From positions 98,901 through 162,900 of the forward strand of contig JBNJJV010000007.1 of NCBI GenBank assembly GCA_051750565.1: a stretch of DNA of 64,000 nucleotides, in the 5' to 3' direction. Shown piece by piece: positions 1 to 64,000 of the stretch. Every line of letters begins with the position of its first letter. The stretch's first letter is position 1. A program made the translations under genes and the position numbers. Below the pieces are notes generated by a model. It worked only from the letters and a program-made list of their open reading frames with translations. It made no database searches and was not told the DNA's origin. Source of the stretch: Bacillota bacterium. Its GTDB lineage: Bacteria > Bacillota > Bacilli > Bacillales > Bacillaceae_B.

Positions 1-825
1 GAAGAAAATTTTCTCGTGCAGGAGAAAGATCGCCGCAATGAGTGTAGTAACAGGCTCTAAATACAGAAACATCGACACCTTTGACGCATCCAATACCTCA
101 AGTGCCTTTCCCCAATACCAGTACGCAACACCTGATACAAATACACCGAGGAACACCAAGTGGGCCCATCCAACATTTGTTAAAAGAGAAATGCCTTCCC
201 AGCCGCGGTTTCGGATTAGAAAAGGGATGGTTAAGCTAAAACCCAGTAGACTCATATAAAAGGTGATGACGAGAGATGGCAGCTCAATACGGAGTTTTTT
301 CAGCAACACTGAGTAGATGGCCCAATTTAATGTACTGAGAATCATCAGGATATAACCGATGTTGACAGCAAAACCGATAGACTGCCCGCTCCTCGCTGTC
401 GTTACCATCAGCACACCTGTAATAGCTATAATCATGCCAAGCGCTTTTGGAACCGTCATTTTTTCATGTAAAAAAATCATGGAAAGGATGATGGTGAATA
501 CGGGAGAAAATGAAATCATCCAACCTGCTGATGATGCATCAATTGTAAGGAGGGCCGTCGCCTGGATCACTTGGTGAATGAAGACCCCAAGGACCCCAAG
601 CACAATCAGATGAGGGATATATTTGAGTGGAATGGTGAGTCGATATCTTTTTAAAAGTAAGAGCATGAGCAGAAACAGAGCTCCGATCGCAAACCGAAGA
701 ACGAGCAGCGTATACGGGTCAAGGGTGTCTAACACTGCTTTCGTTGATACAAATGATAGGCCCCAGAAGCTGATTGACATCGTGGCATATAAAGAGGCGG
801 CAACCTTTGTTTTAACTGGAATCAT
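1..825 (-). CDS. EamA/DMT-family transporter (C-terminal end lies beyond the left edge)
   Basis: The minus strand is open from ATG at 825 to base 1: MIPVKTKVAASLYATMSISFWGLSFVSTKAVLDTLDPYTLLVLRFAIGALFLL... It is multi-TM and EamA-like. It is missing from the ORF track only because its stop is outside the window; the + ORFs 38-898 are its antisense. Confidence 0.8.
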   Translation of the reverse strand, partial: MIPVKTKVAASLYATMSISFWGLSFVSTKAVLDTLDPYTLLVLRFAIGALFLLMLLLLKRYRLTIPLKYIPHLIVLGVLGVFIHQVIQATALLTIDASSAGWMISFSPVFTIILSMIFLHEKMTVPKALGMIIAITGVLMVTTARSGQSIGFAVNIGYILMILSTLNWAIYSVLLKKLRIELPSLVITFYMSLLGFSLTIPFLIRNRGWEGISLLTNVGWAHLVFLGVFVSGVAYWYWGKALEVLDASKVSMFLYLEPVTTLIAAIFLLHEKIFF

Positions 826-935
826 GGGCGATGTATCCTTTCGGAAAAAGGTCTTTGTATCATGCTATGCTCGTCCGGCGGAAAGATGTGGGGATTGAGG
901 TGGAATTTGGTGTGGGGATGGGATAAGGGTTAGGC

Positions 936-1031
936 GGATTTGAAAATAAATCTGGAAATTTGAAAATAAGTTGGGTGGATTTGAAAATAATTCTGAGAAT
1001 TTGAAAATAAGTTGCTTAATTTTGAAAATAA
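936..1031. repeat. Five phased copies of ATTTGAAAATAA (period about 20.5 bp)
   Basis: Copies start at 938, 958, 979, 999 and about 1020, each preceded by a short G-rich variable word (gcgg/ggaa/gtgg/gaga/ctta). Confidence 0.9.
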
Positions 1032-1071
1032 ACTAGAATTAGGTCCTGCTCAGGCATCGCTAATCCATCTA

Positions 1072-1167
1072 AAGTCGATAATATATTTGAAAAGTCGATA
1101 ATAATCATGCCAAACTCGATCATATATCAGGAAAGTCGATTATAAACACACCAAACTCGATCATATA
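1072..1167. repeat. Interleaved direct repeats AAGTCGATWATA (x3) and CCAAACTCGATCATATA (x2)
   Basis: AAGTCGATAATA occurs at 1072 and 1092, and AAGTCGATTATA at 1133. CCAAACTCGATCATATA occurs at 1110 and 1151. Spacings are 20 and 41 bp. Confidence 0.9.
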
Positions 1168-1255
1168 CCCACAAAAACCTATTCCGATACCCCCTCTCCT
1201 CGCCAACTTCACGCAAAAAAGTGCCCCAAATAGCCATTTGAGACACTCTCCTTCC

Positions 1256-2587
1256 TTAACTATGTGTAATTCGCTCACGAAACTGCGGTAAATACTCTTT
1301 ATGCACCTCAAACATTTCATCCAGCAGCTGCTTCGCCTTTACATCACTCGTCACCAACGGATTGATCGTCATGGCAAGCAATGCTTTCTCATAGGACCCT
1401 GTAACCGATGCTTCCGCAGCAACCCGTTCAAAAGATTTAATTTGATGAACAAGTCCACTCACAGCCACCGGCAGCTCACCAACTGCAATCGGCTTAGGAC
1501 CAGACTTCGTAACGACGCAGTTCACTTCCACAGCAGATCCCCTTGGTAGATCACTGATCGCTCCATCATTGCGGACATTCAGCGTTTGAATGTCTCCGCG
1601 ATCATTATAAATGGATGAGATGAGATTACAAGCCGCATCGCTGTAATAAGCCCCTCCCCTTTGTTCAAGCTGTGGAGGCTTAATATCAAGGTTTTCATCT
1701 TTGTAAAGTTCGAAAAGTTCATTTTCTAATTGCTGGACTACTTCGGCCCTGGTGGTCCCCGTCTTGAATTCCTCCAGCTGCTTCTCTAAAATATCACTCG
1801 TTTTATAAAAATAGCGATGATAAGGACATGGAATGATTCCTAGACTCTTGATGAACTCCGGTTCCCATGGAAGCGGCGCAATATTCCTCATGCTGACCTG
1901 CTTGTCAGGGTTACTCATGATTTCCAGAACGTCCCCTAAAACTGACTCACCGTCCACCAAAACGTCCAATCCGTACACCATATGATTCAATCCGGCGAAG
2001 TCGATATGCAGTCGTTCTACCTCCACATCAAGAAGCTTGGCCAATGTCATTCTCGTATTAATGGGAAGATTACATACGCCAACGACCTTAGGATGTGACC
2101 CGTAGCGCAGCAAAGCTTCTGTCACCATGCCTGCCGGATTGGTAAAATTGATCAACCAGGCGTCTGGGCAAAGCTCCTGCATTTCATCAGCGATTTCAAG
2201 TAGAACCGGGATCGTCCTCATTCCCTTGAACAATCCACCGGCCCCATTCGTTTCCTGACCGATCATCCCGTACTTGATCGGAAGCCTCTCATCTTGAATT
2301 CTCGCTTTTAGTTGTCCGACTCTCATTTGAGTCGTAACAAAATCAGCATCTGCGAGCGCCTCTTTCCGATCCAGGGTAAGGTGAATTTCCATCGGAACCT
2401 TTGCTTTTTCTACCATTCTCTTCGCTAAATTTCCTACTATAGTGAGTTTTTCTTTCCCTGCTTCAACATCCACCAGCCATAGCTCACTCACCGGAAGCTC
2501 ATCATAACGCTTGATCAATCCTTCAACAAACTCAGGAGTATAGCTTGATCCTCCGCCAATCGTAACGACCTTGATTCCGTTTTTCAT
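1256..2587 (-). CDS. Glycoside hydrolase family 4 6-phospho-beta-glucosidase (LicH/CelF/ChbF-like)
   Basis: MKNGIKVVTIGGGSSYTPEFVEGLIKRYDELPVSELWLVDV... is a GH4 N-terminal NAD-binding fold. ATG 2587 is preceded by GGAGGGA, so the ORF-track start 2623 is probably too long. Confidence 0.88.
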   Translation of the reverse strand: MKNGIKVVTIGGGSSYTPEFVEGLIKRYDELPVSELWLVDVEAGKEKLTIVGNLAKRMVEKAKVPMEIHLTLDRKEALADADFVTTQMRVGQLKARIQDERLPIKYGMIGQETNGAGGLFKGMRTIPVLLEIADEMQELCPDAWLINFTNPAGMVTEALLRYGSHPKVVGVCNLPINTRMTLAKLLDVEVERLHIDFAGLNHMVYGLDVLVDGESVLGDVLEIMSNPDKQVSMRNIAPLPWEPEFIKSLGIIPCPYHRYFYKTSDILEKQLEEFKTGTTRAEVVQQLENELFELYKDENLDIKPPQLEQRGGAYYSDAACNLISSIYNDRGDIQTLNVRNDGAISDLPRGSAVEVNCVVTKSGPKPIAVGELPVAVSGLVHQIKSFERVAAEASVTGSYEKALLAMTINPLVTSDVKAKQLLDEMFEVHKEYLPQFRERITHS

Positions 2588-2609
2588 TGTGTAAGCCTCC
2601 CTCCTATGA

Positions 2610-2900
2610 TTACTTGGCAACAAAGGCCAATATAAAACTTATTAAGAAACTGACAACCACTGCTAATAAAACTCGCTTCTTTTTAACAGAAGCATCTTCA
2701 ACGGGCCCTTCCATTTTTAAAAGAACAAATGAGAGTCCGGCCGATGCCGATATCCCCGTTGCTAAAAATACACTCCAATCCTTTGCGAGTCCCGCACTCA
2801 TCAAAGGATTGGAAAGAAGTAAAAGTCCAATAGATACGGAGATTAGAAGAACAAACACACTCCTAAAACCGATTCGCTTTGGGACAACCGTTTCTGTCAT
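2610..2900 (-). CDS. Small 3-TM membrane protein, unknown function
   Basis: MTETVVPKRIGFRSVFVLLISVSIGLLLLSNPLMSAGLAKDW... ATG 2900 lies 8 nt after GGAG. It is co-oriented in the PTS/GH4 operon. Confidence 0.55.
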   Translation of the reverse strand: MTETVVPKRIGFRSVFVLLISVSIGLLLLSNPLMSAGLAKDWSVFLATGISASAGLSFVLLKMEGPVEDASVKKKRVLLAVVVSFLISFILAFVAK

Positions 2901-2924
2901 TTGAATCACTCCTAATGCTAATGA

Positions 2925-3262
2925 AGAAGTGGGAATCCTAGGACCCCCACTTCTGCTTTTTGATATGAATGCTTATGTGGAGAGGGATAAGCCCCTCCAC
3001 CTTTCTTTTTGTCCAGCTACGGGGCTTAGAGGCTCGAGGTCATAAGCTAATCCGCTAAGAAGGTTAAAGAGCAACCTTCATGCCGGCTTAGCTTATGCTT
3101 GTCGCCTCTGGGCAAAGCCCTTCCGCTTTTCTATTTGTCCAGCTCCGGCGGCTAGCCCCTCGAGGTCATAAGTCCAGCCCACCAAAAAGGCAAAGAACGC
3201 CTTTCCGGTGGACTTGCCTTATGCTTGTCGGGGCTGATCGAGCCGCCTCCGCCTTTCTATTA
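2925..3262. repeat. Structured intergenic repeat array: two leader hairpins plus two 126-bp tandem long-hairpin units
   Basis: Unit 1 is 3011-3136 and unit 2 is 3137-3262. Both start GTCCAGCT and each is preceded by CCNCYTTTCTWTT. Each unit folds into a roughly 100-nt multi-helix hairpin (CATAAG...CTTATG core). It fills the whole gap between the EIIC stop and the next ORF. Confidence 0.85.
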
Positions 3263-4540
3263 TGCCGCTTGTTGATCGCTTTCTTCCATCTTCATCATCT
3301 TCTTGTCGTACATCTTGAAGAATGGGAAATAGATAGCGAAAGAGATTGCGATATTGATAAGAACCATGACAATGGCTCTCCAGTCACCACCCGTTGCCAG
3401 GTACGCTCCGATTGGTGCGGGCAGTGTCCAAGGGGGCATGATATAGGTTGGTGATACCAGCCCTATAGTTGTTGCTACATAAGCCAGAGTACCAGTGATC
3501 AGCGGGATTGTTACAAATGGAATGATCAAAATCGGATTCAATACAATAGGAGCACCGAAGATGATAGGCTCATTGATATTGAAGATACCCGGTACAATAC
3601 TTGTTCTTCCTAACGCTTTTAAGTATTTTGAGCGGGAGAAGAAGACCATTGCCAGAACTAATCCAAGAGTTGCTCCTGATCCACCTATCCAGATGAACCA
3701 TTGGTAGAATGTTTCGGGTGCGATGTGTGGAATTGCTTCTCCATTTGCAACCGCATCTGCATTGTTTACAAGGAACACTTCCCATAGTGGACGGGCAACC
3801 GTTCCTACTACAGACACCCCATGGATACCGAATGACCAGAAGAACGTAATTAAGAATACCGGAATCAATACGCCGAAAATACTGTCACCAGCGGTAACTA
3901 ATGGAGCAACCGCTACGCCAATTAGATGATGTAAATCTACTCCGGCTACTACGGTTACAGCAGAAACCAATAGAATAACAATCGCTACAGGAATAAGTGC
4001 TTCAAAGCTTCGTGATACAGATGCCGGTACTTGCTCCGGCATTTTGATCGTAATGTTTTTCGTTTTACAAAACCTCAAAATTTCAACTGCCAGAATCGAG
4101 ACGACCATGGCGACGAATAATCCATGACCACCGAGGTTGGTCATTGGCAGGACCCATCCTTCTCCATCCATTACTTTTGGTGTAATCGTTAATAGAAGTG
4201 CAGCTACTGAAATTTGTGCACCGGATAATGGATCCAGGTTATAGCTTTTCGAGAGGTTGTATCCTATCCCGAAGGCTATATAGAGTGACATGATAAACAT
4301 GGTCAGTCGGTAAGGAATCAGGATTTCAACGATGTTGTCAGCGGCCCACTGTTTGATGTCTCCGAATATTCCGCCATCAGGAAGCGGTGGAAAAGCTAAG
4401 ATCAGGAAAAATGAACCAACGATAATAAATGGCAGTGCTGAAATAACCCCATCCCGGATTGCTTGCAAGTGCCTTTGTTCAGAGAGCCGGGCCATTGGAC
4501 CTGACAAGTTGTTCTCTAGAAAATTTACAAACTTTTGCAT
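3260..4540 (-). CDS. PTS lactose/cellobiose-family EIIC permease
   Basis: MQKFVNFLENNLSGPMARLSEQRHLQAIRDGVISALPFIIVGSFFLILAFPPLP... is a typical Cel/Lic EIIC N-terminus; 426 aa, polytopic. Confidence 0.9.
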   Translation of the reverse strand: MQKFVNFLENNLSGPMARLSEQRHLQAIRDGVISALPFIIVGSFFLILAFPPLPDGGIFGDIKQWAADNIVEILIPYRLTMFIMSLYIAFGIGYNLSKSYNLDPLSGAQISVAALLLTITPKVMDGEGWVLPMTNLGGHGLFVAMVVSILAVEILRFCKTKNITIKMPEQVPASVSRSFEALIPVAIVILLVSAVTVVAGVDLHHLIGVAVAPLVTAGDSIFGVLIPVFLITFFWSFGIHGVSVVGTVARPLWEVFLVNNADAVANGEAIPHIAPETFYQWFIWIGGSGATLGLVLAMVFFSRSKYLKALGRTSIVPGIFNINEPIIFGAPIVLNPILIIPFVTIPLITGTLAYVATTIGLVSPTYIMPPWTLPAPIGAYLATGGDWRAIVMVLINIAISFAIYFPFFKMYDKKMMKMEESDQQAA

Positions 4541-4567
4541 GTTTGTACCCCCTTGTTTCCTATTAAA

Positions 4568-4873
4568 TTAGTTGGTTAATTCTTTTACTGTTTTCAGTAA
4601 AGTAGGACCGCCAAGTGGAGTGTACGCTTGTGGAGGAATCGGACCACAAGGAACATTCGCTTCATCAGCGGCTTTCTTCACTTGATCAAAGCGGTGTCTG
4701 ATCTGCGGTGCTACCATACAAACATCCCATCCCTTGGAGATCTCCTCCGATACTTCACCGGTTCCAATTGCATGTACTTCCATCTCAATCCCGGCTTTGT
4801 CCCCTTCTTTTTTCAGTGCATTCACGACAATTGCGCTGGACATTCCACCGGAACATACGAATAATACTCTCAT
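4568..4873 (-). CDS. PTS lactose/cellobiose-family EIIB
   Basis: MRVLFVCSGGMSSAIVVNALKKEG... carries the active-site Cys loop; 101 aa. Confidence 0.9.
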   Translation of the reverse strand: MRVLFVCSGGMSSAIVVNALKKEGDKAGIEMEVHAIGTGEVSEEISKGWDVCMVAPQIRHRFDQVKKAADEANVPCGPIPPQAYTPLGGPTLLKTVKELTN

Positions 4874-4875
4874 CT

Positions 4876-5742
4876 TTACTCTTCCTCCTCTTTCATTCTT
4901 TGAACTACTTCATGTGTATGAATAATTTGCTCGTAAACGCCATGTCCTTTTTTCATGCATAAAGCGACGAATAAAGCGTCAATCACGACGAGTTGAGCAA
5001 TTCTTGCTGTCATGGTTCCGATTCTGATATTGTGTTCTTCCTCGGAAATCGTTAAGACGATATCAGCGAGCTTCCTTGCGGGGGATTTCCCATGCTGTGT
5101 CAATAGAAGGATTGTGGCCCCTTTTTCTTGAGCGACGTTCATGAGCTTCAGTATTTCCTTTGTCTGACCTGATGTGGAGACGACGAAGAGAACGTCTCTT
5201 TCGGTTAAGTTTGCGGCCATCATCATTTGCACATGGATATCACTCGCTTGAAATGCCAGATAGTTCAGTCGTAATAGCTTTTGCGTAAAGTCTTCCGCTA
5301 CTACAGCTGAACCGCCTACTCCATACAGGTATACCCGTCCAGCTTTATGGAACGCGTTCACAGCCCGATCCAGTTCATTTATGGAAAAAAGCTTTTCCGT
5401 GTTCTTGATCGCTTGATAGGTGTTCACCAGTACTTTGTTGAATACGGTTTCAAGATTGTCTTCAAAGTGCAGAAGTGTATTGATGTCATGACTCTTTGTT
5501 TCTTCAATATTCGAGCTTTTGGCCAATTCGATCTTCAAACCGCTGAAACTATTGATTCCGATTCGTTTGCAGAACCGGATGATGGCTGCTTCACTGCTGC
5601 CACATGATTGTGAGAGTTGCTTTGTCGTCATTTCCATTACTTTCTCAGGAAACTCCAACACATATTGAGCAACCGCAATTTCAGACGGGGTGTAGTTCTC
5701 CATCTGACTTTTGATGTGTTTTAATACTTGAAATTCCGTCAT
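4876..5742 (-). CDS. RpiR/MurR-family transcriptional regulator (HTH_6 + SIS)
   Basis: MTEFQVLKHIKSQMENYTPSEIAVAQYVLEFPEKVMEMTTKQLSQSCGSSEAAIIRFCKRIG... plus a SIS domain (VYLYGVGGSAVVA). ATG 5742 lies 5 nt after GGAGG. Confidence 0.85.
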   Translation of the reverse strand: MTEFQVLKHIKSQMENYTPSEIAVAQYVLEFPEKVMEMTTKQLSQSCGSSEAAIIRFCKRIGINSFSGLKIELAKSSNIEETKSHDINTLLHFEDNLETVFNKVLVNTYQAIKNTEKLFSINELDRAVNAFHKAGRVYLYGVGGSAVVAEDFTQKLLRLNYLAFQASDIHVQMMMAANLTERDVLFVVSTSGQTKEILKLMNVAQEKGATILLLTQHGKSPARKLADIVLTISEEEHNIRIGTMTARIAQLVVIDALFVALCMKKGHGVYEQIIHTHEVVQRMKEEEE

Positions 5743-5768
5743 AGTCACCTCCAAAAAAATGATTGTCT

Positions 5769-5782
5769 TGAAAAGGCTTTCA
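5769..5782. promoter_or_regulatory. cre-like (CcpA) site TGAAAAGGCTTTCA
   Basis: It matches WTGNAANCGNWNNCW except for the central C. It lies in the divergent rpiR/EIIA promoter region. A 13-bp palindrome GAAATTAAATTTC sits at 5808-5820. Confidence 0.35.
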
Positions 5783-5902
5783 GTTTAATATGATTATATG
5801 CGATAATGAAATTAAATTTCAATATTATTTTAAAATATTTAAACTTTTATTTTACTATTCTAGTAGAAAATGATTCTAAACAGGAATGAGGAGGAATACA
5901 CA

Positions 5903-6235
5903 ATGGCAGAGGTACGCAACGTAGAAATGGAGATTTTTGAAATTATATCAAACGGCGGGAATGCAAAAAGCATCGCATATGAGGCCCTGACAAAGGCACA
6001 TGAAGGTAAGTTTGAAGAAGCTGAAGAGATGCTGAAAACAGCCCATGCAGAACTGAACAAAGCTCACAAAACGCAAACGAGTCTCATTCAGGCTGAAATC
6101 AATGGAGAAGATTTTGAAAAATCACTTCTGATGATTCATGCTCAAGACCACTTGATGACCTCCATCAGTGAAATTTCTTTAATTGAACAAATGATTCCCC
6201 TGTTAAAAAGAATAGATGCACTGGAAAACAAATAA
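5903..6235 (+). CDS. PTS lactose/cellobiose-family EIIA
   Basis: MAEVRNVEMEIFEIISNGGNAKSIAYEALTKAHEGKFEEAEEMLKTAHAELNKAHKTQT...HAQDHLM. ATG 5903 follows GAGGAGG. Confidence 0.88.
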   Translation: MAEVRNVEMEIFEIISNGGNAKSIAYEALTKAHEGKFEEAEEMLKTAHAELNKAHKTQTSLIQAEINGEDFEKSLLMIHAQDHLMTSISEISLIEQMIPLLKRIDALENK

Positions 6236-6253
6236 TTTTAAGGAGGCATACCA

Positions 6254-7342
6254 ATGAGTAAAAGACTGGGAGTTTCAATTTACCCAAACCATTCCACGAC
6301 TGAAAAGGATAAAGAATATCTTGCTCTGGCCTCATCTTACGGATTTAAGCGAGTGTTCACCTGCTTACTATCAGTGGAGGGGGATAAGGATGGAATCATC
6401 TCGAACTTTAAAGAAACGATTAAATTTGCCCGTGAAAAAAATATGGAAGTCATCGCTGATATCAGTCCCCGTATTTTCAAAGAACTGAACATCTCGTATG
6501 ATGATTTATCCTTTTTTGCCGATCTGGGTGCTCACGGTATCCGCCTTGATCTCGGGTATACAGGGCATGAAGAATCGATGATGTCGTACAACCCATATTA
6601 TTTGAAAATTGAACTCAATATGAGTAATGCAACGAAATACATCGATAACATCATAACGTATCAACCGAATAAGGATCAATTGCTTGGATGTCATAACTTC
6701 TATCCGCACCGCTACTCCGGTTTATCCTATCCATTCTTTATTGAATGCAGTAAAAAGTTTAAAGACTTCGGGATGAGAACGGCAGCGTTTGTTTCTTCTT
6801 CCGATGCAACACTCGGTCCCTGGCCGGTCACGGAAGGATTGCCTACATTAGAAATGCACCGTACTCTTCCTATTGATGTCCAGGCTAAGCATCTTTTTGC
6901 CACAGGGTTAATTGATGATGTCATTATTAGTAACGCTTATGCATCAGAAAGTGAAATGCAACTGCTTAGCGAACTGAACACATCGAAGCTGACCTTTACA
7001 GTCGAAACCCACGAAACGACAACAGACTTAGAAAAGACGATTATATTTGAAGAACCGCACTTCTATCGTGGTGATGTATCTGATTATCTGATCCGCTCGA
7101 CTCAAAGCCGCGTGAAATATCGTGGAAGAGAATTTGCTCCCCACAATACGGTTGACATAAAGCGCGGAGACATCGTAATTGAAAACGACCTATATGCCCA
7201 GTATGCAGGAGAACTTCAAATTGCGCTTCAAGATATGGAGAACTCAGGCAAAACCAATGTGGTGGGACGTATCCGTGAAGAAGAAATCTTCTTAGTGGAT
7301 TACCTGAAGCCTTGGGGTAAATTTGCCTTTCTAACTAAGTAA
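6254..7342 (+). CDS. DUF871 / MupG-family protein (6-phospho-N-acetylmuramidase-like)
   Basis: MSKRLGVSIYPNHSTTEKDKEYLALASSYGFKRVFTCLLSVEGDKD...; 362 aa. The DUF871 assignment is by recollection, supported by the murQ/anmK context. Confidence 0.75.
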   Translation: MSKRLGVSIYPNHSTTEKDKEYLALASSYGFKRVFTCLLSVEGDKDGIISNFKETIKFAREKNMEVIADISPRIFKELNISYDDLSFFADLGAHGIRLDLGYTGHEESMMSYNPYYLKIELNMSNATKYIDNIITYQPNKDQLLGCHNFYPHRYSGLSYPFFIECSKKFKDFGMRTAAFVSSSDATLGPWPVTEGLPTLEMHRTLPIDVQAKHLFATGLIDDVIISNAYASESEMQLLSELNTSKLTFTVETHETTTDLEKTIIFEEPHFYRGDVSDYLIRSTQSRVKYRGREFAPHNTVDIKRGDIVIENDLYAQYAGELQIALQDMENSGKTNVVGRIREEEIFLVDYLKPWGKFAFLTK

Positions 7343-7359
7343 TGTGGAGGTTTCTTTAG

Positions 7360-8274
7360 ATGACTAGAGTAATAGGAATCGATGCAGGCGGGACGAAAAT
7401 TCAAGGACTCGTTCTTGATTTAGAGAAGAACATCCTGTTTCAAAGCTTATCCGGACACGGCAATCCAACGGTTTCCTTTGAAGAGGCATTAACCAATCTC
7501 TCTTCCGTGATTCAACAATGCTTGGATTACACTTCTTCTGAAGAGGTTTCCCATATTGTGATCGGGATGGCAGGTGCCGAGTCCGGTAATCTGGCTCATC
7601 GAATCAAGATGGAGTTACAAAGGATAACTTCCCTGCCTATTATCCTTTTGAATGATGCCACCCTCGCCTATTTCAGTTTAATCGGGAATCAGAACGGTGT
7701 GATGACCATTGCGGGAACGGGTTCGATTTGTTATGGACGAAACGGGAAACAGGAAGGAACTACCGGCGGCTGGGGACATCTTCTTGGTGACGAAGGCAGT
7801 GCTTATCATATTGCAATTGAAGCATGTAAACAGATTTCGATGGAGATGGATTCAGGTAAACCACTTTCCCCTCTTTCCCATAACATTTTAAACGAAATCG
7901 GAGCGAGTGATGGGAAAGGGTTAAAAGGGTTTATCTATTCTTCTACCAAAGGTGAAATGGCAAAGCTTGCGAAAGTGGTTCACAAGCAAGCTGAGGCTGG
8001 TAATGAAGCGGCCTTTCTATTATTTAAAATAGCCGGGGAGCAGCTTGCCCGTCAGACGATTGCCTTATTGGAGAAACTACAGATCGATGTGAATCCGGTT
8101 ATCGCCTTAAAAGGAAGTGTCCTTGAACATAATGTGGTGGTGCAATCCAATTTTAAAGAAATGATTTCAGAGCGATTTCCAGACGCTGCCTATATCGTCG
8201 ACTCAACCTCCCCTGCCACCGGGGCAGTCGATGTGACAGAAGCCATCAGGGAAGGAAGGTTGTCATATGAGTAA
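7360..8274 (+). CDS. BadF/BadG/BcrA/BcrD-type ATPase, probable GlcNAc/MurNAc kinase
   Basis: MTRVIGIDAGGTKIQGLVLD... and GWGHLLGDEGSAYHI are sugar-kinase/ASKHA motifs. Confidence 0.75.
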   Translation: MTRVIGIDAGGTKIQGLVLDLEKNILFQSLSGHGNPTVSFEEALTNLSSVIQQCLDYTSSEEVSHIVIGMAGAESGNLAHRIKMELQRITSLPIILLNDATLAYFSLIGNQNGVMTIAGTGSICYGRNGKQEGTTGGWGHLLGDEGSAYHIAIEACKQISMEMDSGKPLSPLSHNILNEIGASDGKGLKGFIYSSTKGEMAKLAKVVHKQAEAGNEAAFLLFKIAGEQLARQTIALLEKLQIDVNPVIALKGSVLEHNVVVQSNFKEMISERFPDAAYIVDSTSPATGAVDVTEAIREGRLSYE

Positions 8275-9433
8275 GCGTTTAGCTGTTGGGTTAATGTCCG
8301 GTACGTCTGTGGATGGGGTGGATGCTGCCCTTGTTTCAATTGAAGGCAGCGGCACGGATACAAAAGTGGAGCTCGTTCATTATTCGACGGCTCCCTTCCC
8401 TCCACACGTAAAAAAGAAGATCTTCGACGTTATGAGTGTCACAGAATCGTCCACTCCCCTCCTTTCCAGCTTGCATTTTGAGCTTGGAGACGTTTATGCC
8501 GAGGCTGTTTTGAAGGTGTGTACAGAGGCTGACGTTTCAGTAGAGGCGTTAGACTTTATCGGATCTCACGGGCAAACGGTCTATCACCAGCCCTTTCATA
8601 CGGAAGATTCGGTTCCTTCCACTCTACAAATTGGTGAGCCGAGCGTGATTGCGTATCGAACAAACACTCAAGTCGTCTCCAATTTCCGCTCCATGGATAT
8701 GGTTGCCGGCGGTGAAGGGGCACCACTTGTACCTTATACTGAATTCCTTCTCTATCGAAAAAAAGATCAGGGAAGACTTCTTCAGAATATTGGCGGCATT
8801 GGAAATGTGACCGTACTTCCTAAAGATTGCGCTCTTCAAGAAGTATTCGCGTTTGATACTGGTCCCGGAAATATGGTTATAGATGGATTATGCGAGCGAC
8901 TATTCGGTCTATCTTTTGATGAGGATGGAGCGATTGCTGCGAAGGGAACGGTCCGCAAAGACGTCGCACAGAAATGGATGGAATGGGAGAAGGATTTCTT
9001 CCTTAAAGAACCTCCAAAATCAACGGGGCGCGAGCTGTTTGGAGAAGTATTCGTGAATCGGATCCTCGAAGAGTTTGGTGATCTTTCGAAAGAAGACCTG
9101 ATTGCGACGGCAACCTACTTCACTGCTCTGACGATTTCGGTTTCTTATGAGAAATTCATTCTTCCAGAGCACCCTATTAACGAAGTCATCATTGGCGGCG
9201 GCGGAAGCTACAATGGGACACTTCTCCGTATGATGAGGGAGCTTCTTCCTCAGTTAGCCATTCACATTCAGGAAGATTTCGGCTATTCTTCCGATGCCAA
9301 AGAAGCGATCGCCTTTGCCCTCCTGGCAAACGAAACGCTTCACGGAAATCCGGGCAACGTCCCAGGAGCAACAGGAGCAGGTAAACCCGTCATACTGGGG
9401 TCCATCACTCCCCGTCCCGTATTTACAAATTGA
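8267..9433 (+). CDS. anmK: Anhydro-N-acetylmuramic acid kinase
   Basis: MSKRLAVGLMSGTSVDGVDAALVSIEGSG... is the AnmK signature N-terminus. It overlaps the upstream gene by 8 nt. Confidence 0.88.
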   Translation: MSKRLAVGLMSGTSVDGVDAALVSIEGSGTDTKVELVHYSTAPFPPHVKKKIFDVMSVTESSTPLLSSLHFELGDVYAEAVLKVCTEADVSVEALDFIGSHGQTVYHQPFHTEDSVPSTLQIGEPSVIAYRTNTQVVSNFRSMDMVAGGEGAPLVPYTEFLLYRKKDQGRLLQNIGGIGNVTVLPKDCALQEVFAFDTGPGNMVIDGLCERLFGLSFDEDGAIAAKGTVRKDVAQKWMEWEKDFFLKEPPKSTGRELFGEVFVNRILEEFGDLSKEDLIATATYFTALTISVSYEKFILPEHPINEVIIGGGGSYNGTLLRMMRELLPQLAIHIQEDFGYSSDAKEAIAFALLANETLHGNPGNVPGATGAGKPVILGSITPRPVFTN

Positions 9434-9529
9434 AAGGCAGGTACTGTAGAGCATGGACCTTCATAAGATCCTACTGAAACGAGAAATCCTCATACATTAA
9501 ACATAGATACATTAAGCACGGAGAATATT

Positions 9530-10351
9530 TTGGAAAAAATCAATGGAGAAGATCAAACTGTTGCATACGCCGTGGAAAAAACCATCCCTGTCGTGGCAGG
9601 TGTGGTCGATTCCATCGTCGCAGGTTTAGAAAAAGGCGGCCGTCTTCTTTATGTAGGTGCAGGCACAAGCGGACGCCTAGGCATCCTTGACGCATCAGAG
9701 TGCCCGCCTACCTTTAGCACAGATCCCGGCAAGGTGATCGGAATCATCGCGGGTGGTGAAAGAGCCATCCAGTTTCCCCTGGAAGGCGCAGAGGATGATG
9801 AAGAAGGCGGCCGCAACGATATCGCGATTCGTGAAGTTGGCGCAAATGATGTCGTGGTTGGTATTGCTGCAAGCGGACGAACGCCTTATACGATAGGGGC
9901 CTTAAAGGAAGCAAAATCAAGAGGTGCTGTAACCGCGTCTGTTGTGTGCTCACCTCAATCCCTAATGTGTGATGTGGCCGATCATTCGATCGTCGCAGAA
10001 GTCGGTCCGGAAGTCGTCACAGGCTCGACACGCATGAAAGCCGGAACAGCCCAAAAACTGATCCTTAATATGCTCACAACCGCATCCATGATCAAACTTG
10101 GCAAAGTATACAGCAATCTCATGGTCGACGTGATGCCTTCAAACGAAAAACTGAAAGTCAGAGCGCGCAACATCATCATGGAAGCAGCGGACGTCTCTGA
10201 ACGAGAAGCAACCGAAGCCCTTGAAACATACGGCAGCGTCAAACCTGCCATCCTATCGCTTCTGACAGGCCTCGAAGAAAAAGAAGTCTACGACCTTCTC
10301 ACCCTTCACAAAGGCCACCTGCGCTCAGCCCTGAAAGCCGCAATGAAATAA
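9530..10351 (+). CDS. murQ: N-acetylmuramic acid 6-phosphate etherase; 5' end appears frameshifted (see finding)
   Basis: GAGTSGRLGILDASECPPTF, AASGRTPY and GSTRMKAGTAQK are SIS/MurQ motifs. The conserved N-terminal TETRNPHTLNIDTLSTENIL is encoded in-frame upstream (9473-9529) but has no start codon. Confidence 0.85.
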   Translation: MEKINGEDQTVAYAVEKTIPVVAGVVDSIVAGLEKGGRLLYVGAGTSGRLGILDASECPPTFSTDPGKVIGIIAGGERAIQFPLEGAEDDEEGGRNDIAIREVGANDVVVGIAASGRTPYTIGALKEAKSRGAVTASVVCSPQSLMCDVADHSIVAEVGPEVVTGSTRMKAGTAQKLILNMLTTASMIKLGKVYSNLMVDVMPSNEKLKVRARNIIMEAADVSEREATEALETYGSVKPAILSLLTGLEEKEVYDLLTLHKGHLRSALKAAMK

Positions 10352-10359
10352 CCTTTTAT

Positions 10360-10371
10360 GAGGGACGGACC
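10360..10371 (+). repeat. Single arm of the GAGGGACGGACC element
   Basis: Exact 12-mer 8 nt after the murQ stop. Confidence 0.9.
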
Positions 10372-10450
10372 TTGACTAAACGTCAGGTATCGTCTCTTTA
10401 CTCTTTTTATATCCGATTTGAAAAACATGTTAAAAAAGGTGGAAATTAGT

Positions 10451-11863
10451 ATGATCACTCCTAACATCAAAAAACGGTTCATCGAAATCGTTGGCAAAGA
10501 AAGTTACAGGGATACTCCCGCGGAAAAGCTTGTCTATTCCTATGACGCAACTCCTAATTACCAATCCATGCCTGACGCGGTCATCGTTCCCCGCTCGACA
10601 GAGGAAGTATCAGAAATCGTGAAAATCTGCAACGAGCATGGCATTCCAATCGTCCCAAGAGGATCCGGAACGAATCTCTGCGCAGGCACCTGCCCTACAG
10701 AAGGCGGACTTGTTCTCTTATTCACCCATATGAACAAGATTCTGGAAGTGGACGAAGAGAATCTGACGGTTACCGCCCAGCCTGGTGTGGTGACCCTGGA
10801 TCTCATTCATACAGTTGAAGCAAAGGGTCTCTTCTATCCTCCTGACCCAAGCTCCATGAAAATCTCAACGATCGGTGGAAATATCAATGAGAACTCCGGT
10901 GGATTGAGAGGATTGAAATATGGAGTTACACGGGATTATGTACTGGCTTTAGAAGCTGTGCTCCCTAACGGAGACATCATCCGTACCGGGGGAAAACTCG
11001 CAAAAGACGTTGCTGGCTATGATTTAACCCGCCTTTTCGTTGGATCTGAAGGAACCCTATGCGTCATCACCGAAGCGACATTAAAGCTCGTTCCCATGCC
11101 TGAAACGAAGCAAACGATGCTGGCCCTCTATCAGGATATTGAAGCAGCTGCCCAAAGCGTTTCAAGTATCATCGCCAATCGTATTATTCCGACTACCCTT
11201 GAATTTTTAGATCAGCCTACACTTGAGGTGGTTGAGGATTTTGCCAAAATCGGGTTACCAACCGATGTAAAAGCAGTACTCTTGATCGAACAGGACGGTC
11301 CTCCGGAAGTGGTTGCACGTGATATGAAACGAATGGAAGAAGTGTGTTTACAGAACAACGCCGTATCCGTTCAATTAGCCAAAACGGAGATAGAAGCAGA
11401 TGCCCTTCGTACCGCCCGCCGCTCTGCCCTATCGGCACTGGCCCGTCTCAAACCGACGACGATTTTAGAGGACGCGACGGTTCCACGCTCGGAAATCGCC
11501 AAGATGGTGAAAGCGATCAATGATATTTCCGATCGCTATGAGTTGAAGATTTGTACCTTTGGTCATGCCGGGGACGGAAACCTTCACCCGACGGTTGCGA
11601 CAGATGCCAGGGACCATGATGAAATAGAACGTGTCGAAGCGGCATTCGAAGAAATCTTTGCTCATGCCATTGAATTGGGCGGAACCATCACTGGAGAACA
11701 CGGTGTCGGCATGATGAAAGCCCCTTACCTCGAATGGAAACTGGGACCCGAAGGCATTGCAGCCATGAAAATAATCAAGCAATCATTCGATTCGAACAAC
11801 ATTATGAATCCGAATAAAGTATTCGCTAAAGAATCAAGAAAACGTGTGGTGATTTCAAGATGA
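10451..11863 (+). CDS. glcD: FAD-linked oxidase, glycolate oxidase/D-lactate dehydrogenase subunit GlcD-like
   Basis: MITPNIKKRFIEIVGKESYRDTPAEKLVYSYDATP...VPRGSGTNLCAG. ATG 10451 follows AAAGGTGG. Confidence 0.85.
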   Translation: MITPNIKKRFIEIVGKESYRDTPAEKLVYSYDATPNYQSMPDAVIVPRSTEEVSEIVKICNEHGIPIVPRGSGTNLCAGTCPTEGGLVLLFTHMNKILEVDEENLTVTAQPGVVTLDLIHTVEAKGLFYPPDPSSMKISTIGGNINENSGGLRGLKYGVTRDYVLALEAVLPNGDIIRTGGKLAKDVAGYDLTRLFVGSEGTLCVITEATLKLVPMPETKQTMLALYQDIEAAAQSVSSIIANRIIPTTLEFLDQPTLEVVEDFAKIGLPTDVKAVLLIEQDGPPEVVARDMKRMEEVCLQNNAVSVQLAKTEIEADALRTARRSALSALARLKPTTILEDATVPRSEIAKMVKAINDISDRYELKICTFGHAGDGNLHPTVATDARDHDEIERVEAAFEEIFAHAIELGGTITGEHGVGMMKAPYLEWKLGPEGIAAMKIIKQSFDSNNIMNPNKVFAKESRKRVVISR

Positions 11864-13179
11864 CAACCCTTCTAGAAAAACAAAAGATACAACAGGAATT
11901 TAAAGACCGCATGGATGAAGATGAATTATTGAATTGTATGAGATGCGGTTTCTGTCTCCCTTCCTGCCCTACGTATATTGAGTCAGGATTTAAAGAATCC
12001 CACTCCCCTCGCGGTCGAATTGCCTTAATTAAGGCAGTGGTGGATGGTGTCATAGAACCCGATGAAGAAGTCGAACGAACATTGGATTTGTGCTTAGGCT
12101 GCAGAGCCTGTGAACCCGTTTGTCCTTCCGGTGTGAACTACGGTCACCTATTAGAAGACGCACGCGATATCATCAATCAAAATAAAAAACATTCCCTTCC
12201 TGTACGGGTCCTTCGAAAAACCGTTTTTGAAGGATTATTCCCACACCAGGACAGAATGAGAATGGTCACGAACCTTCTTGGAATCTACCAACGCTCAGGA
12301 TTGCAGAAGGCGGTCCACAGGACGGGTGTGATAAAACTATTACCGGAAAGCATGGCGACAATGGAACGCGTACTTCCTCAAGTTCCAAAGTTGAAAGACA
12401 TGAAGGAACGCCCAACGTCTCTTTCCTCGATTGGTGACGTCCGTAAAAAAGTCGCTTTCTTCTCTGGCTGTTTAATGGATACGATGTTTCTGGAAACAAA
12501 TAATGCCACTACGAAACTATTGCAGTTGGCAGGCTGTGACATTGTGATCCCAAAGATGCAAACCTGCTGCGGAGCCTTACATGGTCATAGCGGTGAAAAA
12601 AATGCAGCGAAGGATTTGGCAAAGCGAAACATCGCTGCTTTTGAAGAATCAGGAGTCGATTACATCATCACCAATGCCGGGGGATGCGGAGCCTTTCTCG
12701 TCGACTATGATCACTTACTGAAGGATGATCCAGATTGGAAAGAACGTGCGGTTCAATTTATAAATAAAATCAAAGACATCTCTTCCATTCTTGTAGAATT
12801 AGAGTTTCATAAAAAGAAATTGAACATTTCCTCTCAACGGATCACGTATCAGGATTCGTGTCACTTGCGAAACGTGCAGCGTACATTTGCGGAACCAAGG
12901 CTCCTCCTTCGATCAGTGGAAGGTGCTGATTACGTCGAGATGAAACAAGCCGATCACTGTTGCGGATCAGCCGGGATCTACAACATCGTCGAATCAGAAA
13001 TGTCCATGAAGATCCTCGATCACAAAATGGACAACGTCGAACAAACCCAAGCAACCACCATCATCACATCAAACCCAGGCTGCCTCCTCCAAATGAAACT
13101 CGGCATCGAACGGGAAGGCCTATCTAACAAAATGCGTGCAATCCACATCGTAGACTTTTTATTGGAAGCAATTCAGTGA
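11860..13179 (+). CDS. glcF: (Fe-S)-binding subunit GlcF-like (2x 4Fe-4S motifs + CCG domains)
   Basis: CMRCGFCLPSCPTY and CLGCRACEPVCPSGV. It overlaps the glcD stop by 4 nt. Confidence 0.85.
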   Translation: MTTLLEKQKIQQEFKDRMDEDELLNCMRCGFCLPSCPTYIESGFKESHSPRGRIALIKAVVDGVIEPDEEVERTLDLCLGCRACEPVCPSGVNYGHLLEDARDIINQNKKHSLPVRVLRKTVFEGLFPHQDRMRMVTNLLGIYQRSGLQKAVHRTGVIKLLPESMATMERVLPQVPKLKDMKERPTSLSSIGDVRKKVAFFSGCLMDTMFLETNNATTKLLQLAGCDIVIPKMQTCCGALHGHSGEKNAAKDLAKRNIAAFEESGVDYIITNAGGCGAFLVDYDHLLKDDPDWKERAVQFINKIKDISSILVELEFHKKKLNISSQRITYQDSCHLRNVQRTFAEPRLLLRSVEGADYVEMKQADHCCGSAGIYNIVESEMSMKILDHKMDNVEQTQATTIITSNPGCLLQMKLGIEREGLSNKMRAIHIVDFLLEAIQ

Positions 13180-13261
13180 GAGGGACGGACCTCTTCATTT
13201 ACTCAAGTCCCGTTAAATCAACGTTTTGGTTTCGGATGGGGTGATTGGAGGTCCGTCCCTC
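13180..13261. repeat. Long-form GAGGGACGGACC hairpin element (also a likely glcF terminator)
   Basis: The arms are at 13180-13191 and 13250-13261. The core contains TTAAATCAACGTTTTGGT, and a T8 run follows. It starts directly after the glcF stop. Confidence 0.85.
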
Positions 13262-13268
13262 CTTTTTT

Positions 13269-13427
13269 TTACTTTTTGATTTTTAAAAATGAAAAGTAGA
13301 CGAGAAAGGAAAGGATGATTCCATAGGCTGCTAGTAGAGTAAGAGAATTAGTGGCGTTTGATGTAAGCCAGATGGACATGGCTGCGATGAGGACTATTGG
13401 TGCGCTTATCCAGATTGTTTTGTTCAT
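13269..13427 (-). CDS. Small (52 aa) 2-TM membrane protein, below the ORF-track cutoff
   Basis: GGAGGT-N6-ATG(13427): MNKTIWISAPIVLIAAMSIWLTSNATNSLTLLAAYGIILSFLVYFSFLKIKK, with stop TAA at 13269-71. Confidence 0.5.
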   Translation of the reverse strand: MNKTIWISAPIVLIAAMSIWLTSNATNSLTLLAAYGIILSFLVYFSFLKIKK

Positions 13428-13528
13428 TTTTGGACCTCCTTTTGGTACTAAGTAATTGATATTGATATATACGTTTGGGCTGTGGAATGGTTTCCTTTTT
13501 TATTGTTGAGAGGTGGTTGATTTCGGTG

Positions 13529-13812
13529 TGTACCTGGTACAATTCAGGTGTTTGGAGCCTGGTACATTCTAAGGGTTTGTAACTGGTTCATTCTCGCTTA
13601 TTCGCATCCTTGCAAATCAACATATTGGGGACTTCCATCGGGATAATAGATAAATCAGCAGCTTAAAATCGTCACTTATTCAGCTGCTGATTTTCCTGGA
13701 ATATTCAACAGGTGAATTTCTTTGATATTTCAACAGGAGAATAAACGCTATTATTCTCCTGTTGAAACTCATCTAATTTTGCCACCTGATTCCCAGCGTT
13801 TTTTCACCTGTT
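13529..13812. repeat. Word-repeat / nested-hairpin non-coding block
   Basis: TGTACCTGGTACA is at 13529. A 12-bp stem pairs AAATCAGCAGCT (13652) with AGCTGCTGATTT (13682). A 14-bp stem pairs 13731-44 with 13751-64. This is nested inside AACAGGTGAA (13707) / TTCACCTGTT (13803). Confidence 0.8.
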
Positions 13813-13870
13813 AAACTACCACAAATTCAAACCAACAATCACTACACAAAAAGAGACGAACCCCACCCAA

Positions 13871-13931
13871 GGTCCGTCCCTCACTCTAACGTTTTGATTA
13901 GGGGCGTGGGGGGGTTGGAGGTCCGTCCCTC
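13871..13931 (-). repeat. Two same-orientation arms (GGTCCGTCCCTC) of the 12-mer element
   Basis: The arms are at 13871-82 and 13920-31, separated by a core containing AACGTTTTGATTA. The second arm ends 3 nt from the bioA stop. Confidence 0.85.
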
Positions 13932-13934
13932 TCC

Positions 13935-15302
13935 CTAAACCCCAACCGCTCCCTTCGTTGTGATTTCTATAGCTTCCACCATAATCCCTACCATTTTCTC
14001 AAGCTCTTCTTCGGTTGTGGCGAGTGGCGGCATGAAAACGATGGTGTCTCCTATCGGACGGGTTAGCATACCCAGTTCACGCATCTTGATGGTGGTCCAG
14101 TAGCCGACTCTGTCTTCCCATAGGAACTGCTTATTACTGGCTTTATCCTGCACCAACTCAATGCCGCAAATCATTCCAAGCTGTCTAATGCTGCTTACAT
14201 GTGGATGATCCTTTAATGGAGCTAACAAGGATTCAATGATTCTCGCTTTCTCTTGAACTTTCCCAATCAGATTTTCTCTTTCATAGATCTCCAGATTCGC
14301 CAATGCCGCAGCACACCCAAGCTGGTTTCCTGTATAGGAGTGGCCGTGGAAGAAGGTTTTCAGTGATGTGTAATCATCATAGAAAGCTTCATAGACTTCT
14401 TCGGAGGTTAAGGTTGCTGCAATAGGGAGGTATCCTCCGGTGATCCCTTTTGCCACTGTCATGATGTCAGGCTGGACTTGTTCGTGCTCGACTGCGAACA
14501 TTTTGCCTGTACGGCCGAAGCCTGTTGCCACTTCATCGACAATCAGAAGCACCTCATATTTTCGGCAAAGCTTTTCGACCCCTTTAAAGTAGCCCTTTGG
14601 CATAATATTCATGCCGCCAGCACCCTGTATCAACGACTCCACTGTCATCCCGGCAATCTCATGATGATGCTCTTTCAAAATCCCTTCCAGTTCCTCAAGT
14701 GCACGATCTCGAATCTCTTCTTCATCCTCTAAATCCGGGTGATGTACTACATCAGGGAACGGGGCAACGAGTGATTCGAACATAAGAGATTTGTAGACTC
14801 TATGAAAAATGTCCACTTTCCCTACACTGATCGCACCGACCGTATCACCGTGATAGGCATTTTGAAGAGTGATAAACTTATGCTTTTCCGGCTTTCCTTT
14901 ATTTTGCCAATATTGATAGGCCATTTTAATGGCAATTTCAACAGAGGTTGCACCGCTGTCTGAATAAAAGACTCTCGCTAATATCGCCGGAGAAAGTTCA
15001 ACCAGCTTCTCGGCTAACAAAATAGATGGAACATTGGTGGCACCGAGCAAAGTAGAATGTGCGATTTTATCGAGCTGATCCTTAATCGCTTGATTGATTT
15101 CCTCATTACGATGGCCATGAACATTTAGCCAAAGAGAAGAATATCCATCAAGATATAGGTTGCCGTAGATGTCTCGAAGATAAACGCCTTCCCCGCTTTC
15201 AATCACTAACGGATGCTCATCATAATCCTTCATCTGTGTAAACGGAAGCCACATATACTGACTGCTTTTTTCAATTAGCTGCTGTTGGTTCACTCTGTAC
15301 AT
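13935..15302 (-). CDS. bioA: Adenosylmethionine-8-amino-7-oxononanoate aminotransferase
   Basis: [64 protein letters not shown]... is class-III aminotransferase, BioA-type. Confidence 0.88.
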
Positions 15303-15996
15303 CCTCCTCTAACTCTTCAAGTTTCCAATTTTTAAATAACTCATGTACATCGACTTTTTCAAAAGAATCCTGTGTTATGTATGGCAGTACACCGATTACC
15401 TTTACACCGGTTAATGTTTCGATCATTCGTTTGTTGTCCCGCTCAATCTCAGGCATCTCATCTATGGATGTCTGATTCAGGATGATGCCTGCAATTTCAA
15501 TACTTCGTTGTTTCAATGCCATCACAGACAAGACCGTATGATTAATTGTGCCAAGTCCCGCTCGCGCGACAAGAATGACAGGCAGTGACATTCGTTCTAT
15601 TAAGTCAAGAATGGTCTCTTCTTCGTTTAACGGGACAATCAGCCCTCCCGCTCCTTCAACCAATAAAAGTTCGTGATTGCTTTGTAACTTCTCCACTTGT
15701 TCTAAAATTGGCTTAAGTTCAATCTTCACCCCGTCAATTGAAGCTGCAAGATGAGGAGAGCTTGGCGTTTTTAATAAATATGTATTCCCATCTTTTCCAA
15801 AAGAACGATTAGTGACCTCTTCATAAAATTCAGTATCGGGAGCTACTAGTCTATCTTTCTTCAAAAAAGCTCCACTTTGCACGGGCTTATACGGGAATAC
15901 ATCAATGCCCTTTTCCAAGAAGTACTTAGTTAACAATCCAGTAGTTAAGGTTTTGCCTATATCCGTATCTGTGCCGGTGATGAAAAATCCTTTCAT
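15271..15996 (-). CDS. bioD: Dethiobiotin synthase
   Basis: [22 protein letters not shown]... contains a P-loop. ATG 15996 follows AAGGAGGGA, so the ORF-track start 16137 is too long. Confidence 0.88.
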
Positions 15997-16012
15997 ATTT
16001 TCCCTCCTTTTT

Positions 16013-16043
16013 ATGTTAACCTTATTTACAAATTGGTTAACAT
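16013..16043. promoter_or_regulatory. BirA operator (bioO-like inverted repeat)
   Basis: ATGTTAACC-N13-GGTTAACAT lies between the divergent bioD-bioA and bioY genes, matching the TGTTAACC/GGTTAACA half-sites known for Bacillus BirA. Confidence 0.7.
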
Positions 16044-16085
16044 TTAAGATAATATCAATCATACCACAGTTTTGGTGAGGAGAAA

Positions 16086-16664
16086 ATGAAAATGGGAAAA
16101 ACGAGAGAATTGGTCTTATGTGGTCTTTTTGCTGCATTAATGGCGGTAGGAGCCAATGTGTCTCCTTTTTTAATGATTGGAGGCGTCCCGGTCACCCTTC
16201 AGTTGATGTTTGCCATCATCGCAGGAGGAATGCTTGGGAGCCGGGTGGGAGCGAAGGCGATGACGGTTTATTTAGCTCTGGGATTAGTAGGGGCACCGGT
16301 CTTTGCACAATTTAAAGGAGGACCTTCAAGTTTACTCAGTCCTACCTTTGGATTTATTCTATCCTTTATCTCGGTTGCGTTCGCCGTGGGAATCGTTTTG
16401 GAAAGGAAGCGCACATTTGGAGGATACCTCACTGCAGGAATTCTGGGTTTATTGTTAAATTACATCATTGGAACGAATTTCATGTACCTGGCCCTAACAT
16501 TTTGGGCGGAAGCACCGGGCGGATTCAGTTACACGGTTGCCTGGGGATGGATGGTTGCGTATCTGCCACTGGACGTAGCAGTCACGGCTGTTTCCATGGT
16601 AGTTCTTCAGCGATTGTATAAGGTGGTTCCGTCGAGGAATATGAGTCCTTCTTTTCATAAATAA
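16086..16664 (+). CDS. bioY: Biotin transporter S-component BioY
   Basis: MKMGKTRELVLCGLFAALMAVGANVSPFLMIGGVPVTLQLMFAIIAGGMLG... Confidence 0.85.
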   Translation: MKMGKTRELVLCGLFAALMAVGANVSPFLMIGGVPVTLQLMFAIIAGGMLGSRVGAKAMTVYLALGLVGAPVFAQFKGGPSSLLSPTFGFILSFISVAFAVGIVLERKRTFGGYLTAGILGLLLNYIIGTNFMYLALTFWAEAPGGFSYTVAWGWMVAYLPLDVAVTAVSMVVLQRLYKVVPSRNMSPSFHK

Positions 16665-16786
16665 GGGGACGGTACAGAGAATTTTTATGGATTGGCAGCT
16701 GAGGGATTGGATTCAGCTGCTGATTTCCGCCTGATTTTCAGCATTTATTTAACAACTGAATCACCCATAAAACCAACTCCATTCCA

Positions 16787-16826
16787 CAAAAAGACACCCA
16801 ACACCTTATAACAGGTATCGGATGTC
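16787..16826 (-). terminator. Rho-independent terminator of panE
   Basis: On the minus strand, GACAUCCGAUACC-loop-GGUGUUGGGUGUC (13 bp including 3 G-U pairs, valid only on this strand) is followed by U5. Confidence 0.75.
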
Positions 16827-16834
16827 TCTCATCT

Positions 16835-17752
16835 TTATTTACTTGCTGTTTCATAAATCTTCAAATTCCCATAAATCAAACGCAACTCACGCGCTTCAAT
16901 CCCCTGGGCTTCTGCAGCCTTCAATAAATATCCGTATAAATGCTCCGCTTCCACGGAGAGATTTTTTTCCATATCCCGCTGTAAGGATGACTTCATGCTA
17001 TAACCCATTTGATTGATCTTATCGTATTGAGCTTCTTCTATCTTTTCAGCAAGTGGCGCTTTTAAGCTTCTCATAATCGCCGCGGCTTCATAAAGGACCC
17101 CTTTGATCCTATCTGCTCCCTCTGCTATTTCCCGAATCGGGCCAATCGGTGCCCGGTATAAGGATGTGACACCTGAAAGAGTGGAAATAAATAAATACTT
17201 ATGCCACATTTCCTGCTCGATGGTGTCGGTTAATCGAAAGTTTGCTTTCGTCCCTGATAATGCCTCTTCAAGATGTGCAATTCTTTCGGTTCTTTCACCG
17301 CTTCTCTCCCCAAAAACAAGGTCATGTATGGGACTTGATTGAATGACCTTCCCTGTTTCATCAAGCGTTGACTCCACAAAGCATAAACCGCCTATCACTC
17401 TTTCTTTCCCGAATGCTTTTATAAGATTGTCTACGTGAGACATTCCGTTTAAAAGTGGTAGAATCATCGTATTTTCACCCACGAAGGAGTGAAGGCTCTC
17501 GATTGCTCCCTTGAGATGATAGGCCTTGGTTGAAAGGATGATGGCGTCAAAGGGCTCTGCTTTTTCTTCTGATCTCATCGTTTTCGGCTTGCAGTGAAAA
17601 TCACCATGTACACTTTCAATTTGCAGTCCACGTTCTTTCAGCTGCTGCTCTCTTCGCTCACGGACGAGAAACGTAACATCCTCGCCTTTCTCTACCAATC
17701 TACCACCGAAGTAGCCCCCAACGGCACCTGCACCAACCACTAGTATTCTCAT
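16835..17752 (-). CDS. panE: 2-dehydropantoate 2-reductase (ketopantoate reductase)
   Basis: MRILVVGAGAVGGYFGGRLVEKGEDVTFLVRERR... is ApbA/PanE-like. Confidence 0.8.
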   Translation of the reverse strand: MRILVVGAGAVGGYFGGRLVEKGEDVTFLVRERREQQLKERGLQIESVHGDFHCKPKTMRSEEKAEPFDAIILSTKAYHLKGAIESLHSFVGENTMILPLLNGMSHVDNLIKAFGKERVIGGLCFVESTLDETGKVIQSSPIHDLVFGERSGERTERIAHLEEALSGTKANFRLTDTIEQEMWHKYLFISTLSGVTSLYRAPIGPIREIAEGADRIKGVLYEAAAIMRSLKAPLAEKIEEAQYDKINQMGYSMKSSLQRDMEKNLSVEAEHLYGYLLKAAEAQGIEARELRLIYGNLKIYETASK

Positions 17753-17878
17753 TCCATCCGCCTCCTTTTACTTTTCAATGCCATGTCACTATTCTCCGAT
17801 ATGAAAGCGGATAAATCAAAAATATTGACTTTGCAGAAAAATAAGGTGCCCTCCCAAAATAGTCAGGAGACACCACAT

Positions 17879-18487
17879 TCAAAACATCAACCCGTACACC
17901 AAAAATCGCTCATACTCATTCTTTTCATAATCCCCTGACAAATTCACCTCTTTCCGCAAGACGAAAAGGGGGTGATCTTCTAAATAATGCACATAATCAT
18001 CCGAGCTATAGTACAACACGATCTCGATATCACGTGGTGATTGTTCCACTGAAAAGAGGATGTTATTGATGATCCTCATGAAAATTTGAACGGAAAACGG
18101 ATTAAAAAAATAAAATCGGTTATCCTTTGGATGGATAGTATACTCTTCTGCAAGGCAGTGATAAAAGTAAAGATTATCATGTTTGGTTTTTGCCTTTTTT
18201 AAATAGCTTTCCCGGTTCGCCACGGCTTCTTCATAAAACCCTTCATTCATTTCAATGCCAACAACGGTAGATTGAAATAGATGGTGTATAAAGAAATTCA
18301 ATCTCCCTTTTCCACATCCAAAATCAACCACGCGATCGCTGCCATTCAATCTATAATGTCTGAATAATTCATCCAGTGCTTGATACGGAGTCGGTTCATA
18401 CCGATGATAATGAAAAGACCGGTGAAACCCCATCTGCAACTCACTCGTCCGAACACCTAATAATTCATCATAATTCTCTTCCTTCAT
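17879..18487 (-). CDS. Class I SAM-dependent methyltransferase
   Basis: It carries the VVDFGCGKGRLNFF motif I; 202 aa. Confidence 0.7.
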   Translation of the reverse strand: MKEENYDELLGVRTSELQMGFHRSFHYHRYEPTPYQALDELFRHYRLNGSDRVVDFGCGKGRLNFFIHHLFQSTVVGIEMNEGFYEEAVANRESYLKKAKTKHDNLYFYHCLAEEYTIHPKDNRFYFFNPFSVQIFMRIINNILFSVEQSPRDIEIVLYYSSDDYVHYLEDHPLFVLRKEVNLSGDYEKNEYERFLVYGLMF

Positions 18488-18602
18488 ACATACTCCTTCA
18501 TTTCTTTATTCATATCGTATTCAAAAGCTTGTTTCACTTGAAATCCCCTGTCTACTTTAGCTCATTTCCTTCCTTAAACTCCCTCCATATATAAGCACTT
18601 TC

Positions 18603-18631
18603 ATTGACAAACCCTCAAAATCCTAATACAT
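18603..18631 (+). promoter_or_regulatory. SigA-type promoter TTGACA-17-TACATT
   Basis: TTGACA at 18603-08, a 17-nt spacer, then TACATT at 18626-31. It lies just upstream of the riboswitch. Confidence 0.6.
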
Positions 18632-18638
18632 TAATAAT

Positions 18639-18742
18639 AACAAGGGGAGTAGCGACCGGTAAACGGCTGATGAATCGTCATCCCGGTATGAAAATACCTG
18701 GTTCATCAGGCTGGGCTCATTCTTCAGCACGCAAGACCTTGG
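18639..18742 (+). promoter_or_regulatory. yybP-ykoY (Mn2+) riboswitch aptamer
   Basis: The 5' end is AACAAGGGGAGTAGCG and the 3' end is CAGCACGCAAGACCTTGG. These match the conserved GGGGAGUAG ... AGCAAGACC ends of the motif. Confidence 0.8.
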
Positions 18743-18770
18743 TACAAAAATTTGTGCCGGGGTCTTTTTT
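18733..18770 (+). terminator. Riboswitch expression-platform terminator
   Basis: AGACCUUGGUAC-loop-GUGCCGGGGUCU (12 bp including 3 G-U pairs) is followed by U6. The left arm overlaps the aptamer 3' strand. Confidence 0.75.
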
Positions 18771-18796
18771 GTATGCGCTGGCTTGGAGGAGATTAT

Positions 18797-19756
18797 ATGG
18801 TTTACATTGTTTTTTTACTCGCTGCAGCCATCGTGGTTGCGGCCGCTATTTACCTGAATCAGTTCGGAGATGTCATCAGTAAGAAGTCTTCATTAAGTGG
18901 GGCTGTCGTAGGGACATTCCTCATTGCAGGGGCAACGTCACTCCCTGAATTAACAACGAGCTTAACGGCGGTTTATATCGATAACCCTGATATTGCCGTA
19001 GGAAACATGCTCGGTAGTAATGTGTTCAATCTTTTCATCCTGGCAGTGGTCGATCTTATTTATCGTAAAAAAAGATTGTTCCAAAAGGTGAACAGGAAGG
19101 CAAATATCCCTTCTGCGCTATTTGGATTCCTGTTTCTCATGATCATCATTTTCGCCCTTTTCATGCCGGGTTCCATTGAAGTGTTTGGCGTGGGGATCGA
19201 AATGTTTATCATCGTGTTTCTATACTTCGTTTCGATGAAATTCGTTTCCAGCGATGATGCTGAAGGAGAATCCGTACCTACAAAGGATTATTCCCTCAAA
19301 ACGGCAGTTATCGGTTTTATCATTGCTGCACTGGTTGTGTTTGCATCAGGTAGTGTGTTATCGATTGCAGGGGACCAATTGGCAAAGGCAACCGGCATGA
19401 ACTCAAGCTTTGTCGGGAGCTTTCTCATCGCTGCTTCGACTTCCCTGCCCGAACTCGTGACGGTTCTTGCTGCTTTTAAACTGGCAAACTATAATATGGC
19501 GATCGGCTCTATTCTCGGAAGCAATCTGTTTAACATTCAACTGCTCGTCCTGACCGATGTCCTTTACCGAAAAGGTGCCATCCTTGAAGCAGTCGATACG
19601 TCTCATACCTTTATCGCAGTCCTGGGCCTATTCATGACACTCGTCATCGTATACTTGCTTCTACGACCAGCCAATGTCATGAATAAGTGGCGATACATGG
19701 CTCCTTCCTTTATTATTACCGTTTTGTATATTGTCGTATCGTATGTATTATTTTAA
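18797..19756 (+). CDS. CaCA-family (Na+/Ca2+ exchanger-like) cation transporter
   Basis: Two alpha-repeats are present: GNMLGSNVFNLFILAV and GSILGSNLFNIQLLVL. ATG 18797 follows GGAGGA. Confidence 0.8.
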   Translation: MVYIVFLLAAAIVVAAAIYLNQFGDVISKKSSLSGAVVGTFLIAGATSLPELTTSLTAVYIDNPDIAVGNMLGSNVFNLFILAVVDLIYRKKRLFQKVNRKANIPSALFGFLFLMIIIFALFMPGSIEVFGVGIEMFIIVFLYFVSMKFVSSDDAEGESVPTKDYSLKTAVIGFIIAALVVFASGSVLSIAGDQLAKATGMNSSFVGSFLIAASTSLPELVTVLAAFKLANYNMAIGSILGSNLFNIQLLVLTDVLYRKGAILEAVDTSHTFIAVLGLFMTLVIVYLLLRPANVMNKWRYMAPSFIITVLYIVVSYVLF

Positions 19757-19762
19757 ACACCA

Positions 19763-19785
19763 AAAGGCGTGCCAGGCACGCCTTT
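19763..19785. terminator. Bidirectional terminator hairpin
   Basis: AAAGGCGTGCC-A-GGCACGCCTTT lies between convergent genes. Confidence 0.7.
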
Positions 19786-19789
19786 ACTT

Positions 19790-20029
19790 TTAAATAGGCT
19801 TCAAAATTGTCCGCTGCAACGGAACCCCGCCCATTGATACATTCCGTTCAATAAACAAATAGGTACGACCATCCACAATAAACGTTCGATTTCCCTTGTA
19901 TTTCACATCATTCCCTTGTTGCTCAAGCTCTTTTCTGATTGCCTCAATGTACTCTTCTTCCTTGAAAAATCGTTCTTCAAAGTCGATTTGGATGTATCCT
20001 TTTCGGTAGCCCATCAGCCAATTGAACAA
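19790..20029 (-). CDS. Hypothetical protein; the N-terminal TM helix may be cut off by an in-frame TGA (see finding)
   Basis: The ORF has a TTG start. In the same frame upstream lie ATG(20074) GGA TTT ATA TGA(20062-60) ATT GTA... Confidence 0.5.
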   Translation of the reverse strand: MFNWLMGYRKGYIQIDFEERFFKEEEYIEAIRKELEQQGNDVKYKGNRTFIVDGRTYLFIERNVSMGGVPLQRTILKPI

Positions 20030-20252
20030 GAAGAGCAGAGCGATGACTGCTAGTACAATTCATATAAATCCCATCCATTCTCATCCCCTCTCTATCGTTC
20101 TCTTACCTTATATACGAAGCAGATAGGCCTTATGTTTCAATTTTCCCAAAATTCCAATCAAAATAAAGTTGTTCAGGCACATCACATGATTCACCTCTTC
20201 ACTTATGGTAAATTTAACATGATTGAATCAATGGATAAGGAGTGAATGTTCG

Positions 20253-20927
20253 ATGGCTGATAAAGAACTAGTAAAGCAAGACATTTTAGATGCCTACCAT
20301 TTCAGGCATGCAACAAAGGAATTCGATCCAAACAAGAAAGTATCCGATGACGATTTACGATTCATCATGGAAACTGGCCGTCTGTCACCAAGTTCCTTTG
20401 GATTCGAGCCTTGGAGATTTGTCGTGATTCAAAACCCTGAACTGAGAGAAAAGATCAAGAACACGGCTTGGGGAGCATACGGAAAATTGCCAGAAGCCAG
20501 TCATTTCGTCGTAATCCTCGCTAGAACGAAAAAAGATACGAAATACGATTCACAATACTTACAGGATCATTTTAAAAACGTGAAAAACCTGCCAGAAGAT
20601 CATATGGCAAAATACTTAGAAAAAATCGAGCAGTTCCAAAAGGTTGATTTCGATTTATTGGAAGGTGATCGTCCCCTATACGACTGGGCCGGAAAGCAAA
20701 CCTATTTAGCCCTTGGAAATATGATGACAGCAGCCGCTCAAATCGGTGTAGACTCGTGTCCGATCGAAGGCTTTGACATCGGAAAGATGAATACGCTTTT
20801 AGATGAGGAAGGATTATTGGAAGATGGCCGTTTCAGCATTTCCGTCATGGTGGCATTCGGTTACCGGGTGAAGGATCCAGCACCGAAAACGCGTCGACCT
20901 TATGAAGATATCGTGAAGTTCGTTTAA
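20253..20927 (+). CDS. NAD(P)H nitroreductase-family oxidoreductase
   Basis: MADKELVKQDILDAYHFRHATKEFDPNKKVSDDDLRFIMETGRLSPSSFGFEPWRFVVI... ATG 20253 follows AAGGAGTG. Confidence 0.8.
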   Translation: MADKELVKQDILDAYHFRHATKEFDPNKKVSDDDLRFIMETGRLSPSSFGFEPWRFVVIQNPELREKIKNTAWGAYGKLPEASHFVVILARTKKDTKYDSQYLQDHFKNVKNLPEDHMAKYLEKIEQFQKVDFDLLEGDRPLYDWAGKQTYLALGNMMTAAAQIGVDSCPIEGFDIGKMNTLLDEEGLLEDGRFSISVMVAFGYRVKDPAPKTRRPYEDIVKFV

Positions 20928-20931
20928 TCTT

Positions 20932-20966
20932 AAAATGCCCCCGGTTACAGAACCGGGGGCATTTTT
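20932..20966. terminator. Bidirectional terminator
   Basis: AAAA-ATGCCCCCGGTT-acag-AACCGGGGGCAT-TTTT lies between convergent genes. Confidence 0.8.
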
Positions 20967-20975
20967 CATAAAATT

Positions 20976-22034
20976 CTACTGTTTAAACCAATCGGCTCCT
21001 TCATCCATGTGCACAAAGGGAATATCCGTATTCACCTCACCCAAGATCTTTTCAAGGACAACATCTTCCCCTTCAAGCCACTTGGCAAAATCAAAGACAA
21101 CCGGTTCCCGATCTCCCCCCAGGGCAAACCATGCTTTCATTTCTTTCGGAAAATATGCCGATGTATGGATGGTGCCGGCCCAGCTTCCGTATAAATCGGA
21201 GAAAACGCCTTTATCCGTATCATTCATTAAGCGGAATGCTAAATGGGCATCTGTAGTCTGCTTATCTCGAATAATACTCAATCGGCGTTTCGAATCGACC
21301 AGATGATTTCGATTTTCATGAGTCATCACTTCAAAATGATTTGTACACGCATTGGACTGCCGAACTTCTACCCCACGTGGTGATGTTTCTACAATAAATG
21401 TTTCTCCACTTTTATCGTACACCACATAACTAAACGAATGACGATGTGGAATTTCTTTCAACATTTCAACTGCTTCCGTTACATTTGCACATGATTCCAG
21501 GATCAATCTTCCGATCATACAGCAAATGAAACCATCCCCTGGATTTTTCCGATGCATGAAGTTATATCCGATCGCCAATCCTTTCTCATTCATACCATCC
21601 ATCCGTCCCGTTACCCGCTGACTCGGTCCGATAATACTATACCCGCCGTCCGTCGGCTGGTAAAACGTATACCTTCCCTCATACGTCTTCGGATGATAAT
21701 CATAATTTCGAATCAAATAATTTTCACCCGTCACAATCGAGCAGCCCGACTTCGTATATTCAACACGGTATCCGCCAAACTCCTTCAGCACCTTCTCCAT
21801 CGGCCACCCGAGCGCTTCCTGTAATCCGATAAGCTCATTCCATACCCCCGGAGCAAATTTAATGATCGCCTGCTTCGCTTCCTCAATGTTAATGGAGAAA
21901 CGGGGCTTTCTTACCTTCCACTGATTCTCACGATTTCTCACTGTGATCGATTCCTTTATCTTTTCCCCCTGCATATAGCCAAAATCATAATGAGATCCAC
22001 GGAACTGAATCACATCGCTATGTATTTTTTTCAT
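20976..22034 (-). CDS. C45-family peptidase / acyl-CoA:6-APA acyltransferase-like (Ntn hydrolase)
   Basis: MKKIHSDVIQFRGSHYDFGYMQGEKI...YTKSGCSIVTGENYLIRNYDYHP contains a Gly-Cys autoprocessing-type site. The family assignment is by recollection. Confidence 0.6.
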   Translation of the reverse strand: MKKIHSDVIQFRGSHYDFGYMQGEKIKESITVRNRENQWKVRKPRFSINIEEAKQAIIKFAPGVWNELIGLQEALGWPMEKVLKEFGGYRVEYTKSGCSIVTGENYLIRNYDYHPKTYEGRYTFYQPTDGGYSIIGPSQRVTGRMDGMNEKGLAIGYNFMHRKNPGDGFICCMIGRLILESCANVTEAVEMLKEIPHRHSFSYVVYDKSGETFIVETSPRGVEVRQSNACTNHFEVMTHENRNHLVDSKRRLSIIRDKQTTDAHLAFRLMNDTDKGVFSDLYGSWAGTIHTSAYFPKEMKAWFALGGDREPVVFDFAKWLEGEDVVLEKILGEVNTDIPFVHMDEGADWFKQ

Positions 22035-22144
22035 GTTCGCCCTCATTTTCTGTTTGAAGTTTCTTTTTTAAGGATAATAGAACCATTGGGAAAAATAAAG
22101 ATTGAGAATTGAGATTCCAGTAGTGTTAGCTGAGAGATTCTCAT

Positions 22145-22182
22145 TGTACCAGGTACACTTGAGGGAATTTGTACCTGGTACA
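22145..22182. repeat. TGTACCAGGTACA / TGTACCTGGTACA palindromic words
   Basis: The words are at 22145-57 and 22170-82. The same word occurs at 13529-41 and, partially, at 13558-70. Confidence 0.85.
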
Positions 22183-22330
22183 CGCAATTACGCGTTCAGT
22201 TGCTGAAATTCAACCGCATTGAGGGAGAATCATCACGTGGATATAAAGTTGTACTTGTCACCATTTTGCCATTCGGTTCCGGCCACAAATCAAACGTTTC
22301 GTGCCAGGAACCGAACCCACTAATAAATAC

Positions 22331-22359
22331 AAAAAGGAACGGTCACAACACCCGTTCCC
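22331..22359 (-). terminator. Rho-independent terminator of clpP
   Basis: On the minus strand, GGAACGG-loop-CCGTTCC is followed by T5. Confidence 0.75.
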
Positions 22360-22366
22360 TCTTCCA

Positions 22367-22951
22367 TCATTTCTTCTTCTCGATAATCTCATCGATAATC
22401 CCATATTCCTTGGCCTCGTAGGCACTCATGAAATAATCACGATCGGTATCAAGCGCAACTTTTTCAACGGGCTGGCCCGTTTTTTCAGCTATGATTTCGT
22501 TGATGTGCTGTCTTAGCTTCAGAATCCGTTTCGCAGAAATCTCCAGGTCTGTCGCCTGCCCCCGGGCACCACCTAACGGCTGATGAATCATGATTTCACT
22601 GTTTGGAAGGGCAAATCGCTTCCCTTTTGTTCCTGCAAGGAGGAGCATCGCCCCAAAGGAAGCCGCCATCCCTGTACAAATCGTTCGTACATCCGGATGG
22701 ATGTATTGCATGGTATCAAAGATGGCAAATCCCGCCGAAGTTGAGCCACCCGGGCTATTGATATATAAGGATATGTCTTTCTCTGGATCGTCTGCGGCAA
22801 GGAATAATAACTGAGCGACGATACTGTTGGCCATATGGTCATTCACCTCATCACTCACCATGATGATCCGGTCCTTTAACAATCGTGAGTAAATATCGTA
22901 GGATCGTTCCCCTTTACTGGACTGTTCAATGACATAAGGTATGGTGTTCAT
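22367..22951 (-). CDS. clpP: ATP-dependent Clp protease proteolytic subunit
   Basis: [31 protein letters not shown]...[11 protein letters not shown]...MIHQPLGG. The Ser/His/Asp catalytic context is present. Confidence 0.92.
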
Positions 22952-22972
22952 CTATACTTCCTCCTTCATTCG

Positions 22973-23662
22973 TTATGCAGCTAATGAGAGGACGCTTGAA
23001 GGAGAGTCAGACGTTCGTGCAATTCGGCCTTGGGCAGGAGCGTGTGCAAGCAAGATTGGAATGTATGTCAAAAGAAGGCTTGGATCCTGGGCAATCAGGC
23101 AGCGGTATAAAATCGCGTTCAACTCTTCCTGAAGAACTTCATTCCAGTAAGTTTGAACGCCGCTCCCGCCTTCATCATCGGAGATTTTCTTCAGCCTTGC
23201 CCTCGATCGATTCAGCAAGGCTTTCACAGCGGTTTCCGTCATCCCCAGAACATCTGCCACTTCAGAAATCTTGTATTGAAACGCTTCTTTTAAAACAAAG
23301 GTGACTAACTGTTTGGGGGTCATCTTTCTTGAAAGCTTTTCAATGGTTTCAAGACTGATCCCCTCTTTAGGAATGTCTTCACTCTTCACTTCCGGGACTC
23401 CGCCAATCGATTCCTTACTCTGTTTGCGAACTTTATCCACCCATAGATGATAAGCGATTTTATTGAGTAAAGATGAACTCCAATTCTGTTGAGTAGGGTA
23501 ATGACTCAGTGCCTTACAGATGGACTCTTGGGCCAAATCTTCACCGTCCCATTTGCTCTTCGTCAGAAAATAGCAGTATCGATAGAGCTTGGGCACAAGC
23601 TCTTCCATGACTTCATCATTTTGCTTTCGTTCATTCTTATTTAAGCTAGACCTCGTTTGCAT
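22973..23662 (-). CDS. ECF-like sigma-70 family sigma factor with a roughly 70-aa C-terminal extension
   Basis: Region 2 is LYRYCYFLTKSKWDGEDLAQE and region 4 is KISEVADVLGMTETAVKALLNRSRARL. ATG 23662 follows GGAGTGAGG. It stops 21 nt before clpP. Confidence 0.75.
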   Translation of the reverse strand: MQTRSSLNKNERKQNDEVMEELVPKLYRYCYFLTKSKWDGEDLAQESICKALSHYPTQQNWSSSLLNKIAYHLWVDKVRKQSKESIGGVPEVKSEDIPKEGISLETIEKLSRKMTPKQLVTFVLKEAFQYKISEVADVLGMTETAVKALLNRSRARLKKISDDEGGSGVQTYWNEVLQEELNAILYRCLIAQDPSLLLTYIPILLAHAPAQGRIARTSDSPSSVLSLAA

Positions 23663-23846
23663 CGTCCTCACTCCTTTGAATCCTCTCATGCTTATAACGG
23701 ATGAATAGGTGAAAAAGATATGGGTGAAAAGTATTTTTATCTATATTATATCCAACCGTACTGGATTGGGGAAAAAATTAGTTTATGCAGCGTGAATTGT
23801 GCTAAAGTTGAGTCATAAAAACAGGTGACGGAAAAGAGGATTAGCA

Positions 23847-24515
23847 ATGATTTCAATACTTGTCGTGGATGACGATCCCCATTTACGTAGGCTTATACGT
23901 GTTCATTTAGAGCAGAATGGCTACTTGGTTACCGAAGCACAAGATGGAGACGCAGCTTCTGTCATTCTCGAAGCACAGTCGATCGATTTGGCGATTGTCG
24001 ATTTAATGATACCTAATAAAGATGGATTTCAATTAGCGAAGGAAATCAGGGAGTACTACGATATCCCGATTATTATTTTGACCGCCAAGGATAGTCTTAT
24101 GGATAAAGCAAAAGGCTATGAAGCCGGGACCGATGATTATATGGTCAAACCCTTTGAAAAAGAAGAGCTTCTCTTTCGTGTACAAGCGATCCTGAGGAGT
24201 TTTCATCGTGCCGCTTCCCAGAAAATCCGTCTCAATGATATGATCCTAGATAAACGGTCGTACGAAGTGAAGGATTGATCCAAAACAATCATTTCTCCTC
24301 TTAAGGAATTTGAATTATTATATTATTTAGCAAACTTCCCAAACAGAACCTTTTCACGGGAAGAGATCATTCAACAAGTATGGGGAATGGATTTTGAAGG
24401 GGATGACCGAACGATTGATGTCCATATTAAGAGGCTCCGTGAACGGTTCCGCCATTCCGATGATTTCTTGATTGCTACTGTTCGTGGAGTAGGCTATAAA
24501 TTGGAGGTAACCTGA
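23847..24515 (+). pseudogene. OmpR-family response regulator interrupted by an in-frame TGA (24276-78)
   Basis: The receiver domain is MISILVVDDDPHLRRL...DLMIPNKDG. After the TGA, the same frame continues as SKTIISPLKEFELLYYLANFPNRTFSREEIIQQVWGMDFEGDDRTIDVHIKRLRERF...GVGYKLEVT*. Confidence 0.85.
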
Positions 24516-24838
24516 ATGCGTTCGCTTTATGTCCGGATTGTCTTCGTCACCCTTCTTATCATGTTTACGAGCAGTGTCATTGCTTTCATCGGTTCGAATC
24601 TTTACTATCAGCCATTTTAAAGCCTGCCAACGACGAAAAGAATACTGAAATCGCGAAAGACATCGTTGACTTATATAGTGCTTCTTCAATGGATGCACCT
24701 GCTTTTTTCATCAAACGGCAAAGCTCAGATATCAATTTTATGTAACCGATGGTGAAGTTTCCGGAACATTCTACGGAGAGGACTTTCGTGATCGAAGCAC
24801 CATCATGGACAAGTGGTTTGCGGCGCCAGCTGAATAGA
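24516..24838 (+). pseudogene. Sensor histidine kinase remnant (N-terminal TM/extracellular part only, frameshifted)
   Basis: MRSLYVRIVFVTLLIMFTSSVIAFIGSNLYYQPF* is followed in other frames by KPANDEKNTEIAKDIVDLYSAS.. and YQFYVTDGEVSGTFYGEDFRDRS... No HAMP/HisKA/ATPase sequence follows. Confidence 0.7.
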
Positions 24839-25368
24839 GCATAGTAAACCATTAACACTTCTGAGGAAAGAATCCGAATCAGAATGTGTCTGGCCACTTT
24901 CTTCTCTACTGCAGGTAGGAAAGAAAAGATCGGTCCTACTTCAGATGATCTCATGGCAGATCGAATTTCGGGAATTTGTTGAACGGGGAGGAAGATAAGT
25001 CCCAACTCTGCTGCCAAGAATAATACTTCTACTCCTATCCCGGAATATAGCAGGATGGTAAACGGTGCAAATAATTCTTCAGGAATGATAAATCTGGCTA
25101 ACACAAGCCCGAATACCATCAATCCAACGGCTTGTTTCTTCGACAGTTTAAGCGCGGCATAGGCAAGGGCCGGGGAAATAATCATCAAATCCAGTAGAGA
25201 TCCTATGACTACCCCACTTTCCAATTCAATCGAAAGAAATCGTTGAACTACGGGTTGATACAATAAAAGATTACTAAAGAGAACGACCCCTAACAGGGCG
25301 ATCGCCCACTTGGCTAATTTTGTTTCACGCAGTACATGAAAACTCCCCTCTCCCAACATCAATTCCAT
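24586..25368 (-). CDS. Polytopic membrane protein; the last ~75 codons read antisense through the kinase remnant (3' end probably not native)
   Basis: MELMLGEGSFHVLRETKLAKWAIALLGVVLFSNLLLYQPVV... is hydrophobic up to about residue 185 (...YYALFSWRRKP). Confidence 0.55.
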   Translation of the reverse strand: MELMLGEGSFHVLRETKLAKWAIALLGVVLFSNLLLYQPVVQRFLSIELESGVVIGSLLDLMIISPALAYAALKLSKKQAVGLMVFGLVLARFIIPEELFAPFTILLYSGIGVEVLFLAAELGLIFLPVQQIPEIRSAMRSSEVGPIFSFLPAVEKKVARHILIRILSSEVLMVYYALFSWRRKPLVHDGASITKVLSVECSGNFTIGYIKLISELCRLMKKAGASIEEALYKSTMSFAISVFFSSLAGFKMADSKDSNR

Positions 25369-25444
25369 ATACTTACATTATAACTCTTCCAGCTTTTTTG
25401 GAAATATTGATTTTCAATAAGCTACCATTCTCTTTTTCCTTAAC

Positions 25445-25476
25445 AAAAAAAATCCCCATCCAGTAAAGGGATGAGG
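25445..25476 (-). terminator. Rho-independent terminator of the EamA gene
   Basis: On the minus strand, CCUCAUCC-loop-GGAUGGGG is followed by A-U8. Confidence 0.75.
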
Positions 25477-25483
25477 TATGGAA

Positions 25484-26350
25484 TCATGCTTCTAGTTTTT
25501 TACCTGCTTGATTATTTTTCAAAAACATATAAAACGAAGCAGCAAAGATGATGATGTACCCGATGACACTCAACACATCCGGTATCTGCCCGAATAAGAA
25601 GATGCTGATCATGGCGGAATACACGACGGTTGAATAAAAAAAGATTGATATTTCTCTTGCCGGTGCAAACTTGTAGGCAATCGTAATTCCGAACTGACCA
25701 ACCGTCGCAAATACGCCTGCGGATAACAGATAGATCCACTGTTTCACGCTCATCGGTTCATAAAAACCAATTACGAACGGGAGAAGCACAACGGTCGTAA
25801 AGAAAGAAAAGTAAAAGACGACCGTATAAAATTTCTCCCTGCTCCCTAACACACGAAGGACCGTGTATGCCCCTGCTGCGAAAATAGCCGAGAAAACCCC
25901 TGCGAGATAAGGGATGGTATCGAAGGAAAATGCAGGCTTGATGATGAACAGTGTGCCGATAAACGCAATGATGATGGCCACCACCTGGAACACCCGGGTC
26001 CTCTCCCTCAAGAAAATAGCCGAGAAGATGATGGTCAGAAAAGGACTGAGCTTGTTCAACATATCGGCATCGGATAACACCAGATGATCAATCGCATAGA
26101 AGAACAAGACGATCCCAACAGCACCTAAACTGGAGCGCAGCAACAACAGCTTCTGATTTTCTTTCTTCCCGAATAACCGTTCCTTATGATACCGGACAAA
26201 ACCGAATGCGATGAATGCAGAAACAATGTTCCTGAAAAATGTTTTTTGTATCGTCGGCACATCTCCTGACAGCTTCACAAATGCCGCCATCAGGGAAAAA
26301 CCAAACGCTGATAGAAGTAATAGGAGTATTCCTTTATTTCGATTTGACAT
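25484..26350 (-). CDS. EamA/DMT-family transporter
   Basis: MSNRNKGILLLLLSAFGFSLMAAFVKLSGDVPTIQKTFFRNIVSAF...; 10-TM type. Confidence 0.85.
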   Translation of the reverse strand: MSNRNKGILLLLLSAFGFSLMAAFVKLSGDVPTIQKTFFRNIVSAFIAFGFVRYHKERLFGKKENQKLLLLRSSLGAVGIVLFFYAIDHLVLSDADMLNKLSPFLTIIFSAIFLRERTRVFQVVAIIIAFIGTLFIIKPAFSFDTIPYLAGVFSAIFAAGAYTVLRVLGSREKFYTVVFYFSFFTTVVLLPFVIGFYEPMSVKQWIYLLSAGVFATVGQFGITIAYKFAPAREISIFFYSTVVYSAMISIFLFGQIPDVLSVIGYIIIFAASFYMFLKNNQAGKKLEA

Positions 26351-26710
26351 ATCTTCCTCCGCTTATATCAAAGATAGAGTGCATCAACACTCCTCAGCTG
26401 AAGAGTGAATGCAATGGGCAACCTAACCAGTTTAACAAATTCCCGTCAGAAAATGGAGAATTCAGCCTGACTCAGGTCAAGGAGCCCCATTTTTAGATTC
26501 CCTAGTAAAAAGTTAATTTATCCCTTTTCGTGAGGCCATCTCGAGACTTCACGTCAGGGGATGTGGGGAACCTTGAATTGGAACTTCTCCATTCTACCCA
26601 TAGGTCGTTTGCTTATGGTTACAGGGTTTTTGGGAAAAGCTGGTCCACTGACTATACAGACCTTCATTTGATGAATAAGATACATTATACAAATTAAAGG
26701 GGGTGATTAA

Positions 26711-27154
26711 ATGGAAGAATACTTTATTGCCAGATTGAAAGGAAGAAACGAGGTACCACCTGTCAATTCAGAAGCATTCGGTATTGCAAAATTTGTTGTG
26801 AATAAGCAATGTACGAAGATAAAGTTCATTTTAAAAGTCGAAAACATCCGTAACTTCGTCCAAGCCCATATCCATTTTGGCCGTCGAAACGAAAATGGAC
26901 CTGTACTTGTTTTCCTTTTCGGAGCCGATCTGGATACGTTATCAGAGCAGAATGGAATCTCAACAAGAAAAGGCATTGTTCAGGGAGTCATAACAGATGA
27001 GGATATTGTAAGGAATAATGTAGGGGTCAAAAACGTAAAAGAATTGGTCAGGCTAATGGAAAAGGGGCTTACGTATGTAAATGTCCACACTGAACAGAAT
27101 CCTGGCGGAGAAATCCGGGGGCAAATTCAACCTCTTCATGGAAGATGCTACTAG
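26711..27154 (+). CDS. CHRD domain protein
   Basis: LKGRNEVPPVNSEAFGIAKF...AHIHFGRRNENGPVLVFLF...YVNVHTEQNPGGEIRGQI. Confidence 0.7.
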   Translation: MEEYFIARLKGRNEVPPVNSEAFGIAKFVVNKQCTKIKFILKVENIRNFVQAHIHFGRRNENGPVLVFLFGADLDTLSEQNGISTRKGIVQGVITDEDIVRNNVGVKNVKELVRLMEKGLTYVNVHTEQNPGGEIRGQIQPLHGRCY

Positions 27155-27159
27155 TTTAT

Positions 27160-27183
27160 AGAGCTACCTGATCAGGTAGCTCT
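27160..27183. terminator. Perfect 24-bp palindrome / terminator
   Basis: AGAGCTACCTGATCAGGTAGCTCT, followed by TTCTATT. Confidence 0.6.
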
Positions 27184-27275
27184 TTCTATTCTCAACTTGA
27201 TCTAAGGCGATTGGTTTCCGAAAAGATGACTGACAATTAAAGGGTCAGGCTAAGAAAAACGTTTTTCATCCTAGC

Positions 27276-27713
27276 CTAGTTTTCTAATATTTCCTTGACT
27301 CTTATTAAATCCTTTCTATTCGCTTTTTTCATCATAATTGATATCAAAGGGGTCAACCATTTAGATAGGCCTTTGGGATTCCCTTTGTTTCGGAGGGTCA
27401 TCCCTGTGGTCTTTCCGTCCAAAGCCTCCCATAAATACGTAGTCTCCATTGGGAACGGACCTTTGGCCGTTTTCATCACTAGTCTTCTATTGGGAACATA
27501 TTCTACAATCTCATATGTATAAGAGAGATCACGTCCTAAAAATCTAGCTTTGAAAGCGATCCGAGAGTGGTTGGAGAAGGATTTTTCCGTAAACCACTCC
27601 GCCGAATCGATATTAACATACCAATCGGGTGCGTGATCGGGATTGGCAGTATACTCTGAAACCTTTTTAATTGGACATTTTATAGTGATTGTTGTATATA
27701 CATCTACCATCAT
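27276..27713 (-). CDS. SRPBCC-superfamily (polyketide cyclase/START-like) protein
   Basis: MMVDVYTTITIKCPIKKVSEYTANPDHAPDWYVNIDSAEW... Confidence 0.7.
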   Translation of the reverse strand: MMVDVYTTITIKCPIKKVSEYTANPDHAPDWYVNIDSAEWFTEKSFSNHSRIAFKARFLGRDLSYTYEIVEYVPNRRLVMKTAKGPFPMETTYLWEALDGKTTGMTLRNKGNPKGLSKWLTPLISIMMKKANRKDLIRVKEILEN

Positions 27714-27749
27714 ATTTCTCCTTGAACGAAACGATAAATACTTGTTTGA

Positions 27750-28266
27750 TTATTTCTGTTCAACATAATTTTTTAACAGCGTCCCAAGTAGATAGGTCCA
27801 CCCTTCAGAATGTTTCTCTTCCCAATCGTATTCAATTACTCCGGTTGCTGCATGGGATAATTGAAGTAACGTTGAATCACCTTTTTCGATTAGTAGATAC
27901 GTATAAGCACTATTTACTGCCCCCTGCATGCCAAGGTGCCCGTGAAGACGGATTTCTTCCGGAGCGTTAACGTAATACACCGTCCCCCACAGAGCCCCTT
28001 CACTTTCACGCCATTTCTCAATAAATTGCCCGCCAGGTACAGGATCGAATGTAAATTGTGAACTTACTCCCTCAGGAGCCAATTTAATCCCCCGCTTGTT
28101 CGGTTAACGCTTTAAATACCTGCTCCCTTGGTGCATCTATCATCACTTCTTGTTCAATATGAAACACTTTACTTTGTTCTATTACTTCTTCTCCTCCTTT
28201 GTTTTCTGCTAATGCTCGTAACTTTAATAGCGAATTGGCGGTAGATTCCATGTATTTCCTACCCAC
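27750..28266 (-). pseudogene. Aha1/SRPBCC-domain gene split into two ORFs (28084-28266 and 27750-28082)
   Basis: ...VFHIEQEVMIDAPREQVFKALTEQAGD* is followed one frame over by (L)APEGVSSQFTFDPVPGGQFIEKWRESEGALWGTVYY... These are the two halves of one domain. Confidence 0.6.
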
Positions 28267-28514
28267 CGATTGTGCATTTCCAGCAGTGGAACCGCGTTAA
28301 GGTAATTTCGTCGGTACTTCCCTTCCCGCTTCACCACTACTAAATTTCCCTCCTCCAAAATCGTCAGATGCTTCATAATCGCGTATCTTGTCACTTCGGG
28401 AAAATGCTCATTCAGTTCACCGGTTGTTCTTGCTGACTGTTTCAATAGGTCCAGGATTTCCCTTCGTATCGGGTGCCCCAGTGCCTTAAATAAAGTGGAA
28501 AGTTCGTCTTTCAT
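28224..28514 (-). CDS. ArsR/SmtB-family transcriptional regulator (3' end possibly frameshifted)
   Basis: MKDELSTLFKALGHPIRREILDLLKQSARTTGELNEHFPEVTRYAIMKHLTILEEGNLVVVKREGKYR... ATG 28514 follows AAAGGA. Confidence 0.75.
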   Translation of the reverse strand: MKDELSTLFKALGHPIRREILDLLKQSARTTGELNEHFPEVTRYAIMKHLTILEEGNLVVVKREGKYRRNYLNAVPLLEMHNRWVGNTWNLPPIRY

Positions 28515-28691
28515 ATTAACGATCCTTTCATTGTGATTAACATGTGAATGATTGGTCACATGTAATATGTGACTTAATAGCAACATGATTGATAAAGGTG
28601 AGTCAAGAGCGTCCGAAGGGAGTGGAACATGATGATATTTACATGATTGCCATAATTGAAAAGTGAAAAACGTTGAAGCTTTTCAGTAATG

Positions 28692-28730
28692 AAAAAAACC
28701 TGACCGCAAAGCATTAAACCAGCAATCAGG
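28692..28730 (-). terminator. Rho-independent terminator of lutABC
   Basis: On the minus strand, CCUGAUUGC-loop-GCGGUCAGG (2 G-U pairs) is followed by U7. Confidence 0.75.
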
Positions 28731-28741
28731 CCCAAATCTAT

Positions 28742-29446
28742 TTAATGATCATCCACAATAATATACGTAGCCTTAACAGGACCATGCACACCTACAATCA
28801 AATTCATTTCAATATCCGCGCTGTTGCTTGGACCTGATATGAAGTTCACGCAGGATACGACACGTTCACCGCTTTCAATTTTATTGTGAATGTCTCTGGC
28901 CACTTGGGTCATCCTTGGGACGATTGTACTCTTAGGGATGATGGCAATGTAGACAGCAGGAAGCAAGCTGACTGCCCGTCCCTTGCCCTCACCACTATAT
29001 AAAACAACCGTCCCCGACTCGGCAAGTGTGGCATCGCTAAAGGTTATACCGATATCAGCAGTCGCTGAATAAGCTAGATTCTCTTCTCCGCCATTCCGAT
29101 CCCATACGCGGACATCTATCTCGTCATCTCCAAAATCAGATAGACCAAACTCGGCAAATCGTGGGTCATCCCAGGTCACAACTGTTTTCCCACCGTAACC
29201 CCTTATAAGATGGGGGATCAGAGTGGATAGCTCAGAAGCAACGGTTTCATGTACGTCGGTATGAATAAACTGACACTGCTTCTTTAATATGTCAACGAGT
29301 TGATCCTGAGAGTAATCTTTGTACACTTCCCATTGGGGGTTGTGATTCCATTGAGGCTTATCTACATGATATTTACGCTCTCTTCCCAGATGACCAGCCA
29401 GGTTATTCAAAAACGAATCATGATTCTTGATGTTACCGATGCTCAT
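28742..29446 (-). CDS. lutC: Lactate utilization protein C
   Basis: [26 protein letters not shown]... It is the last gene of the lutABC arrangement. Confidence 0.85.
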
Positions 29447-30872
29447 CCGCTTTTCCCTCCTTCTGTCTCTTTTTATACCAATCTCTGAATCGATCTTTCT
29501 TCGGCGCTGGAAATTCCCGGATATCAGTCCAGTTTTTCAATGGTCCCGGGCCGTTTGAGATCTTCCCGTCTTTTGTAAAAGCAGCAAGTGTTGTTGGTGC
29601 GAGTCTGGACCCGATATTGTACATGGCTGGTGAAGCTGTTCCAAGACTGAAGGCCTTCATCGATAAATTTTCAAAAATAGGAGCCTTTCCTTCCTTCTCA
29701 ACGATTTCCTGACGATGACGGAGTAAATGTTCGTGAAGTGGAATTTTCACCGGGCACGCTTCCGTACAAGCTCCGCATAATGTGGATGCATATGGCAGCT
29801 CTTTGTAGTCTTCATATCCACCAAGAAGCGGAGACAACACGGCTCCCACAGGCCCAGGGTAAATCGATCCGTACGAGTGGCCGCCAACATGTCGATATAC
29901 AGGACACACATTGATGCACGCTGCACAACGAATACAATGTAGAATCGATTGGAAGGCGGTTCCCAAGATTTTCGAACGGCCATTGTCAACGATGACAAGG
30001 TGAAATTCTTCTGGACCATCCACTTCCCCTTCTTGTTTAGGACCCGTCAAAGCGGTGATATAACTGGTCAGCTTTTGTCCAACAGCAGCACGAGTCAAAA
30101 GGCTGACGAGGACTTCCATCTCTTCCCAAGTCGGAACAATTCGCTCCATTCCCATCACGGTGATCTGTGTTTTCGGCACGGTCGTCACCATACGGGCATT
30201 TCCCTCATTAGTCACTAGAGAAATGGTTCCTGACTCAGCAATGGCAAAATTACACCCCGTAATTCCGATATCAGCCTGAAGGAATTCTTCCCTTAACTTT
30301 TCTCGTGCGAATAAAGCCAGTTCTTCCGGTTTTTCTGTCTTGTCATACCCGAGTTTATTTCGAAACACTTCCCGGATTTGTTCCTTATTTTTATGAAGGG
30401 CAGGAGTCACGATATGCGAAGGTGGATCGTGATCATCGACTTGAAGAATCCATTCCCCCAGGTCACTTTCCACAACCTCGCAGCCCGCTTTCTCTAAGGC
30501 TTCATTCATATTGATTTCTTCTGTCACCATGGACTTCGATTTAACGACTTTCTTACCGTCCTTCTTTTTCACAACATTTGTAATGTATTCGTTGGCTTCT
30601 TCTGCGGTTTCGGCAAAAAATACATGTCCGCAACGTTTGGCTACATTTTCACTCAATTGCTCAAGGTAGTAATCAAGGTTTTCAATGGTATGGGAACGAA
30701 TCTCTTCCCCAAGCTTACGCCAATCTTCCCAATTCCCTAATTCTTCCGCCGCGTTTAACCGGCCATTCCGGAAACGCCCTTGAGCAGAGGAAACAGCTCC
30801 CCTCATAAACGTGTCGGCAATCCCGCTTGATACTCGGTCGTTAAAGGATTGATTCCCTATTTTCATCGCCAT
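29433..30872 (-). CDS. lutB: Lactate utilization iron-sulfur protein B
   Basis: [14 protein letters not shown] and [13 protein letters not shown] are 4Fe-4S motifs; 479 aa. Confidence 0.88.
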
Positions 30873-30891
30873 CTTTACTCCTCCTTCCTTA

Positions 30892-31605
30892 TCAGCTATT
30901 TAATACCGAAGCGATATGCATCACCTTTACTGGCTTACCTTGTCTCTCAATGCGTCCACCAATATTCATCAGGCATCCGCAATCGGCACCTATTAAAATA
31001 TCAGCTTCCGTTTCTTCTACATGCTGCACCTTTTCATCTACCATTTGCTCTGAGATCGGGGTCATTTTCACCGAAAATGTCCCTCCAAATCCACAGCAAT
31101 CATGACTGTGTGGCAGCGGTTTCATTTCTAAGCCTTCCACATGACTTAAGAGTTTCATAGGAGCTTCCTTCACCCCCAACAGTCGCGTCATATGACAGGA
31201 AGTATGATAGGTGGCCTTCCCATTGAGCTTCGCACCTACATCCTCAACTCCCAGCACATCAACAATAAATTGAGTAAGCTCATACGTTTTATCCGCTAAT
31301 CTTTCAGCACGCTGCTCCCATTCCGGATCCCCTTTAAAAAGATGAGGATACTCCTTGAACATGGTTCCGCACGATCCGGACGGAGTAATCACATAATCCG
31401 AGTTTTCAAAAACGGATATCATATGCTTCATTGATTCTTTTGCCTTCTCTACATATCCACTGTTATAAGCAGGCTGTCCGCAGCACGTCTGCTTCTCTGG
31501 AAAATCAACCTCACAACCGAGTCTTTCAAGTAGTTCAACCGTATCCATTCCTACATCGGTCTGAAACATGTCTATTAAACAAGTCACAAATAATGATACT
31601 TTCAT
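30892..31605 (-). CDS. lutA: Lactate utilization protein A (CCG-domain Fe-S oxidoreductase)
   Basis: [51 protein letters not shown]... Confidence 0.88.
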
Positions 31606-31700
31606 AGAGTCTCACCTTTACTTTCCGGAGAATTCTTTCATTGGAATCCTCTGCTAGTTGACTAATAGTACTAGTGTAAAATGTAGATCGCCTTAAGTCA

Positions 31701-31718
31701 ACAGGTCATCAGATGACT
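31701..31718. promoter_or_regulatory. Candidate LutR operator ACAGGTCATCAGATGACT (copy 1, upstream of lutA)
   Basis: It is an identical 18-mer to 33778-33795. The core GTCATC-A-GATGAC is a perfect palindrome of the GntR/FadR type. Confidence 0.6.
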
Positions 31719-31928
31719 TGGTGTAAATTATCTTTTAGTATGGAAATTCGATGCATTAGTTTGTAATTCCTCTTTTAAATGAATATTGGTATTTGAATCC
31801 AACTGTTGAATTTCGATTAATTTTGACTGCTGATTATTGTACTGAATTCACCTGCTGGTTAATCCTGTTTTTTCAGCAGCTGAACAAAGCAAGCTCACCA
31901 AGGATGGGAGCCTGCTACATGGCATTCC

Positions 31929-33713
31929 TTATGCTGTTCTCCCGATTTGTTTCATATCTTTCTTGCTTTGTTTTTGTCCTTTTATAATAAGGTTGACAAT
32001 CATCACTACAATTCCAGCCAAGATGAACGTGCCAATGTTAAAGCCGATTCCGTTAATTAAGACGTATCCAATCCCCCCGGCAAATACTACGTAAAAGCCC
32101 ATTGGAATGAGCGTCTTTCTAATCAGATTTCCTTCCTTTCCAATTAATCCTGCAGCAGATGAAGCAGCAACGACATTATGAACGCAAATCATGTTCCCTG
32201 CGGCCCCTCCCACAGCTTGCAGAGCAACAATCACGACAGGTGTTGCCAGGATATTATCCGCTACTCCAAATTGGAAAAGGGAAAACATCATATTACTCAC
32301 AGTGTTACTTCCCGCAGCAAAGGCACCTATGGCCCCGATCGTAGGAGCTGCCAGTGGCCAATAGCTTCCGAACACATGTGAAATCCCTTCGGCTAACACC
32401 AGTGGCATACTTGCATACTCTGCAGCATTGACACCTGAATTGATGAATACTTGAACCATTGGAACGGCGAAGATTAAAGCCGCCATTGCGCTGACGATGG
32501 TCTTAAATGAATCTTTTACGGCGCGTCCGTAATCCTTCATATTCATTTTATAGATGAAAATGCTGATCAGTGAAACGAAGATAAAAATCGTTCCCGGTAT
32601 GTTCAATGGTTTTGATGCCACCGAGATTGCCGTACCAAATACATTGTCTGCAGATAAAACCCAGGCTTGGATCCAATCTGTGAATGGCAACGATTTTAAC
32701 CTCGTAAGAACTAATAGGACCGCTACTAAAATATAGGGCATCCAAGCTGCAAGAAAAGAAATGTTTTTCTTTGGTTTTTCTGTTTCGTCAATAGTAAGTG
32801 AACCATTCCACGCCGGTTCCCAATTAGATGCTTTGTCAAAGTCCCATGTTCGCTTAGGAACGAATAATCCTTTTTTAGCCGCCGGCACCACGATGGCCAG
32901 GCCGACTAAACCTCCGATCAAGGAAGGAAATTCCGGTCCTAGAAAATTTGCGACAAGAGCATAAGGAATCGTAAACGCCAATCCCGCAAAAATAGTAAAC
33001 TTCCAAACGGCCAATCCTTCTTTGATGGATCTATTTTTTCCGAAAAAGTACGTAAGCATGGTGACCATAAAGAGCGGAATGAAGATACCGATGATCCCAT
33101 GAATGATGGCAACCTGACCACCAATTCCATTTATGTAGGCATCCATTGTCGTGCCTTGTTCTGTCACGTATCGCTGAACTAATGGTGAATCCTTTAACCC
33201 TGTATTCACTCCGATGAGAATGGGAGTCCCGACCGCCCCAAAGGAAACGGGAGTCGATTGCAGGATAAGAGCGACCATGACGGCTCCCATGGCCGGAAAA
33301 CCGATTGCAACGAGGAGTGGAGCAACAATTGTTGCTGGTGCTCCCCATCCTGCCGCTCCTTCTAGGAAAGCTCCGAACAACCAACAAACGATGATCGTCT
33401 GCACGCGCCGGTCAGGTGAAATACTCGTAAATCCTTTGCGGATCGTGAAAACAGCTCCACTTTCCTTTAACGTATTTAATAACAAAATCGCACCGAATAC
33501 GATGACGGCTACCTCCAGTGCGGTTACAACCCCTTTCACACTTGCGGCTGCAACCTGATTCCCCGGTACTTCCCACACAAGCATGGCCATCAACACGGTC
33601 ACAATCAGCGAAACAGGCATCGCTCTCTTTGCCGGCCATCTCAATACAACTAAAAACAAGAAAACCGAAAAAATAGGCATGGCCGCCAATAAAGCTAACA
33701 CACCAACACTCAT
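31929..33713 (-). CDS. lutP: L-lactate permease (LctP family)
   Basis: [33 protein letters not shown]... ATG 33713 follows GAGGGGG, so the ORF-track start 33773 is probably too long. Confidence 0.88.
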
Positions 33714-33777
33714 CCTAACTACCCCCTCTAAAAGTAAATTTAATTTCCTCCCACAAACTCCCCAACTAATCATGTTA

Positions 33778-33795
33778 ACAGGTCATCAGATGACT
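33778..33795. promoter_or_regulatory. Candidate LutR operator (copy 2, upstream of lutP)
   Basis: ACAGGTCATCAGATGACT lies 65-82 nt upstream of the lutP ATG. Confidence 0.6.
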
Positions 33796-33866
33796 AATAT
33801 ATTTAACAGTATAATTAAAACGCTTACATACCACAACCTTATTTTTGTAATTTTATAAAAAATCAA

Positions 33867-33938
33867 GAGGGACGGACCTCCATCAGAACGCAATCCCTGT
33901 TAAATCAAGGTTTGGTCTTTTTGGGAGGTCCGTCCCTC
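33867..33938. repeat. Long-form GAGGGACGGACC hairpin element
   Basis: The arms are at 33867-78 and 33927-38. The core CTGTTAAATCAAGGTTTGGT is homologous to the core of the 13180 copy. The right arm abuts the lutR stop codon. Confidence 0.85.
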
Positions 33939-34658
33939 TTATTCTTCGATGTCCTCGAAGTATTTCATGAGGACTTCTTCGACGTTATGTAGGTGGTTGA
34001 GCATGAGTTGCTGTGCTTTTTGACCGTCTTTTGCTTCGATTGCTTCATAGATGTTTTGGTGTTCTTGGTATAAGCGATCCAAGGTCGACTTTTTTGAATA
34101 CAGCCAGAGACGGCGTGTTTCTCTCATGGTGGTGACCATCATTTCCGACACATTGTTCATGAGGCCCGTCAGCAGCTCATTTTGTGAAGCTTTGGCAATC
34201 GCCATGTGGAAACGGAAATCTGCTTCTTCTCCCAGCTCTTCATCACTGGCTGATTGCATCTGATCTAAAGCAGTTTTTATTTCTTTTAGCTGCTCATCGG
34301 TTCTTCTCGACGCTGCTGCTTCAACGGCTCCTACCTCCAGTATTCTCCGCACTTCCAGCAATTGTTTCACGTCATCCTTTTTCATTAAGGCTGCAATATA
34401 AATAGGCAGAGAAAGCATACTTGAATCGAACTCCCTTACATAGGTACCTTCTCCCTGATGCATTTCAACTAATCCCATCGCTCGTAACGCACTCAATGCT
34501 TCACGGACAGCCGAGCGGCCCACTTGAAAATTCTCAGCCAGCTGCTGAACGGAATCCAGCTTGTCCCCTGACTTTAACTGACCCGATTTAATCATATCGA
34601 TTAAAACCTCAGCCACTTCTTCGTATATTTTTCGTGGTTTAATTCGTTTATAATTCAA
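33939..34658 (-). CDS. lutR: GntR/FadR-family regulator (LutR-like)
   Basis: KLDSVQQLAENFQVGRSAVREALSALRAMGLVEMHQGEGTYV plus an FCD domain. It is adjacent to lutP. Confidence 0.8.
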   Translation of the reverse strand: MNYKRIKPRKIYEEVAEVLIDMIKSGQLKSGDKLDSVQQLAENFQVGRSAVREALSALRAMGLVEMHQGEGTYVREFDSSMLSLPIYIAALMKKDDVKQLLEVRRILEVGAVEAAASRRTDEQLKEIKTALDQMQSASDEELGEEADFRFHMAIAKASQNELLTGLMNNVSEMMVTTMRETRRLWLYSKKSTLDRLYQEHQNIYEAIEAKDGQKAQQLMLNHLHNVEEVLMKYFEDIEE

Positions 34659-34878
34659 TCGTTCTCACCCCAATATGTATGTATATATGATTCTATAGTA
34701 TTAAGCGTAGGGGGACAATAATGAAGGTAGCTGTTATTGATTGAGATTAAGGCTGGTTAGCTCTGCTGGGTTGATAATTATAGTAGGAACCAAATGTGGG
34801 AAGGATGATGAGATTTTTTCAGGAGTGGGAAAAGATAATGTTTATTTAAAAAGAATCGAACTCGATGTTATATGGCAG

Positions 34879-34914
34879 AAAAAAAAGCCCCCATTCATGA
34901 AATGAACTGGAGGC
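34879..34914 (-). terminator. Rho-independent terminator of the AraC-family gene
   Basis: On the minus strand, GCCUCCAGUUCAU...AUGAAUGGGGGC is followed by U8. Confidence 0.65.
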
Positions 34915-34923
34915 CAACCATCC

Positions 34924-35781
34924 TTATTTCTTCATTATCGGAATCCAAATCTCACAACGATAATTCTCACCATTCGGGTTTCCTGGCGGGTACAATTCAA
35001 ACTCAGGACCTCCACCATGTTCATACCCTGTCGAAGGAAACCATTCAGAGTAGATTCGCTTCCATACACCTTGGATTGCATGTGGCATTGGACCGACAGA
35101 TTCAAAGACAGCCCAGGTCGCAGCCGGAATCTCTTTTACCTCCAATGAACGATCTTCTTCACTCTTTTTCTCCGCCCCGATAAAATATGTGAACTCTTCA
35201 TTAGGATGGTCAAACTCCATACAAATCCCGAGCATCTCGTTATTTCCTGCTGCTTCACAAATCTTCCTGTCTAAATCAGTCGTGTTCACTTCATCCCAAA
35301 ATGCAGGAATGACTTTCAAATTCTCACTGTTACAGGTAGAAACTCTTTTTCCTTTTCCAATCACTTGAAATGTTTCTTTATCCACAATTTTATAATCCAT
35401 TTCGACTTCTCCTTTAAGTTGTATTTGGAAGGATATTCGCGGAAATGCCTTCAAGGTGGTTCCGGCTTCCCTAACTTGGGATGGCGAAACTCCATGGGCC
35501 TTCCGAAAGGCTTTCGAGAAGGATTCCGGTGTTTCATATCCGTACTTGAAAGCAACGTCAATGACCTTTGCATTCGTGTTGACCAGTTCCTGGGCGGCTA
35601 GTGTGAGTCTTCTCTTCCGGACATAATCAGCCACTGTATAGCCTGTTACAAGAGAAAACAGCCTTTGAAAGTGAAACTTTGAACAGAGTGACAACCGGGC
35701 AAGTTCTTCCATCCCGACTTCCCCATCCAGATTGTCCTCTATATACTGAATGCAATCATTCATCCTGTGCAGCATTTCCAT
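34924..35781 (-). CDS. AraC-family regulator with a GyrI-like effector-binding domain
   Basis: The HTH_18 region is ELARLSLCSKFHFQRLFSLVTGYTVADYVRKRRL...YGYETPESFSKAFRKAHGVSPS. The C-terminal GyrI-like half contains WAVFES...WFPSTGYE. Confidence 0.8.
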   Translation of the reverse strand: MEMLHRMNDCIQYIEDNLDGEVGMEELARLSLCSKFHFQRLFSLVTGYTVADYVRKRRLTLAAQELVNTNAKVIDVAFKYGYETPESFSKAFRKAHGVSPSQVREAGTTLKAFPRISFQIQLKGEVEMDYKIVDKETFQVIGKGKRVSTCNSENLKVIPAFWDEVNTTDLDRKICEAAGNNEMLGICMEFDHPNEEFTYFIGAEKKSEEDRSLEVKEIPAATWAVFESVGPMPHAIQGVWKRIYSEWFPSTGYEHGGGPEFELYPPGNPNGENYRCEIWIPIMKK

Positions 35782-36008
35782 TACGTTTTCTCCTTCCCGC
35801 TATCTAAATGTATCATTCTGAATTTGAGTCATCCTGTCATTCTGTGCTTTTATGTGACCGGTGGTTTTATATGGTTATGCCAACCGTGTTCACCGATTAA
35901 ATTTCACCTGCCAAACATATACTACAAACTACGTCTAATTTTATACGACGAGACTCTACTTCTACAACGTCCATCTATATCCTTCTTTTTTCATTTCAAC
36001 CTATCGAC

Positions 36009-36058
36009 ACGAAACCATATGGTGTTATATTATAAAAAAACGAAACCAATTGGTGTTA
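36009..36058 (+). promoter_or_regulatory. Two direct repeats ACGAAACCAWWTGGTGTTA, candidate ArsR operator
   Basis: The copies are at 36009-27 and 36040-58 (31-bp phase). Each contains an AACCAnnTGGTT pseudo-palindrome. They lie 30-80 nt upstream of the SRPBCC-arsR operon. Confidence 0.5.
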
Positions 36059-36087
36059 CTTATTCCCAAAGAAAGCAGGCGACATTC

Positions 36088-36513
36088 ATGAAATCAAATC
36101 AATTAGAAGATATTAAACAAACCGTTTTATTCAACGCTCCCATCCAAAAGGTATGGGACGCGGTTTCCACGTCAGACGGGATTTCCTCTTGGTTCATGCC
36201 CAATGATTTTGAACCGGAGGTCGGTCATAAATTTCATATTCAATCCCCTTTTGGGCCTTCTCCTTGCAAGGTATTGGAGCTAGATCCTCCTCATAAGTTA
36301 TCTTTTTCATGGGATACAGATGGCTGGGTGGTTTCTTTTCTTTTAAAAGAGGTAGGAGATCAAACAGAATTTACGCTTATCCATGGCGGCTGGAAGCATG
36401 ATGATGCGATTGTTTCCAAAGCTCATGAAAAAAGCTCTGTCATTCGCGACAGAATGGCCAATGGTTGGGTTGGCATCGTGGATGAGAAGCTGAGAAAGGT
36501 TGTAGAAGGTTAA
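36088..36513 (+). CDS. Aha1/SRPBCC-domain protein
   Basis: MKSNQLEDIKQTVLFNAPIQKVWDAVSTSDGISSWFMPNDFEPEVGHKFH... The real start is ATG 36088, not 35767. Confidence 0.75.
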   Translation: MKSNQLEDIKQTVLFNAPIQKVWDAVSTSDGISSWFMPNDFEPEVGHKFHIQSPFGPSPCKVLELDPPHKLSFSWDTDGWVVSFLLKEVGDQTEFTLIHGGWKHDDAIVSKAHEKSSVIRDRMANGWVGIVDEKLRKVVEG

Positions 36514-36870
36514 ATGTCTGCTGTTAAACATGATGTGTTTCAAGCTATTGCAGACCCGACCCGCCGGGAAGTGCTTCGACTACTTTCCGAAAAAGAGATG
36601 CCCATCTCCGCCCTGACCTCTCACTTCCCTATGAGCCGGACCGCCATTGCGAAGCATCTAACCATTCTTTCTGAAGCTGAATTGGTAAAGGGAGAAAAGG
36701 TCGGAAGGGAAAAAATCTATCATCTGCAGCCGGAGCCATTGGCAAAATTACAGGACTGGCTATCGTATTATGAGCGGTTCTGGACCAATAAGTTGTCCAA
36801 GCTGAGACATATCGTAGAGGATAATGATAGTGAACCTCAAATCAAAGTGGTTGCGACTGACGAAGATTGA
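36514..36870 (+). CDS. ArsR/SmtB-family transcriptional regulator
   Basis: VFQAIADPTRREVLRLLSEKEMPISALTSHFPMSRTAIAKHLTILSEAELV... The ATG directly follows the upstream TAA. Confidence 0.8.
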   Translation: MSAVKHDVFQAIADPTRREVLRLLSEKEMPISALTSHFPMSRTAIAKHLTILSEAELVKGEKVGREKIYHLQPEPLAKLQDWLSYYERFWTNKLSKLRHIVEDNDSEPQIKVVATDED

Positions 36871-36877
36871 TCATGAA

Positions 36878-36908
36878 GAGGGACGGACCTTTACAAGGTC
36901 CGTCCCTC
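36878..36908. repeat. Minimal GAGGGACGGACC hairpin (12-bp arms, 7-nt loop); bidirectional terminator position
   Basis: GAGGGACGGACC-tttacaa-GGTCCGTCCCTC lies between convergent genes, 7 and 4 nt from the two stops. Confidence 0.85.
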
Positions 36909-36912
36909 TCCT

Positions 36913-37281
36913 TTAATACACTTTCGCCACAATCACCATGGAGAGGAATACGGTCATGATGGAAATGGAAGTAAGGATGTTTAATAGATTCATTGCCGTT
37001 AGCCCGATTAGGTCGAACTGCAGGACTGTCATAAGAACGACATGAACTGTCATGATGGCAAAGAAGGAGTAAAACATTCCTTTTTCCCGTATCATCTTCA
37101 TCCGCTCATCCTTTTGCTTAAACTGTGGATGAAGATAATGCATGCAAAAGCTTAAAACAGTCAAGGACATAGGTGTAAGGGCATAATAAGGAAACTCTTT
37201 TGTCATGATGCCTGCTATGAACATAAAAACAGTCTGAAGTGCAAGAAACCACCCCGCAATAAGGTAAATTTTTGTTTGCAC
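36913..37281 (-). CDS. Small 4-TM membrane protein partnered with an XRE regulator
   Basis: The GTG start overlaps the TAG of the upstream xre gene (TAGTG). The protein is hydrophobic; 122 aa. Confidence 0.65.
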   Translation of the reverse strand: MQTKIYLIAGWFLALQTVFMFIAGIMTKEFPYYALTPMSLTVLSFCMHYLHPQFKQKDERMKMIREKGMFYSFFAIMTVHVVLMTVLQFDLIGLTAMNLLNILTSISIMTVFLSMVIVAKVY

Positions 37282-37490
37282 TATTTCTCCTCCATTCTCT
37301 CTTCGTATACAAAAATTTCTTCTATTGACATTTCGAACACTTGAGCAAGTTGAAATGCAAGTTTCAAAGAAGGGTCATACTTCCCTTTTTCAATTGAAAT
37401 GATAGTTTGTCTTGAAACTCCTAATTTAGCTGCCAATCCTTCCTGGGAGTATCCCAACGTCTTCCGGTATTCTACTAGTTTATTTTTCAA
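37281..37490 (-). CDS. XRE-family HTH transcriptional regulator
   Basis: MKNKLVEYRKTLGYSQEGLAAKLGVSRQTIISIEKGKYDPSLKLAFQLAQVF... Confidence 0.85.
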   Translation of the reverse strand: MKNKLVEYRKTLGYSQEGLAAKLGVSRQTIISIEKGKYDPSLKLAFQLAQVFEMSIEEIFVYEERMEEK

Positions 37491-37522
37491 AGAAGGATAC
37501 CTCCTTATATTTCCATATCATA

Positions 37523-37558
37523 ATGTAAAGGAAACTTAACGTCAAGGTTCCTTTACAT
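37523..37558. promoter_or_regulatory. Inverted repeat ATGTAAAGGAA-N14-TTCCTTTACAT (candidate XRE operator)
   Basis: Perfect 11-bp arms lie in the divergent promoter region between xre and the 37630 gene. Confidence 0.45.
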
Positions 37559-37629
37559 ATTTTGAACGAAACTTTTTTACCATTCAATCGTATACCTTAC
37601 TAACTAACAAAATAAGGGATGTGAACTGG

Positions 37630-38607
37630 ATGGAAGATGTGATGAGCAAAGTGAAGAAATATAAGGATATTTATTCACAATTAAAGAAGCGATTGCGCTG
37701 GAAGGTATCGGATTCCCGTTCTTTAATGATGGTCGCTTCGTTGTACGTAACGAATGAACGAGCTTTTGACCTCGACCGTTTTGTAGAGGTCAGTGATTAT
37801 ATTAAAAATGAAGTCGGTGCATTTTCGACGTTAAAGCATGAAATCCGATTTACCTTTGCGGCGATGCTTGATACACGTTTTGAAACGCCAGAATCAAAGT
37901 TCCATGAATTCCTTGCCTTATATGATTCTTTAGTAGAAGCTGGATTTTCAAGAGGAACGTTCACCTATATAGCAGCCATGACCCTGCTTTCGAATGATGA
38001 TTACAGTACAGACCTGTCCTATCATGCAATGAAGGTGTATAAAAAAATGAGAGAGCAGCATTTCTTTTTAACAGGGCATAGTGATTATCCCTTTGCCACT
38101 CTGCTGGCTCAAAGAGAAGAGGACCAGAGTGAGTTGATCTATACGATTGAAGGCTTCTATACGAAATTGAACGATGCCGGATTCAGGAAAGGGAATGATC
38201 TCCAAAGCATGAGTCACATCCTTTCCCTGCACGATGAAGCGTCTCAAGATAAGCTTGTCAGCCGCTGCATCTATTTGTTTGACACCATGAAGCAAGCAGG
38301 CATCAAGACGAAGGCGATGTTCTATCCTCAAATCGCTCTATTATCTTTTGTGAATGCCGACTCGAACTTAGTGAATCAAGTAAAGGATGTTTGGGAAGAA
38401 CTTAACTCTGAAAAGCACTTCAAGTGGCGCAAAGATATCAATTTGATGATGGCCGTGAACCTTTTGATCAGTGATAAGATTGAGAACTCTACTATGATGC
38501 AAGCGAGTTTATCGACTGCCATTGAGACACTCATACAAGCGCAGCAAGCAACGATGATTGCAACCATTTCGGCTGTATCCGTGACAACCGCCGGTGGAGA
38601 TTCGTGA
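37630..38607 (+). CDS. Hypothetical protein (possibly DUF4003 family)
   Basis: MEDVMSKVKKYKDIYSQLKKRLRWKVSDSRSLMMVASLYV... The start is ambiguous (GTG 37621, ATG 37630 or 37642). The family guess is from memory only. Confidence 0.6.
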   Translation: MEDVMSKVKKYKDIYSQLKKRLRWKVSDSRSLMMVASLYVTNERAFDLDRFVEVSDYIKNEVGAFSTLKHEIRFTFAAMLDTRFETPESKFHEFLALYDSLVEAGFSRGTFTYIAAMTLLSNDDYSTDLSYHAMKVYKKMREQHFFLTGHSDYPFATLLAQREEDQSELIYTIEGFYTKLNDAGFRKGNDLQSMSHILSLHDEASQDKLVSRCIYLFDTMKQAGIKTKAMFYPQIALLSFVNADSNLVNQVKDVWEELNSEKHFKWRKDINLMMAVNLLISDKIENSTMMQASLSTAIETLIQAQQATMIATISAVSVTTAGGDS

Positions 38608-38608
38608 T

Positions 38609-38805
38609 ATGGATCCGATCTAGGTTTCCCAACAGCCGTAACCATATTGGTGCTGATCGGTGTTTATAAGGTGTTTGTTAAAAAGAAAAGCGTCTCCCTC
38701 TTTTACACACCGTTTGATCAAGTGACTGGACAGACGGAAGTGGAATTTCATGAGGAGCAAGAAGTGATTGTGGATGATGAGGATCAAGATGAAAGGAAAA
38801 AGTAG
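38609..38805 (+). pseudogene. Small membrane-anchored acidic-tail protein, frameshifted after codon 4
   Basis: GGTGGAG-N9-ATG(38609) GAT CCG ATC TAG. The 38608 frame continues as ..DLGFPTAVTILVLIGVYKVFVKKKSVSLFYTPFDQVTGQTEVEFHEEQEVIVDDEDQDERKK* but has no start codon. Confidence 0.5.
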
Positions 38806-38883
38806 GGAAACCTCTTATTCCCCCTCCAAATAAGCCTAAATTCCTGTTACCATTTAATAGCAATTTAATTGGGAGTGGATATA

Positions 38884-39054
38884 TTGAGGTTTTTATTTAT
38901 TTTACTTGGGTTTATTTTAGGAGGAGTCTTCGCTTTCATTGGTCCTGAAGTCGCCATTTGTGCCCTTTTAGGAGCAATACTATTTTTACTTATTTATGAT
39001 GGAATCGACTTTAACTATTGCATGAAGAATGTAAAAGATTCTCAAATGAAATGA
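38884..39054 (+). CDS. Small hydrophobic protein (weak call)
   Basis: It has a TTG start after GGGAGTGG: (M)RFLFILLGFILGGVFAFIGPEVAICALLGAILFLLIYDG... Confidence 0.3.
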   Translation: MRFLFILLGFILGGVFAFIGPEVAICALLGAILFLLIYDGIDFNYCMKNVKDSQMK

Positions 39055-39072
39055 GAAAAAATGAGGGACGGA

Positions 39073-39448
39073 ATTTTATACGTTGTAAACAGTGTTCGTG
39101 ATATCACCGAACTCTTAACATTAAAGCTTCAAATCGATGAGCTGCAAGAACTAAAGAACCTCCTCCAAAGTTCGAATGCCACGTTTTCTAATGAAGCAGA
39201 GAAGTCATCCATCTATTCCAGTGAAGGATGAAGAAGGTATTTACCATCATTGATCGAGTAGCGAAAACCGATGCAAAAGTTCTCTTGCAGGGGGAAACCG
39301 GTGTCGGGAAAACGATGATTGCAAAATACATACACGAGCATTCGAATCGTTCGACCGCCAGTTTTCTAGAGCTTAACTGCGGAGCCTTCCCTCCAAGTTT
39401 AATAGAGGCAGAATTATTCGGGTATGAATCAGGTGCTTTATCTAAAGG
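39073..39448 (+). pseudogene. Fragment copy of the sigma-54 activator gene (paralogous to 51061-51449)
   Basis: It is roughly 90% identical by eye to the 50521-52125 gene over about 376 bp. It has a 1-nt deletion (GTGAAGGATG vs GTGAAAGGATG) and a 12-nt deletion that removes the SFTG of the GAFTGA loop. Confidence 0.85.
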
Positions 39449-39490
39449 CGGAGATTCTTAATATGAAGTCTATCGATCAGCTGAATAACG

Positions 39491-39521
39491 GAGGGACGGA
39501 CCTTTTCAAGGTCCGTCCCTC
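39491..39521. repeat. Minimal GAGGGACGGACC hairpin
   Basis: GAGGGACGGACC-ttttcaa-GGTCCGTCCCTC lies 8 nt from the deoR stop. Confidence 0.85.
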
Positions 39522-39529
39522 CTCTTATT

Positions 39530-40306
39530 TCACCCGATAACCCATTTCTTTTTCAGTATTGCATCTTCCCATTCTTCGGGAGCATCTACGTCGCTGATGA
39601 TGAAGTCAAATTGGTTAAATTCTGCTATTCGATAAGTGGCTTTGACCCCGATTTTCACGCTGTCAGCCAGCAAGTATGTGTGAGTGGCATTGCGTAGGTA
39701 TACTTGTGCTAATTGGGATTTTTCCAGGTCGTAGCTCATGACTCCTTTAGGATGGAATAATCCATCTGTAGAAATAAATGCCTTGTCTGCCCAAAATTCT
39801 TTGGCGATTTTTTCTGTCAGGGATCCTCCCGAACGATAGTGAAGGGGCTGTACACTTCCGCCGATAAAAACGATTTCCCCATCAAATTGGTTATGGTTCG
39901 AGTAAGAAATCAGTGCGGATGCTACTGGAAATGAATTCGTAATCACGGTGATATTGTGCTTAGCACATAACCCTTTTATCATTTGTAACGGTGTACTTCC
40001 TTCATCTATGATAATGACGTCATTGTCTTCAATAAACTGAAGTGCCCTGTCAGCTATCTTCTTCTTTTCATTGATCCGTACGATTTCTCTTTCATATAAC
40101 GCAGGCTCTCCAGTATCTTCCTCTATTTTCACGGCTCCACCGTAGACTTTTTTCAGCTTTTGCTCACTTTCCAACTCCTCTAAATATCTTCTGATGGTTT
40201 CTGTTGAAACATCAAATTTTTCTGCTAGTTCAGCCACACGGACCTGACCATATTCTTCCAGGTCTGACTGGATGATCTTTTTACGTTCTTCTGCTAAAAG
40301 TGACAT
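39530..40306 (-). CDS. DeoR-family transcriptional regulator
   Basis: MSLLAEERKKIIQSDLEEYGQVRVAELAEKFDVSTETIRRYLEELE... plus a DeoR C-terminal sensor domain. Confidence 0.85.
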   Translation of the reverse strand: MSLLAEERKKIIQSDLEEYGQVRVAELAEKFDVSTETIRRYLEELESEQKLKKVYGGAVKIEEDTGEPALYEREIVRINEKKKIADRALQFIEDNDVIIIDEGSTPLQMIKGLCAKHNITVITNSFPVASALISYSNHNQFDGEIVFIGGSVQPLHYRSGGSLTEKIAKEFWADKAFISTDGLFHPKGVMSYDLEKSQLAQVYLRNATHTYLLADSVKIGVKATYRIAEFNQFDFIISDVDAPEEWEDAILKKKWVIG

Positions 40307-40326
40307 TGAAATTCTCCTTAAATCTC

Positions 40327-41508
40327 TTAAGCTTTATAAGGTTTACCTATTATTTCTCTTTTTTTATGTATAAAAATATCCCGTTTTTCTAATTCTTCAA
40401 AAAATTCTTTCGGATCCTGAAAGGCATCCTCAGGAATGATGATTCCTGTGTCTTTTACTTTTCCTTCCGCTATCATCCCAGTGGCAATGGCAAAAGGAAT
40501 GGCTACATTTCGAGTATACGCTCTAAGTCCTTCCCAGCCCATTACTGAGCCATCTGATAATGGATGCGTATGGTAGAGTGTATGCTTTACTTTTTCATCG
40601 TTTTTCTCACCCACTACCTCAATGTGTAAGGCATACCCGTATAGATCCGTTTCGTTCCCTTCCTTGGATTGATGCAAATATGTCGCTAAAACGTCCATGA
40701 CCCCGACCTCCTTTCCGTTGATTTCAACCTTGTCGTTTCTCAAAATACCATATTCATATAAGGACTTAATCAAGTTCATGTTTTTCTCTGGCCATGTTCC
40801 ACGGACTTCAATGAGTTGAACTCCTTTGGATCTTAATGCTTTAGCCAGGGTTTTCGTCTCAGCATGAGGAATGATATATTGAATTCCTTCTCCATAAGGT
40901 TCGGGTAACTCAATTTTTCTTGGACGGGCAAATGGAGGAACCTGAATGAATTTACCATTCTCATATACCACTCTACCCGGAAGTTTAGGATCGTACTCAT
41001 AGGTTGTCGTCTCTGTAATCGATTTAGAAAAGGCAATCGGGCGATAGGAACCATGACTGACCCGCACACTCTCAACCTTATCTAGTTGATTGGTAGCATG
41101 AATAGCCATAAGTTGTGTCAGTCCGGGAGTCATTCCAAATCCAGGGAGACAAGTCCTTCCTTTTTCCTTGAACAGATCGTGATAGGCATCCTCTTCTCCG
41201 AAGCCATTCAGGTTGATTCCGTGGCATCCCGCTTCGGCTATACAAGCCGTCGTTTTCCCATTTAATGCAATGGTGGTGCCATCCATGACAATGTCATAGC
41301 CTCTCATCTTTGAAACCGTATCCTCATGGTCATGAACATTCACTTTCACAAAATTCACCCGGGGATCATTTAACCATTCAACTACTTTTTTTCCTTCATC
41401 CTCGTTATAATCGGCGACTGTAATAAGGTCAAAATCAGAGTGGGTCACTAAATCCAAAATCGCCTCCCGGGCTATCTTCCCGGCTCCTCCTAAACAAAAT
41501 ACCTTCAT
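40327..41508 (-). CDS. Saccharopine dehydrogenase-like NAD(P)-binding oxidoreductase
   Basis: MKVFCLGGAGKIAREAILDLV... is a Rossmann fold; 393 aa. The Sacchrp_dh-like architecture is assigned by eye. Confidence 0.7.
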   Translation of the reverse strand: MKVFCLGGAGKIAREAILDLVTHSDFDLITVADYNEDEGKKVVEWLNDPRVNFVKVNVHDHEDTVSKMRGYDIVMDGTTIALNGKTTACIAEAGCHGINLNGFGEEDAYHDLFKEKGRTCLPGFGMTPGLTQLMAIHATNQLDKVESVRVSHGSYRPIAFSKSITETTTYEYDPKLPGRVVYENGKFIQVPPFARPRKIELPEPYGEGIQYIIPHAETKTLAKALRSKGVQLIEVRGTWPEKNMNLIKSLYEYGILRNDKVEINGKEVGVMDVLATYLHQSKEGNETDLYGYALHIEVVGEKNDEKVKHTLYHTHPLSDGSVMGWEGLRAYTRNVAIPFAIATGMIAEGKVKDTGIIIPEDAFQDPKEFFEELEKRDIFIHKKREIIGKPYKA

Positions 41509-41570
41509 GAGATCATGGCTCCTTCTCTATAGTTGATATTCTTGAATGGCACTTATCAATTTGAAATCTC

Positions 41571-41675
41571 TTACCTCTCTTCAAAGATTTTAATAAATAC
41601 ATGCAGGGGAGCAAAGCACCCATAATCAATGGTTGTTCCAGCCCAGTCAAACATAACTCCGTCTACTTTTCTCAT
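41571..41675 (-). pseudogene. phnX: Phosphonoacetaldehyde hydrolase (PhnX) N-terminal stub, 34 codons
   Basis: AAGGAGA..ATG(41675): MRKVDGVMFDWAGTTIDYGCFAPLHVFIKIFEER*. This matches the PhnX N-terminus (..VIFDWAGTTVDYGCFAPLEVFM.IF..RG). The remaining ~230 codons are absent. Confidence 0.75.
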
Positions 41676-41695
41676 TCTTTCATTCTCCTTTTCTC

Positions 41696-43450
41696 TTATC
41701 TTTGCCATAAGGCATTCCTTTTTCTGATTCCATTTAAAGCCCATTCATATAACACTCTTACCACTATATTTGTCAGAACGATGAGTACGCTCATGGCTGC
41801 TGCTGATGCCAGATTTCCTGCATCGTCCATATTCACAATGGAGATGGCTGCCAGTTTAAAGTCTGCAGAGTAGAGAAAAACAACGGCAGAAATGGTGACC
41901 ATACTGTTAACAAAGTAGAACATGGCAATCTCAAGAATCGCGGGCAGACACATAGGGATCGTAACCCTGAACACCGTTTTATAAAACGGGACTCCCATTG
42001 ATTCTGATACAAGCTCGAATTCCTTATCTAATTTCTTCAATGAAGTGGTAGCCGTAACGAAAGCCACCGAATAAAAGTGCACAATATTGGCAAGAACGAT
42101 GATGGCTATCGTTCCATATATAAAGTGAAACGGATTTGAAAAATTGATTCCTAATAGGTTGATTTCAGGTTTGCTGAAAAAGAAGATGTAGCTGATCCCT
42201 ACCACAAGTCCGGGTACGGAAAGTGGAATGATTGAAAACAAGTAGCCCAGTCTACGAAGCTGAGTCAATTTCCGTATCTTTTCAATGGTATAGGCGAATA
42301 TAAAAGTGAAAATCGTCCCAAAGAATGCGGTTAACCCGGCAGCTAGTAAACTATTCTTATACGCTGCCAATCCATCCCCTGAAAGACTGGTAAACTTGAA
42401 GTGATCGAGGGTAACCCCCATATTATATGGCCAGATTTTCACACTTGCCGCTACCAATACAGCGAAGAATAATAGAAAAATAAATCCTGTAAAAAGAAAG
42501 CAATAAGCGAATGCAAGGAAATCTCTACCTTTATTTCGATTTATTTTGTAAGCCATTGATTTCGAAGTAACGTATGTTGATTGTTTCTTTTGAACAAATT
42601 GATCCACAAAGAAAGCAAGCAGGGCGGGAAGCATTAAAATGACACCAACCGTTGCTCCCATGGAAAGATTTTGTTGACCGACCACTTGTTTATAAATGTC
42701 TGTGGCCAGGACATTGAACTGTCCACCCACTACTTTAGGTGCGCCATAGTCTGTAAAACTTAATGTAAATACGACAAACATCGAACTGATCAAACCATAC
42801 TTTGCGCTTGGGAGGGTTATCGTTGTAAATTGTTTAAGCTTACTGCTCCCTAACGTATTTGCTGCTTCATACAATCGATAATCTGTGTGTTGCAAAGTAA
42901 TATACAAAATAAGGAACGCTTGTGGAAACGTATAAACGGTTTCCGCTAAGATAATTCCAATCGGTCCATACAGTTCAAATTGAAATCCAGGTATCGCCCC
43001 CAAAAAACCATTCGTGATCAACCCCTGATTCCCAAACAGATACATTAGTCCGATTCCATGCATCATCGTAGGAGCAAACAACGGTAGCAATGCTGAGTAT
43101 CGATAAAACGTCTTCCCTATCATTCTCGTTCTCGTCAAGGCATAGGCATATCCGAAAGCCAAGCCCACCGAAAGAACCATCGTAATGCTGGATACATAGA
43201 CTGTGTTCTGCAGGGATGCAACAAGAGTAGGGGTCTTAAAATACTGGATGAAGTTGCTCAATCCAGCAAAATTCCCTTCCCGATCAAATAGGGTTTGACT
43301 GAACAGGGCGGATAAAGGTAGAACAAGTGTCACAACAAATGATAGAATCACGAACACAATGAGAATCGTTTGAATCTGCTCATTTTTCCCCTGACGAGTC
43401 CTCTTTTTATTCAAACGTCTGACAAAATCCAATCTTTTCACCAATTCCAT
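41696..43450 (-). CDS. ABC transporter fused double permease (FbpB/PhnU-like, 12 TM)
   Basis: The protein is 584 aa and contains two BPD_transp_1-type halves. Confidence 0.85.
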   Translation of the reverse strand: MELVKRLDFVRRLNKKRTRQGKNEQIQTILIVFVILSFVVTLVLPLSALFSQTLFDREGNFAGLSNFIQYFKTPTLVASLQNTVYVSSITMVLSVGLAFGYAYALTRTRMIGKTFYRYSALLPLFAPTMMHGIGLMYLFGNQGLITNGFLGAIPGFQFELYGPIGIILAETVYTFPQAFLILYITLQHTDYRLYEAANTLGSSKLKQFTTITLPSAKYGLISSMFVVFTLSFTDYGAPKVVGGQFNVLATDIYKQVVGQQNLSMGATVGVILMLPALLAFFVDQFVQKKQSTYVTSKSMAYKINRNKGRDFLAFAYCFLFTGFIFLLFFAVLVAASVKIWPYNMGVTLDHFKFTSLSGDGLAAYKNSLLAAGLTAFFGTIFTFIFAYTIEKIRKLTQLRRLGYLFSIIPLSVPGLVVGISYIFFFSKPEINLLGINFSNPFHFIYGTIAIIVLANIVHFYSVAFVTATTSLKKLDKEFELVSESMGVPFYKTVFRVTIPMCLPAILEIAMFYFVNSMVTISAVVFLYSADFKLAAISIVNMDDAGNLASAAAMSVLIVLTNIVVRVLYEWALNGIRKRNALWQR

Positions 43451-44461
43451 TTAATAAACCACCTGTTCTTTATAAGATAGAACTTGGGCCTCAGGAAATT
43501 GCACGTAAATGGTAGACCCGATTTGTAAGTCCAACTCTTTAATGAACGAGGCAAATAAATCTGCCTCCACTATTTGGTTGTGTAGTTGGGAAGAAAGATC
43601 TGTAATCTTCAGCTGGAGTCGATAGGTCGAGCCCCTGAATTCCATCGTTTGAACGACTGCTTCGATTCCTTTAATATGGGAAAGCTGAATATGTTCAGGG
43701 CGAATCGCCTGCGTCAAACCGCCTTCTAAGTGATTCCACATATTGATCGACCCGATGAAGTCCGCTACAAAAGGATTCTTTGGACGATAATAGATCTCTT
43801 CAGGCGTTCCCACCTGCATGACTTCTGCATTGTTCATCACGACCACTTTGTCTGCCATCGTTAACGCTTCCTCCTGGTCATGAGTCACCATGATCGTGGT
43901 TATCCCCAGATTATCTTGAATCTCTCTGATTTCATAACGAAGCTTTTGCCTTACCTTTGCATCCAAAGCAGATAAAGGTTCGTCCAATAATAAGAAAGAG
44001 GGGGATAAGGCAATCGCTCTTGCTAATGCCACCCTCTGCTGCTGACCACCTGATAAATGAGCAGGATATTTATCTTTTATATGTTCAAGATCTACCATTT
44101 GAAGTGCTTCAATCGCTTTCTGTTTTCGTTCGGCTTTAGAAACTTTTTTATTTTTCAATCCATATTCAACATTTTGGATGGCTGTGAGATTAGGAAATAA
44201 GGCGTATGATTGAAACACGATGCCAAACTCTCTTCGCGCCGGGGGGAGATGTAATAATTCTCCGCCTTGTTTTTTGATCGACCCCTTGTCCGCTTCCTCA
44301 AGTCCTGCAATGATCCGTAAAAGTGTTGTTTTGCCGCACCCACTGGGACCTAATAAACAAACAAATTCATTTTTTTGAATATCGAAAGAAATATTCCGCA
44401 AAGCTTGGAAATCTCCAAATGTTTTCGAAATGTTCCTGATTTCTAAGAACGGCTGTACCAT
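43451..44461 (-). CDS. ABC transporter ATP-binding protein (PotA/FbpC-like with C-terminal TOBE-type domain)
   Basis: Walker A is GPSGCGKTT, the signature is LSGGQQQRVALARA and Walker B is LLLDEP. Confidence 0.9.
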   Translation of the reverse strand: MVQPFLEIRNISKTFGDFQALRNISFDIQKNEFVCLLGPSGCGKTTLLRIIAGLEEADKGSIKKQGGELLHLPPARREFGIVFQSYALFPNLTAIQNVEYGLKNKKVSKAERKQKAIEALQMVDLEHIKDKYPAHLSGGQQQRVALARAIALSPSFLLLDEPLSALDAKVRQKLRYEIREIQDNLGITTIMVTHDQEEALTMADKVVVMNNAEVMQVGTPEEIYYRPKNPFVADFIGSINMWNHLEGGLTQAIRPEHIQLSHIKGIEAVVQTMEFRGSTYRLQLKITDLSSQLHNQIVEADLFASFIKELDLQIGSTIYVQFPEAQVLSYKEQVVY

Positions 44462-44537
44462 ACTTTTTCCTCTCCATTTCTTGAACCTATCCCCCTGTAG
44501 AAGAGGGGTGTCTTCTGCAGGAGGACATAGGGGTCAA

Positions 44538-45605
44538 TTATTCCTTCGGTTCAGCCTTACTTCCAAAGCTGGAATCCCATTTTTCTAAGATGCTGTCGCG
44601 ATTCTCCGCGGCCCAGTTCAGGTCATTTTCTTTATACATCTTTTCTTCAACCCCGGAAGGGAAGCCATCCGGTTTTGGAAAATCATTTTCCATTGTAGAG
44701 AACCCGTTGGCATCATAATATTTCTTCATCACCTCGTCCGTAATCGCCCAGTCTAAAAATGCTTTTGCTAATTCTTCATTGTTGCCTTCTTTCTTAATAA
44801 GGGCATTCGCTTCTACTTCCCAGCCCAGACCCTCTTCAGGAAGAATCACTTCAACAGGTGCTCCTTGCTGCTTTTGAGTTACTCCGCTGTAAACTAGGGA
44901 GATGCCAATCGGGAACTCACCTGTTGCTGCAAGCTTTGCAGGCTTGGAACCGGAATGTGTGTACGTTGCGACATTTTCATGAAGTTTGCTCATATAATTC
45001 CAGCCTTTTTCTTCACCCATCATTTGCACCCAAGCAGATGATGTCAGGAATCCTGTACCGGATGAAGCTGGATAAGGCATAACGATTAACTCCTTATATT
45101 CAGGTTTTAATAGATCTTTATATGTCTTAGGTGCTTCGATTCCAAGCTTTTCAAGCTCAGCTGTGTTGATGACAATGCCTGTCATGAACGCCGTATTTCC
45201 TACCCATTTCATTGGTTCATTTGAATCTTTGTAAGGATCAAGGATCTTCTCACTGCCCTCTGGCGTATATTTTGCCAGCATATCCTTCTGATCCAGGGCG
45301 AGTAAGCTGGAAGCTGCAAGGCCCCATACCACATCTGCACTTGTATTTTTCCCTTCAGAAAGAAGCTTTGCCGTGATGATACCGGTTGAATCTCGAACCA
45401 TGTTTAATTTGACATTAGGATACATTTCTTCAAATGATTTTGTGTATTCAGGGATTAATTCCTCTTCAATTGCTGTATAGACCGTTAATTCTCCAGAAAG
45501 TTCTTCATTGGCCCCTGCCGCTTCTTTTGACATTTCTTTTCCACAAGCTGCTAGTAAACAGACAGCCATCACTAGAAAAATTAATTTCTTCGTATACACC
45601 TTCAT
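44538..45605 (-). CDS. ABC transporter substrate-binding lipoprotein (putative 2-aminoethylphosphonate/Fe3+-type family)
   Basis: MKVYTKKLIFLVMAVCLLAACGKE carries a lipobox. ATG 45605 lies 10 nt after AAGGAG. Confidence 0.8.
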   Translation of the reverse strand: MKVYTKKLIFLVMAVCLLAACGKEMSKEAAGANEELSGELTVYTAIEEELIPEYTKSFEEMYPNVKLNMVRDSTGIITAKLLSEGKNTSADVVWGLAASSLLALDQKDMLAKYTPEGSEKILDPYKDSNEPMKWVGNTAFMTGIVINTAELEKLGIEAPKTYKDLLKPEYKELIVMPYPASSGTGFLTSSAWVQMMGEEKGWNYMSKLHENVATYTHSGSKPAKLAATGEFPIGISLVYSGVTQKQQGAPVEVILPEEGLGWEVEANALIKKEGNNEELAKAFLDWAITDEVMKKYYDANGFSTMENDFPKPDGFPSGVEEKMYKENDLNWAAENRDSILEKWDSSFGSKAEPKE

Positions 45606-45809
45606 ATTGAACACTCTCCTTTAGATTCTTTGTAATAGTTCAGTAGATTCCTGTAAATTACGGTATCGTTCTTTCATGATAAAAGTTTGATCCTTGCTTT
45701 TGTTTTTGTTGTTTTAATTTGTTTTTGTTTGCTTCACACTTAAAATTTACTTGTTATTTTTTAATCTCAAATAAATACCATATTAATTTATTGTAAATTT
45801 GTTGTTGTT

Positions 45810-46817
45810 TTATATTGTTTTTGGTAGATCTGCCATAATTCGCTTCTTTTTCTCAAACGTGGCAATCTTTCTAACTCCCATACTCTTCAAATCAGACATG
45901 CTCTCATGAACATAAGCTCCTATGTTCTCTGGAAAGTGAGCATCTGATGATAGAGTAAAAGGAACGCCATGCTCTACTAAAATAGATGTGAATGGTTGAC
46001 TAGGACACTTTTCTTTGACCGGAAAGCGGTAGTATAATCCGGAATTCATTTCAGTCGCTACATCATGATCCCTTAAGGCTCTCGCTACTGATTGGTAATG
46101 AGGAATAAGATCCGCTTCATCCGGTCGATGGCCAAAGACCTTCAAATTATCAAGATGTGACATGTATTGAAACAATCCCGTTTTAATCCCTTTCTCAATC
46201 GTCTGATAGAATTGTGAATACAATGTCTTAAGATCATATTGAAGGAATAACCCATTTGCAGACGGGTTATCAAAACCCCAGCCATTAAGGAAGTGCACAG
46301 AGCCGCTGATAAAATCACAGTCAATTGGCTGAATGAAACTAGCCAAATCCTGCTCCCCACCATCAAAATAGTCAGCTTCTATCCCGACTCTTAGCCTGAC
46401 CCCTTTTTCTTCCCATTTCTTCTTCGCTCTTTCAGTTGCGTAAAGAAACTCATCTACTCCCTCTGTCATGACTTGATCTAACCACTTTGTTTGAAGCTTC
46501 CCAAGTTCTGAGGAACCAAGATCGATATGGTGTTCAAAATATCCTCGCATTTCTTTAAATCGATATAAGTGCTCCACAATTCCCACTTCTTTAAGACCTT
46601 TCTCAATGGCCGCTTGTAAATATAGATCCAGCCATTGTTCATCATACGATCCCTTTTGAACCCGATTGAGCATAAGCCTCAATGTATGTTCGAGCCATTC
46701 TTTGGAATGAGTTTGATCATGGACTTGTTTCAGCATTTCATAGGATAGATAGGTCCTTTTCATCCAGTTGAATGAATAAGGACCTTCTTCTAAATGCACA
46801 TGGTAATCGCAATACAA
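45810..46817 (-). CDS. PHP-domain phosphoesterase (HisJ histidinol-phosphatase-like)
   Basis: MYCDYHVHLEEGPYS... and GSVHF.. and SSDAHFPENIG are PHP metal-ligand motifs. Confidence 0.75.
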   Translation of the reverse strand: MYCDYHVHLEEGPYSFNWMKRTYLSYEMLKQVHDQTHSKEWLEHTLRLMLNRVQKGSYDEQWLDLYLQAAIEKGLKEVGIVEHLYRFKEMRGYFEHHIDLGSSELGKLQTKWLDQVMTEGVDEFLYATERAKKKWEEKGVRLRVGIEADYFDGGEQDLASFIQPIDCDFISGSVHFLNGWGFDNPSANGLFLQYDLKTLYSQFYQTIEKGIKTGLFQYMSHLDNLKVFGHRPDEADLIPHYQSVARALRDHDVATEMNSGLYYRFPVKEKCPSQPFTSILVEHGVPFTLSSDAHFPENIGAYVHESMSDLKSMGVRKIATFEKKKRIMADLPKTI

Positions 46818-46936
46818 TGGTTAAACCTCCAGTACGTTTTAGGTAATACTTTTTATTCAATTAACTTCTTTTTCTTGTAGGGATCTATATTCATTAACAC
46901 GCAGCCCTTTCATAATCAAGGCTGATGAACGACCTA

Positions 46937-47689
46937 TTAAGACGTTTTCTTCATACGAATTACATTGTCATCTTCTGATTGTCTTTTATTTCTCTTTTTA
47001 TACACGATCTTTGATAAAGTCACGCTGCATTCATATAGGACCAAAAGCGGCACGATCACCAAGATATCGGATATAAGATCCGGTGGAGTGATGAATATGG
47101 CGATAACCGTCAAGACAAAGTAAGACATCTTTCTCGCTTTGGACAACAGCATGGGATTGATGATCCCTATTGACGTCAGAAACATGACAATGAGTGGGAT
47201 CTCAAATAAAAACCCAAATGGCAATGTCAGATTAATCATGAATTTAAAATATTTTTCTGCCGTGAACATCGTTTCAAATTGTCCATTAGATAAGGTCAAT
47301 AAAAAAGTGAGGACGGTTGGATACACCACAAAGTATCCGAAGCTAAGTCCAGTGATAAATAATGAAAACAATCCCGGTATATACGCTAACGTGGTTTTTC
47401 TTTCTTTATCCGTCAGTCCCGGTTTCACAAACAGCCACGTTTGATGGGCCGCAATCGGAATCGTCAGCGCCATGGCACAAACGCCTGAAATCATGAAATA
47501 CACCCAAAGAATCTCACTTGGCCCCAATACAGCCAATTCCTTATCTAGATCTCGAATAAGCCACTTGTACATGTCCTGAATGAAGATAAAGGAACCAACA
47601 AGAAAAGTAAGAAAAGAGAGTAATGTGAAGATGATACGCTTTCTCAGCTCTCCCAGATGGTTTACAAGTGTTTGCCCTCCAGTACTCAT
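46937..47689 (-). CDS. tatC: Twin-arginine translocase subunit TatC
   Basis: MSTGGQTLVNHLGELRKRIIFTLLSFLTFLVGSFIF...; 6 TM. Confidence 0.88.
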   Translation of the reverse strand: MSTGGQTLVNHLGELRKRIIFTLLSFLTFLVGSFIFIQDMYKWLIRDLDKELAVLGPSEILWVYFMISGVCAMALTIPIAAHQTWLFVKPGLTDKERKTTLAYIPGLFSLFITGLSFGYFVVYPTVLTFLLTLSNGQFETMFTAEKYFKFMINLTLPFGFLFEIPLIVMFLTSIGIINPMLLSKARKMSYFVLTVIAIFITPPDLISDILVIVPLLVLYECSVTLSKIVYKKRNKRQSEDDNVIRMKKTS

Positions 47690-47774
47690 ACAGATACAAC
47701 CTTCTTTCTTATAAAAATAAGAAAGCCAACTCAAGAAAGGTAAAGCTTTCTAACTTGAGTCAGCCTCTAATCAC

Positions 47775-47951
47775 TTACTTGGTACGTTCCTCTTCCTTTT
47801 CATCTGTCATAAGGTCCTTAGCTGAGTTTTTAAACTCTCTTAATGTATGACCAAATGCTCTGCCGATTTCAGGTAACTTGGATGGCCCAAAAATGATCAA
47901 AGCGATGACCAGAATCAGGATCAGACCGGGAACCCCTATATTTTGCAACAT
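47775..47951 (-). CDS. tatA: Twin-arginine translocase subunit TatA/E (58 aa, below the ORF-track cutoff)
   Basis: GGAGGAAAACAT-ATG(47951): [58 protein letters not shown]. Confidence 0.85.
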
Positions 47952-47982
47952 ATGTTTTCCTCCATTTTTACGTATTTGTCTA

Positions 47983-49188
47983 TTATGCTTTTACTTTTTC
48001 TTTTTCATTTAGTGGAAGTGGATCAATGCTCTGATCATTGGCAGTCAAATCAATTCCGTAATCTTTCGCGAATACCATATGAGTATCAACAAGAACTCCC
48101 TCTTTGTTTTCATCTAAATGAAATACTCTTGCTCCACGCAATCTGTTTCGATCTGCCCCTGGTAATCCATAAGTGCCAAACCCTGTATTCCCGGCATACC
48201 CAAGCATGATGCCATAGTAGTTTCCGCAATAGGTGTTGATATGATCATGGCCACAGAAGACACCTTTTACATCTCCTCTATCCAGCATCGCAGTAAATAA
48301 GCCACTATTGATTGGTCCCGGACATTCTGCTTCATTTCTTTCCCCTACAATTCCATGTCTTTTCACTGCAAGTTCGTGGCTTGGGGATGTTCTGCTATCA
48401 ACACTTCCATGCCACATGAAACGGTGTTCCCATAAAGGGATATGAATGAAAACAAGGGACGGTACTTTATACCCGTATTTCTTTTCAATACTTTTTGATT
48501 CTTCATAATACCAATTGACTTGATTAAAACGAAGCCAGTCCCAATGGGGGTATCCATCAAAATTCTGTCCGGCGATTTGTGAAGGAGCATATCTGCCGCT
48601 ATCCAGTAACCAAAGGTTGAATGCTGCTTTATTTCCCTTGGAACGTTTAATAAGGAGATTCATATTTCCGGTTCCCGTCAGACCTTTTTCTCCCGGTTCA
48701 TTCATATTGCATGGATAGTTCATATAGAACTTGAGCATATCCTCTTCATACATCCCGCTTTTCGCTGAAGAGTCTTCATCGTGGTTTCCGAATGTGACAG
48801 CCCACTTAATTTTTCTTTCTTCCATCGGGGATGCTACATTATTCAAGGCTTGTTTCATTTCTAATTCCGTATCACAGCCTCCAGTAATACAATCACCATT
48901 AATCACAACGAAATCTGGTTTCTCTGAATCCAGCACTTTTTCCATGAGCTCAATCGTTCTGCGATCGATACGCTCGTCGTCCTGAGTATCATTAAATTGG
49001 ACAACCTTAAACTTTCCATCGGAGTTAAATTGGAGTTTTGTTGGCTTATGTTTTTTCGCCTCCGCAGTGTTGGTTAGCAAATCCCCCGGTAAACCTGCTG
49101 TAGCAAGCGATAAAGCAATTGTGCTCATTCCACCGATTTTCAAGAAGCTTCTTCTGTCTAACTCTTCGTTCTGATCCTTATGCCTCAT
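47983..49188 (-). CDS. Tat-signal calcineurin-like metallophosphoesterase
   Basis: The signal is [32 protein letters not shown] (RRxFLK). The motifs GDCITGG, GNHD and GHDH are present. Confidence 0.8.
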
Positions 49189-49559
49189 AACACCCTACCT
49201 CCATGATCATTGTTTGTTTTAGTCGGGAGTCTTTCATTCCTCCTGCTCTACTTCTTCATCCTAAGACATAATTATTGAAAGACTATTAAAGACGTTAGGA
49301 GAAAAAGTAAACAAAACACAGAAAACAAATGAAAACAAAATTCCCGTTTAAACGACAAAAACCCCTATTTACTCGACTCCCCTTCGTACTCTAGTAAAAG
49401 AAATAGACAAAAACGCATAAGAAATTGATTTGTTTTCCTTGTTACTTTTGATTAATTTACAAAAGTTAATAATTTCGTAGCATACATTTCATAATCACTT
49501 TTTATAATTGGCTAAAATGTAAGCAATGAAGAAATTGGGGGAAAGGGGAGAAATATCCC

Positions 49560-50330
49560 GTGATGACAGAAAGACAAAAATCAATCGTACGAGAGTTAGA
49601 GATAAAAAATAAGGTCAGCGTGGCAAATTTATCAAAAAAGTTAAAGGTAACCCCAGAAACGATTCGAAAGGATTTAATCCTCCTGGAACAAAAGAAGAAA
49701 TTACGGAGAATTCACGGGGGAGCGATTCCGTACTATGGTTTAATAAAAGAACCTCATTTCAATAAAAAAATTGGAATCTCTCATGATCAAAAAAAGCGAA
49801 TCGGGGAAGTTGCTTCTACATTTATTACTGATGGAGAAACGATCGCTCTGGATGTTGGTTCAACCACCTTGCATATCGCCAGCTCGATAAAGGATGTTCA
49901 AAATGTAACGATTGTGACTAACTCTTTAGCTGCGGCAGACATTCTGAACACACGATTGGAAAACCATCTATTTGATGGAAATGTCATTGTACTGGGTGGA
50001 GCAACGAATCCATTGCAACGTTCAGTAAGCGGCTCGTTAACGAATATATTATTAGAGAATTTTTATTTCGACAAAGCCTTCATATCTTGTGGTGGAATTA
50101 ATAAAGAGGGAATATGTGATTTTAATATTGATGAAGCTGCTGCATCTTCCATAATGATCAAGAAAACAAGGAAAGTGTTTGTTGTTTCGGATTCATCCAA
50201 GTTGAATCAAAATGCTCTGTTTCACATCGGATCATTCTCATCGATTGATTGTGTGATATCGGATGTTTCTATACCTAAAGAATGGATGAAAGATTCAATG
50301 ATTAATAAGGTTGAATGGATAAAAGTTTGA
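49560..50330 (+). CDS. DeoR-family transcriptional regulator
   Basis: MMTERQKSIVRELEIKNKVSVANLSKKLKVTPETIRKDLILLE... plus a DeoR C-terminal domain. Confidence 0.85.
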   Translation: MMTERQKSIVRELEIKNKVSVANLSKKLKVTPETIRKDLILLEQKKKLRRIHGGAIPYYGLIKEPHFNKKIGISHDQKKRIGEVASTFITDGETIALDVGSTTLHIASSIKDVQNVTIVTNSLAAADILNTRLENHLFDGNVIVLGGATNPLQRSVSGSLTNILLENFYFDKAFISCGGINKEGICDFNIDEAAASSIMIKKTRKVFVVSDSSKLNQNALFHIGSFSSIDCVISDVSIPKEWMKDSMINKVEWIKV

Positions 50331-50441
50331 ACCTACAGGACTTCCATACCCAACTCCTGTTGAAGAACCCCTTTTAGAACAACCATTATCATGTGAAATA
50401 TTGGTATCTTTTATTATTCGTATACCTTATCAAGAGCCATA

Positions 50442-50453
50442 GGTCCGTCCCTC
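50442..50453 (-). repeat. Single arm GGTCCGTCCCTC
   Basis: Exact 12-mer with no partner nearby. Confidence 0.9.
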
Positions 50454-50520
50454 AACGCGTTAGTGTATGATAGAATTAATTTAGAGTAATTGATTTTTGT
50501 TTGCTTGGAGGTTGTTTAGG

Positions 50521-52125
50521 ATGCGGCTTTATATGACAGATAAAGTGGAACGTGCGATTGAGTTATTCTCTCAATCAGAGGTGGATGCTCTTGAGGTAGT
50601 GAATCATGAGGAAGAGATTGTAGGAATTCTTACACTAGAAGAATTAGGTACGATTTTTCATGATGGCCATTTAGGTGGTATGGTCGGTGAAATTTTCCAA
50701 AAAAGCATGTCACATCCATCTCCTCTTCAAGAACAAAAACGGAAGAAAAACCAATATAGTGATTTACTAGAGAGTCATGTTTTTAACGATATAATCAATT
50801 CCCTTTATGATGGGGTCTTCATTACAGATGGATATGGTATTACAGTCAAGGTAAACAAATCCTATGAAAGAATAGCGGACCTGAAATCCGAGCAACTAAT
50901 CGGCTATCATATGGAAGAGCTCATTAAGGCTGGATATATATCCAAATCTGCCTCCATCCAGGTCTTGAAAGAAAAAAGACCGATAACATTGATGCAGTCC
51001 ATTCACAACGGAAGAAAAATCATCGTGTCCGGTACACCGATTTTTAATGAGGAAGATGAAATTTTATATGTTGTAAACAGTGTTCGTGATATCACCGAAC
51101 TATTAAAATTAAAGCTACAAATTGATGAGTTGCAAGAACTAAAGAATCTCCGCCAAAGTTCGAATGCCACGTTTTCTAATGAAGCAGAGAAGTCCTCCAT
51201 CTATTCCAGTGAAAGGATGAAGAAGGTTTTCACCACCATTGATCGAGTAGCCAAAACCGATGTAAAAGTTCTCTTACAGGGGGAAACCGGTGTTGGGAAA
51301 ACGATGATTGCAAAATACATACACGAGCATTCGAAACGTTCGACCGGTAGTTTTCTAGAGCTTAACTGCGGAGCCTTCCCTCCAAGTTTAATAGAGGCAG
51401 AATTATTCGGCTATGAATCAGGTTCTTTCACCGGTGCTTTATCTAAAGGGAAAAAAGGATTGCTGGAAGTGGCGGATAATGGCACGTTATTCCTTGATGA
51501 AATTGGGGATCTTCCTTTGGAGCTTCAAGTAAAACTACTAAAGGTCATTGAAGATCAAGCGTTCATCCCCATTGGTTCATCAAAACTCAAACAAATTAAT
51601 GTTCGCATTATCGCTGCTTCCCATAAAAACATTAAGAACTTAGTGGACATAGGGGAATTTCGCGAAGACTTATATTACCGTTTAAACGTCGTTCCAGTTC
51701 AAATCCCTTCCCTCCGTCAGCGTCGCGAAGAAATCATTCCGCTTTCTCAACACTTTTTACAAAGCTTCAATGATGAATATGGATCAAGCAAAGTGATGAG
51801 CATTGAGGCATTGGATTGTTTACATGAATATGATTGGCCTGGGAATATTAGAGAATTAAAAAATTTGATAGAGCGCTTAGTCGTTATCACTCCTTCAGAA
51901 ACAATCGGACGTGAAGATCTACCACCTGAATTAAGTGAAGCCACCAAGAAACCAGGCTCACTTTATGAAGGAGAAATTCTTCCTTTAAAAGAGGCCGTGG
52001 ATCGAGTAGAGAAACAATTGATCACCAATGCAATACGAAAATATAAAACAACGAGAAAAGCAGCAGAAATTCTCGAAGTCAGCCAATCCACGATTGTCCA
52101 AAAAATGAAGAAATGGGAGCTTTGA
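50521..52125 (+). CDS. Sigma-54-dependent transcriptional activator (N-terminal sensor + PAS + AAA+ + Fis HTH)
   Basis: Walker A is GETGVGKT, the GAFTGA-type loop is ESGSFTGA, GTLFLDEIG is present, and the C-terminal HTH is RKAAEILEVSQSTIVQKMKKW. ATG 50521 follows GGAGG. Confidence 0.88.
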   Translation: MRLYMTDKVERAIELFSQSEVDALEVVNHEEEIVGILTLEELGTIFHDGHLGGMVGEIFQKSMSHPSPLQEQKRKKNQYSDLLESHVFNDIINSLYDGVFITDGYGITVKVNKSYERIADLKSEQLIGYHMEELIKAGYISKSASIQVLKEKRPITLMQSIHNGRKIIVSGTPIFNEEDEILYVVNSVRDITELLKLKLQIDELQELKNLRQSSNATFSNEAEKSSIYSSERMKKVFTTIDRVAKTDVKVLLQGETGVGKTMIAKYIHEHSKRSTGSFLELNCGAFPPSLIEAELFGYESGSFTGALSKGKKGLLEVADNGTLFLDEIGDLPLELQVKLLKVIEDQAFIPIGSSKLKQINVRIIAASHKNIKNLVDIGEFREDLYYRLNVVPVQIPSLRQRREEIIPLSQHFLQSFNDEYGSSKVMSIEALDCLHEYDWPGNIRELKNLIERLVVITPSETIGREDLPPELSEATKKPGSLYEGEILPLKEAVDRVEKQLITNAIRKYKTTRKAAEILEVSQSTIVQKMKKWEL

Positions 52126-52155
52126 TTACTTCTTGAATCAAAGCTCCCATTTTTG
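52113..52155 (+). terminator. Terminator of the activator gene
   Basis: ATGGGAGCTTTGATT-acttcttg-AATCAAAGCTCCCAT is followed by T5 and overlaps the stop codon. Confidence 0.8.
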
Positions 52156-52234
52156 ATTATTTTTCTAATCGGATTTGACTATTTTTTGACACCCTCTCAC
52201 GTGTCCCTCCTTCTATTCCCACTTTTCAGAAAGT

Positions 52235-52250
52235 TGGCACAGAACTTGCA
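52235..52250 (+). promoter_or_regulatory. Sigma-54 (-24/-12) promoter TGGCAC-N5-TTGCA
   Basis: TGGCAC (52235-40), agaac, TTGCA (52246-50). This matches the consensus exactly and lies 38 nt upstream of ATG 52288. Confidence 0.85.
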
Positions 52251-52287
52251 TCCTTTTTTATATAAGAATCGAAAGGAGATACTTTTC

Positions 52288-53436
52288 ATGACAATCTCAA
52301 CTTTTAAAATTGCAAATAAATTGGTGACAGGAAAAGGGGCAACAGAAGTTTTACCCGACGAAATCAAGCGCCTTCAAATTCAAAACCCACTAATCGTCAC
52401 AGATGAAATCCTCCAAAAAGTCGGGGTGGTAGATCAAATCATACCCTTTTTGAAAGGGCTTACTTACGGAATATTCACAGGTGTTAAACCTGATCCTGAG
52501 CTTTCTATTGTGGAAGATTGCACGAAAGTATTCATCGAAGGGAATCATGATGGCTTGATTGCTATAGGCGGTGGAAGTGCAATTGATATCGCAAAAAGTG
52601 TGTCTGTATACGCTGGTTTTGATGGCAGCCTGTCAGAACTCATCGGTACAGACCTTGTTCCACAAAAGGGCGCACCTATCATTACACTCCCGACAACTGC
52701 AGGAACAGGTTCAGAAGTAACGAATATATCGATCCTTTCTGACAAAGAAGCTCAGCTCAAAAAAGGAATCGTGAGTGACTATCTGCTTCCTGATGTGGCG
52801 ATTGTCGCACCGGAAATGACGCTGACCATGCCGCCTTCAGTCACAGCAGCAAGCGGTGTGGACGCATTGGTACATGCCATTGAAGCATATATCTCGGTTC
52901 ATGCTTCACCCATAACAGATGCCTTGGCCATTTATTCGATACGAATGATTTCAGAGAACCTGCCAAAAGCATACGCCAATCCTAGCCATGTGGATGCCCG
53001 TGAAAAAATGGCGACTGCAAGCTTAATGGCCGGTATGGCTTTTGGTAATGCTGGAGTCGGTGCCGTTCACGCTCTCGCCTATCCTTTAGGCGGCCGCTAT
53101 CATATTCCTCATGGAGTCAGTAATGCTCTCTTGCTTCCATATGTCATGGAATGGAATAAAATTGCCTGTATGGAGCGCTTCAGGGACATTGCGGCAGCAC
53201 TAGGCGAAAACGTTCGCTCCTTATCGGACGCAGAAGCAGCAGATAAAGCCGTGAATTCCATGAAGCGATTATGCACCGCAGTCAATATCCCGACTGGATT
53301 ACGCTCCTTTGATATCCCGGAAACGGCACTTTCTGATATGGCTGAAGATGCAAGCAAGATTGAAAGACTATTAAACAATAACCCACGTCAGTTAAACAAA
53401 AGTGAAATTGAACAAATCTATCAATCTGCTTATTAA
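52288..53436 (+). CDS. Iron-containing (group III) alcohol dehydrogenase, 4-hydroxybutyrate dehydrogenase-like
   Basis: MTISTFKIANKLVTGKGA...GGGSAIDIAK...TTAGTGSE...H..E...H. ATG 52288 follows AAAGGAG. The ORF-track start 52153 would swallow the sigma-54 promoter. Confidence 0.85.
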   Translation: MTISTFKIANKLVTGKGATEVLPDEIKRLQIQNPLIVTDEILQKVGVVDQIIPFLKGLTYGIFTGVKPDPELSIVEDCTKVFIEGNHDGLIAIGGGSAIDIAKSVSVYAGFDGSLSELIGTDLVPQKGAPIITLPTTAGTGSEVTNISILSDKEAQLKKGIVSDYLLPDVAIVAPEMTLTMPPSVTAASGVDALVHAIEAYISVHASPITDALAIYSIRMISENLPKAYANPSHVDAREKMATASLMAGMAFGNAGVGAVHALAYPLGGRYHIPHGVSNALLLPYVMEWNKIACMERFRDIAAALGENVRSLSDAEAADKAVNSMKRLCTAVNIPTGLRSFDIPETALSDMAEDASKIERLLNNNPRQLNKSEIEQIYQSAY

Positions 53437-53487
53437 TATAAAGGATTTCAGTTCATTGTTATCAAATTAAGAAAAGGGGTATATAGG

Positions 53488-54876
53488 ATGTGGAGAAATC
53501 GAAAAGATGGTGAGGAATCACCATATATTCCAATGGGACCTTTTAAATTAAGACTCCCGTTTATTCACTACAAATTTGAATGGCCGGATTATGTCCAAGG
53601 TTTGCTAATGTGTGCAGTAGATTTAGCTGCGATTCCATTAATGATTGAACTTCTGGGCATGCCTTTTGAAGTCGCATTAGCCGTTGTACTGTTGAATGGA
53701 ATTCTCTATTTAACTCATCACTTACTCGGCGATCCCGTCGTTCCCGGATGGATCACACCAGCGATTCCATTAATCATGGCTTATGTATCAGCATTCCCAG
53801 AAGGACCGGAACGTGTGCATGCACTAGTCGCCTTCCAGCTTACACTCGGCTTACTTTCCATCCTGTTAGGGGTGACAGGATTAGCGAAAAAAGTCGTTAC
53901 ATTCGTTCCCCCGGCGATTAAATCCGGGGTAATCTTAGGAGCAGGATTTGCAGCAATCATTTCTGTCTTCCAGGTTGGTGGACGTTTCGAAAGCTTTCCA
54001 TGGACCATTTCCATAGCGGTAGGGATTGCCTTTTATATTATATTCTCTCAACATTTCAATCAACTGAAAGCCAAAAGTGCACTATGGGGACTTATTGGAA
54101 AACTGGGAATCTTTCCGATTATTATTCTCGCTGTTATCATCGCACCTCTCTTTGGAGAAGCACCTTGGCCAACGATTGAGTGGGGGCTCATTAATCCTGA
54201 CTTCGGTACACTTTGGAGTGAATACACCATCTTTGGGCTCGGTTTCCCTCCGGCAATGCTATTTGTAACGGCCTTGCCTACTGTATTAGCCGCTTATATC
54301 GTCCTATTCGGAGACGTTTTACAAAGTAAAGCGCTTATCGATGAAGCGGACCTTGTGCGCCGTGATGAAAAGATCGATTACAATCCGAATCGTGCCCATA
54401 TGGTCTTCGGTGGACGTAACACCATTATGAGTATACTTGGTCCTGATGTCACAATGGCAGGTCCACTATGGGCAGCCATGCAAGTTGTCGTAATTGAACG
54501 GTTTAAAGAAGGTAAAAAAGCTATGCATTCTATATTTGGAGGTTCCGGATCCTTCAGATGGGGTACAAATACTGGACTCTTACTTCTCCCCATTGTAAGT
54601 TTAGTACAACCGATTCTAGGTATCGCCCTTGCCTTAACTTTGCTGATCCAAGGCTATGTAAGCGTTCGCGTAGGGATATTAGAATCCCGAAGTCACCGTG
54701 ACCTTGGCATTGCCGGAGTTATAGGGGCAGTACTCGCCACCAAAGGTGCTACTTGGGCCTTCGCAGTTGGAATTTTGTTATGCTTATTGATTTACGGTAA
54801 AAAATTCTTCATCGGTGAGAACGATGAAATTTTTACAAAAGATCTAGAAAATAAAGATGCCAAGAAAATCTCATAA
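53488..54876 (+). CDS. Polytopic permease of uncertain family
   Basis: The protein is 462 aa with about 12 hydrophobic segments. It sits in the sigma-54 operon between the ADH and ALDH genes. Confidence 0.7.
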   Translation: MWRNRKDGEESPYIPMGPFKLRLPFIHYKFEWPDYVQGLLMCAVDLAAIPLMIELLGMPFEVALAVVLLNGILYLTHHLLGDPVVPGWITPAIPLIMAYVSAFPEGPERVHALVAFQLTLGLLSILLGVTGLAKKVVTFVPPAIKSGVILGAGFAAIISVFQVGGRFESFPWTISIAVGIAFYIIFSQHFNQLKAKSALWGLIGKLGIFPIIILAVIIAPLFGEAPWPTIEWGLINPDFGTLWSEYTIFGLGFPPAMLFVTALPTVLAAYIVLFGDVLQSKALIDEADLVRRDEKIDYNPNRAHMVFGGRNTIMSILGPDVTMAGPLWAAMQVVVIERFKEGKKAMHSIFGGSGSFRWGTNTGLLLLPIVSLVQPILGIALALTLLIQGYVSVRVGILESRSHRDLGIAGVIGAVLATKGATWAFAVGILLCLLIYGKKFFIGENDEIFTKDLENKDAKKIS

Positions 54877-54897
54877 AACATTACAAGGAGGATCACT

Positions 54898-56316
54898 ATG
54901 CAACATTACAATATGATTATAAACGGAGAAAAAATCGGAGCGGATCTTTCGAAGGTGGAGGTGACCAACCCCGCCACCTCAGAGGTCATTGCCACCATCG
55001 CGAACGGAGGCAAAAAAGAAGCTGCCAGCGCTGTTGACGCGGCTTATAGTGCATTCAAGGACTGGTCCCAATACTCTTCATACGAACGAAGTGAGCTTAT
55101 TCGCAAATGGTATGATTTAATTGATGAGAACAAAGAGGATCTTGCCCGTACCATGACTATGGAGCAAGGGAAACCATTAAAGGAAGCGCTTGGTGAAATC
55201 CAGTACGCCAACGGCTTCATCTCCTGGTACGCTGAGGAAGGAAAGCGTGTATACGGTGAACAAATTCCTGCTACTCAACGAAACAAACGTCTATTTGTTC
55301 ATAAGCAGCCTGTCGGGGTTGTAGCTGTTATCACCCCATGGAATTTCCCTGCTGCCATGATCACCCGTAAAGTCGCACCGGCTCTTGCGACTGGCTGTAC
55401 AGTCGTCATCAAACCAGCGGGACAAACACCCTTGACCGCTTTAAAAATGGCTGCTCTAGCCGAGGAAGCAGGCATCCCTAAAGGCGTAATCAACGTGGTG
55501 ACAGGCGATTCAAAATCGATCGGAGAAGCCTGGTTGGAGGATGCCCGTGTACGTAAACTCACCTTCACGGGTTCAACGGAGATCGGGAAGACCTTAATGA
55601 AAGGATCGGCTGATACTGTCAAGAAAATATCATTGGAACTGGGCGGTCACGCACCAGTGATCGTGATGGCTGACTCCGATCTAGAAAAAGCAGTCGAGGG
55701 AGTCATTGCCTCCAAATTCAGAAATGCAGGTCAAACCTGTGTCTGCTCCAACCGCATCTATGTTCATGAATCCATTGTTGATTCATTTACCGAAAAACTA
55801 GTTGAAAAAGTGAAGGATCTCAAAGTCGGTAACGGACTTGAAGAAGGTGTGGACATTGGTCCATTAATCGATGAGAATGCAGTAGAAAAAGTACAGAAGC
55901 ATGTGGAGGACGCTGTGAGCAAAGGAGCATCCGTTGTCTACGGAGGCAAAGGTAAAAACGGTTTATACTTTGAGCCGACTGTCATCACCAACGTACATGA
56001 TGACATGCTTTGCATGAAAGACGAAACATTCGGTCCAGTCGCTCCAATCACTACGTTTAAAACCGAAGAAGAAGCCATCGAACGGGCAAATAATTCCATC
56101 TACGGTCTTGCTGCTTATGTATTTACCGAAAATATCACAAAGGGCATACGAATCAGCGAGCAACTGGAATATGGAATTGTAGGATTGAACGATGGATCAC
56201 CTTCCACCCCACAGGCCCCATTTGGCGGATTCAAGCAAAGTGGTCTTGGCCGTGAAGGCGGACATCATGGCATTGAAGAGTATTTAGAAGTTAAATATAT
56301 TTCAGTAGGGTTGTAA
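54898..56316 (+). CDS. NAD(P)-dependent aldehyde dehydrogenase (succinate-semialdehyde dehydrogenase-like)
   Basis: FPAAMITRK, ELGGHAP and GQTCVCSNRIYV (catalytic Cys) are present. The RBS is AAGGAGG. Confidence 0.88.
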   Translation: MQHYNMIINGEKIGADLSKVEVTNPATSEVIATIANGGKKEAASAVDAAYSAFKDWSQYSSYERSELIRKWYDLIDENKEDLARTMTMEQGKPLKEALGEIQYANGFISWYAEEGKRVYGEQIPATQRNKRLFVHKQPVGVVAVITPWNFPAAMITRKVAPALATGCTVVIKPAGQTPLTALKMAALAEEAGIPKGVINVVTGDSKSIGEAWLEDARVRKLTFTGSTEIGKTLMKGSADTVKKISLELGGHAPVIVMADSDLEKAVEGVIASKFRNAGQTCVCSNRIYVHESIVDSFTEKLVEKVKDLKVGNGLEEGVDIGPLIDENAVEKVQKHVEDAVSKGASVVYGGKGKNGLYFEPTVITNVHDDMLCMKDETFGPVAPITTFKTEEEAIERANNSIYGLAAYVFTENITKGIRISEQLEYGIVGLNDGSPSTPQAPFGGFKQSGLGREGGHHGIEEYLEVKYISVGL

Positions 56317-56516
56317 ACGTTAAAGGCACGCATTCAGTTGTGTGCCTTTTTTCAAAATATCTTAATGCCGCCAGCCCTGCTGTTAACCAGAAAAAACGAA
56401 TATCCATTTTCATAACTCCCCTTTTCTAACGAATCTGTATCTTACCAATTTTTACTGATTGAAATAATCATACAAATCTAGAAAAATAGAAATTGATATT
56501 ATATTAGGAAAACTTA

Positions 56517-56828
56517 TTGACTGCGCTTTCTTCCTATGCTAGATTGTGTTTAATAATTAAATTCCACGACGAGAAAAAGTACGAGAAGGAACATGTTCTA
56601 AAGAGAGTCGGTGTATGCTGGGAGCCGGTGGACAGATCTTTACCGAAAATCATCTCCGAGATGCAAAGCTGAATTGGAGTAGGCTTTGACGGAATTCCAC
56701 CGTTATCAAGGGACATGTATGATTGTACATAGATAAGGTGCCGGAATGTTTCTTTATAGATCAACTTCCGGAATATGGGTGGTAACGCGAGTCCTAACTC
56801 GTCCCTGATCAGGGGCGGGTTTTTTTAT
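56517..56828 (+). promoter_or_regulatory. T-box leader (promoter TTGACT-17-TAGATT, stem I, T-box, terminator); probable Ile specifier ATC
   Basis: AGAGAG/GCTGGGAG stem-I elements are present. The specifier loop reads AGTA...GAAAATCA, with ATC at 56649-51 followed by A. The T-box is AATATGGGTGGTAACGCG (56772-89). The terminator is at 56797-56822, followed by T7. Confidence 0.8.
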
Positions 56829-56893
56829 GTGAAATAATCAGAATAATCAATAGAAGCTAATCATGATTTGGCTGAAGATTAGGAGGGGTTTGG

Positions 56894-58213
56894 ATGAGAA
56901 AAAAAGATGTGCTGGTTTCAGGTTTTATGCTTTTTTCTCTATTTTTCGGGGCTGGAAATTTAATATTTCCGCCATATCTTGGAATGGAATCAGGAGCTTA
57001 CTTTGCCGCAGCAATTGCCGGGTTTATTTTAACAGCAGTGTTCCTGCCTTTTTTAACGATCATTTCGGTATCGTTATCTACTAACGGATTATTGTCAATT
57101 GGCCAACGGGTCCATCCTGTCTTTGGACTTGTGTTCGCCATCGTGATTTATATGTCGATTGGAGCACTATACGGTATTCCAAGGGCGTCGAATGTTGCCT
57201 ATGAATTGGGATTTATGCAAGTGATTAGTGTGGATGGACAATTACCCTTGTTCTTATTCTCTCTTGTCTTTTTCGGATTAACCTACTTGCTCAGTATCAA
57301 TCCCAAAAAAGTGATTGATCTTGTCGGGCAGTTTTTAACGCCTGCCTTGCTCATTGTATTAGCGATACTCTGTGTACGGGCCTTTATGATCTTTGATTAT
57401 ACGGACGCTCAAGCAACTGAAAATTTCCAGTCCGATCCGTTTCTCAAAGGGTTTCTGGAAGGGTACTTCACCATGGATGCCGTGGCAGCCCTTGCCTTTG
57501 GGATTGTTATCATCAATGGATTGAAAGATAAAGGAGCGACGGATAAAAGGGAGCTGATAAGAGGGACAATCAGTTCAGGTATGATTGCAGTAGTCGGCTT
57601 AATCATGGTGTATCTTTCACTCGGATGGATCGGACGGGTTGTTCCGCATGAAGAGCCACTTCAAAATGGAGCAGAAATATTGGTTCTTGCTTCTCATCAA
57701 TTATTTGGATACAGCGGGAATGTGTTATTTGGAGCCATAGTGATGATTGCTTGTTTAACGACCTGTATCGGCCTCATCAATGCTTGCGGACGTTTTTTCA
57801 ATGAAAATTTCCCCAGGTATTCATATAACACTTATGTAATGATTTTCATCCTCATCGGGTTGGCCGTGACCAATCTTGGCCTGAATTTGATATTGAAGGT
57901 GGCTACACCGTTACTCGTTCTAATTTATCCTGTAGCTATTGTGCTCGTAGTCCTCTCTCTCTTCCAGCATTTCTTTGGGGAAAGTAAGAGAATGTATGTG
58001 TATGGAGTAGGGGTCGCAACATTATTTGCCTTTTACGAAATGCTGATGACGCTAAAAATTCAGATGGGTGGAATTCAATCTATCTTGGCATTCCTTCCCC
58101 TCAGTGAAAACGGCCTGGCCTGGACCCTTCCTACCCTCTTGGTAGTCGTGATTGGGTATGCCATAGACCTGGCCCAAAGGAAAATCACCTTTCCTTCAAA
58201 GTTTAACTCTTAA
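56894..58213 (+). CDS. brnQ: Branched-chain amino acid transport system II carrier
   Basis: MRKKDVLVSGFMLFSLFFGAGNLIFPPYLGMESG... Confidence 0.9.
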   Translation: MRKKDVLVSGFMLFSLFFGAGNLIFPPYLGMESGAYFAAAIAGFILTAVFLPFLTIISVSLSTNGLLSIGQRVHPVFGLVFAIVIYMSIGALYGIPRASNVAYELGFMQVISVDGQLPLFLFSLVFFGLTYLLSINPKKVIDLVGQFLTPALLIVLAILCVRAFMIFDYTDAQATENFQSDPFLKGFLEGYFTMDAVAALAFGIVIINGLKDKGATDKRELIRGTISSGMIAVVGLIMVYLSLGWIGRVVPHEEPLQNGAEILVLASHQLFGYSGNVLFGAIVMIACLTTCIGLINACGRFFNENFPRYSYNTYVMIFILIGLAVTNLGLNLILKVATPLLVLIYPVAIVLVVLSLFQHFFGESKRMYVYGVGVATLFAFYEMLMTLKIQMGGIQSILAFLPLSENGLAWTLPTLLVVVIGYAIDLAQRKITFPSKFNS

Positions 58214-58221
58214 TTTCAAAA

Positions 58222-58233
58222 GAGGGACGGACC
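58222..58233 (+). repeat. Single arm GAGGGACGGACC followed by a conventional terminator hairpin
   Basis: It lies 8 nt after the brnQ stop. AGCAACAAGG...CCTTGCTGCT followed by T6 sits at about 58243-58290. Confidence 0.85.
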
Positions 58234-58295
58234 TCTAAAAAAGCAACAAGGCAATGGGTGAATTTCTCACGCATTCCTTGCTGCTTTTTTGATTT

Positions 58296-58760
58296 TCAGG
58301 AAGTTTGATTTGTTGCTTTTTGGTAGACGTTCATGGAACCACCGCTCAGTCCAATGGCTTCTGCCGTGTGAGTCCATCCGTATTTTTCATAATAACCTAC
58401 CAGATCCGTTGTTAGGTATAGATGTTTGTAGCCTTTTTCATAGGCTTCCCGTAATGCATGCTTGAGGAGGCTCGAACCAAGTCCTTTCCCTCTGTGGTCC
58501 GGGTCAATGTAGAGGCAAGCAAACCATGGAAACAGGTCTTGCCTACTATTCAGATCGTTTCTGAGCAGCGCGTACGTCCCTATGATTTGTTCTTCCTCTA
58601 AAGCGATATAAAATCGCGGTAAGTCCTCTTCGGTACGGCAGGAATGGAACATACAATCGTGATAGAACCTGTAATTCTCCTCACTTCCCCACTGTCCCCA
58701 GAAAGCTTTCACTGCTTCCTCAAAAATACTTGAATTCTTTTGTAACTCCAATATTTTCAT
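58296..58760 (-). CDS. GNAT-family N-acetyltransferase
   Basis: MKILELQKNSSIFEEAVKAFWGQWG...HRGKGLGSSLLKHAL. ATG 58760 follows GAGAGGA. Confidence 0.8.
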   Translation of the reverse strand: MKILELQKNSSIFEEAVKAFWGQWGSEENYRFYHDCMFHSCRTEEDLPRFYIALEEEQIIGTYALLRNDLNSRQDLFPWFACLYIDPDHRGKGLGSSLLKHALREAYEKGYKHLYLTTDLVGYYEKYGWTHTAEAIGLSGGSMNVYQKATNQTS

Positions 58761-58906
58761 TGTTACTTTCCTCTCTTTACTGAATAAACGTATTTTTATA
58801 GGATTCTTCATTGAGGAAGGAAAACCTCTATTTCAATAAAAAAGCCACGCTCTGCATTGAGCGTGCCCTTATTAATTGATCAGTAAGCCCCATCTGAATA
58901 CGTTCA

Positions 58907-59310
58907 TTAGTAGCTATGTGAGTAAATCTCAAAAATATTCCCGAACGGATTTTTTACACCATACGGTAAGGCTTTTCCCCGGGATAATACTCACGGATCG
59001 GCATGCGCTGTTTACCGCCGTGCTGTTTGATTTTTTCAACCACGCCTTCTACATCAGGGTTCTGGATACAGAAATGGAATAGTCCTGTTTTCCAATACTC
59101 GAAGTTATTCTCCGGCTTTTCGTTGTGAGGAAACTCAAACAGCTCCACTCCGATTTTATCACCGTTGCCAGGTGAGCAATTCTGAATTTCTCCCCATCAT
59201 TCCCGAATACATCACCGACATCTGCACGAAACCCGAAGAAGCCAATACATTTTACACAGAGGTGTTCGGATGGTACACCATCATGGAGCCTTCCGATGTG
59301 GATCCTTTCT
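58907..59310 (-). pseudogene. VOC/glyoxalase-family gene remnants (two frameshifts; N-terminal piece readable on the opposite strand)
   Basis: The minus strand reads ..GNDGEKFRIAHLAT / GDKIGVELFEFPHNEKPENNFEYWKTGLFHFCIQNPDVEGVVEKIKQHGGKQRMPIREYYPGEKPY / YGVKNPFGNIFEIYSHSY*. The plus strand (59172-59300) reads ..PEYITDICTKPEEANTFYTEVFGWYTIMEPSDV. Confidence 0.5.
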
Positions 59311-59324
59311 TAACAAAACGAAAA

Positions 59325-59945
59325 TTATATCAGGTCAATGAGAATATAAGAACTGAATGTCGTAATGATGATTCCCGCCACCCGATTGATCATCGTTAAC
59401 GAGTCCGATTCAATCCGACTGCTTAACCATCCTCCTACCAAGGCAACCGTCCCCCACCATAAAGCGGATCCACAAAAGACACCCCAAACGACGAGCAATG
59501 CGGATACTACGCTGCCATCAGAACCGGTTACGCGAAAGACACCAAATATGGCTATAAATGCAAGGATGGTCAACGGATTCGTAAGCGTCAAAAGAAAGAC
59601 TGAGAGAAACCCTTTCAAAGAATAAGTGGTTTGCGATTCACCAGTCTTAAATGGTGCCGTTTGTGAAGTGAATGTCTTCCATCCTAATAAGAATAGAAAC
59701 ACCCCTCCCCATAATTGAATCCAGAACTGGTGATCAAGAAGGAAATCGGAAACAATCGTAAGCCCCATGACAGCGACCAATCCGTATAGTGCATCTGCAG
59801 TAGCAGCACCCAACCCCGATACAAAACCTGTCCTTCTCCCATATGTCAATGTCCGCTGAATACAAAGGATACCGACTGGACCTACAGGAGCAGCAATGGT
59901 GACTCCTATGATGAAACTCTTTAAAAATAAAATAGGATCGATCAT
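59325..59945 (-). CDS. LysE/RhtB-family amino-acid exporter
   Basis: MIDPILFLKSFIIGVTIAAPVGPVGILCIQRTLTYGRRTGFVSGLGAATADALY... Confidence 0.85.
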   Translation of the reverse strand: MIDPILFLKSFIIGVTIAAPVGPVGILCIQRTLTYGRRTGFVSGLGAATADALYGLVAVMGLTIVSDFLLDHQFWIQLWGGVFLFLLGWKTFTSQTAPFKTGESQTTYSLKGFLSVFLLTLTNPLTILAFIAIFGVFRVTGSDGSVVSALLVVWGVFCGSALWWGTVALVGGWLSSRIESDSLTMINRVAGIIITTFSSYILIDLI

Positions 59946-59955
59946 GGTCCTGCCG

Positions 59956-60153
59956 CTAATCTAAAGAAAACTTGTGTGGTGGTAGTGGTAATGCAGAACT
60001 CACTATGAACGAATCCATGACCATCGTCATTTTGGACCTGGTTATTGCCGGCAGGCTCTTAACTTCATCACTGATGACACGACCCAGATCCTTTGTATTT
60101 CTACTCCGTATTTTCAAAAGATAATCATCCTCCCCGGCGAAATGTGTACATCC
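59956..60153 (-). pseudogene. Lrp/AsnC-family regulator, C-terminal (RAM) domain only
   Basis: It has no start codon: ..GCTHFAGEDDYLLKIRSRNTKDLGRVISDEVKSLPAITRSKMTMVMDSFIVSSALPLP..*. The stop lies 11 nt before the lysE ATG. The HTH half is missing. Confidence 0.65.
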
Positions 60154-60207
60154 ATGTGATTACCCCATTTCATTAAATTATAATATTATAAATTGTTTTT
60201 TGTAGAA

Positions 60208-60219
60208 GAGGGACGGACC
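60208..60219 (+). repeat. Single arm GAGGGACGGACC
   Basis: Exact 12-mer about 55 bp beyond the break in the lrp fragment. Confidence 0.9.
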
Positions 60220-60393
60220 TTCAATTGGTTTCCCCTTTAAAACCTTGGTCAGGCTATAAAGTAATTCATTTAATATATGCGGAGTTTCTAATCCTTTATG
60301 TACTTTTTCCGAGAAACCATATAAAAGATCTTTGCTTCATTCTTCGATTCAATTTATCCTTAAAGTAAGTGAACAAGGATTGGAGGAAGATCG

Positions 60394-60750
60394 ATGTCTA
60401 TCGTTCTAAAGAGAATTTATAATGAACCTCCCCAATTAGGCGGTCATCGCATTTTGATTGACCGGGTTTGGCCACGTGGAATTTCAAAAGAGGTTGCCAA
60501 CTTGGATGAGTGGATGAAGGAAATTACGCCAAGCCCACCCTTAAGAAAATGGTTTAATCATGAGCAGGAAAAGTTCGAGGAATTTAAAAAAGCCTACAAA
60601 GAAGAACTTAATCAAGATGATAAAAAACAAAAGAAGCTGCAGGAACTGAAGGAAATGTCTGCTAACGAACGCTTAGTCCTTCTCTACGGTGCAAAAGATG
60701 AGCGGCACAACCATGCCGTTGTGTTAAAAGAAGTATTAGACGATTTGTAA
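60394..60750 (+). CDS. DUF488 (YeaO-like) protein
   Basis: MSIVLKRIYNEPPQLGGHRILIDRVWPRGISKEVANLDEWMKEITPSPPLRKWFNH... Confidence 0.75.
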   Translation: MSIVLKRIYNEPPQLGGHRILIDRVWPRGISKEVANLDEWMKEITPSPPLRKWFNHEQEKFEEFKKAYKEELNQDDKKQKKLQELKEMSANERLVLLYGAKDERHNHAVVLKEVLDDL

Positions 60751-60816
60751 GAGGGACGGACCTCTAAAATCAGCAGAAAACCATTAGGTTAATCACTTAT
60801 TGGAGGTCCGTCCCTC
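60751..60816. repeat. Long-form GAGGGACGGACC hairpin element (sub-family with AACCATNAGGTTAATC core)
   Basis: The arms are at 60751-62 and 60805-16. It starts directly after the DUF488 stop and ends 5 nt from the tauE stop. Confidence 0.85.
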
Positions 60817-60821
60817 TTAAA

Positions 60822-61538
60822 TTAAATGCTTTCTATCAGCAGATAGATTCCCGTAAATAGCAGGAGGAGATAGGTAAAGATATGAAAGATTTTTTGATTG
60901 ATTTTGCTGAATAAAGCTTGTCCTAACACGAGACCTACGGCTACTACGGGTAATGCCTGCAAGCTTGATTTCCAAACCGTAAGAGTAGTCCCCGCCACTT
61001 TCACTTGGATCACTAAACTGACGAGATAGATGAACAAATAAAAGGCAAGGGTTGTTCCTCGAAGCTTCTCTTTTCTTGTCTCAGTGCCTGAAAAATATAG
61101 AAGCAGGGGCGGTCCAGGCATACCAATACTTGTGGTCAGTACTCCAGACAATCCCCCTGCCAGAAAGTCCCGCATTTTTGACTGCATGATGCGGAATTTC
61201 ATGATAAGTAAAACCGTCAGCAGTATGATGATCAAGCTAATTGAGATCTTTAAGAGACTCATATCAATAAGAATGAAAACCAATATACCCATTGGTAAAC
61301 CAGGAATGCTCCCAATTATAAACCTTTTCACAAGAGGAAAATCAATGTCCCGTCTAATTTTCACTAGTAGTGCCAGTGAGATCACAAGGGATAAGATCAA
61401 ATTAATCTGTATCGCTTCTTTAGCTGGAAACAAGAGCAATAAAAATGGTGTTGCCATTATGGAAAATCCGAAACCGGTACTAGTTTGCAATATTGATGCA
61501 CATAAAATGATAGTCATAAACAAGATAAACGTACTCAA
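60822..61538 (-). CDS. TauE/SafE-family anion exporter
   Basis: (M)STFILFMTIILCASILQTSTGFGFSIMATPFLLLLFP... TTG 61538 overlaps the upstream TGA (TTGA) and follows GGGGGAA. The ORF-track start 61637 is too long. Confidence 0.75.
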   Translation of the reverse strand: MSTFILFMTIILCASILQTSTGFGFSIMATPFLLLLFPAKEAIQINLILSLVISLALLVKIRRDIDFPLVKRFIIGSIPGLPMGILVFILIDMSLLKISISLIIILLTVLLIMKFRIMQSKMRDFLAGGLSGVLTTSIGMPGPPLLLYFSGTETRKEKLRGTTLAFYLFIYLVSLVIQVKVAGTTLTVWKSSLQALPVVAVGLVLGQALFSKINQKIFHIFTYLLLLFTGIYLLIESI

Positions 61539-62572
61539 GAAACATTCCCCCTGGTGATTCTTTCGAAATGATAACCATTCGAACCCACCCATAAACCAAT
61601 TTCGGTTATTAGAAATAGGAACACAATCCACGCCCAAAAATGTAAGAAGCCTCTATGAAAATCATAAAACGCATTCAAATAATAAGGGTTCTCATGCATG
61701 GTCATGGTAAAAGCATAGAACATTCCGAAGGTGAAATTCCGCGACCATTGACTTATATGATAGGTAAAAACCCCTTTTTTCCATCCCAGCATCTGAATCC
61801 GTTTGACAGCTCTCACCATTTCCAACAATTCCACACTAATTAGGAGGACAAACACAAGGAGCCAAAAAACCATTATAAACATCCCAGACATCATCTGTGA
61901 AGAAACGATTGCCAGACCAGTAATGGATAAAGCACCGTGAATGATACAGTTTGTGCTCGACCAATCGTCAATGATGGTCCAAGGATTTCCTATCGCATAA
62001 CGAAGCACAATCAATGTTATTCCGATCAAATAAAAAAAGATACCAAGTGACATCACCCCAATCAGCAATCCCTCCGGTAGAGCAGGAAAGATCTTCACCC
62101 AAAAAATCACCAATGATTGGGTAGCAACGGTAGACAGTAGCACAACCCCATGAGCAGAATGCGCTGTCGGTCGTTTCATCATCTCTTTAAAATGGTAGAA
62201 GCAGTTTGCCAAAAAGCAGACCCACAAAAGAGTATTTATAAGCATAATGACCTGTACACCCACGCTCATATCAGGAAAATATTTGACGATCACATTACTC
62301 AATACCGAAATGCCCGCAACCCACGATCCAATCACGAAAGAATGAACAGGATTCCGTATAAAAGCAAATAAAAATGGTTTAATTAACAATTGTTTAAAAA
62401 GAGATTTATAAATAATGGCAGCCAACACAATCAAGGACACAGTCAGTATTCTTCCAGTGATGTGGTTAACCCATGTAAAAGCATCAATGGCAGCATAAAG
62501 AAAAATTCCTAGAGCCATAATGATGGCACCTGAAGCCGGATTGATGATTTCTTCGTTTTCTTTACGTTTCAT
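61535..62572 (-). CDS. 10-TM membrane protein, TDT/TehA/SLAC1-like (tentative)
   Basis: MKRKENEEIINPASGAIIMALGIFLYAAIDAF... ATG 62572 overlaps the upstream gene by 11 nt. The family guess is by eye. Confidence 0.6.
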   Translation of the reverse strand: MKRKENEEIINPASGAIIMALGIFLYAAIDAFTWVNHITGRILTVSLIVLAAIIYKSLFKQLLIKPFLFAFIRNPVHSFVIGSWVAGISVLSNVIVKYFPDMSVGVQVIMLINTLLWVCFLANCFYHFKEMMKRPTAHSAHGVVLLSTVATQSLVIFWVKIFPALPEGLLIGVMSLGIFFYLIGITLIVLRYAIGNPWTIIDDWSSTNCIIHGALSITGLAIVSSQMMSGMFIMVFWLLVFVLLISVELLEMVRAVKRIQMLGWKKGVFTYHISQWSRNFTFGMFYAFTMTMHENPYYLNAFYDFHRGFLHFWAWIVFLFLITEIGLWVGSNGYHFERITRGNVS

Positions 62573-63158
62573 CCTGATGCTCAGAGACCTCCCTTCTATC
62601 TTTTGAATCGCGAAGCCACATAATAAGATCATCATGTGGAAAATGAATCCTTGTACCAGAGATAAGCTTTGGAAGAAAACTACCAAGGCTATCAACTAAT
62701 ATTTGCAATTCCTCCAGCACATACCCGTTCTCAAACTCCTCCATGGAAACGGGTAGCTCCTCCTCATCCAGAACGGAAGCTTTTCCATCGGCAAATACGA
62801 GGACATCTATGATGAGATCTTCGAAAGACACTACTTCATTGTTTATGTTAGTATTTCTGACAATATTAAAATAGGACCCTAAATACTCACCCCTATGACC
62901 TCTCCAAATATACACATTATAAGCACGATCCTTCCAATAGTACGCCAGGGTGTAGCTTCCCTCAGGGATGGTTAAGCTTGATTGGTTTGTTGTCATGGTA
63001 AAGGCATCTTCTATTTTATGAAAAAGGACCACATCTTCAACTCCCGCCTTCAAAAGCCGGCAGTGATGTTCCACCACTCTTCCGTCATAACCTATCTTTC
63101 TCTCTATAATCGGGTCACCAACCTGAAGGGGACTCCCCATCGCATTCTCATTCACCAA
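62562..63158 (-). CDS. DUF402 (FomD/Ntdp-like nucleotide phosphatase family) protein
   Basis: ...YTLAYYWKDRAYNVYIWRGHRGEYLGSYFNIV...EDLIIDVLVFADGKASVLDEEEL... The start is TTG/GTG at 63158/63155 after AGGAGGGA. Confidence 0.65.
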   Translation of the reverse strand: MVNENAMGSPLQVGDPIIERKIGYDGRVVEHHCRLLKAGVEDVVLFHKIEDAFTMTTNQSSLTIPEGSYTLAYYWKDRAYNVYIWRGHRGEYLGSYFNIVRNTNINNEVVSFEDLIIDVLVFADGKASVLDEEELPVSMEEFENGYVLEELQILVDSLGSFLPKLISGTRIHFPHDDLIMWLRDSKDRREVSEHQDET

Positions 63159-63218
63159 TCATCCCTCCTAAACTCTAATTACTTGCTATATAAGTTTATC
63201 ATTTCAGCAAATTTGGAA

Positions 63219-63281
63219 GAGGGACGGACCTTTGAGGAGCAAGAACCATCAGGTTAATCGCTCATCAAAGGTCCGTCCCTC
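63219..63281. repeat. Long-form GAGGGACGGACC hairpin element (same sub-family and orientation as 60751)
   Basis: The arms are at 63219-30 and 63270-81. The core contains AACCATCAGGTTAATCGCTCAT. Confidence 0.85.
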
Positions 63282-63297
63282 TCAGATTACTCACGAA

Positions 63298-63639
63298 TTA
63301 TATCTTTTTCACAAATTCGGATTTTAGTTTCATGGCTCCGAAGCCGTCGATTTTGCAGTCGATGTCGTGGTCTCCTTCGACGAGTCGGATGTTTTTGACT
63401 TTGGTTCCCATCTTGAGGACGGATGAACTTCCTTTTACTTTCAGATCTTTAATGACCGAAACGGAGTCACCATCGGTTAAGAGATTTCCGTTTGAGTCTC
63501 TAGCCACCTTTTCTTCTTCTACCGTTTCAGTTGCTGCTTCCGTTGTCCATTCATGAGCGCACTCTGGGCAGACGAACAGACTTCCATCTTCATACGTGTA
63601 TTCTGATTTACACTTTGGGCAATTTGGCCATTCTGACAT
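63298..63639 (-). CDS. phnA: Zinc-ribbon PhnA/YjdM-family protein
   Basis: [31 protein letters not shown]...[56 protein letters not shown]. Confidence 0.85.
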
Positions 63640-63776
63640 CGTGTTCATTTCATCCAATGATTGTTTATTCATGATAAATTTAAAAGACATCGCATTCCAT
63701 TATACCTGACCCACTGTGAGTTATATATCATTTTCGTACATCCATTTAGTCGGAGCGCATTCGTCACATCCAATTA

Positions 63777-64000
63777 CTACTTTAAAACACGTTCAGAATG
63801 TTTCCTTTCCCATTTCACCAAGAACATTTCTAATAAAGGTCCAGGCAATGGCCGGCTAAAGTGGTATCCTTGACCTACCTGACAGGCATTCCGTTTCAGG
63901 AACAATACTTGATCTTCTGTTTCAATGCCCTCAGCAATAGTGGTAAAGTTCATATTTTGACTCATATCAATAATCGCTTTTACGATTGAAACTTGATGTG
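63777..64000 (-). CDS. EAL-domain (c-di-GMP phosphodiesterase-type) protein, C-terminal part; continues beyond the right edge
   Basis: ...TIAEGIETEDQVLFLKRNACQVGQGYHFSRPLP is the EAL-domain C-terminal motif (EGVE.. / QG..f..P). Confidence 0.7.
   Translation of the reverse strand, partial: HQVSIVKAIIDMSQNMNFTTIAEGIETEDQVLFLKRNACQVGQGYHFSRPLPGPLLEMFLVKWERKHSERVLK

Follow-up and report, generated by a model that had tools for sequence, protein, structure and literature searches.

MupG of S. aureus, which uses MurNAc-6P-GlcNAc, is the sole biochemically characterised member of the GH170 family, and in transport by a Lac-family PTS it is the non-reducing sugar that becomes phosphorylated (PMC6262408). 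In L. paracasei, the GH170 protein ChbE and a cellobiose-type PTS are needed for chitobiose use, with ChbE acting genetically on PTS-imported chitobiose phosphate, so that the pairing of GH170 with a Lac-family PTS found in the cluster described here has already been reported on chitobiose; E. coli ChbF requires a deacetylase (PMC12791066). A weaker tie, to cellobiose, comes from B. coagulans, in which a DUF871 gene lies within a cellobiose-linked PTS operon (PMC6271610). The chemistry of AnmK and MurQ is taken as established (PMC5061867).

In the present study a window of 64,000 nucleotides, the whole stretch of DNA analysed, was examined for a Rossellomorea (Bacillaceae) cluster at 1256–13179, in which such genes occur side by side; no paper describing it was found in the literature searched. 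Judged from gene content and genomic comparison, it probably serves the PTS-based salvage and catabolism of peptidoglycan-derived amino-sugar disaccharides.

Gene content and control regions

Gene identities were obtained from Pfam and NCBIfam profile scans and from relatives of solved structure (PDB). Together with the ORF listing, the scans recovered every gene that a sequence-only reading had named for this interval. On the minus strand lie a regulator of the RpiR/MurR family (4876–5754; HTH_6 and SIS domains, PF01418 and PF01380) and the Lac/Cel-type PTS components EIIB (4568–4873; PF02302) and EIIC (3260–4540; PF02378; TC 4.A.3). EIIC reached 411 bits with the lacE subfamily model TIGR00410 (cut-off 236), fell just under the NCBIfam cellobiose equivalog cut-off of 434, and had ChbC of B. 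cereus (3qnq) as its top PDB match. EIIA is encoded on the plus strand (5903–6235; PF02255) in an ORF open from 5870 and probably starts at ATG 5903, which is preceded by the ribosome binding site GAGGAGG. Since EIIB possesses an N-terminal Cys7 within VCSGGMSS and the HAQDH motif is conserved in EIIA, the PTS of the cluster is phosphorylation-competent.

Downstream of EIIC, a block of inverted repeats and hairpins of about 350 bp (2925–3262) is a variable insert and not a gene; the gap that it fills spans about 100 to about 780 bp among congeners, and no Rfam family was matched. Contigs of a relative skip 51–130 bp at this block or loop back, and word depth there is 10–40 times that of the flanks, which indicates a multi-copy repeat unit. 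The adjoining minus-strand ORF (2610–2909) encodes a small membrane protein of about 96–99 aa with three hydrophobic segments, which had no match in Pfam or NCBIfam and in the Atlas matched solely 'hypothetical protein' clusters of Bacillota. Its position is kept in Rossellomorea at 84–96% identity, and it is detectable at 28–39% in Peribacillus, Virgibacillus and three further families. The minus strand ends with a GH4 gene (1256–2623; PF02056 and PF11975) for an NAD-dependent 6-phospho-beta-glycosidase of the LicH/CelF/ChbF class, whose best solved relatives, 5c3m and 1s6y, are both 6-phospho-beta-glucosidases (E about 1e-210).

On the plus strand, EIIA is followed by a MupG-like GH170 phospho-glycosidase (DUF871; 6254–7342; MupG_N and MupG_C domains, PF19200 and PF05913), whose orthologue of known structure is 1x7f from B. 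cereus (427 bits), by a MurK-like sugar kinase of the BadF/BcrAD-type ASKHA group (7360–8274; PF01869), whose best solved relative is the N-acetylmuramic acid/N-acetylglucosamine kinase 8zo3 (116 bits), and by AnmK, the kinase for anhydro-N-acetylmuramic acid (8267–9433; PF03702), which scored 549.5 bits with the equivalog NF007142 (cut-off 435) and is present in only one copy in the genome. The MurNAc-6P etherase gene murQ (9453–10351, plus strand) is present as the earlier reading had listed it, but it is not intact: after the ATG at 9453, one G is missing behind 9472 (codon 7–8) in an alignment with three congeners, and this G is present in contigs of a 92%-identical relative. The main frame is opened only by a TTG at 9530, and the ORF from there scored 349 bits against 302 with TIGR00274, with profile positions 1–27 absent. 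Hence this murQ is probably a pseudogene or yields an N-terminally truncated product; an intact second copy elsewhere in the genome (murQ2) covers for it.

Between the divergent units, the palindrome TGAAATTAAATTTCA (5807–5821) overlaps the -35 box of a minus-strand promoter (5822–5793; 11 of 12 matches in the promoter scan) and is a candidate operator for the MurR/RpiR protein; its pattern occurred twice in the window, with 0.36 matches expected. In Peribacillus, Brevibacillus, Gottfriedia, Neobacillus and several other families, the corresponding promoter regions carry the motif TGAAA-N5-TTTCA, which is common to PTS-type and ABC-type AnmK/MurQ clusters. The regulator itself remained under all NCBIfam equivalog cut-offs, that of E. 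coli MurR included. A cre-like box, TGAAAAGGCTTTCA, is recognisable by sequence resemblance at 5769–5782.

Conservation in Bacillales and paralogous systems

Non-conservation of the adjacency had been named beforehand as a result that would speak against peptidoglycan salvage. Neighbourhood comparison showed instead that GH170, Lac/Cel EIIA, EIIB and EIIC, GH4, the MurK-like kinase, AnmK, MurQ and the MurR-like RpiR are kept together, despite reshuffled order, in at least eight genera. The set recurs in Rossellomorea, Peribacillus, Virgibacillus, the B. cereus group (B. cereus/pseudomycoides), Brevibacillus, Gottfriedia and Neobacillus. Among 25 loci outside Rossellomorea with a GH170 at least 64% identical, MurQ lay within 10 kb in 24 and AnmK in 21; in other Bacillales genera, ten of 40 neighbourhoods centred on AnmK contained an orthologous EIIC (67–81% identical). 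One genus shows a bare four-gene EIIB-EIIC-AnmK-kinase operon behind two operator copies, with GH170 at a separate locus. GH4 is absent from clusters of the Neobacillus type, and AnmK from some clusters, and therefore no one fixed enzyme set is required.

Elsewhere the genome contains a canonical murQ2-murP-mupG2 operon and, in addition, a chb-like GH4-EIICAB chitobiose operon, from which GntR and YdjC genes diverge; this chb-like system includes a ChbG-type deacetylase and an EIIC that passes the cellobiose/chitobiose model. Of the cluster proteins, EIIC is only 35% and GH4 only 53% identical to the chb-like counterparts, GH170 only 27–29% to the MurP-linked MupG. Because separate MurP/MupG and chb-like operons exist, the cluster constitutes a third system and is not simply the chitobiose or cellobiose system of this genome.

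Substrate of the transporter

The sequence-only reading had proposed that a chitobiose-type PTS imports a wall-derived disaccharide, and gene-set conservation together with the separate MurP/MupG and chb-like operons supports this in silico. The substrate is most likely GlcNAc-(1,6-anhydro)MurNAc, phosphorylated on GlcNAc. Several observations count against a peptidoglycan disaccharide: GH4 shares about 75% identity with proteins whose database entries name them 6-phospho-beta-glucosidases, no deacetylase is encoded within the cluster, and the cluster murQ is frameshifted in this strain and missing from most congeners. The first of these fits an ordinary system for N,N'-diacetylchitobiose (or cellobiose/beta-glucosides), in which the PTS would produce chitobiose-6'P, GH170 and/or GH4 would split it and the BadF-type kinase would phosphorylate the released GlcNAc, leaving AnmK and MurQ as merely a separate neighbouring amino-sugar module. 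The requirement for ChbE and a cellobiose-type PTS in L. paracasei (PMC12791066), the DUF871 gene in the PTS operon of B. coagulans (PMC6271610), the near-threshold cellobiose score and ChbC match of EIIC, and more distant GH170, GH4 and PTS clusters (52–64% identical) without AnmK and MurQ point in the same direction. Nevertheless, we regard such a system as unlikely, given that the genome already owns a chb-like operon with its deacetylase, that the EIIC/GH170 orthogroup stays with AnmK, MurQ and RpiR through rearrangement in at least eight genera, that the minimal operon joins EIIB-EIIC to AnmK and a kinase, and that the cluster promoters share their palindrome with ABC-type AnmK/MurQ clusters.

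Salvage of peptidoglycan could also proceed by import of MurNAc-beta-1,4-GlcNAc, a glucosaminidase product, with MurNAc phosphorylated by the PTS, GH170 being a genuine 6-phospho-N-acetylmuramidase in the manner of S. aureus MupG, the kinase serving released GlcNAc, and AnmK serving anhMurNAc that enters by another route. MupG, as the one characterised GH170, has this specificity (PMC6262408), the kinase resembles MurNAc/GlcNAc kinases and MurQ is adjacent in nearly all loci outside Rossellomorea (24/25). However, murP-mupG2 is already at hand for that substrate, and the tree separates the Lac-PTS-linked GH170 clade from the MurP-linked MupG paralogues by a 100/100 branch. Moreover, AnmK and GH4 would be left without a role in the operon, yet the minimal operon keeps AnmK with EIIB-EIIC; chemically, anhMurNAc is confined to the reducing end and has its C6 blocked. 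This variant thus appears improbable, and the cluster GH170 is more likely a 6-phospho-N-acetylglucosaminidase, with GlcNAc-6P-(anh)MurNAc as its substrate, than a muramidase of the MupG type.

GlcDF and the proposed pathway

Two plus-strand genes close the cluster: glcD (10451–11863; PF01565 and PF02913) for a FAD-dependent 2-hydroxyacid dehydrogenase subunit, and glcF (11860–13179; PF02754 and PF13183) for an Fe-S subunit with two CCG domains and a 4Fe-4S dicluster. The most likely start of glcD is ATG 10451, preceded by AAGGTGG, which lies 99 bp behind the murQ stop and agrees with the roughly 100 bp read earlier. Behind glcF, a long hairpin formed by an inverted pair of a dispersed repeat and followed by T8 (13180–13269) is the likely terminator of the plus-strand unit.

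GlcDF may be an independent oxidase of glycolate or 2-hydroxyacids in general, its position after anmK/murQ being inherited synteny without functional link; we hold this to be possible, though the less probable view. GlcD passes the glycolate-oxidase equivalog TIGR00387 (588 bits against 567.9), and GlcF, at 263 bits under the NF008434 cut-off of 333, resembles LdhH too. A terminator-like hairpin with an interrupted U-run (10360–10398, plus strand; -20 kcal/mol, z = -2.6), representing a copy of the dispersed repeat GAGGGACGGACC (18 copies of the motif in the window, 0.18 expected), separates murQ from glcD, is conserved ahead of glcD with or without murQ and might end the sugar operon, which also counts against the salvage reading. 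Furthermore, R. pakistanensis, g49 and one genome of the B. cereus group have glcDF at a place unlinked to the cluster, and glcDF was not found in one cluster-bearing Rossellomorea genome; RNA-library contigs are incapable of showing co-transcription. On the other side, nine of 40 neighbourhoods of other Bacillales genera have glcDF orthologues (54–85% identical) no more than 10 kb from anmK, covering eight further GTDB families and clusters of varied architecture and orientation, whereas the control flank genes BioA, BioD, BioY and EamA occur in none of the 40. In Neobacillus and L096, glcD and murQ diverge across a shared operator region. The promoter scan found no promoter-like site in the roughly 50 bp between hairpin and glcD, D-lactate is the sole 2-hydroxyacid product of the pathway, and the solved relatives of GlcD comprise D-lactate dehydrogenases and the lactate dehydrogenase subunit LctD besides glycolate oxidase. 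The earlier suggestion that GlcDF oxidises MurQ-derived D-lactate thus gains in silico support from the adjacency and from the divergent murQ of two lineages; glcDF is nonetheless facultative for the cluster, not obligatory.

For the salvage of peptidoglycan disaccharides we infer the following course. Secreted muramidases or lytic transglycosylases, with amidases, would release GlcNAc-beta-1,4-MurNAc and GlcNAc-beta-1,4-(1,6-anhydro)MurNAc, and EIIABC would import both, phosphorylating C6 of the non-reducing GlcNAc. In the anhydro disaccharide this GlcNAc carries the sole free C6-OH. Cleavage by GH170 and/or GH4 would give GlcNAc-6P (or GlcN-6P) and free MurNAc or anhMurNAc; AnmK would convert anhMurNAc to MurNAc-6P, and the MurK-like kinase would phosphorylate MurNAc or GlcNAc. 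MurQ, in this strain presumably from murQ2, would yield GlcNAc-6P together with D-lactate, the former entering glycolysis via NagA and NagB, the latter oxidised to pyruvate by GlcDF, transcribed by read-through past the weak hairpin. The MurR-like RpiR would repress both divergent promoters at TGAAATTAAATTTCA, subject to a presumed effector, and the cre-like box may add catabolite control. The cluster would then run parallel to the canonical MurP/MupG route.

Gene content and reading frames

The window spans C7:98901-162900 of a 4.6 Mb genome, which has its nearest public relatives in Rossellomorea spp. (Bacillaceae). ORF listing and family scans recovered every gene that a sequence-only reading had listed for 1256-13179. 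The minus strand carries a GH4 gene (1256-2623; ORF and family scan), a small ORF of 99 aa with three transmembrane segments (2610-2909; ORF listing), a Lac/Cel-family EIIC (3260-4540; ORF and family scan), a Lac-type EIIB with the active-site Cys7 (4568-4873; ORF and PF02302) and an RpiR regulator (4876-5754; ORF and family scan). The plus strand carries a Lac-type EIIA with an HAQDH motif (PF02255; likely start ATG 5903, GAGGAGG upstream), a GH170/MupG-like gene (6254-7342; PF19200 and PF05913), a BadF-type kinase (7360-8274), anmK (8267-9433), a frameshifted murQ (ATG 9453; TIGR00274), and glcD followed by glcF (family scans). The claim that glcD lies some 100 bp 3' of murQ was borne out: its most likely start, ATG 10451 with AAGGTGG upstream, is 99 bp past murQ.

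Separate EIIA, EIIB and EIIC proteins and a score of 411 bits versus 236 for the lacE-subfamily model TIGR00410 place the transporter in the Lac/Cel family (TC 4.A.3), while its EIIC stays below the cellobiose/chitobiose equivalogs TIGR00359 (411.3 versus 434.45 bits) and NF007634 (198 versus 760). AnmK passes the equivalog NF007142 with 549.5 bits (cut-off 435); the RpiR protein has HTH and SIS domains and reaches 125 bits versus 408 in NF012026, below the equivalog for E. coli-type MurR. The GH170 protein comprises the MupG_N TIM barrel (PF19200, 331 bits) and MupG_C (PF05913, 138 bits). Both N- and C-terminal domains were found in GH4, which belongs to the 6-phospho-beta-glycosidase clade, its nearest relatives being 5c3m and 1s6y (E ~1e-210) and then BglT (1e-73), above the phospho-alpha enzymes. 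The kinase has the BadF/BcrAD ASKHA fold (PF01869), and its best solved relative, at only 116 bits, is C. acetobutylicum MurK (8zo3), which is of the same type and acts on MurNAc and GlcNAc. GlcD passes TIGR00387 (588 versus 567.9 bits) and fails NF008408, GlcF reaches 263 bits versus 333, and no GlcE gene was found in the operon; the architecture is the two-gene Bacillus type and not that of E. coli GlcDEF. From sequence, a glycolate oxidase and a D-lactate dehydrogenase cannot be told apart for GlcDF.

The small three-transmembrane protein matched no family of Pfam, NCBIfam or Atlas. It is always situated between EIIC and GH4, can be recognised in five genera or more and may be a PTS accessory, given a position comparable to that of the DUF3284 protein ChbD of L. 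paracasei.

For murQ, the domain had been read correctly, but an intact full-length ORF is absent owing to a 1-nt deletion. One G is missing after 9472 compared with three congeners and the contigs of a 92%-identical strain, so that the conserved N-terminus is out of frame and the first 27 positions of TIGR00274 are lost (349 bits versus 302). The site is not a homopolymer, reading ATCCT-ACTGAA here versus ATCCTGACTGAA in the three congeners and the relative's contigs. Either the gene (9453-9532 affected) is a genuine pseudogene or the assembly is at fault here; as assembled, the cluster murQ of this strain is degraded. Cluster-type murQ is restricted to the sub-clade of this strain, and most Rossellomorea are without it, relying on a paralogue, murQ2. 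This is intact on another contig of the genome (C8) and was kept in every Rossellomorea genome checked, and the loss or frameshift of the cluster copy is therefore tolerated.

Conservation, repeats and regulation

The cluster proteins were mapped onto 46 fetched loci encoding GH170 relatives. All 18 Rossellomorea loci have GH4, the small ORF, EIIC, EIIB and RpiR on one strand and, divergent from it, EIIA, GH170, kinase and AnmK. Outside this genus, where GH170 is at least 64% identical, every locus has a Lac-PTS, 24 of 25 also have MurQ and 21 of 25 AnmK, with gene orders and orientations markedly unlike each other in Peribacillus, Virgibacillus, B. cereus/pseudomycoides, Brevibacillus, Gottfriedia and Neobacillus. 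The proposed adjacency thus held as a gene set kept across Bacillales neighbourhoods despite shuffled order. AnmK was detected in 89 of the 401 Bacillales genomes that were sampled; neither AnmK nor GH170 was found in the B. subtilis control genome. In an AnmK-centred survey of 40 neighbourhoods of 20 kb each, from different genera, orthologous EIIC (67-81% identical) occurred in ten. Others are of an ABC type, such as L092, with MurQ, a binding protein, two permeases, GH3, RpiR, AnmK, a further GH3 and a beta-lactamase-like protein. One genus has an operon of EIIB-EIIC-AnmK-kinase only and GH170 at a separate locus. Because content outlasts heavy rearrangement and this minimal operon exists, the PTS is tied to AnmK. 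The cluster is real, conserved and coherent, a probable variant of peptidoglycan-sugar recycling, and is not confined to this strain but common across Bacillales.

Two database records are conspicuous by their labels. L040 (DASQNU010000069.1), labelled a Candidatus Bathyarchaeia MAG, has nearly the cluster order of Brevibacillus migulae, and the GH170 proteins of the two are sisters in the tree; L042 (NZ_QWLJ01000040.1), which bears the label 'Roseburia sp. 1XD42-34', matches Virgibacillus chiguensis in the same way. Mis-binning or mislabelling is the probable cause in both. The ABC-type AnmK/MurQ/GlcDF cluster of L092, from another family, has as its flanks a SpoIID-domain protein (L092:17806-19383), from a family of lytic transglycosylases, and a NagA-like amidohydrolase (L092:2293-3477).

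The divergent promoter region contains the palindrome TGAAATTAAATTTCA (5807-5821), a candidate RpiR operator that overlaps the -35 box in the best-matching promoter. Its type, TGAAA-N5-TTTCA, is rare (0.03 per kb in 1.7 Mb of sequence from the loci retrieved) and recurs in the equivalent promoter regions of Peribacillus, Brevibacillus, Gottfriedia, Neobacillus and several further families, as well as 5' of several ABC-type AnmK/MurQ operons (e.g. L094, L096, L097). Since PTS- and ABC-type clusters share it, the palindrome would fit one common MurR-like regulon. Another palindrome of this type, TGAAAAATCCTTTCA, lies in the divergent region of bioD and bioY (15981-15995), where several congeners keep it as well; it probably has nothing to do with the cluster and is perhaps a biotin-operator half-site.

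Eighteen copies of the 12-mer GAGGGACGGACC were counted in the window (0.18 expected), at 10360, 13180/13250, 13871, 13920, 33867/33927, 36878/36897, 39491/39510, 50442, 58222, 60208, 60751/60805 and 63219/63270. They often form inverted pairs that give long intergenic hairpins followed by T-runs, and resemble a REP- or terminator-like family of repeats specific to the genus. A hairpin-repeat block of about 350 bp (2925-3262) separates EIIC from the small ORF, a gap that in congeners is as short as about 100 bp and as long as about 780 bp. In the relative's contigs 51-130 bp are skipped or duplicated there, and word depth is 10-40x that of the flanks, so that the repeat unit is multi-copy in the genome. 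As Rfam gave no RNA family match at E <= 0.1 over 800-14000, hairpin and repeats are not catalogued riboswitches. Tandem arrays with units of about 20 and 41 bp (TRF) fill 929-1176 between GH4 and an EamA gene, and one RNA-library contig of the relative has indels at 1086-1090.

These contigs of the 92%-identical relative come from four small RNA-library runs of one study. In three of the four they cover 3264-13269 across the divergent promoters. They may stem from DNA and can prove neither a single transcript nor an expression level; the gaps in run X4 are uninformative.

Proposed substrate of the transporter and possible role of GlcDF

Within the anhydro ring of anhMurNAc C6 is locked, and this sugar is restricted to the reducing end. 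Transporters of the Lac family phosphorylate the non-reducing sugar (PMC6262408). The most economical model would be uptake of GlcNAc-(anh)MurNAc by the Lac/Cel-family PTS with phosphorylation of GlcNAc, and GH170 would then split the resulting GlcNAc-6P-(anh)MurNAc, a cleavage with genetic precedent in ChbE of L. paracasei acting on chitobiose-P (PMC12791066). The released sugar would pass to AnmK and the MurK-like kinase and next to MurQ, and GlcDF would oxidise the resulting D-lactate. De-N-acetylated glucosamine forms are common in Bacillus walls and, since the substrates of E. coli ChbF are GlcN-6P glycosides, GH4 may, speculatively, be a further cleavage enzyme serving such forms.

A plain chitobiose or cellobiose system would likewise consist of such a PTS with phospho-glycosidases, and in Heyndrickxia, Fredinandcohnia and Mammaliicoccus, where GH170 is 52-59% identical, the PTS is present and peptidoglycan genes are absent. 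The genome has, however, a separate chb-like operon, in which GH4-EIIC-EIIA-EIIB is accompanied by divergent GntR and YdjC (ChbG-type) genes (C8:50210-55131, L068:3211-8132), and its EIIC passes TIGR00359 with 449 bits where the window EIIC fails. Import of MurNAc-GlcNAc, the disaccharide of the canonical MurP/MupG route, is the other alternative for the sugar; a GH170 enzyme is common to both routes. A second operon, with murQ2, murP (glucose-family EIIBC) and mupG2 (C8:27847-31230, L067:5848-9231), would cover this opposite linkage. With both operons on C8, the cluster is not simply the chitobiose or the MurNAc system of the genome. Its GH170, orthologous to the B. cereus protein of structure 1x7f, which Kluj et al. 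pointed out as untested (PMC6262408), is only 27-29% identical to the MurP-linked paralogue of the same genome, and a 100/100 branch parts Lac-PTS-linked GH170 proteins from MurP-linked ones; it is not the MurP-linked paralogue.

That GlcDF may serve the D-lactate from MurQ is supported by its recurrent adjacency and weakened by carriers in which glcDF is elsewhere or was not found. GlcD/GlcF orthologues (54-85% identical, paralogues within the own genome being only 21-34% identical) occur no more than 10 kb from anmK in nine of the 40 neighbourhoods, from eight GTDB families and in several orientations, whereas the other flank genes of the window (BioA, BioD, BioY, EamA) were found in none of the 40. 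Adjacency to the cluster also occurs in Rossellomorea, Gottfriedia and Neobacillus; in Neobacillus and L096 glcD and murQ are divergent with the operator between them. An unrelated GlcDF would accord with its location elsewhere in R. pakistanensis, one B. cereus-group genome and the genus with the minimal operon, and with one cluster-bearing Rossellomorea genome in which glcDF was not found; GlcDF is not obligatory for the cluster. Upstream of glcD lies a hairpin (10360-10398, -20 kcal/mol) that is one GAGGGACGGACC copy, and the sequence 5' of it differs between murQ-containing and murQ-less congeners. Because its U-run is interrupted and a consensus scan of the roughly 50 bp to glcD found no promoter, glcDF mRNA would most simply arise by read-through from the sugar operon. 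Downstream of glcF is a strong paired-repeat hairpin with T8.

Taken as a whole, we consider it possible, if somewhat short of an even chance, that the cluster represents the first case of anhydromuropeptide sugars entering by a PTS, with a Lac/Cel PTS for GlcNAc-1,6-anhydroMurNAc (and GlcNAc-MurNAc), a distinct GH170 clade as 6-phospho-beta-N-acetylglucosaminidase, rescue of the reducing-end sugar by AnmK and a MurK-like kinase, a dedicated two-subunit GlcDF oxidase for the D-lactate from MurQ and GH4 possibly acting on GlcN-6P forms.

Relation to known recycling systems

The S. aureus operon mupG-murQ-murP-murR (Kluj et al. 2018, PMC6262408) resembles the cluster in disaccharide import by a PTS, splitting by GH170, MurQ and RpiR/MurR control. 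It differs in its transporter, a glucose-family MurP EIIBC instead of Lac/Cel-family EIIA, EIIB and EIIC; the cluster adds GH4, AnmK, a MurK-like kinase and GlcDF, its GH170 is a distant paralogue, and an operon of the S. aureus type exists elsewhere in this genome. L. paracasei chbRCDE/chbBA (PMC12791066, 2026) also combines a cellobiose-type PTS with GH170 acting on a PTS-phosphorylated amino-sugar disaccharide, but the substrate is chitobiose, GntR-type ChbR and a DUF3284 protein are present, and AnmK, MurQ, GH4, kinase and GlcDF are missing. The chb-like operon of this genome, by contrast, follows the E. coli type in having GH4 and YdjC.

In E. coli, AnmK and MurQ convert anhMurNAc to GlcNAc-6P along with D-lactate. 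This sequence of AnmK then MurQ and a MurR-type repressor are common to this pathway (AmpG, NagZ, AmpD, AnmK, MurQ, MurR) and the cluster, whose host is a Gram-positive spore-former and in which PTS uptake with GlcNAc phosphorylation would replace the AmpG permease, and phospho-glycosidase cleavage NagZ. B. subtilis murQ-murR-murP-amiE-nagZ(-namZ) and, in other Bacillales, AnmK clusters of the ABC type (L092) share MurQ, RpiR and peptidoglycan-sugar salvage, and GlcDF adjoins the latter in several families, as here. They combine extracellular degradation (NagZ, AmiE) with monosaccharide uptake by MurP or an ABC transporter, whereas here intact disaccharides would enter by the Lac-family PTS.

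No description of the cluster was found in the literature searched on MupG/GH170/DUF871, Gram-positive AnmK, MurQ with D-lactate and glycolate oxidase, and MurK. To our knowledge, peptidoglycan-sugar recycling in Gram-positive bacteria has been resolved for MurP-based routes alone (S. aureus, B. subtilis), and AnmK is absent from both species. The cluster makes testable how Bacillales reuse lytic transglycosylase and muramidase products from growth, germination or neighbouring cells, which role the large non-MupG portion of GH170 has, and what becomes of MurQ-derived D-lactate; the crystal structure 1x7f of the B. cereus GH170 orthologue and tractable carriers in the B. cereus group are practical assets. 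If the proposed route is true, both peptidoglycan sugars would be fully degraded in spore-forming Bacillales.

Follow-up and report, generated by a model that had tools for sequence, protein, structure and literature searches.

A dispersed 126-nt hairpin repeat of the Bacillaceae lies between the EIIC and GH4 genes of a Rossellomorea PTS operon

REPINs are hairpins of ~100 nt that carry conserved motifs and commonly show compensatory changes (PMC3116915). ERIC elements are imperfect palindromes of ~127 bp that form a long hairpin, occur at transcribed intergenic 3′ ends in either orientation and can alter the stability of the upstream mRNA; for both ERIC and REP, roles in exonuclease protection or as processing sites have been reported (PMC3184786). 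Streptococcus pneumoniae harbors BOX, which forms transcribed arrays of tandem modules, and SPRITE, a terminator-like repeat of ~105 nt that is biased to the 3′ ends of genes (PMC3184786). In the Bacillus cereus group, the ~155-bp bcr1 repeat is dispersed, patchily distributed between close strains and transcribed, and compensatory changes keep its structure (PMC3184786). A paper on tandem repeats in Bacillus covers repeats of 52 nt and 20–21 nt only (PMC8161180). Here, we show that a PTS operon of a Rossellomorea contains a non-coding hairpin repeat of ~126 nt, present there as two full copies and one decayed copy and dispersed through the chromosomes of Rossellomorea and many other Bacillaceae. 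Searches of the literature with sequence strings and keywords yielded no description of this repeat, and the family appears to be unnamed.

The DNA that we analyzed, hereafter the window, is a 64-kb stretch of assembly GCA_051750565.1 (contig JBNJJV010000007.1, positions 98,901–162,900 of the forward strand). The repeat array follows the EIIC gene of the operon and is itself followed by a short predicted membrane ORF and then by a GH4 glycosidase gene (Table 1). The window EIIC shares 97% identity with its counterpart in Bacillus sp. NTK074B, 96% with the one in Bacillus sp. AFS015802 and 93% with the one in R. aquimaris, and the small membrane ORF is kept in all orthologous operons. The EIIC stop codon (3260–3262, minus strand) lies within the first unit, its TAA being the first three bases of unit 3137–3262.

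Table 1 Features of the PTS operon and its repeat array, in window coordinates. R1 denotes the covariance model of the repeat family; both full units are in its seed alignment, and their R1 scores are therefore partly circular.
Feature	Positions	Strand	Basis
RpiR-type regulator	4876–5754	minus	domain/gene-context check
EIIB	4568–4873	minus	domain/gene-context check
PTS EIIC gene	3260–4540	minus	Pfam PTS_EIIC, E 3.7e-61
Repeat unit nearest EIIC (unit 2 of the initial annotation)	3137–3262	minus	R1 131.5 bits, E 1.9e-35, model 1–126
Second repeat unit (unit 1 of the initial annotation)	3011–3136	minus	R1 125.2 bits, E 1.2e-33, full length
Degenerate third-unit fragment	2968–3010	minus	aligns to the ends of both units; holds hairpin 2977–3000
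Operon-specific hairpin, outside the repeat family	2918–2967 (stem 2925–2960)	minus	conserved in orthologous operons
97-aa predicted membrane ORF	2613–2903	minus	translation; no Pfam family; downstream of array
GH4 glycosidase	1256–2623	minus	GH4 confirmed; comes after the 97-aa ORF

The array contains two 126-bp hairpin units, as the initial annotation had proposed. These align without gaps and are identical in 84 of 126 columns (67%); because they are no more alike than this, Tandem Repeats Finder reported nothing at the array. The motifs CTCGAGGTCATAAG and CTTATGCTTGTCG, which had been described as common to the two units, each occur exactly twice within the 64-kb window, both times in the units, and neither a motif search nor R1 found any further full unit in the window. 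Folding produced a single long hairpin for each unit on both strands. The plus-strand energies of units 3011–3136 and 3137–3262 were −51.4 and −53.8 kcal/mol, and the minus-strand energies were −50.8 (z = −4.2) and −66.5 kcal/mol (z = −6.3), respectively, with z-scores against shuffles of −3.9 to −6.3 over both strands. We also recovered the paired differences in three helices on which the initial annotation had based its case: the outer helix reads AGAGGC (3028)/GCCTCT (3104) in unit 3011–3136 and AGCCCC/GGGGCT in unit 3137–3262, and the middle and apical helices likewise differ in a paired way. A 119-aa ORF that spans the repeat (3095–3454), previously taken for an artefact, has no Pfam match and runs antisense to EIIC, consistent with that judgment.

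The earlier description of the gap behind EIIC as entirely repeat did not hold, since its far part comprises a degenerate fragment and a different, conserved operon hairpin. Two further hairpins had been noted there; both exist, but they do not form a single class. The hairpin at 2977–3000 lies in a fragment that is reduced to the stretch starting with CTTATG, taking in the outer arms and finishing at the A/T-rich end. This fragment gives a weak R1 match (2969–3010, 6.7 bits, E = 0.1) and contains a site scored by a terminator-like consensus scan (2982–2997). It aligns to the ends of the units and is a decayed third unit; the arrays of relatives likewise finish in a partial unit. The hairpin at 2925–2960 is unrelated to the repeat, and its 12-pair stem is the same in 8 of 8 orthologous operons compared, including the repeat-less operon of R. 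marisflavi; across these orthologues, the stem shows a single compensatory change and, on the operon strand, two G-U pairs. Its plus-strand reading runs on into GCTTTTTG, which makes the hairpin terminator-like in that direction, and the array sits between this hairpin and the EIIC stop codon. The unit hairpins are followed by a T-run on the plus strand only (CCGCTTTTCTATTT); on the minus strand, GGAC AAAUAGAAAAG comes next without a U-tract, and the consensus scan scored no minus-strand terminator-like site in 2918–3262. We found no promoter-like site inside the units and thus rejected the possibility that they are independent small-RNA genes.

The family was scanned in one genome per species with an exact pattern of two motifs 35–60 nt apart. 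Among the matches listed, the repeat occupies more than 115 loci at the least, in at least 14 named Bacillaceae genera; those listed include Rossellomorea, Cytobacillus, Neobacillus, Metabacillus, Peribacillus, Siminovitchia, Gottfriedia, Jeotgalibacillus, Sutcliffiella, Pseudoneobacillus, Lysinibacillus, Sporosarcina and Halobacillus, together with unplaced ‘Bacillus’ strains. Units adjoin unrelated genes in both orientations and occur singly or head-to-tail at a spacing of 125–126 nt (for example, at locus L016), and a census with nhmmer counted 137 arrays that hold 1 to ~11 units. We aligned 81 units with MAFFT (alignment A2: one per locus plus the two window units) and built the covariance model R1 on this alignment. 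R1 yielded 202 matches in 100 loci, ~165 of them on the modelled strand and the rest weak opposite-strand matches to the same units. Both window units match the model over its full length, including the two invariant motifs (CGACAAGCATAAG ... CTTATGACCTCGAG), whose invariance is by construction of the exact two-motif search in a sample biased to one subfamily. Independent support for membership comes from their 84–88% identity to units at other loci. Thus, a covariance-model search of relatives, which the initial annotation had set as a test that could refute its reading, turned up many further copies as well as strong covariation. The sole window match to Rfam 15 above its gathering score is a T-box at 56557, and the best matches within 2850–3320 reached 12–18 bits against cut-offs of 56–90, also at permissive thresholds. 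A phage genome collection contained no match to the repeat and a plasmid collection contained one, on a 690-kb Cytobacillus replicon; these two collections give no sign that the repeat rides on mobile replicons.

RNAalifold predicted 30 pairs in four helices across the 81 aligned units, and 22 of the 30 pairs show double compensatory changes; the MAFFT alignment was not fitted to a structure, but the structure was derived from that same alignment and the aligned sequences are related to one another. Paired cells amounted to 92.4%, compared with 71.7% in shuffles (0 of 500 shuffles reached the observed value) and 28–46% with slid partners, and double-change cells numbered 508, compared with 170 in shuffles. 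Wobble intermediates, changed on a single side, were rare relative to double changes, and many changes were GC-to-CG swaps. The two invariant motifs flank an asymmetric internal loop, and a purine-rich 3 × 3 loop is also present. The family keeps the hairpin while its helices vary freely through paired changes, and the unit hairpin is under structural constraint.

This constraint bears out one part of what the initial annotation had drawn from the paired differences, namely selection on structure. The other part, compensatory divergence of the two copies from one another, was not supported. Compared across the family, the two window units share 73% identity, whereas each is 84–88% identical to units elsewhere (at other loci and in other genomes), the best matches of unit 3011–3136 are units at other loci (84–86% identical), and the mutual similarity of the pair ranks 137th and 165th of 206. 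The AGAGGC/GCCTCT and AGCCCC/GGGGCT outer helices are two variants that recur across the family. As each window unit is closer to outside units than to its neighbor, the paired differences represent family-wide variation on a conserved fold. We also considered whether the two outer-helix types alternate as a rule; they do so in the arrays at L055 and L016 but not in those at L042 and L203, and units two apart are only a little more alike than adjacent ones (0.83 vs 0.77).

We refer to the strand reading AGAAAAGCGGAGG...GGAGCTGGAC, which in the window is the minus or operon strand, as the sense strand. Of 151 units, 139 fold better as this strand than as its complement, with a mean advantage of 6.4 kcal/mol that arises mostly from a few near-fixed G-U positions. 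Since the asymmetry stems mostly from conserved positions, it does not settle whether the folded form is RNA or DNA. Outside one near-fixed G-U pair, G-U and A-C combinations are about equally frequent among the variable pairs (45 vs 44 by hand count), and their ratio is ~2:1 in the inner helices. Neither wobble nor folding asymmetry decides between RNA and single-stranded DNA. Stop-anchored copies, copies beyond terminators and other copies agree in fold energy and strand asymmetry, indicating that the structure is a property of the element and is maintained without selection on particular mRNAs.

Copy number at the locus varies among close relatives. We compared the spacer between EIIC and the small ORF in Rossellomorea species whose EIIC is 90–97% identical to that of the window. 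The spacer holds no unit in R. marisflavi (L122) and a related MAG (L121), a 42-nt fragment in Rossellomorea sp. SC111 (L120), one unit in R. aquimaris (L117), a partial, one full and another partial unit in Bacillus sp. NTK074B (L151), two units in Bacillus sp. AFS015802 (L116), and two units plus a fragment in R. arthrocnemi (L150); R. pakistanensis (L118) and Rossellomorea sp. BNER (L119) carry an unrelated hairpin-rich insert. Where repeat sequence follows EIIC in L116, L117, L120, L150 and L151, the junction of stop codon and first unit is the same as in the window, abutting or overlapping. Searching nine other, more distant PTS loci with R1 revealed no unit. A second site, the yerC–pcrB spacer, contains 0, 1, 2, 3 or 4 units among genomes with 92–100% identical PcrB, and the genome without units is 99% identical to one with two. 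Presence/absence and copy number are therefore polymorphic at orthologous sites in both spacers. Given such differences between close relatives, the array is an unstable insertion that is dispensable to the PTS operon. Neither filled/empty comparison exposed a clean insertion junction, and no target-site duplication or direct-repeat flank was evident in 74 junction pairs. Transposition is thus a putative cause of the copy-number changes, and amplification and loss by recombination or slippage would also account for them.

Two placement rules emerged across the family. According to crude ORF and codon-usage calls made here rather than deposited annotation, the commonest arrangement among the 137 arrays, seen in 58, is a position between co-directional genes whose direction the T-tail strand (GTCCAGC...CCGCTTTTCT) shares. 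Another 29 also have co-directional neighbors but are in the sense orientation, like the window array; convergent genes flank 18 and divergent genes 17. The first rule concerns stop codons. In 28 of the 52 arrays with a co-directional gene on the AAAAGCGG side, the stop codon of that gene is positioned −5 to +3 nt from the element start, whereas at the opposite end of the element a gene end is equally near in only 2 of 80. The same tendency was seen independently of gene calling: an open frame of at least 80 codons ends 1–10 nt before AAAAGCGG in 24 of 101 arrays, with TAA as the stop codon in 18, TGA in 3 and TAG in 3. A terminator-like site follows in 20 of 31 stop-anchored arrays, which places these in the 3′ UTR. 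The window array shows the same anchoring, but in an intercistronic spacer. Stop-codon anchoring may merely reflect the filling of a short gap between stop codon and terminator, yet the empty PTS spacer offers 35 nt and the array nonetheless starts at the stop codon. Such tight placement could also reflect a host-level role in mRNA 3′ ends.

The second rule concerns the other end of the element. Of the 80 arrays in the opposite orientation, 65 come after a terminator-like site that belongs to the upstream gene. At the GTCCAGC end, 37 of 92 arrays have a hairpin plus T-run, or the tail of a partial unit, no more than 16 nt upstream, against 1 of 99 for the other end and 10 of 347 for random points. 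The window array, when read on the plus strand, lies beyond the operon hairpin and GCTTTTTG. The T-tail strand is the G-rich strand of the locus in 96 of 137 arrays (p = 3 × 10⁻⁶) and, where the flanking genes are convergent or divergent, in 26 of 35; this orientation bias would fit a coupling to replication, with 8-kb GC skew confounded with gene orientation.

Taken together, we consider it likely that the array is made of a dispersed and polymorphic hairpin repeat of the REPIN/ERIC/BOX kind, probably self-propagating, that is co-transcribed with the PTS operon at this site. The hairpin and its invariant asymmetric loop would serve the propagation or maintenance of the repeat itself, and the hairpin is probably recognized as a folded single-stranded nucleic acid by a trans-acting factor. 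We infer mobility, as opposed to recombinational gain and loss. New units would preferentially insert beside a hairpin plus T-run, be it a terminator or the T-rich end of a unit already in place, and the opposite end would often be set directly on a stop codon. Because every unit has a hairpin plus T-run at its own end on its plus-type strand, such a site preference would yield exact head-to-tail arrays, and the arrays may thus have arisen by self-targeting. No mobilizing enzyme was recognized. All-against-all clustering of 845 ORFs neighboring 115 loci identified no protein family that recurs beside arrays, the only cluster being one of ABC-ATPase paralogues, and among the sampled loci no RAYT (Y1 HUH transposase) gene lies beside an array. 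To our knowledge, no RAYT-like system exists in Firmicutes. Three inverted unit pairs ~1 kb apart flank ordinary genes, which encode an HtpX-like protease, a radical-SAM protein and small proteins.

For the operon in the window, transcription is expected to read through the units from EIIC into the 97-aa ORF and GH4, as no U-tract follows the hairpins in this orientation and no terminator-like site lies on the minus strand. The operon mRNA would then carry two additional stable hairpins (−50.8 and −66.5 kcal/mol) from the EIIC stop codon onward. The effect on the operon is most likely none, or a modest change in processing or in the protection of EIIB–EIIC from 3′-exonucleases, and since congeners do without the units, any such effect would be non-essential.

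Two bolder interpretations would go further: either the repeat is a self-targeting, structure-guided mobile element of a type so far undescribed in Firmicutes, or its stop-anchored copies constitute a widespread domesticated 3′-UTR module. We regard it as unlikely that one of these applies. Under the former, copying of the 126-nt hairpin would take place at the replication fork, in single-stranded DNA form, into hairpin-plus-T-run sites; these could be terminators or its own tail, the latter a target from which arrays build themselves. Its other end would be positioned on stop codons, and the invariant asymmetric loop would be recognized by an enzyme of the host or of the element.

A genome-wide role as a host-domesticated 3′-UTR or intercistronic RNA module that tunes the stability of the upstream cistron has a small chance of being correct. 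A hairpin right after the stop codon would block 3′-to-5′ exonucleases or recruit RNase III or an RNA-binding protein, for which the conserved asymmetric internal loop and the purine-rich 3 × 3 loop are possible protein sites. The proportion of co-directional cases with a stop codon within a few nucleotides of the element start, the terminator-like sites that place most such arrays inside the transcript and the better folding of the strand transcribed there all argue in this direction, and ERIC and REP provide precedents (PMC3184786). However, only about a quarter of arrays are so placed, the commonest arrangement being the opposite orientation beyond a terminator, where the structure is kept equally well. 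Free variation of copy number among close relatives and the rarity of wobble intermediates relative to double changes, GC-to-CG swaps included, also speak against such a role.

That the units are Rho-independent-like terminators or insulators, the plus-strand hairpin acting together with CCGCTTTTCTATTT much as in SPRITE (PMC3184786), is improbable. In the window, they would stop antisense transcription entering EIIC. The T-run after the hairpin on the plus-type strand only, the excess of the T-tail orientation between co-directional genes (58 vs 29) and 10 arrays that no other terminator-like site separates from the preceding gene are in keeping with termination. Nevertheless, the strong stem stops 5 nt short of the T-run, with only a 3-bp closing helix after the 3 × 3 loop, so that, unlike in an intrinsic terminator, the U-tract does not directly adjoin a GC-rich stem, and full units went unscored in the consensus scan. 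Most arrays in the T-tail orientation are already beyond a terminator-like site, and several precede a ribosome-binding site by 5–25 nt, a position from which a strong terminator would shut off the gene.

A DNA-level architectural function, as a cruciform or as an array bound by a nucleoid or topoisomerase protein, is very improbable. A function of this kind has been proposed for BIMEs. The palindrome present on both strands, the constant 126-nt spacing within arrays, the correlation of orientation with GC skew and the GC-to-CG swaps without wobble intermediates would all suit such a function, whereas conserved asymmetric loops and strand folding asymmetry are unexpected of a symmetric cruciform, and copies are dispensable at two loci. 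Finally, the view of the initial annotation, in which the array is an operon-specific cis-regulatory RNA that processes, stabilizes or attenuates the EIIC–GH4 mRNA, draws on the position of the units on the transcribed strand between two cistrons, on an operon strand that folds at least as well as the other and on strong covariation, but it is largely refuted by distribution and has hardly any chance of being right: the unit lies beside unrelated genes in both orientations across the family, R. marisflavi and the related MAG have the same operon without units while others have a fragment or one unit, the nine more distant PTS loci lack it, and the window units are nearer to units elsewhere than to each other.

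These findings have consequences beyond the operon. The repeat gives rise to spurious ORFs, such as the 119-aa one here, and defeats tandem-repeat finders, and a covariance model of it would clean the annotation of many Bacillaceae genomes. Covariation between adjacent copies may stem from a fold-conserving repeat family rather than from a locus-specific riboregulator. The family supplies hundreds of natural variants of one hairpin, and its two unusual placement rules could reveal how hairpin repeats spread in Firmicutes and whether they act on mRNA 3′ ends.

Among described systems, the repeat resembles REPINs in being an abundant extragenic hairpin of ~100 nt that occurs in clusters and tandem arrangements, and REPINs, too, are thought to act as folded single-stranded DNA or mRNA. 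It differs in lacking the GTAG/CGTC-tagged REP core of 20–40 nt (its ends are AGAAAAGCGG ... GGAGCTGGAC), in forming one continuous 126-nt hairpin rather than two inverted REPs, in its strictly direct head-to-tail arrays and in its hosts, which are Bacillaceae and not Proteobacteria. ERIC is an imperfect palindrome of almost equal length that likewise forms a long hairpin; its sequence and hosts are unrelated, it belongs to the MITE class and lacks long tandem arrays, and the Bacillaceae unit has no detected target-site duplication and has ends tied to stop codons or to a hairpin plus T-run. As regards MITEs in general, the arms of the unit are inverted repeats by virtue of its hairpin nature, and the 74 junction pairs showed no direct-repeat flanks. 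BOX and SPRITE share with it a Firmicutes origin and a predicted RNA structure but no sequence similarity; BOX consists of three modules (A, B and C) with a 45-nt boxB instead of one repeated 126-nt unit, and termination by the Bacillaceae unit is putative. The nearest taxonomic precedent is bcr1, which is flanked by 5-bp direct repeats and confined to the B. cereus group, whereas the present unit is a single hairpin rather than two stem-loops, forms arrays, has no direct-repeat flanks and occurs in other genera.

Two further comparisons were made and discarded. CRISPR loci combine short repeats with unique spacers and cas genes, and type III antitoxins are short-repeat arrays upstream of a toxin gene; the units described here abut without spacers, and their neighbors, PTS genes in the window, differ by locus. 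An integron attC is one structured site per gene cassette, placed after the stop codon of that cassette. The repeat is like attC only in being a structured site right after a stop codon, and its units are in tandem with no ORF between them and are dispersed over the chromosome. The repeat is thus an ordinary kind of object, a dispersed hairpin repeat, and belongs to none of the families with which we compared it.

Hairpin-type insertions appear to have a hot spot in the spacer between the PTS EIIC gene and the small ORF that separates it from the GH4 gene. In two relatives with an orthologous operon, this spacer holds inserts that are unrelated to the 126-nt unit and contain many long-range inverted repeats (see table). 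The small ORF itself, for which no Pfam family was found, was kept in all orthologous operons that we looked at; here, length-based gene calling was misled by a plus-strand shadow ORF of 105 aa (2587-2904). Elsewhere in the window, a T-box leader was identified.

Features of the EIIC-to-small-ORF spacer, the small ORF and the T-box leader
Feature	Location	Strand	Remarks
Insert unrelated to the 126-nt unit	L118 4779-4930		R. pakistanensis, EIIC-to-small-ORF spacer
Insert unrelated to the 126-nt unit	L119 4779-4980		Rossellomorea sp. BNER, EIIC-to-small-ORF spacer
Predicted membrane protein, 97 aa	window 2613-2903	-	between EIIC and GH4
T-box leader	window 56557-56809	+	124.3 bits; gathering score 93 (Rfam)

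Among loci from other Bacillaceae genomes, some arrays (L055 and L016) alternate between two outer-helix types in an ABAB pattern, giving a higher-order period of 252 nt, and others (L042, L203 and L090) are made of identical 126-nt units, which implies recent amplification. The unit also occurs enclosed by a second, different repeat module, at L001 (3936-4189) and likewise at L020, L034, L074, L081, L083 and L106. The module arms at L001 (...GGAGCGGAAGG..CGACTCCTGCGGG and CCCGCGGAAAGCGAGC..CTGGAGCGGAAATCAACT) are inverted, 37 nt long and 70% complementary, with an additional outer inverted pair at 3581-3617 and 4207-4243; these genomes therefore contain nested composite hairpin repeats.

Seven loci (L062, L047, L067, L032, L070, L021 and L024) carry units in the orientation opposite to that in the window, and there the T-rich end of the element precedes the next gene's ribosome-binding site by 5-25 nt (for example, ccgcttttCTAGTTAAGGAGGA...TTG). 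Such a placement would be odd if the unit acted as a strong terminator.

ORFs of 50-120 aa that cross the repeat on either strand (L009 215-409, L096 1925-2086 and window 3095-3454) are spurious; their peptides include ...RLEVISQ... and ...LACDLEP..., and many genomes probably have them annotated as hypothetical proteins. Within ~30 nt of several units, in their flanks (L049, L078, L033, L072 and L037), lies a 9-mer resembling a DnaA box (TTATCCACA / TGTGGATAA), which may be a component of another repeated module.

Follow-up and report, generated by a model that had tools for sequence, protein, structure and literature searches.

The marine Bacillus relatives of the Rossellomorea aquimaris/vietnamensis group carry a short DNA word that is strongly enriched, is independent of its context, has arisen within genes by substitution, is constrained in sequence, forms part of hairpins whose stems covary, and is distributed by clade. 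Because this word has the anatomy of the DUS and USS of Neisseriaceae and Pasteurellaceae, we infer that a protein recognises it and biases DNA uptake or transfer. With slightly less than even confidence, we interpret it as a DUS/USS-like word that would be kept by a sequence-specific DNA-handling bias; it is possible, and we hold this more tentatively, that it represents the first DNA uptake sequence, or another self-DNA "watermark" biasing transfer and recombination, in a Gram-positive lineage. The pattern has not previously been reported in Gram-positive bacteria, and a full-text search of the literature returned nothing relevant on the sequence of the word, on Rossellomorea repeats or on Firmicutes uptake sequences.

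The word in the window and in the clade

In the window, which is the whole 64-kb stretch of DNA that was analysed, the 12-mer GAGGGACGGACC occurs in 18 exact copies on both strands, compared with 0.00 expected in 100 shuffles. The original prediction of an enrichment far beyond chance is therefore borne out, and the copies, including a 10/12 copy at 39063, lie exactly where it placed them. The 12-mer is not self-complementary and is by far the commonest in the window, the next unrelated word having four copies. All 18 copies are followed by T, which gives the 13-mer GAGGGACGGACCT. The window holds no one-mismatch copies of the 12-mer and three two-mismatch copies, with 2.5 expected. The 584 kb of clade sequence contain 164 perfect copies, 25 with one mismatch and 33 with two, and approximately 22 of the last class are expected by chance. 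The one-mismatch variants cluster at position 1, and the hard core of the word is AGGGACGGACCT (positions 2-13); the word is extended by a flanking A and by a T and then a pyrimidine after it, with no other extension. The two strands carry about equal numbers in the clade sequence (101+/97-). The 18 copies in the window, together with 5 at an unrelated locus of 21 kb, give a density of approximately 1 per 3.5 kb and roughly 1,000 copies per genome, both being extrapolations from approximately 85 kb of unbiased sequence and not whole-genome counts. The Rfam 15 covariance models assigned the hairpins of the window to no family, their sole match being a T-box leader at 56557-56809, and no tRNAs were found in the window.

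The word had been described as genome-specific, a description that does not hold. In a scan of 185,579 species genomes, 65 of the 111 matching stretches listed come from approximately 20 assemblies of one small clade, and among these matches the bearers are the R. aquimaris/vietnamensis/arthrocnemi group and a lower-GC lineage, all sharing the 13-mer. Bacillus seohaeanensis has a dialect, with the variant GAGGGACGTACC and the core GGGACGGACC, and L117 and L144 either lack the word or have it in decayed form. The word is shared by related species, with small dialect variants, and missing from others. At the orthologous thrB terminator, both arms are exact in the word-bearing lineages, and the hairpin alone is kept, with compensatory changes, in the 50-51% GC lineages L117 and L144. 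A scan of viral contigs gave 24 single matches and no locus with a second copy, which is the chance level and offers no link to phages. An exact-protein look-up of a window protein returned no record, and orthologous DNA was obtained via homologues; every window element for which it was obtained is in the same place in relatives at 73-92% nucleotide identity.

Paired, tandem and lone arms at gene ends

The window contains six inverted pairs, all unstranded, in the minimal and long forms predicted (the latter with 39-58 nt between the arms), and by the ORF coordinates the genes that had been named end 0-8 nt from the arms, with Pfam broadly agreeing with the names. The minimal hairpin at 36878..36908 (-26.4 kcal/mol) is 7 nt from an ArsR-type gene and 4 nt from the convergent gene 36913-37281, and is conserved in L018, L113 and L114, in orthologous position but with a different loop. 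The other minimal hairpin, 39491..39521, is separated by 8 nt from the stop codon of the DeoR gene 39530-40306(-) and lies at the left end of a segment of 15.8 kb (39.07-54.88 kb) that is missing from relatives. Among the long forms, 13180..13261 (58 nt between arms; -43.6 kcal/mol) starts 0 nt past the stop of a glcF-like gene, is shared with the convergent 52-aa ORF 13269-13427(-) and is followed by a T8 tail, and 33867..33938 (48 nt between arms; -39 to -42 kcal/mol) abuts (0 nt) the stop codon of the GntR/FCD regulator 33939-34658(-) and has a T-rich minus-strand tail; the stretch said to be common to their cores is real (81% over 26 nt). The pair at 60751..60816 separates the convergent DUF488 (0 nt) and TauE (5 nt) genes, and its arms are kept in L112, L113 and L115 around an interior that varies from 28 to 48 nt. 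The pair at 63219..63281, downstream of yjdM (-44 to -46 kcal/mol), is kept in L112 and L113, and the interiors of this pair and of 60751 are paralogous (83%).

The tandem pair is likewise as described: 13871..13931 (-) holds two arms in the same orientation (13871/13920), 37 nt apart, and ends 3 nt short of the stop of a class-III aminotransferase (bioA-like) gene. The list of lone arms requires correction, since two of its members have degenerate partners at hairpin spacing. The locus 10360..10398 (+), which begins 8 nt past the stop of a SIS-domain (murQ-like) gene, has a perfect arm (10360-10371) and a degenerate partner, followed by TCTTTTTATA (-18.8 kcal/mol), and 60208..60238 (+) has a perfect arm and a decayed partner at 7-nt spacing. 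The single arm at 50442..50453 (-) has no partner and is intergenic, 43 nt upstream of a sigma-54 activator gene. The single arm at 58222..58233 (+), 8 nt past the brnQ stop and followed by an ordinary terminator hairpin, is identical in six genomes, making up the last codons of brnQ in five of them, and is unchanged although the flanks in L114 and L115 are unalignable.

Arms beside truncated genes were correctly noted in two places, and the suggested involvement in rearrangements agrees with the arms found at breakpoints. At 39063..39072 (+), the truncated left arm GAGGGACGGA is what is left of a hairpin still complete in L113 (7108/7126), and it is joined via the microhomology AATGAGG..GA to a partial copy of a sigma-54 activator gene (93-94% to 51055-51428). 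The 60208 arm, which is kept in L112 and L113, is separated by 3 nt from the broken end of an AsnC/Lrp C-terminal fragment (59959-60204). Arms at deletion or rearrangement breakpoints would also fit a hairpin-cutting enzyme.

A very high share of the copies lies within hairpins, whose folding energies range from -26 to -46 kcal/mol. Beyond the word, the stem continues with a mean of 2.5-3 extra Watson-Crick pairs of variable sequence, compared with 0.33 by chance, and compensatory changes are seen in hairpins at orthologous sites. A/T tails are enriched at the hairpins, with at least 5 of 8 positions in a tail for only about half of the "+-" pairs. These features suggest that the hairpins abutting stop codons plausibly terminate or stabilise transcripts, and the word is the reason that many putative terminators have a common stem. 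Of the proposed dispersed element that either supplies terminators or targets gene 3' ends, the stable hairpins at stop codons are supported and the mobile REP or MITE is not.

Copies within coding sequences and alternative explanations

Perfect copies also lie within Pfam-verified coding sequences (Homoserine_dh, MFS_1, Sigma54_activat, YqcI_YcgG, DUF445, SelA, FMN_dh, YhcN/YlaJ and LeuC), and cover both orientations and each of the six reading frames (EGRT, RGTDL, RDGP, RSVP, GPSL and VRPS). Coding sequences hold only about 5-10% of all copies; those that did not trigger the sampling number approximately 6 in 605 kb, compared with 0.03 expected. Hom and LeuC are equal in length to their homologues without the word, which indicates substitution and not insertion. 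The codons of EGRT in Hom are GAG GGA CGG ACC in six word-bearing genomes, GAA GGA CGT ACA in L118 and GAG GGC AGG ACC in L144, and the LeuC peptide is SRSVPH in the bearers, TARIPD in L117 and SSNVPH in L144. At two loci fetched by protein and not by motif (L116, L145), synonymous variation was found in 0 of 8 motif codons and 65 of 135 flanking codons (p=0.0066); in four lineages, the values were 0 of 8 and 45 of 64 (p=0.0002). A motif acting at the RNA level is rejected because the coding copies are about equally sense and antisense.

A first alternative is a REP/REPIN system, in which a domesticated Y1 transposase present in single copy (RAYT) would recognise and copy a non-autonomous hairpin, which would be vertically inherited and long-lived and would leave lone arms as decayed remnants. 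Most copies are indeed extragenic palindromes beside gene ends, kept at orthologous sites, and REPINs are reported to be vertically inherited and persistent. A few whole hairpins are paralogous, the arms decay in L117 and L144 as expected after loss of a cognate enzyme, and breakpoints lie at or near arms. However, REP elements are strictly extragenic, and this word has perfect copies in hom, leuC, MFS, sigma-54 activator, YqcI, DUF445 and other genes; since these are substitutions, in six frames, a transposing extragenic hairpin cannot be their source. Nor do lone arms behave as decaying remnants; on the contrary, they vary no more than paired arms do. A REP unit is an imperfect palindrome in doublets of defined spacing, whereas the 584 kb of clade sequence contain 53 "+-" pairs, 11 "-+" pairs, 10 tandem pairs and 55 singles, with spacers from 5 to 127 nt. 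Moreover, the interiors are unrelated between loci, and no insertion polymorphism occurs among genomes at 73-92% identity. A tblastn search with IS200 and IS608 TnpA queries, which is a weak test, gave no Y1 transposase match in 712 kb of clade sequence around the elements. We regard this explanation as unlikely.

It is similarly improbable, in our judgement, that the word serves a clade-specific chromosomal protein (nucleoid-organising, segregation or repair, for example) as a binding site, or acts as a recombination signal, being maintained by ordinary selection without any part in DNA uptake and simply reused by hairpin terminators. Such a site would account for a constraint at the DNA level that is independent of context and strand, and for a word common to the clade and lost in some lineages. 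However, per-site selection would be extremely weak for approximately 1,000 sites, and the preference for inverted pairs at gene ends would be left unexplained. The architecture words Chi and KOPS/SRS are 5-8 nt in length and strongly strand-skewed, whereas this word has 12-13 nt and no skew. The single copies divide 34:28 with respect to local GC skew (p=0.53), without leading or lagging bias, and a Chi/KOPS-type word co-oriented with replication was rejected on this count.

It is very improbable that the word forms the terminal inverted repeats of a MITE, a non-autonomous transposon spread recently by a transposase encoded elsewhere. The 12-13-mers do stand as inverted termini around cores of 39-58 nt, and within the window one pair of cores is related (60751/63219) and another has a short stretch in common (13180/33867). 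However, the interiors of the 38 long forms compared are self-complementary but mostly unrelated between loci, and their clustering recovered only orthologous pairs and two paralogous pairs (60751/63219 and L022/L074). The arms are fixed while the interiors change length at orthologous sites; these unrelated and length-variable interiors already contradict a MITE. Minimal forms without any core, singles, "-+" pairs and coding copies also exist. No conserved core, visible target-site duplication or empty site was seen in the elements and orthologous sites compared. The REP/MITE-like mobile family originally proposed is thus not upheld: besides the unrelated interiors, the "-+", tandem and single arms and the coding substitutions, all orthologous sites obtained are occupied in relatives at 73-92% identity, the outcome that the prediction itself had named as refuting mobility.

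Integron attC sites were dismissed on inspection, the flanking genes being housekeeping genes in mixed orientation, the window containing no integrase and the word occurring also inside genes.

An uptake-sequence-like word and its known counterparts

According to the DUS/USS-like interpretation, a force that reads the DNA sequence itself would keep (G)AGGGACGGACCT(Y) letter-perfect in every context, whether lone, in genes or paired. A sequence-specific DNA-handling protein would recognise the word, with DNA uptake or transformation as the most probable setting, and its preference would act as a molecular drive, with copies made and maintained by point substitution plus recombination. Inverted copies would provide the base of very stable stem-loops directly after stop codons, in which the inner stem and loop are free to change while pairing holds, and such hairpins may have been co-opted as terminators, often bidirectional, or as 3'-end protectors.

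Transformation in Gram-positive bacteria is the textbook case of non-selective uptake, and neither Bacillus subtilis nor Streptococcus pneumoniae is known to select DNA by sequence when taking it up. To our knowledge, the only documented uptake sequences are those of two Gram-negative families, Neisseriaceae and Pasteurellaceae. The literature searched contained no uptake, transformation or competence data for Rossellomorea. Like the uptake sequences, the word lies on both strands and, by substitution, in coding and non-coding DNA, has preferred "+-" pairs (53:11) and has dialects. The excess of "+-" pairs in known uptake sequences is 226:5 in Neisseria and 52:23 in Pasteurellaceae (PMC1852404). 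Of known uptake sequences, 34-65% lie in ORFs and alter the encoded peptides (PMC2817400). The 5-10% of copies in coding sequences falls below that range and speaks against an uptake role, as do the length of 12-13 nt, greater than that of known uptake sequences, the very high hairpin share and the copying of some whole hairpins (60751/63219; L022/L074).

If the uptake interpretation is true, the competence machinery of Bacillaceae would include a sequence-specific DNA receptor, and transformation in marine Rossellomorea would be self-preferential. With the whole genomic signature of an uptake sequence present in a clade of Bacillaceae, there is a directly testable case of independently evolved self-DNA recognition. 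Even without uptake, some undescribed sequence-specific process is needed to explain why the 13-mer is frozen both at synonymous sites and in intergenic DNA that cannot be aligned. The word also marks native versus foreign DNA, and hotspots of gene-content change, in these genomes.

Among known systems, the HIP1 word of cyanobacteria (GCGATCGC), whose function is disputed, is similarly over-represented and conserved as DNA sequence both inside and outside coding regions; however, it is an 8-bp palindrome spread evenly through genes and not concentrated in terminator hairpins. The REP/REPIN-RAYT systems of Enterobacteria and Pseudomonas resemble the clade word in their abundant extragenic palindromes near gene ends and in being vertical, positionally stable and specific to a species group. 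The clade word differs in that its unit is not a palindrome, its spacing and orientation vary, it has intragenic copies and undecayed lone copies, and it is accompanied by no RAYT match in the 712 kb covered by the weak tblastn test. The USS of Pasteurellaceae (AAGTGCGGT core) shares with it copies in genes that alter peptides in several frames, and terminator inverted pairs in both the "+-" and "-+" arrangements, but is mostly intragenic (49-65%) with a long AT-rich extended motif, whereas the clade word is mostly intergenic. The DUS of Neisseriaceae, a 10-12-mer (AT-GCCGTCTGAA and dialects), belongs to different hosts, the clade word being found in Gram-positive Bacillaceae without an outer membrane, in which we know of no ComP-type pilin. 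The clade word is also longer (12-13 nt), lies in genes in about 5-10% of cases compared with 34.5% for DUS, and has a putative uptake role. Both, however, are short, non-palindromic and equal on the two strands, with approximately 1,000 copies (extrapolated here), and both have few or no copies in foreign DNA (here, chance-level singles in viral contigs). Both form many inverted pairs as terminator stems, strongly biased towards "+-" and flanked on the outside by A/T-rich sequence, alongside copies that are single or in genes, and both are common to related species with small variants, the "dialects".

Distribution and anatomy of the word

Only one 12-mer, GAGGGACGGACC, is strongly repeated in the window, where it occurs in 18 copies on both strands and none is expected by chance. 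When up to two mismatches are allowed, only 3 further sites appear (2.5 expected), including that at 39063 with 10 of 12 bases, and the distribution of the word is therefore all-or-none. The next base is T in 18 of the 18 copies, and A precedes the word in 12. The original prediction described this set accurately: the positions match exactly, all six inverted pairs were recovered together with the tandem pair and the lone arms, and the arms lie 0-8 nt from stop codons as stated. Pfam likewise confirms the neighbouring genes, namely a SIS/MurQ-like gene, a GlcD/GlcF-like pair, a class-III aminotransferase, a GntR/FCD regulator, DeoR regulators and a sigma-54 activator. An additional ORF of 52 codons at 13269-13427 (- strand) encodes a hydrophobic peptide behind a strong ribosome-binding site; it converges with the glcF-like gene, and the two share the hairpin at 13180-13261 as a putative bidirectional terminator.

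The window also carries other repeats. Two adjacent tandem arrays (929-1032 and 1071-1167) have a 41-nt period, 2.4-2.5 copies and 82-83% matches, and are rich in TTTGAAAATAA and AAAGTCGATAA. Another small dispersed repeat, TTCAGCTGCTGATTT, occurs at 13652, 13679, 16712 and, with 2 mismatches, 17637 (4 sites against 0.3 expected), and partly forms an inverted pair around 13652-13693.

When 185,579 species genomes were scanned with AGAGGGACGGACCT, at least 111 stretches matched. Among the matches listed, 65 of 111 stretches belong to a single small clade represented by about 20 assemblies, comprising Rossellomorea vietnamensis, R. aquimaris, R. arthrocnemi, many Rossellomorea sp. strains, several "Bacillus sp." strains, one Bacillaceae MAG and CP033051 "Bac144"; the others were single hits in unrelated phyla, as predicted by chance. 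In nucleotide sequence, the window is about 90% identical to R. aquimaris loci. The word, which had been considered genome-specific, is therefore clade-wide. No perfect copy was present in the 21 kb examined of a genuine R. marisflavi (L117, 51% GC) or in the 13.6 kb examined of another comparison genome (L144, 50% GC). Isolated perfect inverted 12-mer pairs in two unrelated high-GC genomes, a Lachnospiraceae MAG (L028) and a Microthrixaceae MAG (L060), are taken to be ordinary GC-rich hairpins that match by chance. CP033051.1, deposited as "Rossellomorea marisflavi Bac144", carries this 13-mer too, for the most part singly, and its stretches (L009, L016, L071, L090 and L119) have 35-41% GC; its homoserine dehydrogenase (Hom) is 77% identical to that of R. 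aquimaris, compared with 87% for the genuine R. marisflavi assembly of 51% GC. Judged from these values, the accession is probably misnamed.

In 584 kb of clade sequence, we counted 164 perfect, 25 one-mismatch and 33 two-mismatch copies, with about 22 of the last class expected by chance. The one-mismatch variants are concentrated at position 1 (22 of 35), and the hard core of the word is therefore AGGGACGGACCT. Among the 196 distinct perfect copies, position 13 is T without exception and 94% have a pyrimidine at position 14; C is excluded at position -1. In the same sample, "+-" pairs (GAGGG...n...CCCTC) number 53, with spacers of 5-127 nt, and the opposite "-+" order occurs 11 times, 6 of these with 5-7 nt between the arms; there are also 10 tandem pairs and 55 singles. 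Single arms adjoin ordinary terminators (58222 in the window; L036 and L053), lie within the loops of such terminators (L090:443, L071:4198) or fall within long ORFs.

Hairpins, orthologous sites and breakpoints

The interiors of 38 long forms are mutually unrelated, apart from orthologues and two paralogous pairs (60751/63219 in the window and L022/L074). At orthologous sites the arms are exact, and the interior changes in both length and sequence, as in the DUF488-TauE spacer hairpin, the interior of which ranges from 28 to 48 nt. These interiors are nevertheless self-complementary, the stem running on for 2.5-3 extra Watson-Crick pairs of arbitrary sequence compared with 0.33 expected, and compensatory changes occur in one set of orthologous hairpins (L023:5800, L035:5741, L069:5887 and L048:7793) and at the thrB terminator. 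The middle of the hairpin is thus selected for structure and its base for sequence. At the thrB terminator, both genomes that have no perfect copy in the sequence examined (L117 and L144) keep a hairpin, the arms of which have drifted with compensatory changes; in B. seohaeanensis (L118) both arms are the variant GAGGGACGTACC, and the core GGGACGGACC occurs at another site, and in "Bac144" (L119) one arm is exact and the other has a single mismatch at position 1. Computed folding energies range from -26 to -46 kcal/mol. A/T tails are enriched, but a strong tail accompanies only about half of the "+-" pairs.

The original prediction of a REP/MITE-like family had invited a search of orthologous regions for empty sites. 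The six window elements for which orthologous DNA was obtained (36878, 39063, 58222, 60208, 60751 and 63219) all occupy the same place in relatives at 73-92% nucleotide identity, and no filled/empty polymorphism was seen among them. What varies is the gene content between hairpins: in the order ArsR, hairpin, amine oxidase, hairpin, a group of a 121-aa gene, an HTH gene and a DUF4003 gene, hairpin, ADH, the separated modules are present or absent according to strain. A segment of about 15.8 kb (39070-54880), which carries DeoR regulators, the sigma-54 activator and transport and metabolic genes and has only two word loci, stands where four related genomes have a single ADH gene.

Three breakpoints coincide with an arm or adjoin one. 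At 39063, what remains is the truncated left arm of a hairpin that a relative (L113) has intact, and it is joined by the microhomology AATGAGG..GA to a 373-bp copy (39067-39439) of the PAS-domain stretch (51055-51428) within the sigma-54 activator gene (50497-52125); the copy is 93-94% identical and sits between the truncated arm and the 39491 hairpin. Three nucleotides from the 60208 arm is the break of an AsnC/Lrp gene, the C-terminal fragment of which (59959-60204, - strand; residues 76-156, 56% identity) has an intact version in L115 (14241-14711). Finally, the window at 59234-59307 is without hxlR and its downstream hairpin (L112, 12408-13005), with a 69-bp piece inverted at the junction, and this deletion ends 7 nt past an arm. 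As an association, the suggested involvement of arms in rearrangements is therefore supported.

Perfect copies inside genes

Perfect copies occur in ORFs matched by Pfam over the full domain length (homoserine dehydrogenase, an MFS transporter, a sigma-54 activator, YqcI/YcgG, DUF445, SelA, an FMN-dependent dehydrogenase, a YhcN/YlaJ lipoprotein and LeuC). Between them, the copies use all six reading frames (EGRT, RGTDL, RDGP, RSVP, GPSL and VRPS). Since sense and antisense copies are about equally numerous, an RNA-level signal is ruled out. Counting only copies that were not the reason for sampling a stretch (3-4 in tiles and 2 in a protein-fetched locus), about 6 are found in 605 kb, compared with 0.03 expected from base composition.

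Hom and LeuC match their word-less homologues in length, and the gene copies have arisen by substitution, not insertion. The word is also constrained as DNA. Six word-bearing genomes (L030, L110, L116 and L145-147) write the Hom peptide EGRT as GAG GGA CGG ACC, and other codons are used where the word is rare or absent (GAA GGA CGT ACA in L118; GAG GGC AGG ACC in L144). LeuC has SRSVPH in word-bearing genomes, TARIPD in R. marisflavi and SSNVPH in L144. L116 and L145 were fetched by protein identity, hence with no motif ascertainment; between them, synonymous variation affects 0 of 8 motif codons compared with 65 of 135 flanking codons (p=0.0066); across four lineages, two of them motif-ascertained, the values are 0 of 8 and 45 of 64 (p=0.0002). 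In non-coding DNA, six genomes share an identical lone arm after brnQ, among them L114 and L115, the flanks of which no longer align; in five of the six the arm encodes the last BrnQ residues. Upstream of this branched-chain amino acid carrier gene (56894-58213) is a T-box leader (56557-56809; Rfam RF00230, 124 bits).

Candidate explanations and known uptake sequences

Because the whole set of features matches that of DNA uptake-enhancing sequences, we tentatively read the word as similar to the DUS and USS of Neisseriaceae and Pasteurellaceae, a reading that we consider quite possible, if short of probable. The word would be maintained by a sequence-specific bias in how DNA is handled, the most probable form being uptake during transformation; inverted pairs would have been co-opted as terminator or 3′-stabiliser stems, and long perfect palindromes may secondarily be fragile and prone to deletions. 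In this reading it is uptake that we infer. Two main rivals seem to us unlikely, and equally so. The word could be bound by a chromosomal protein with no relation to uptake, or it could belong to a REPIN system served by a RAYT transposase. An extragenic hairpin that transposes, whether MITE or REP/REPIN, fails to explain perfect gene copies made by substitution, invariant lone copies, the two inverted arrangements or the unrelated interiors. A Chi- or KOPS-type word is excluded, since the length does not fit and no strand skew is seen (34:28).

Our confidence in the uptake-like reading is limited because the word differs from known uptake sequences in its Gram-positive host, its length of 12-13 nt, its low coding share (only about 5-10% of copies) and its occasional paralogous hairpins. 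Neither the word nor any Rossellomorea repeat family turned up in the literature searched, and the papers found there report no uptake sequence for Firmicutes; this would be an uptake-sequence-like word in a new phylum, presumably with a different receptor. Known uptake-enhancing sequences number in the hundreds to thousands, on both strands, a copy number that the word would also reach by extrapolation from its density in the sequence examined; 34-65% of the known copies lie in ORFs, where they affect the encoded peptides (PMC2817400). In these systems, two inverted copies form a terminator hairpin with the "+-" order preferred, the ratio of "+-" to "-+" being 226:5 in N. meningitidis and 52:23 in a Haemophilus strain (PMC1852404).
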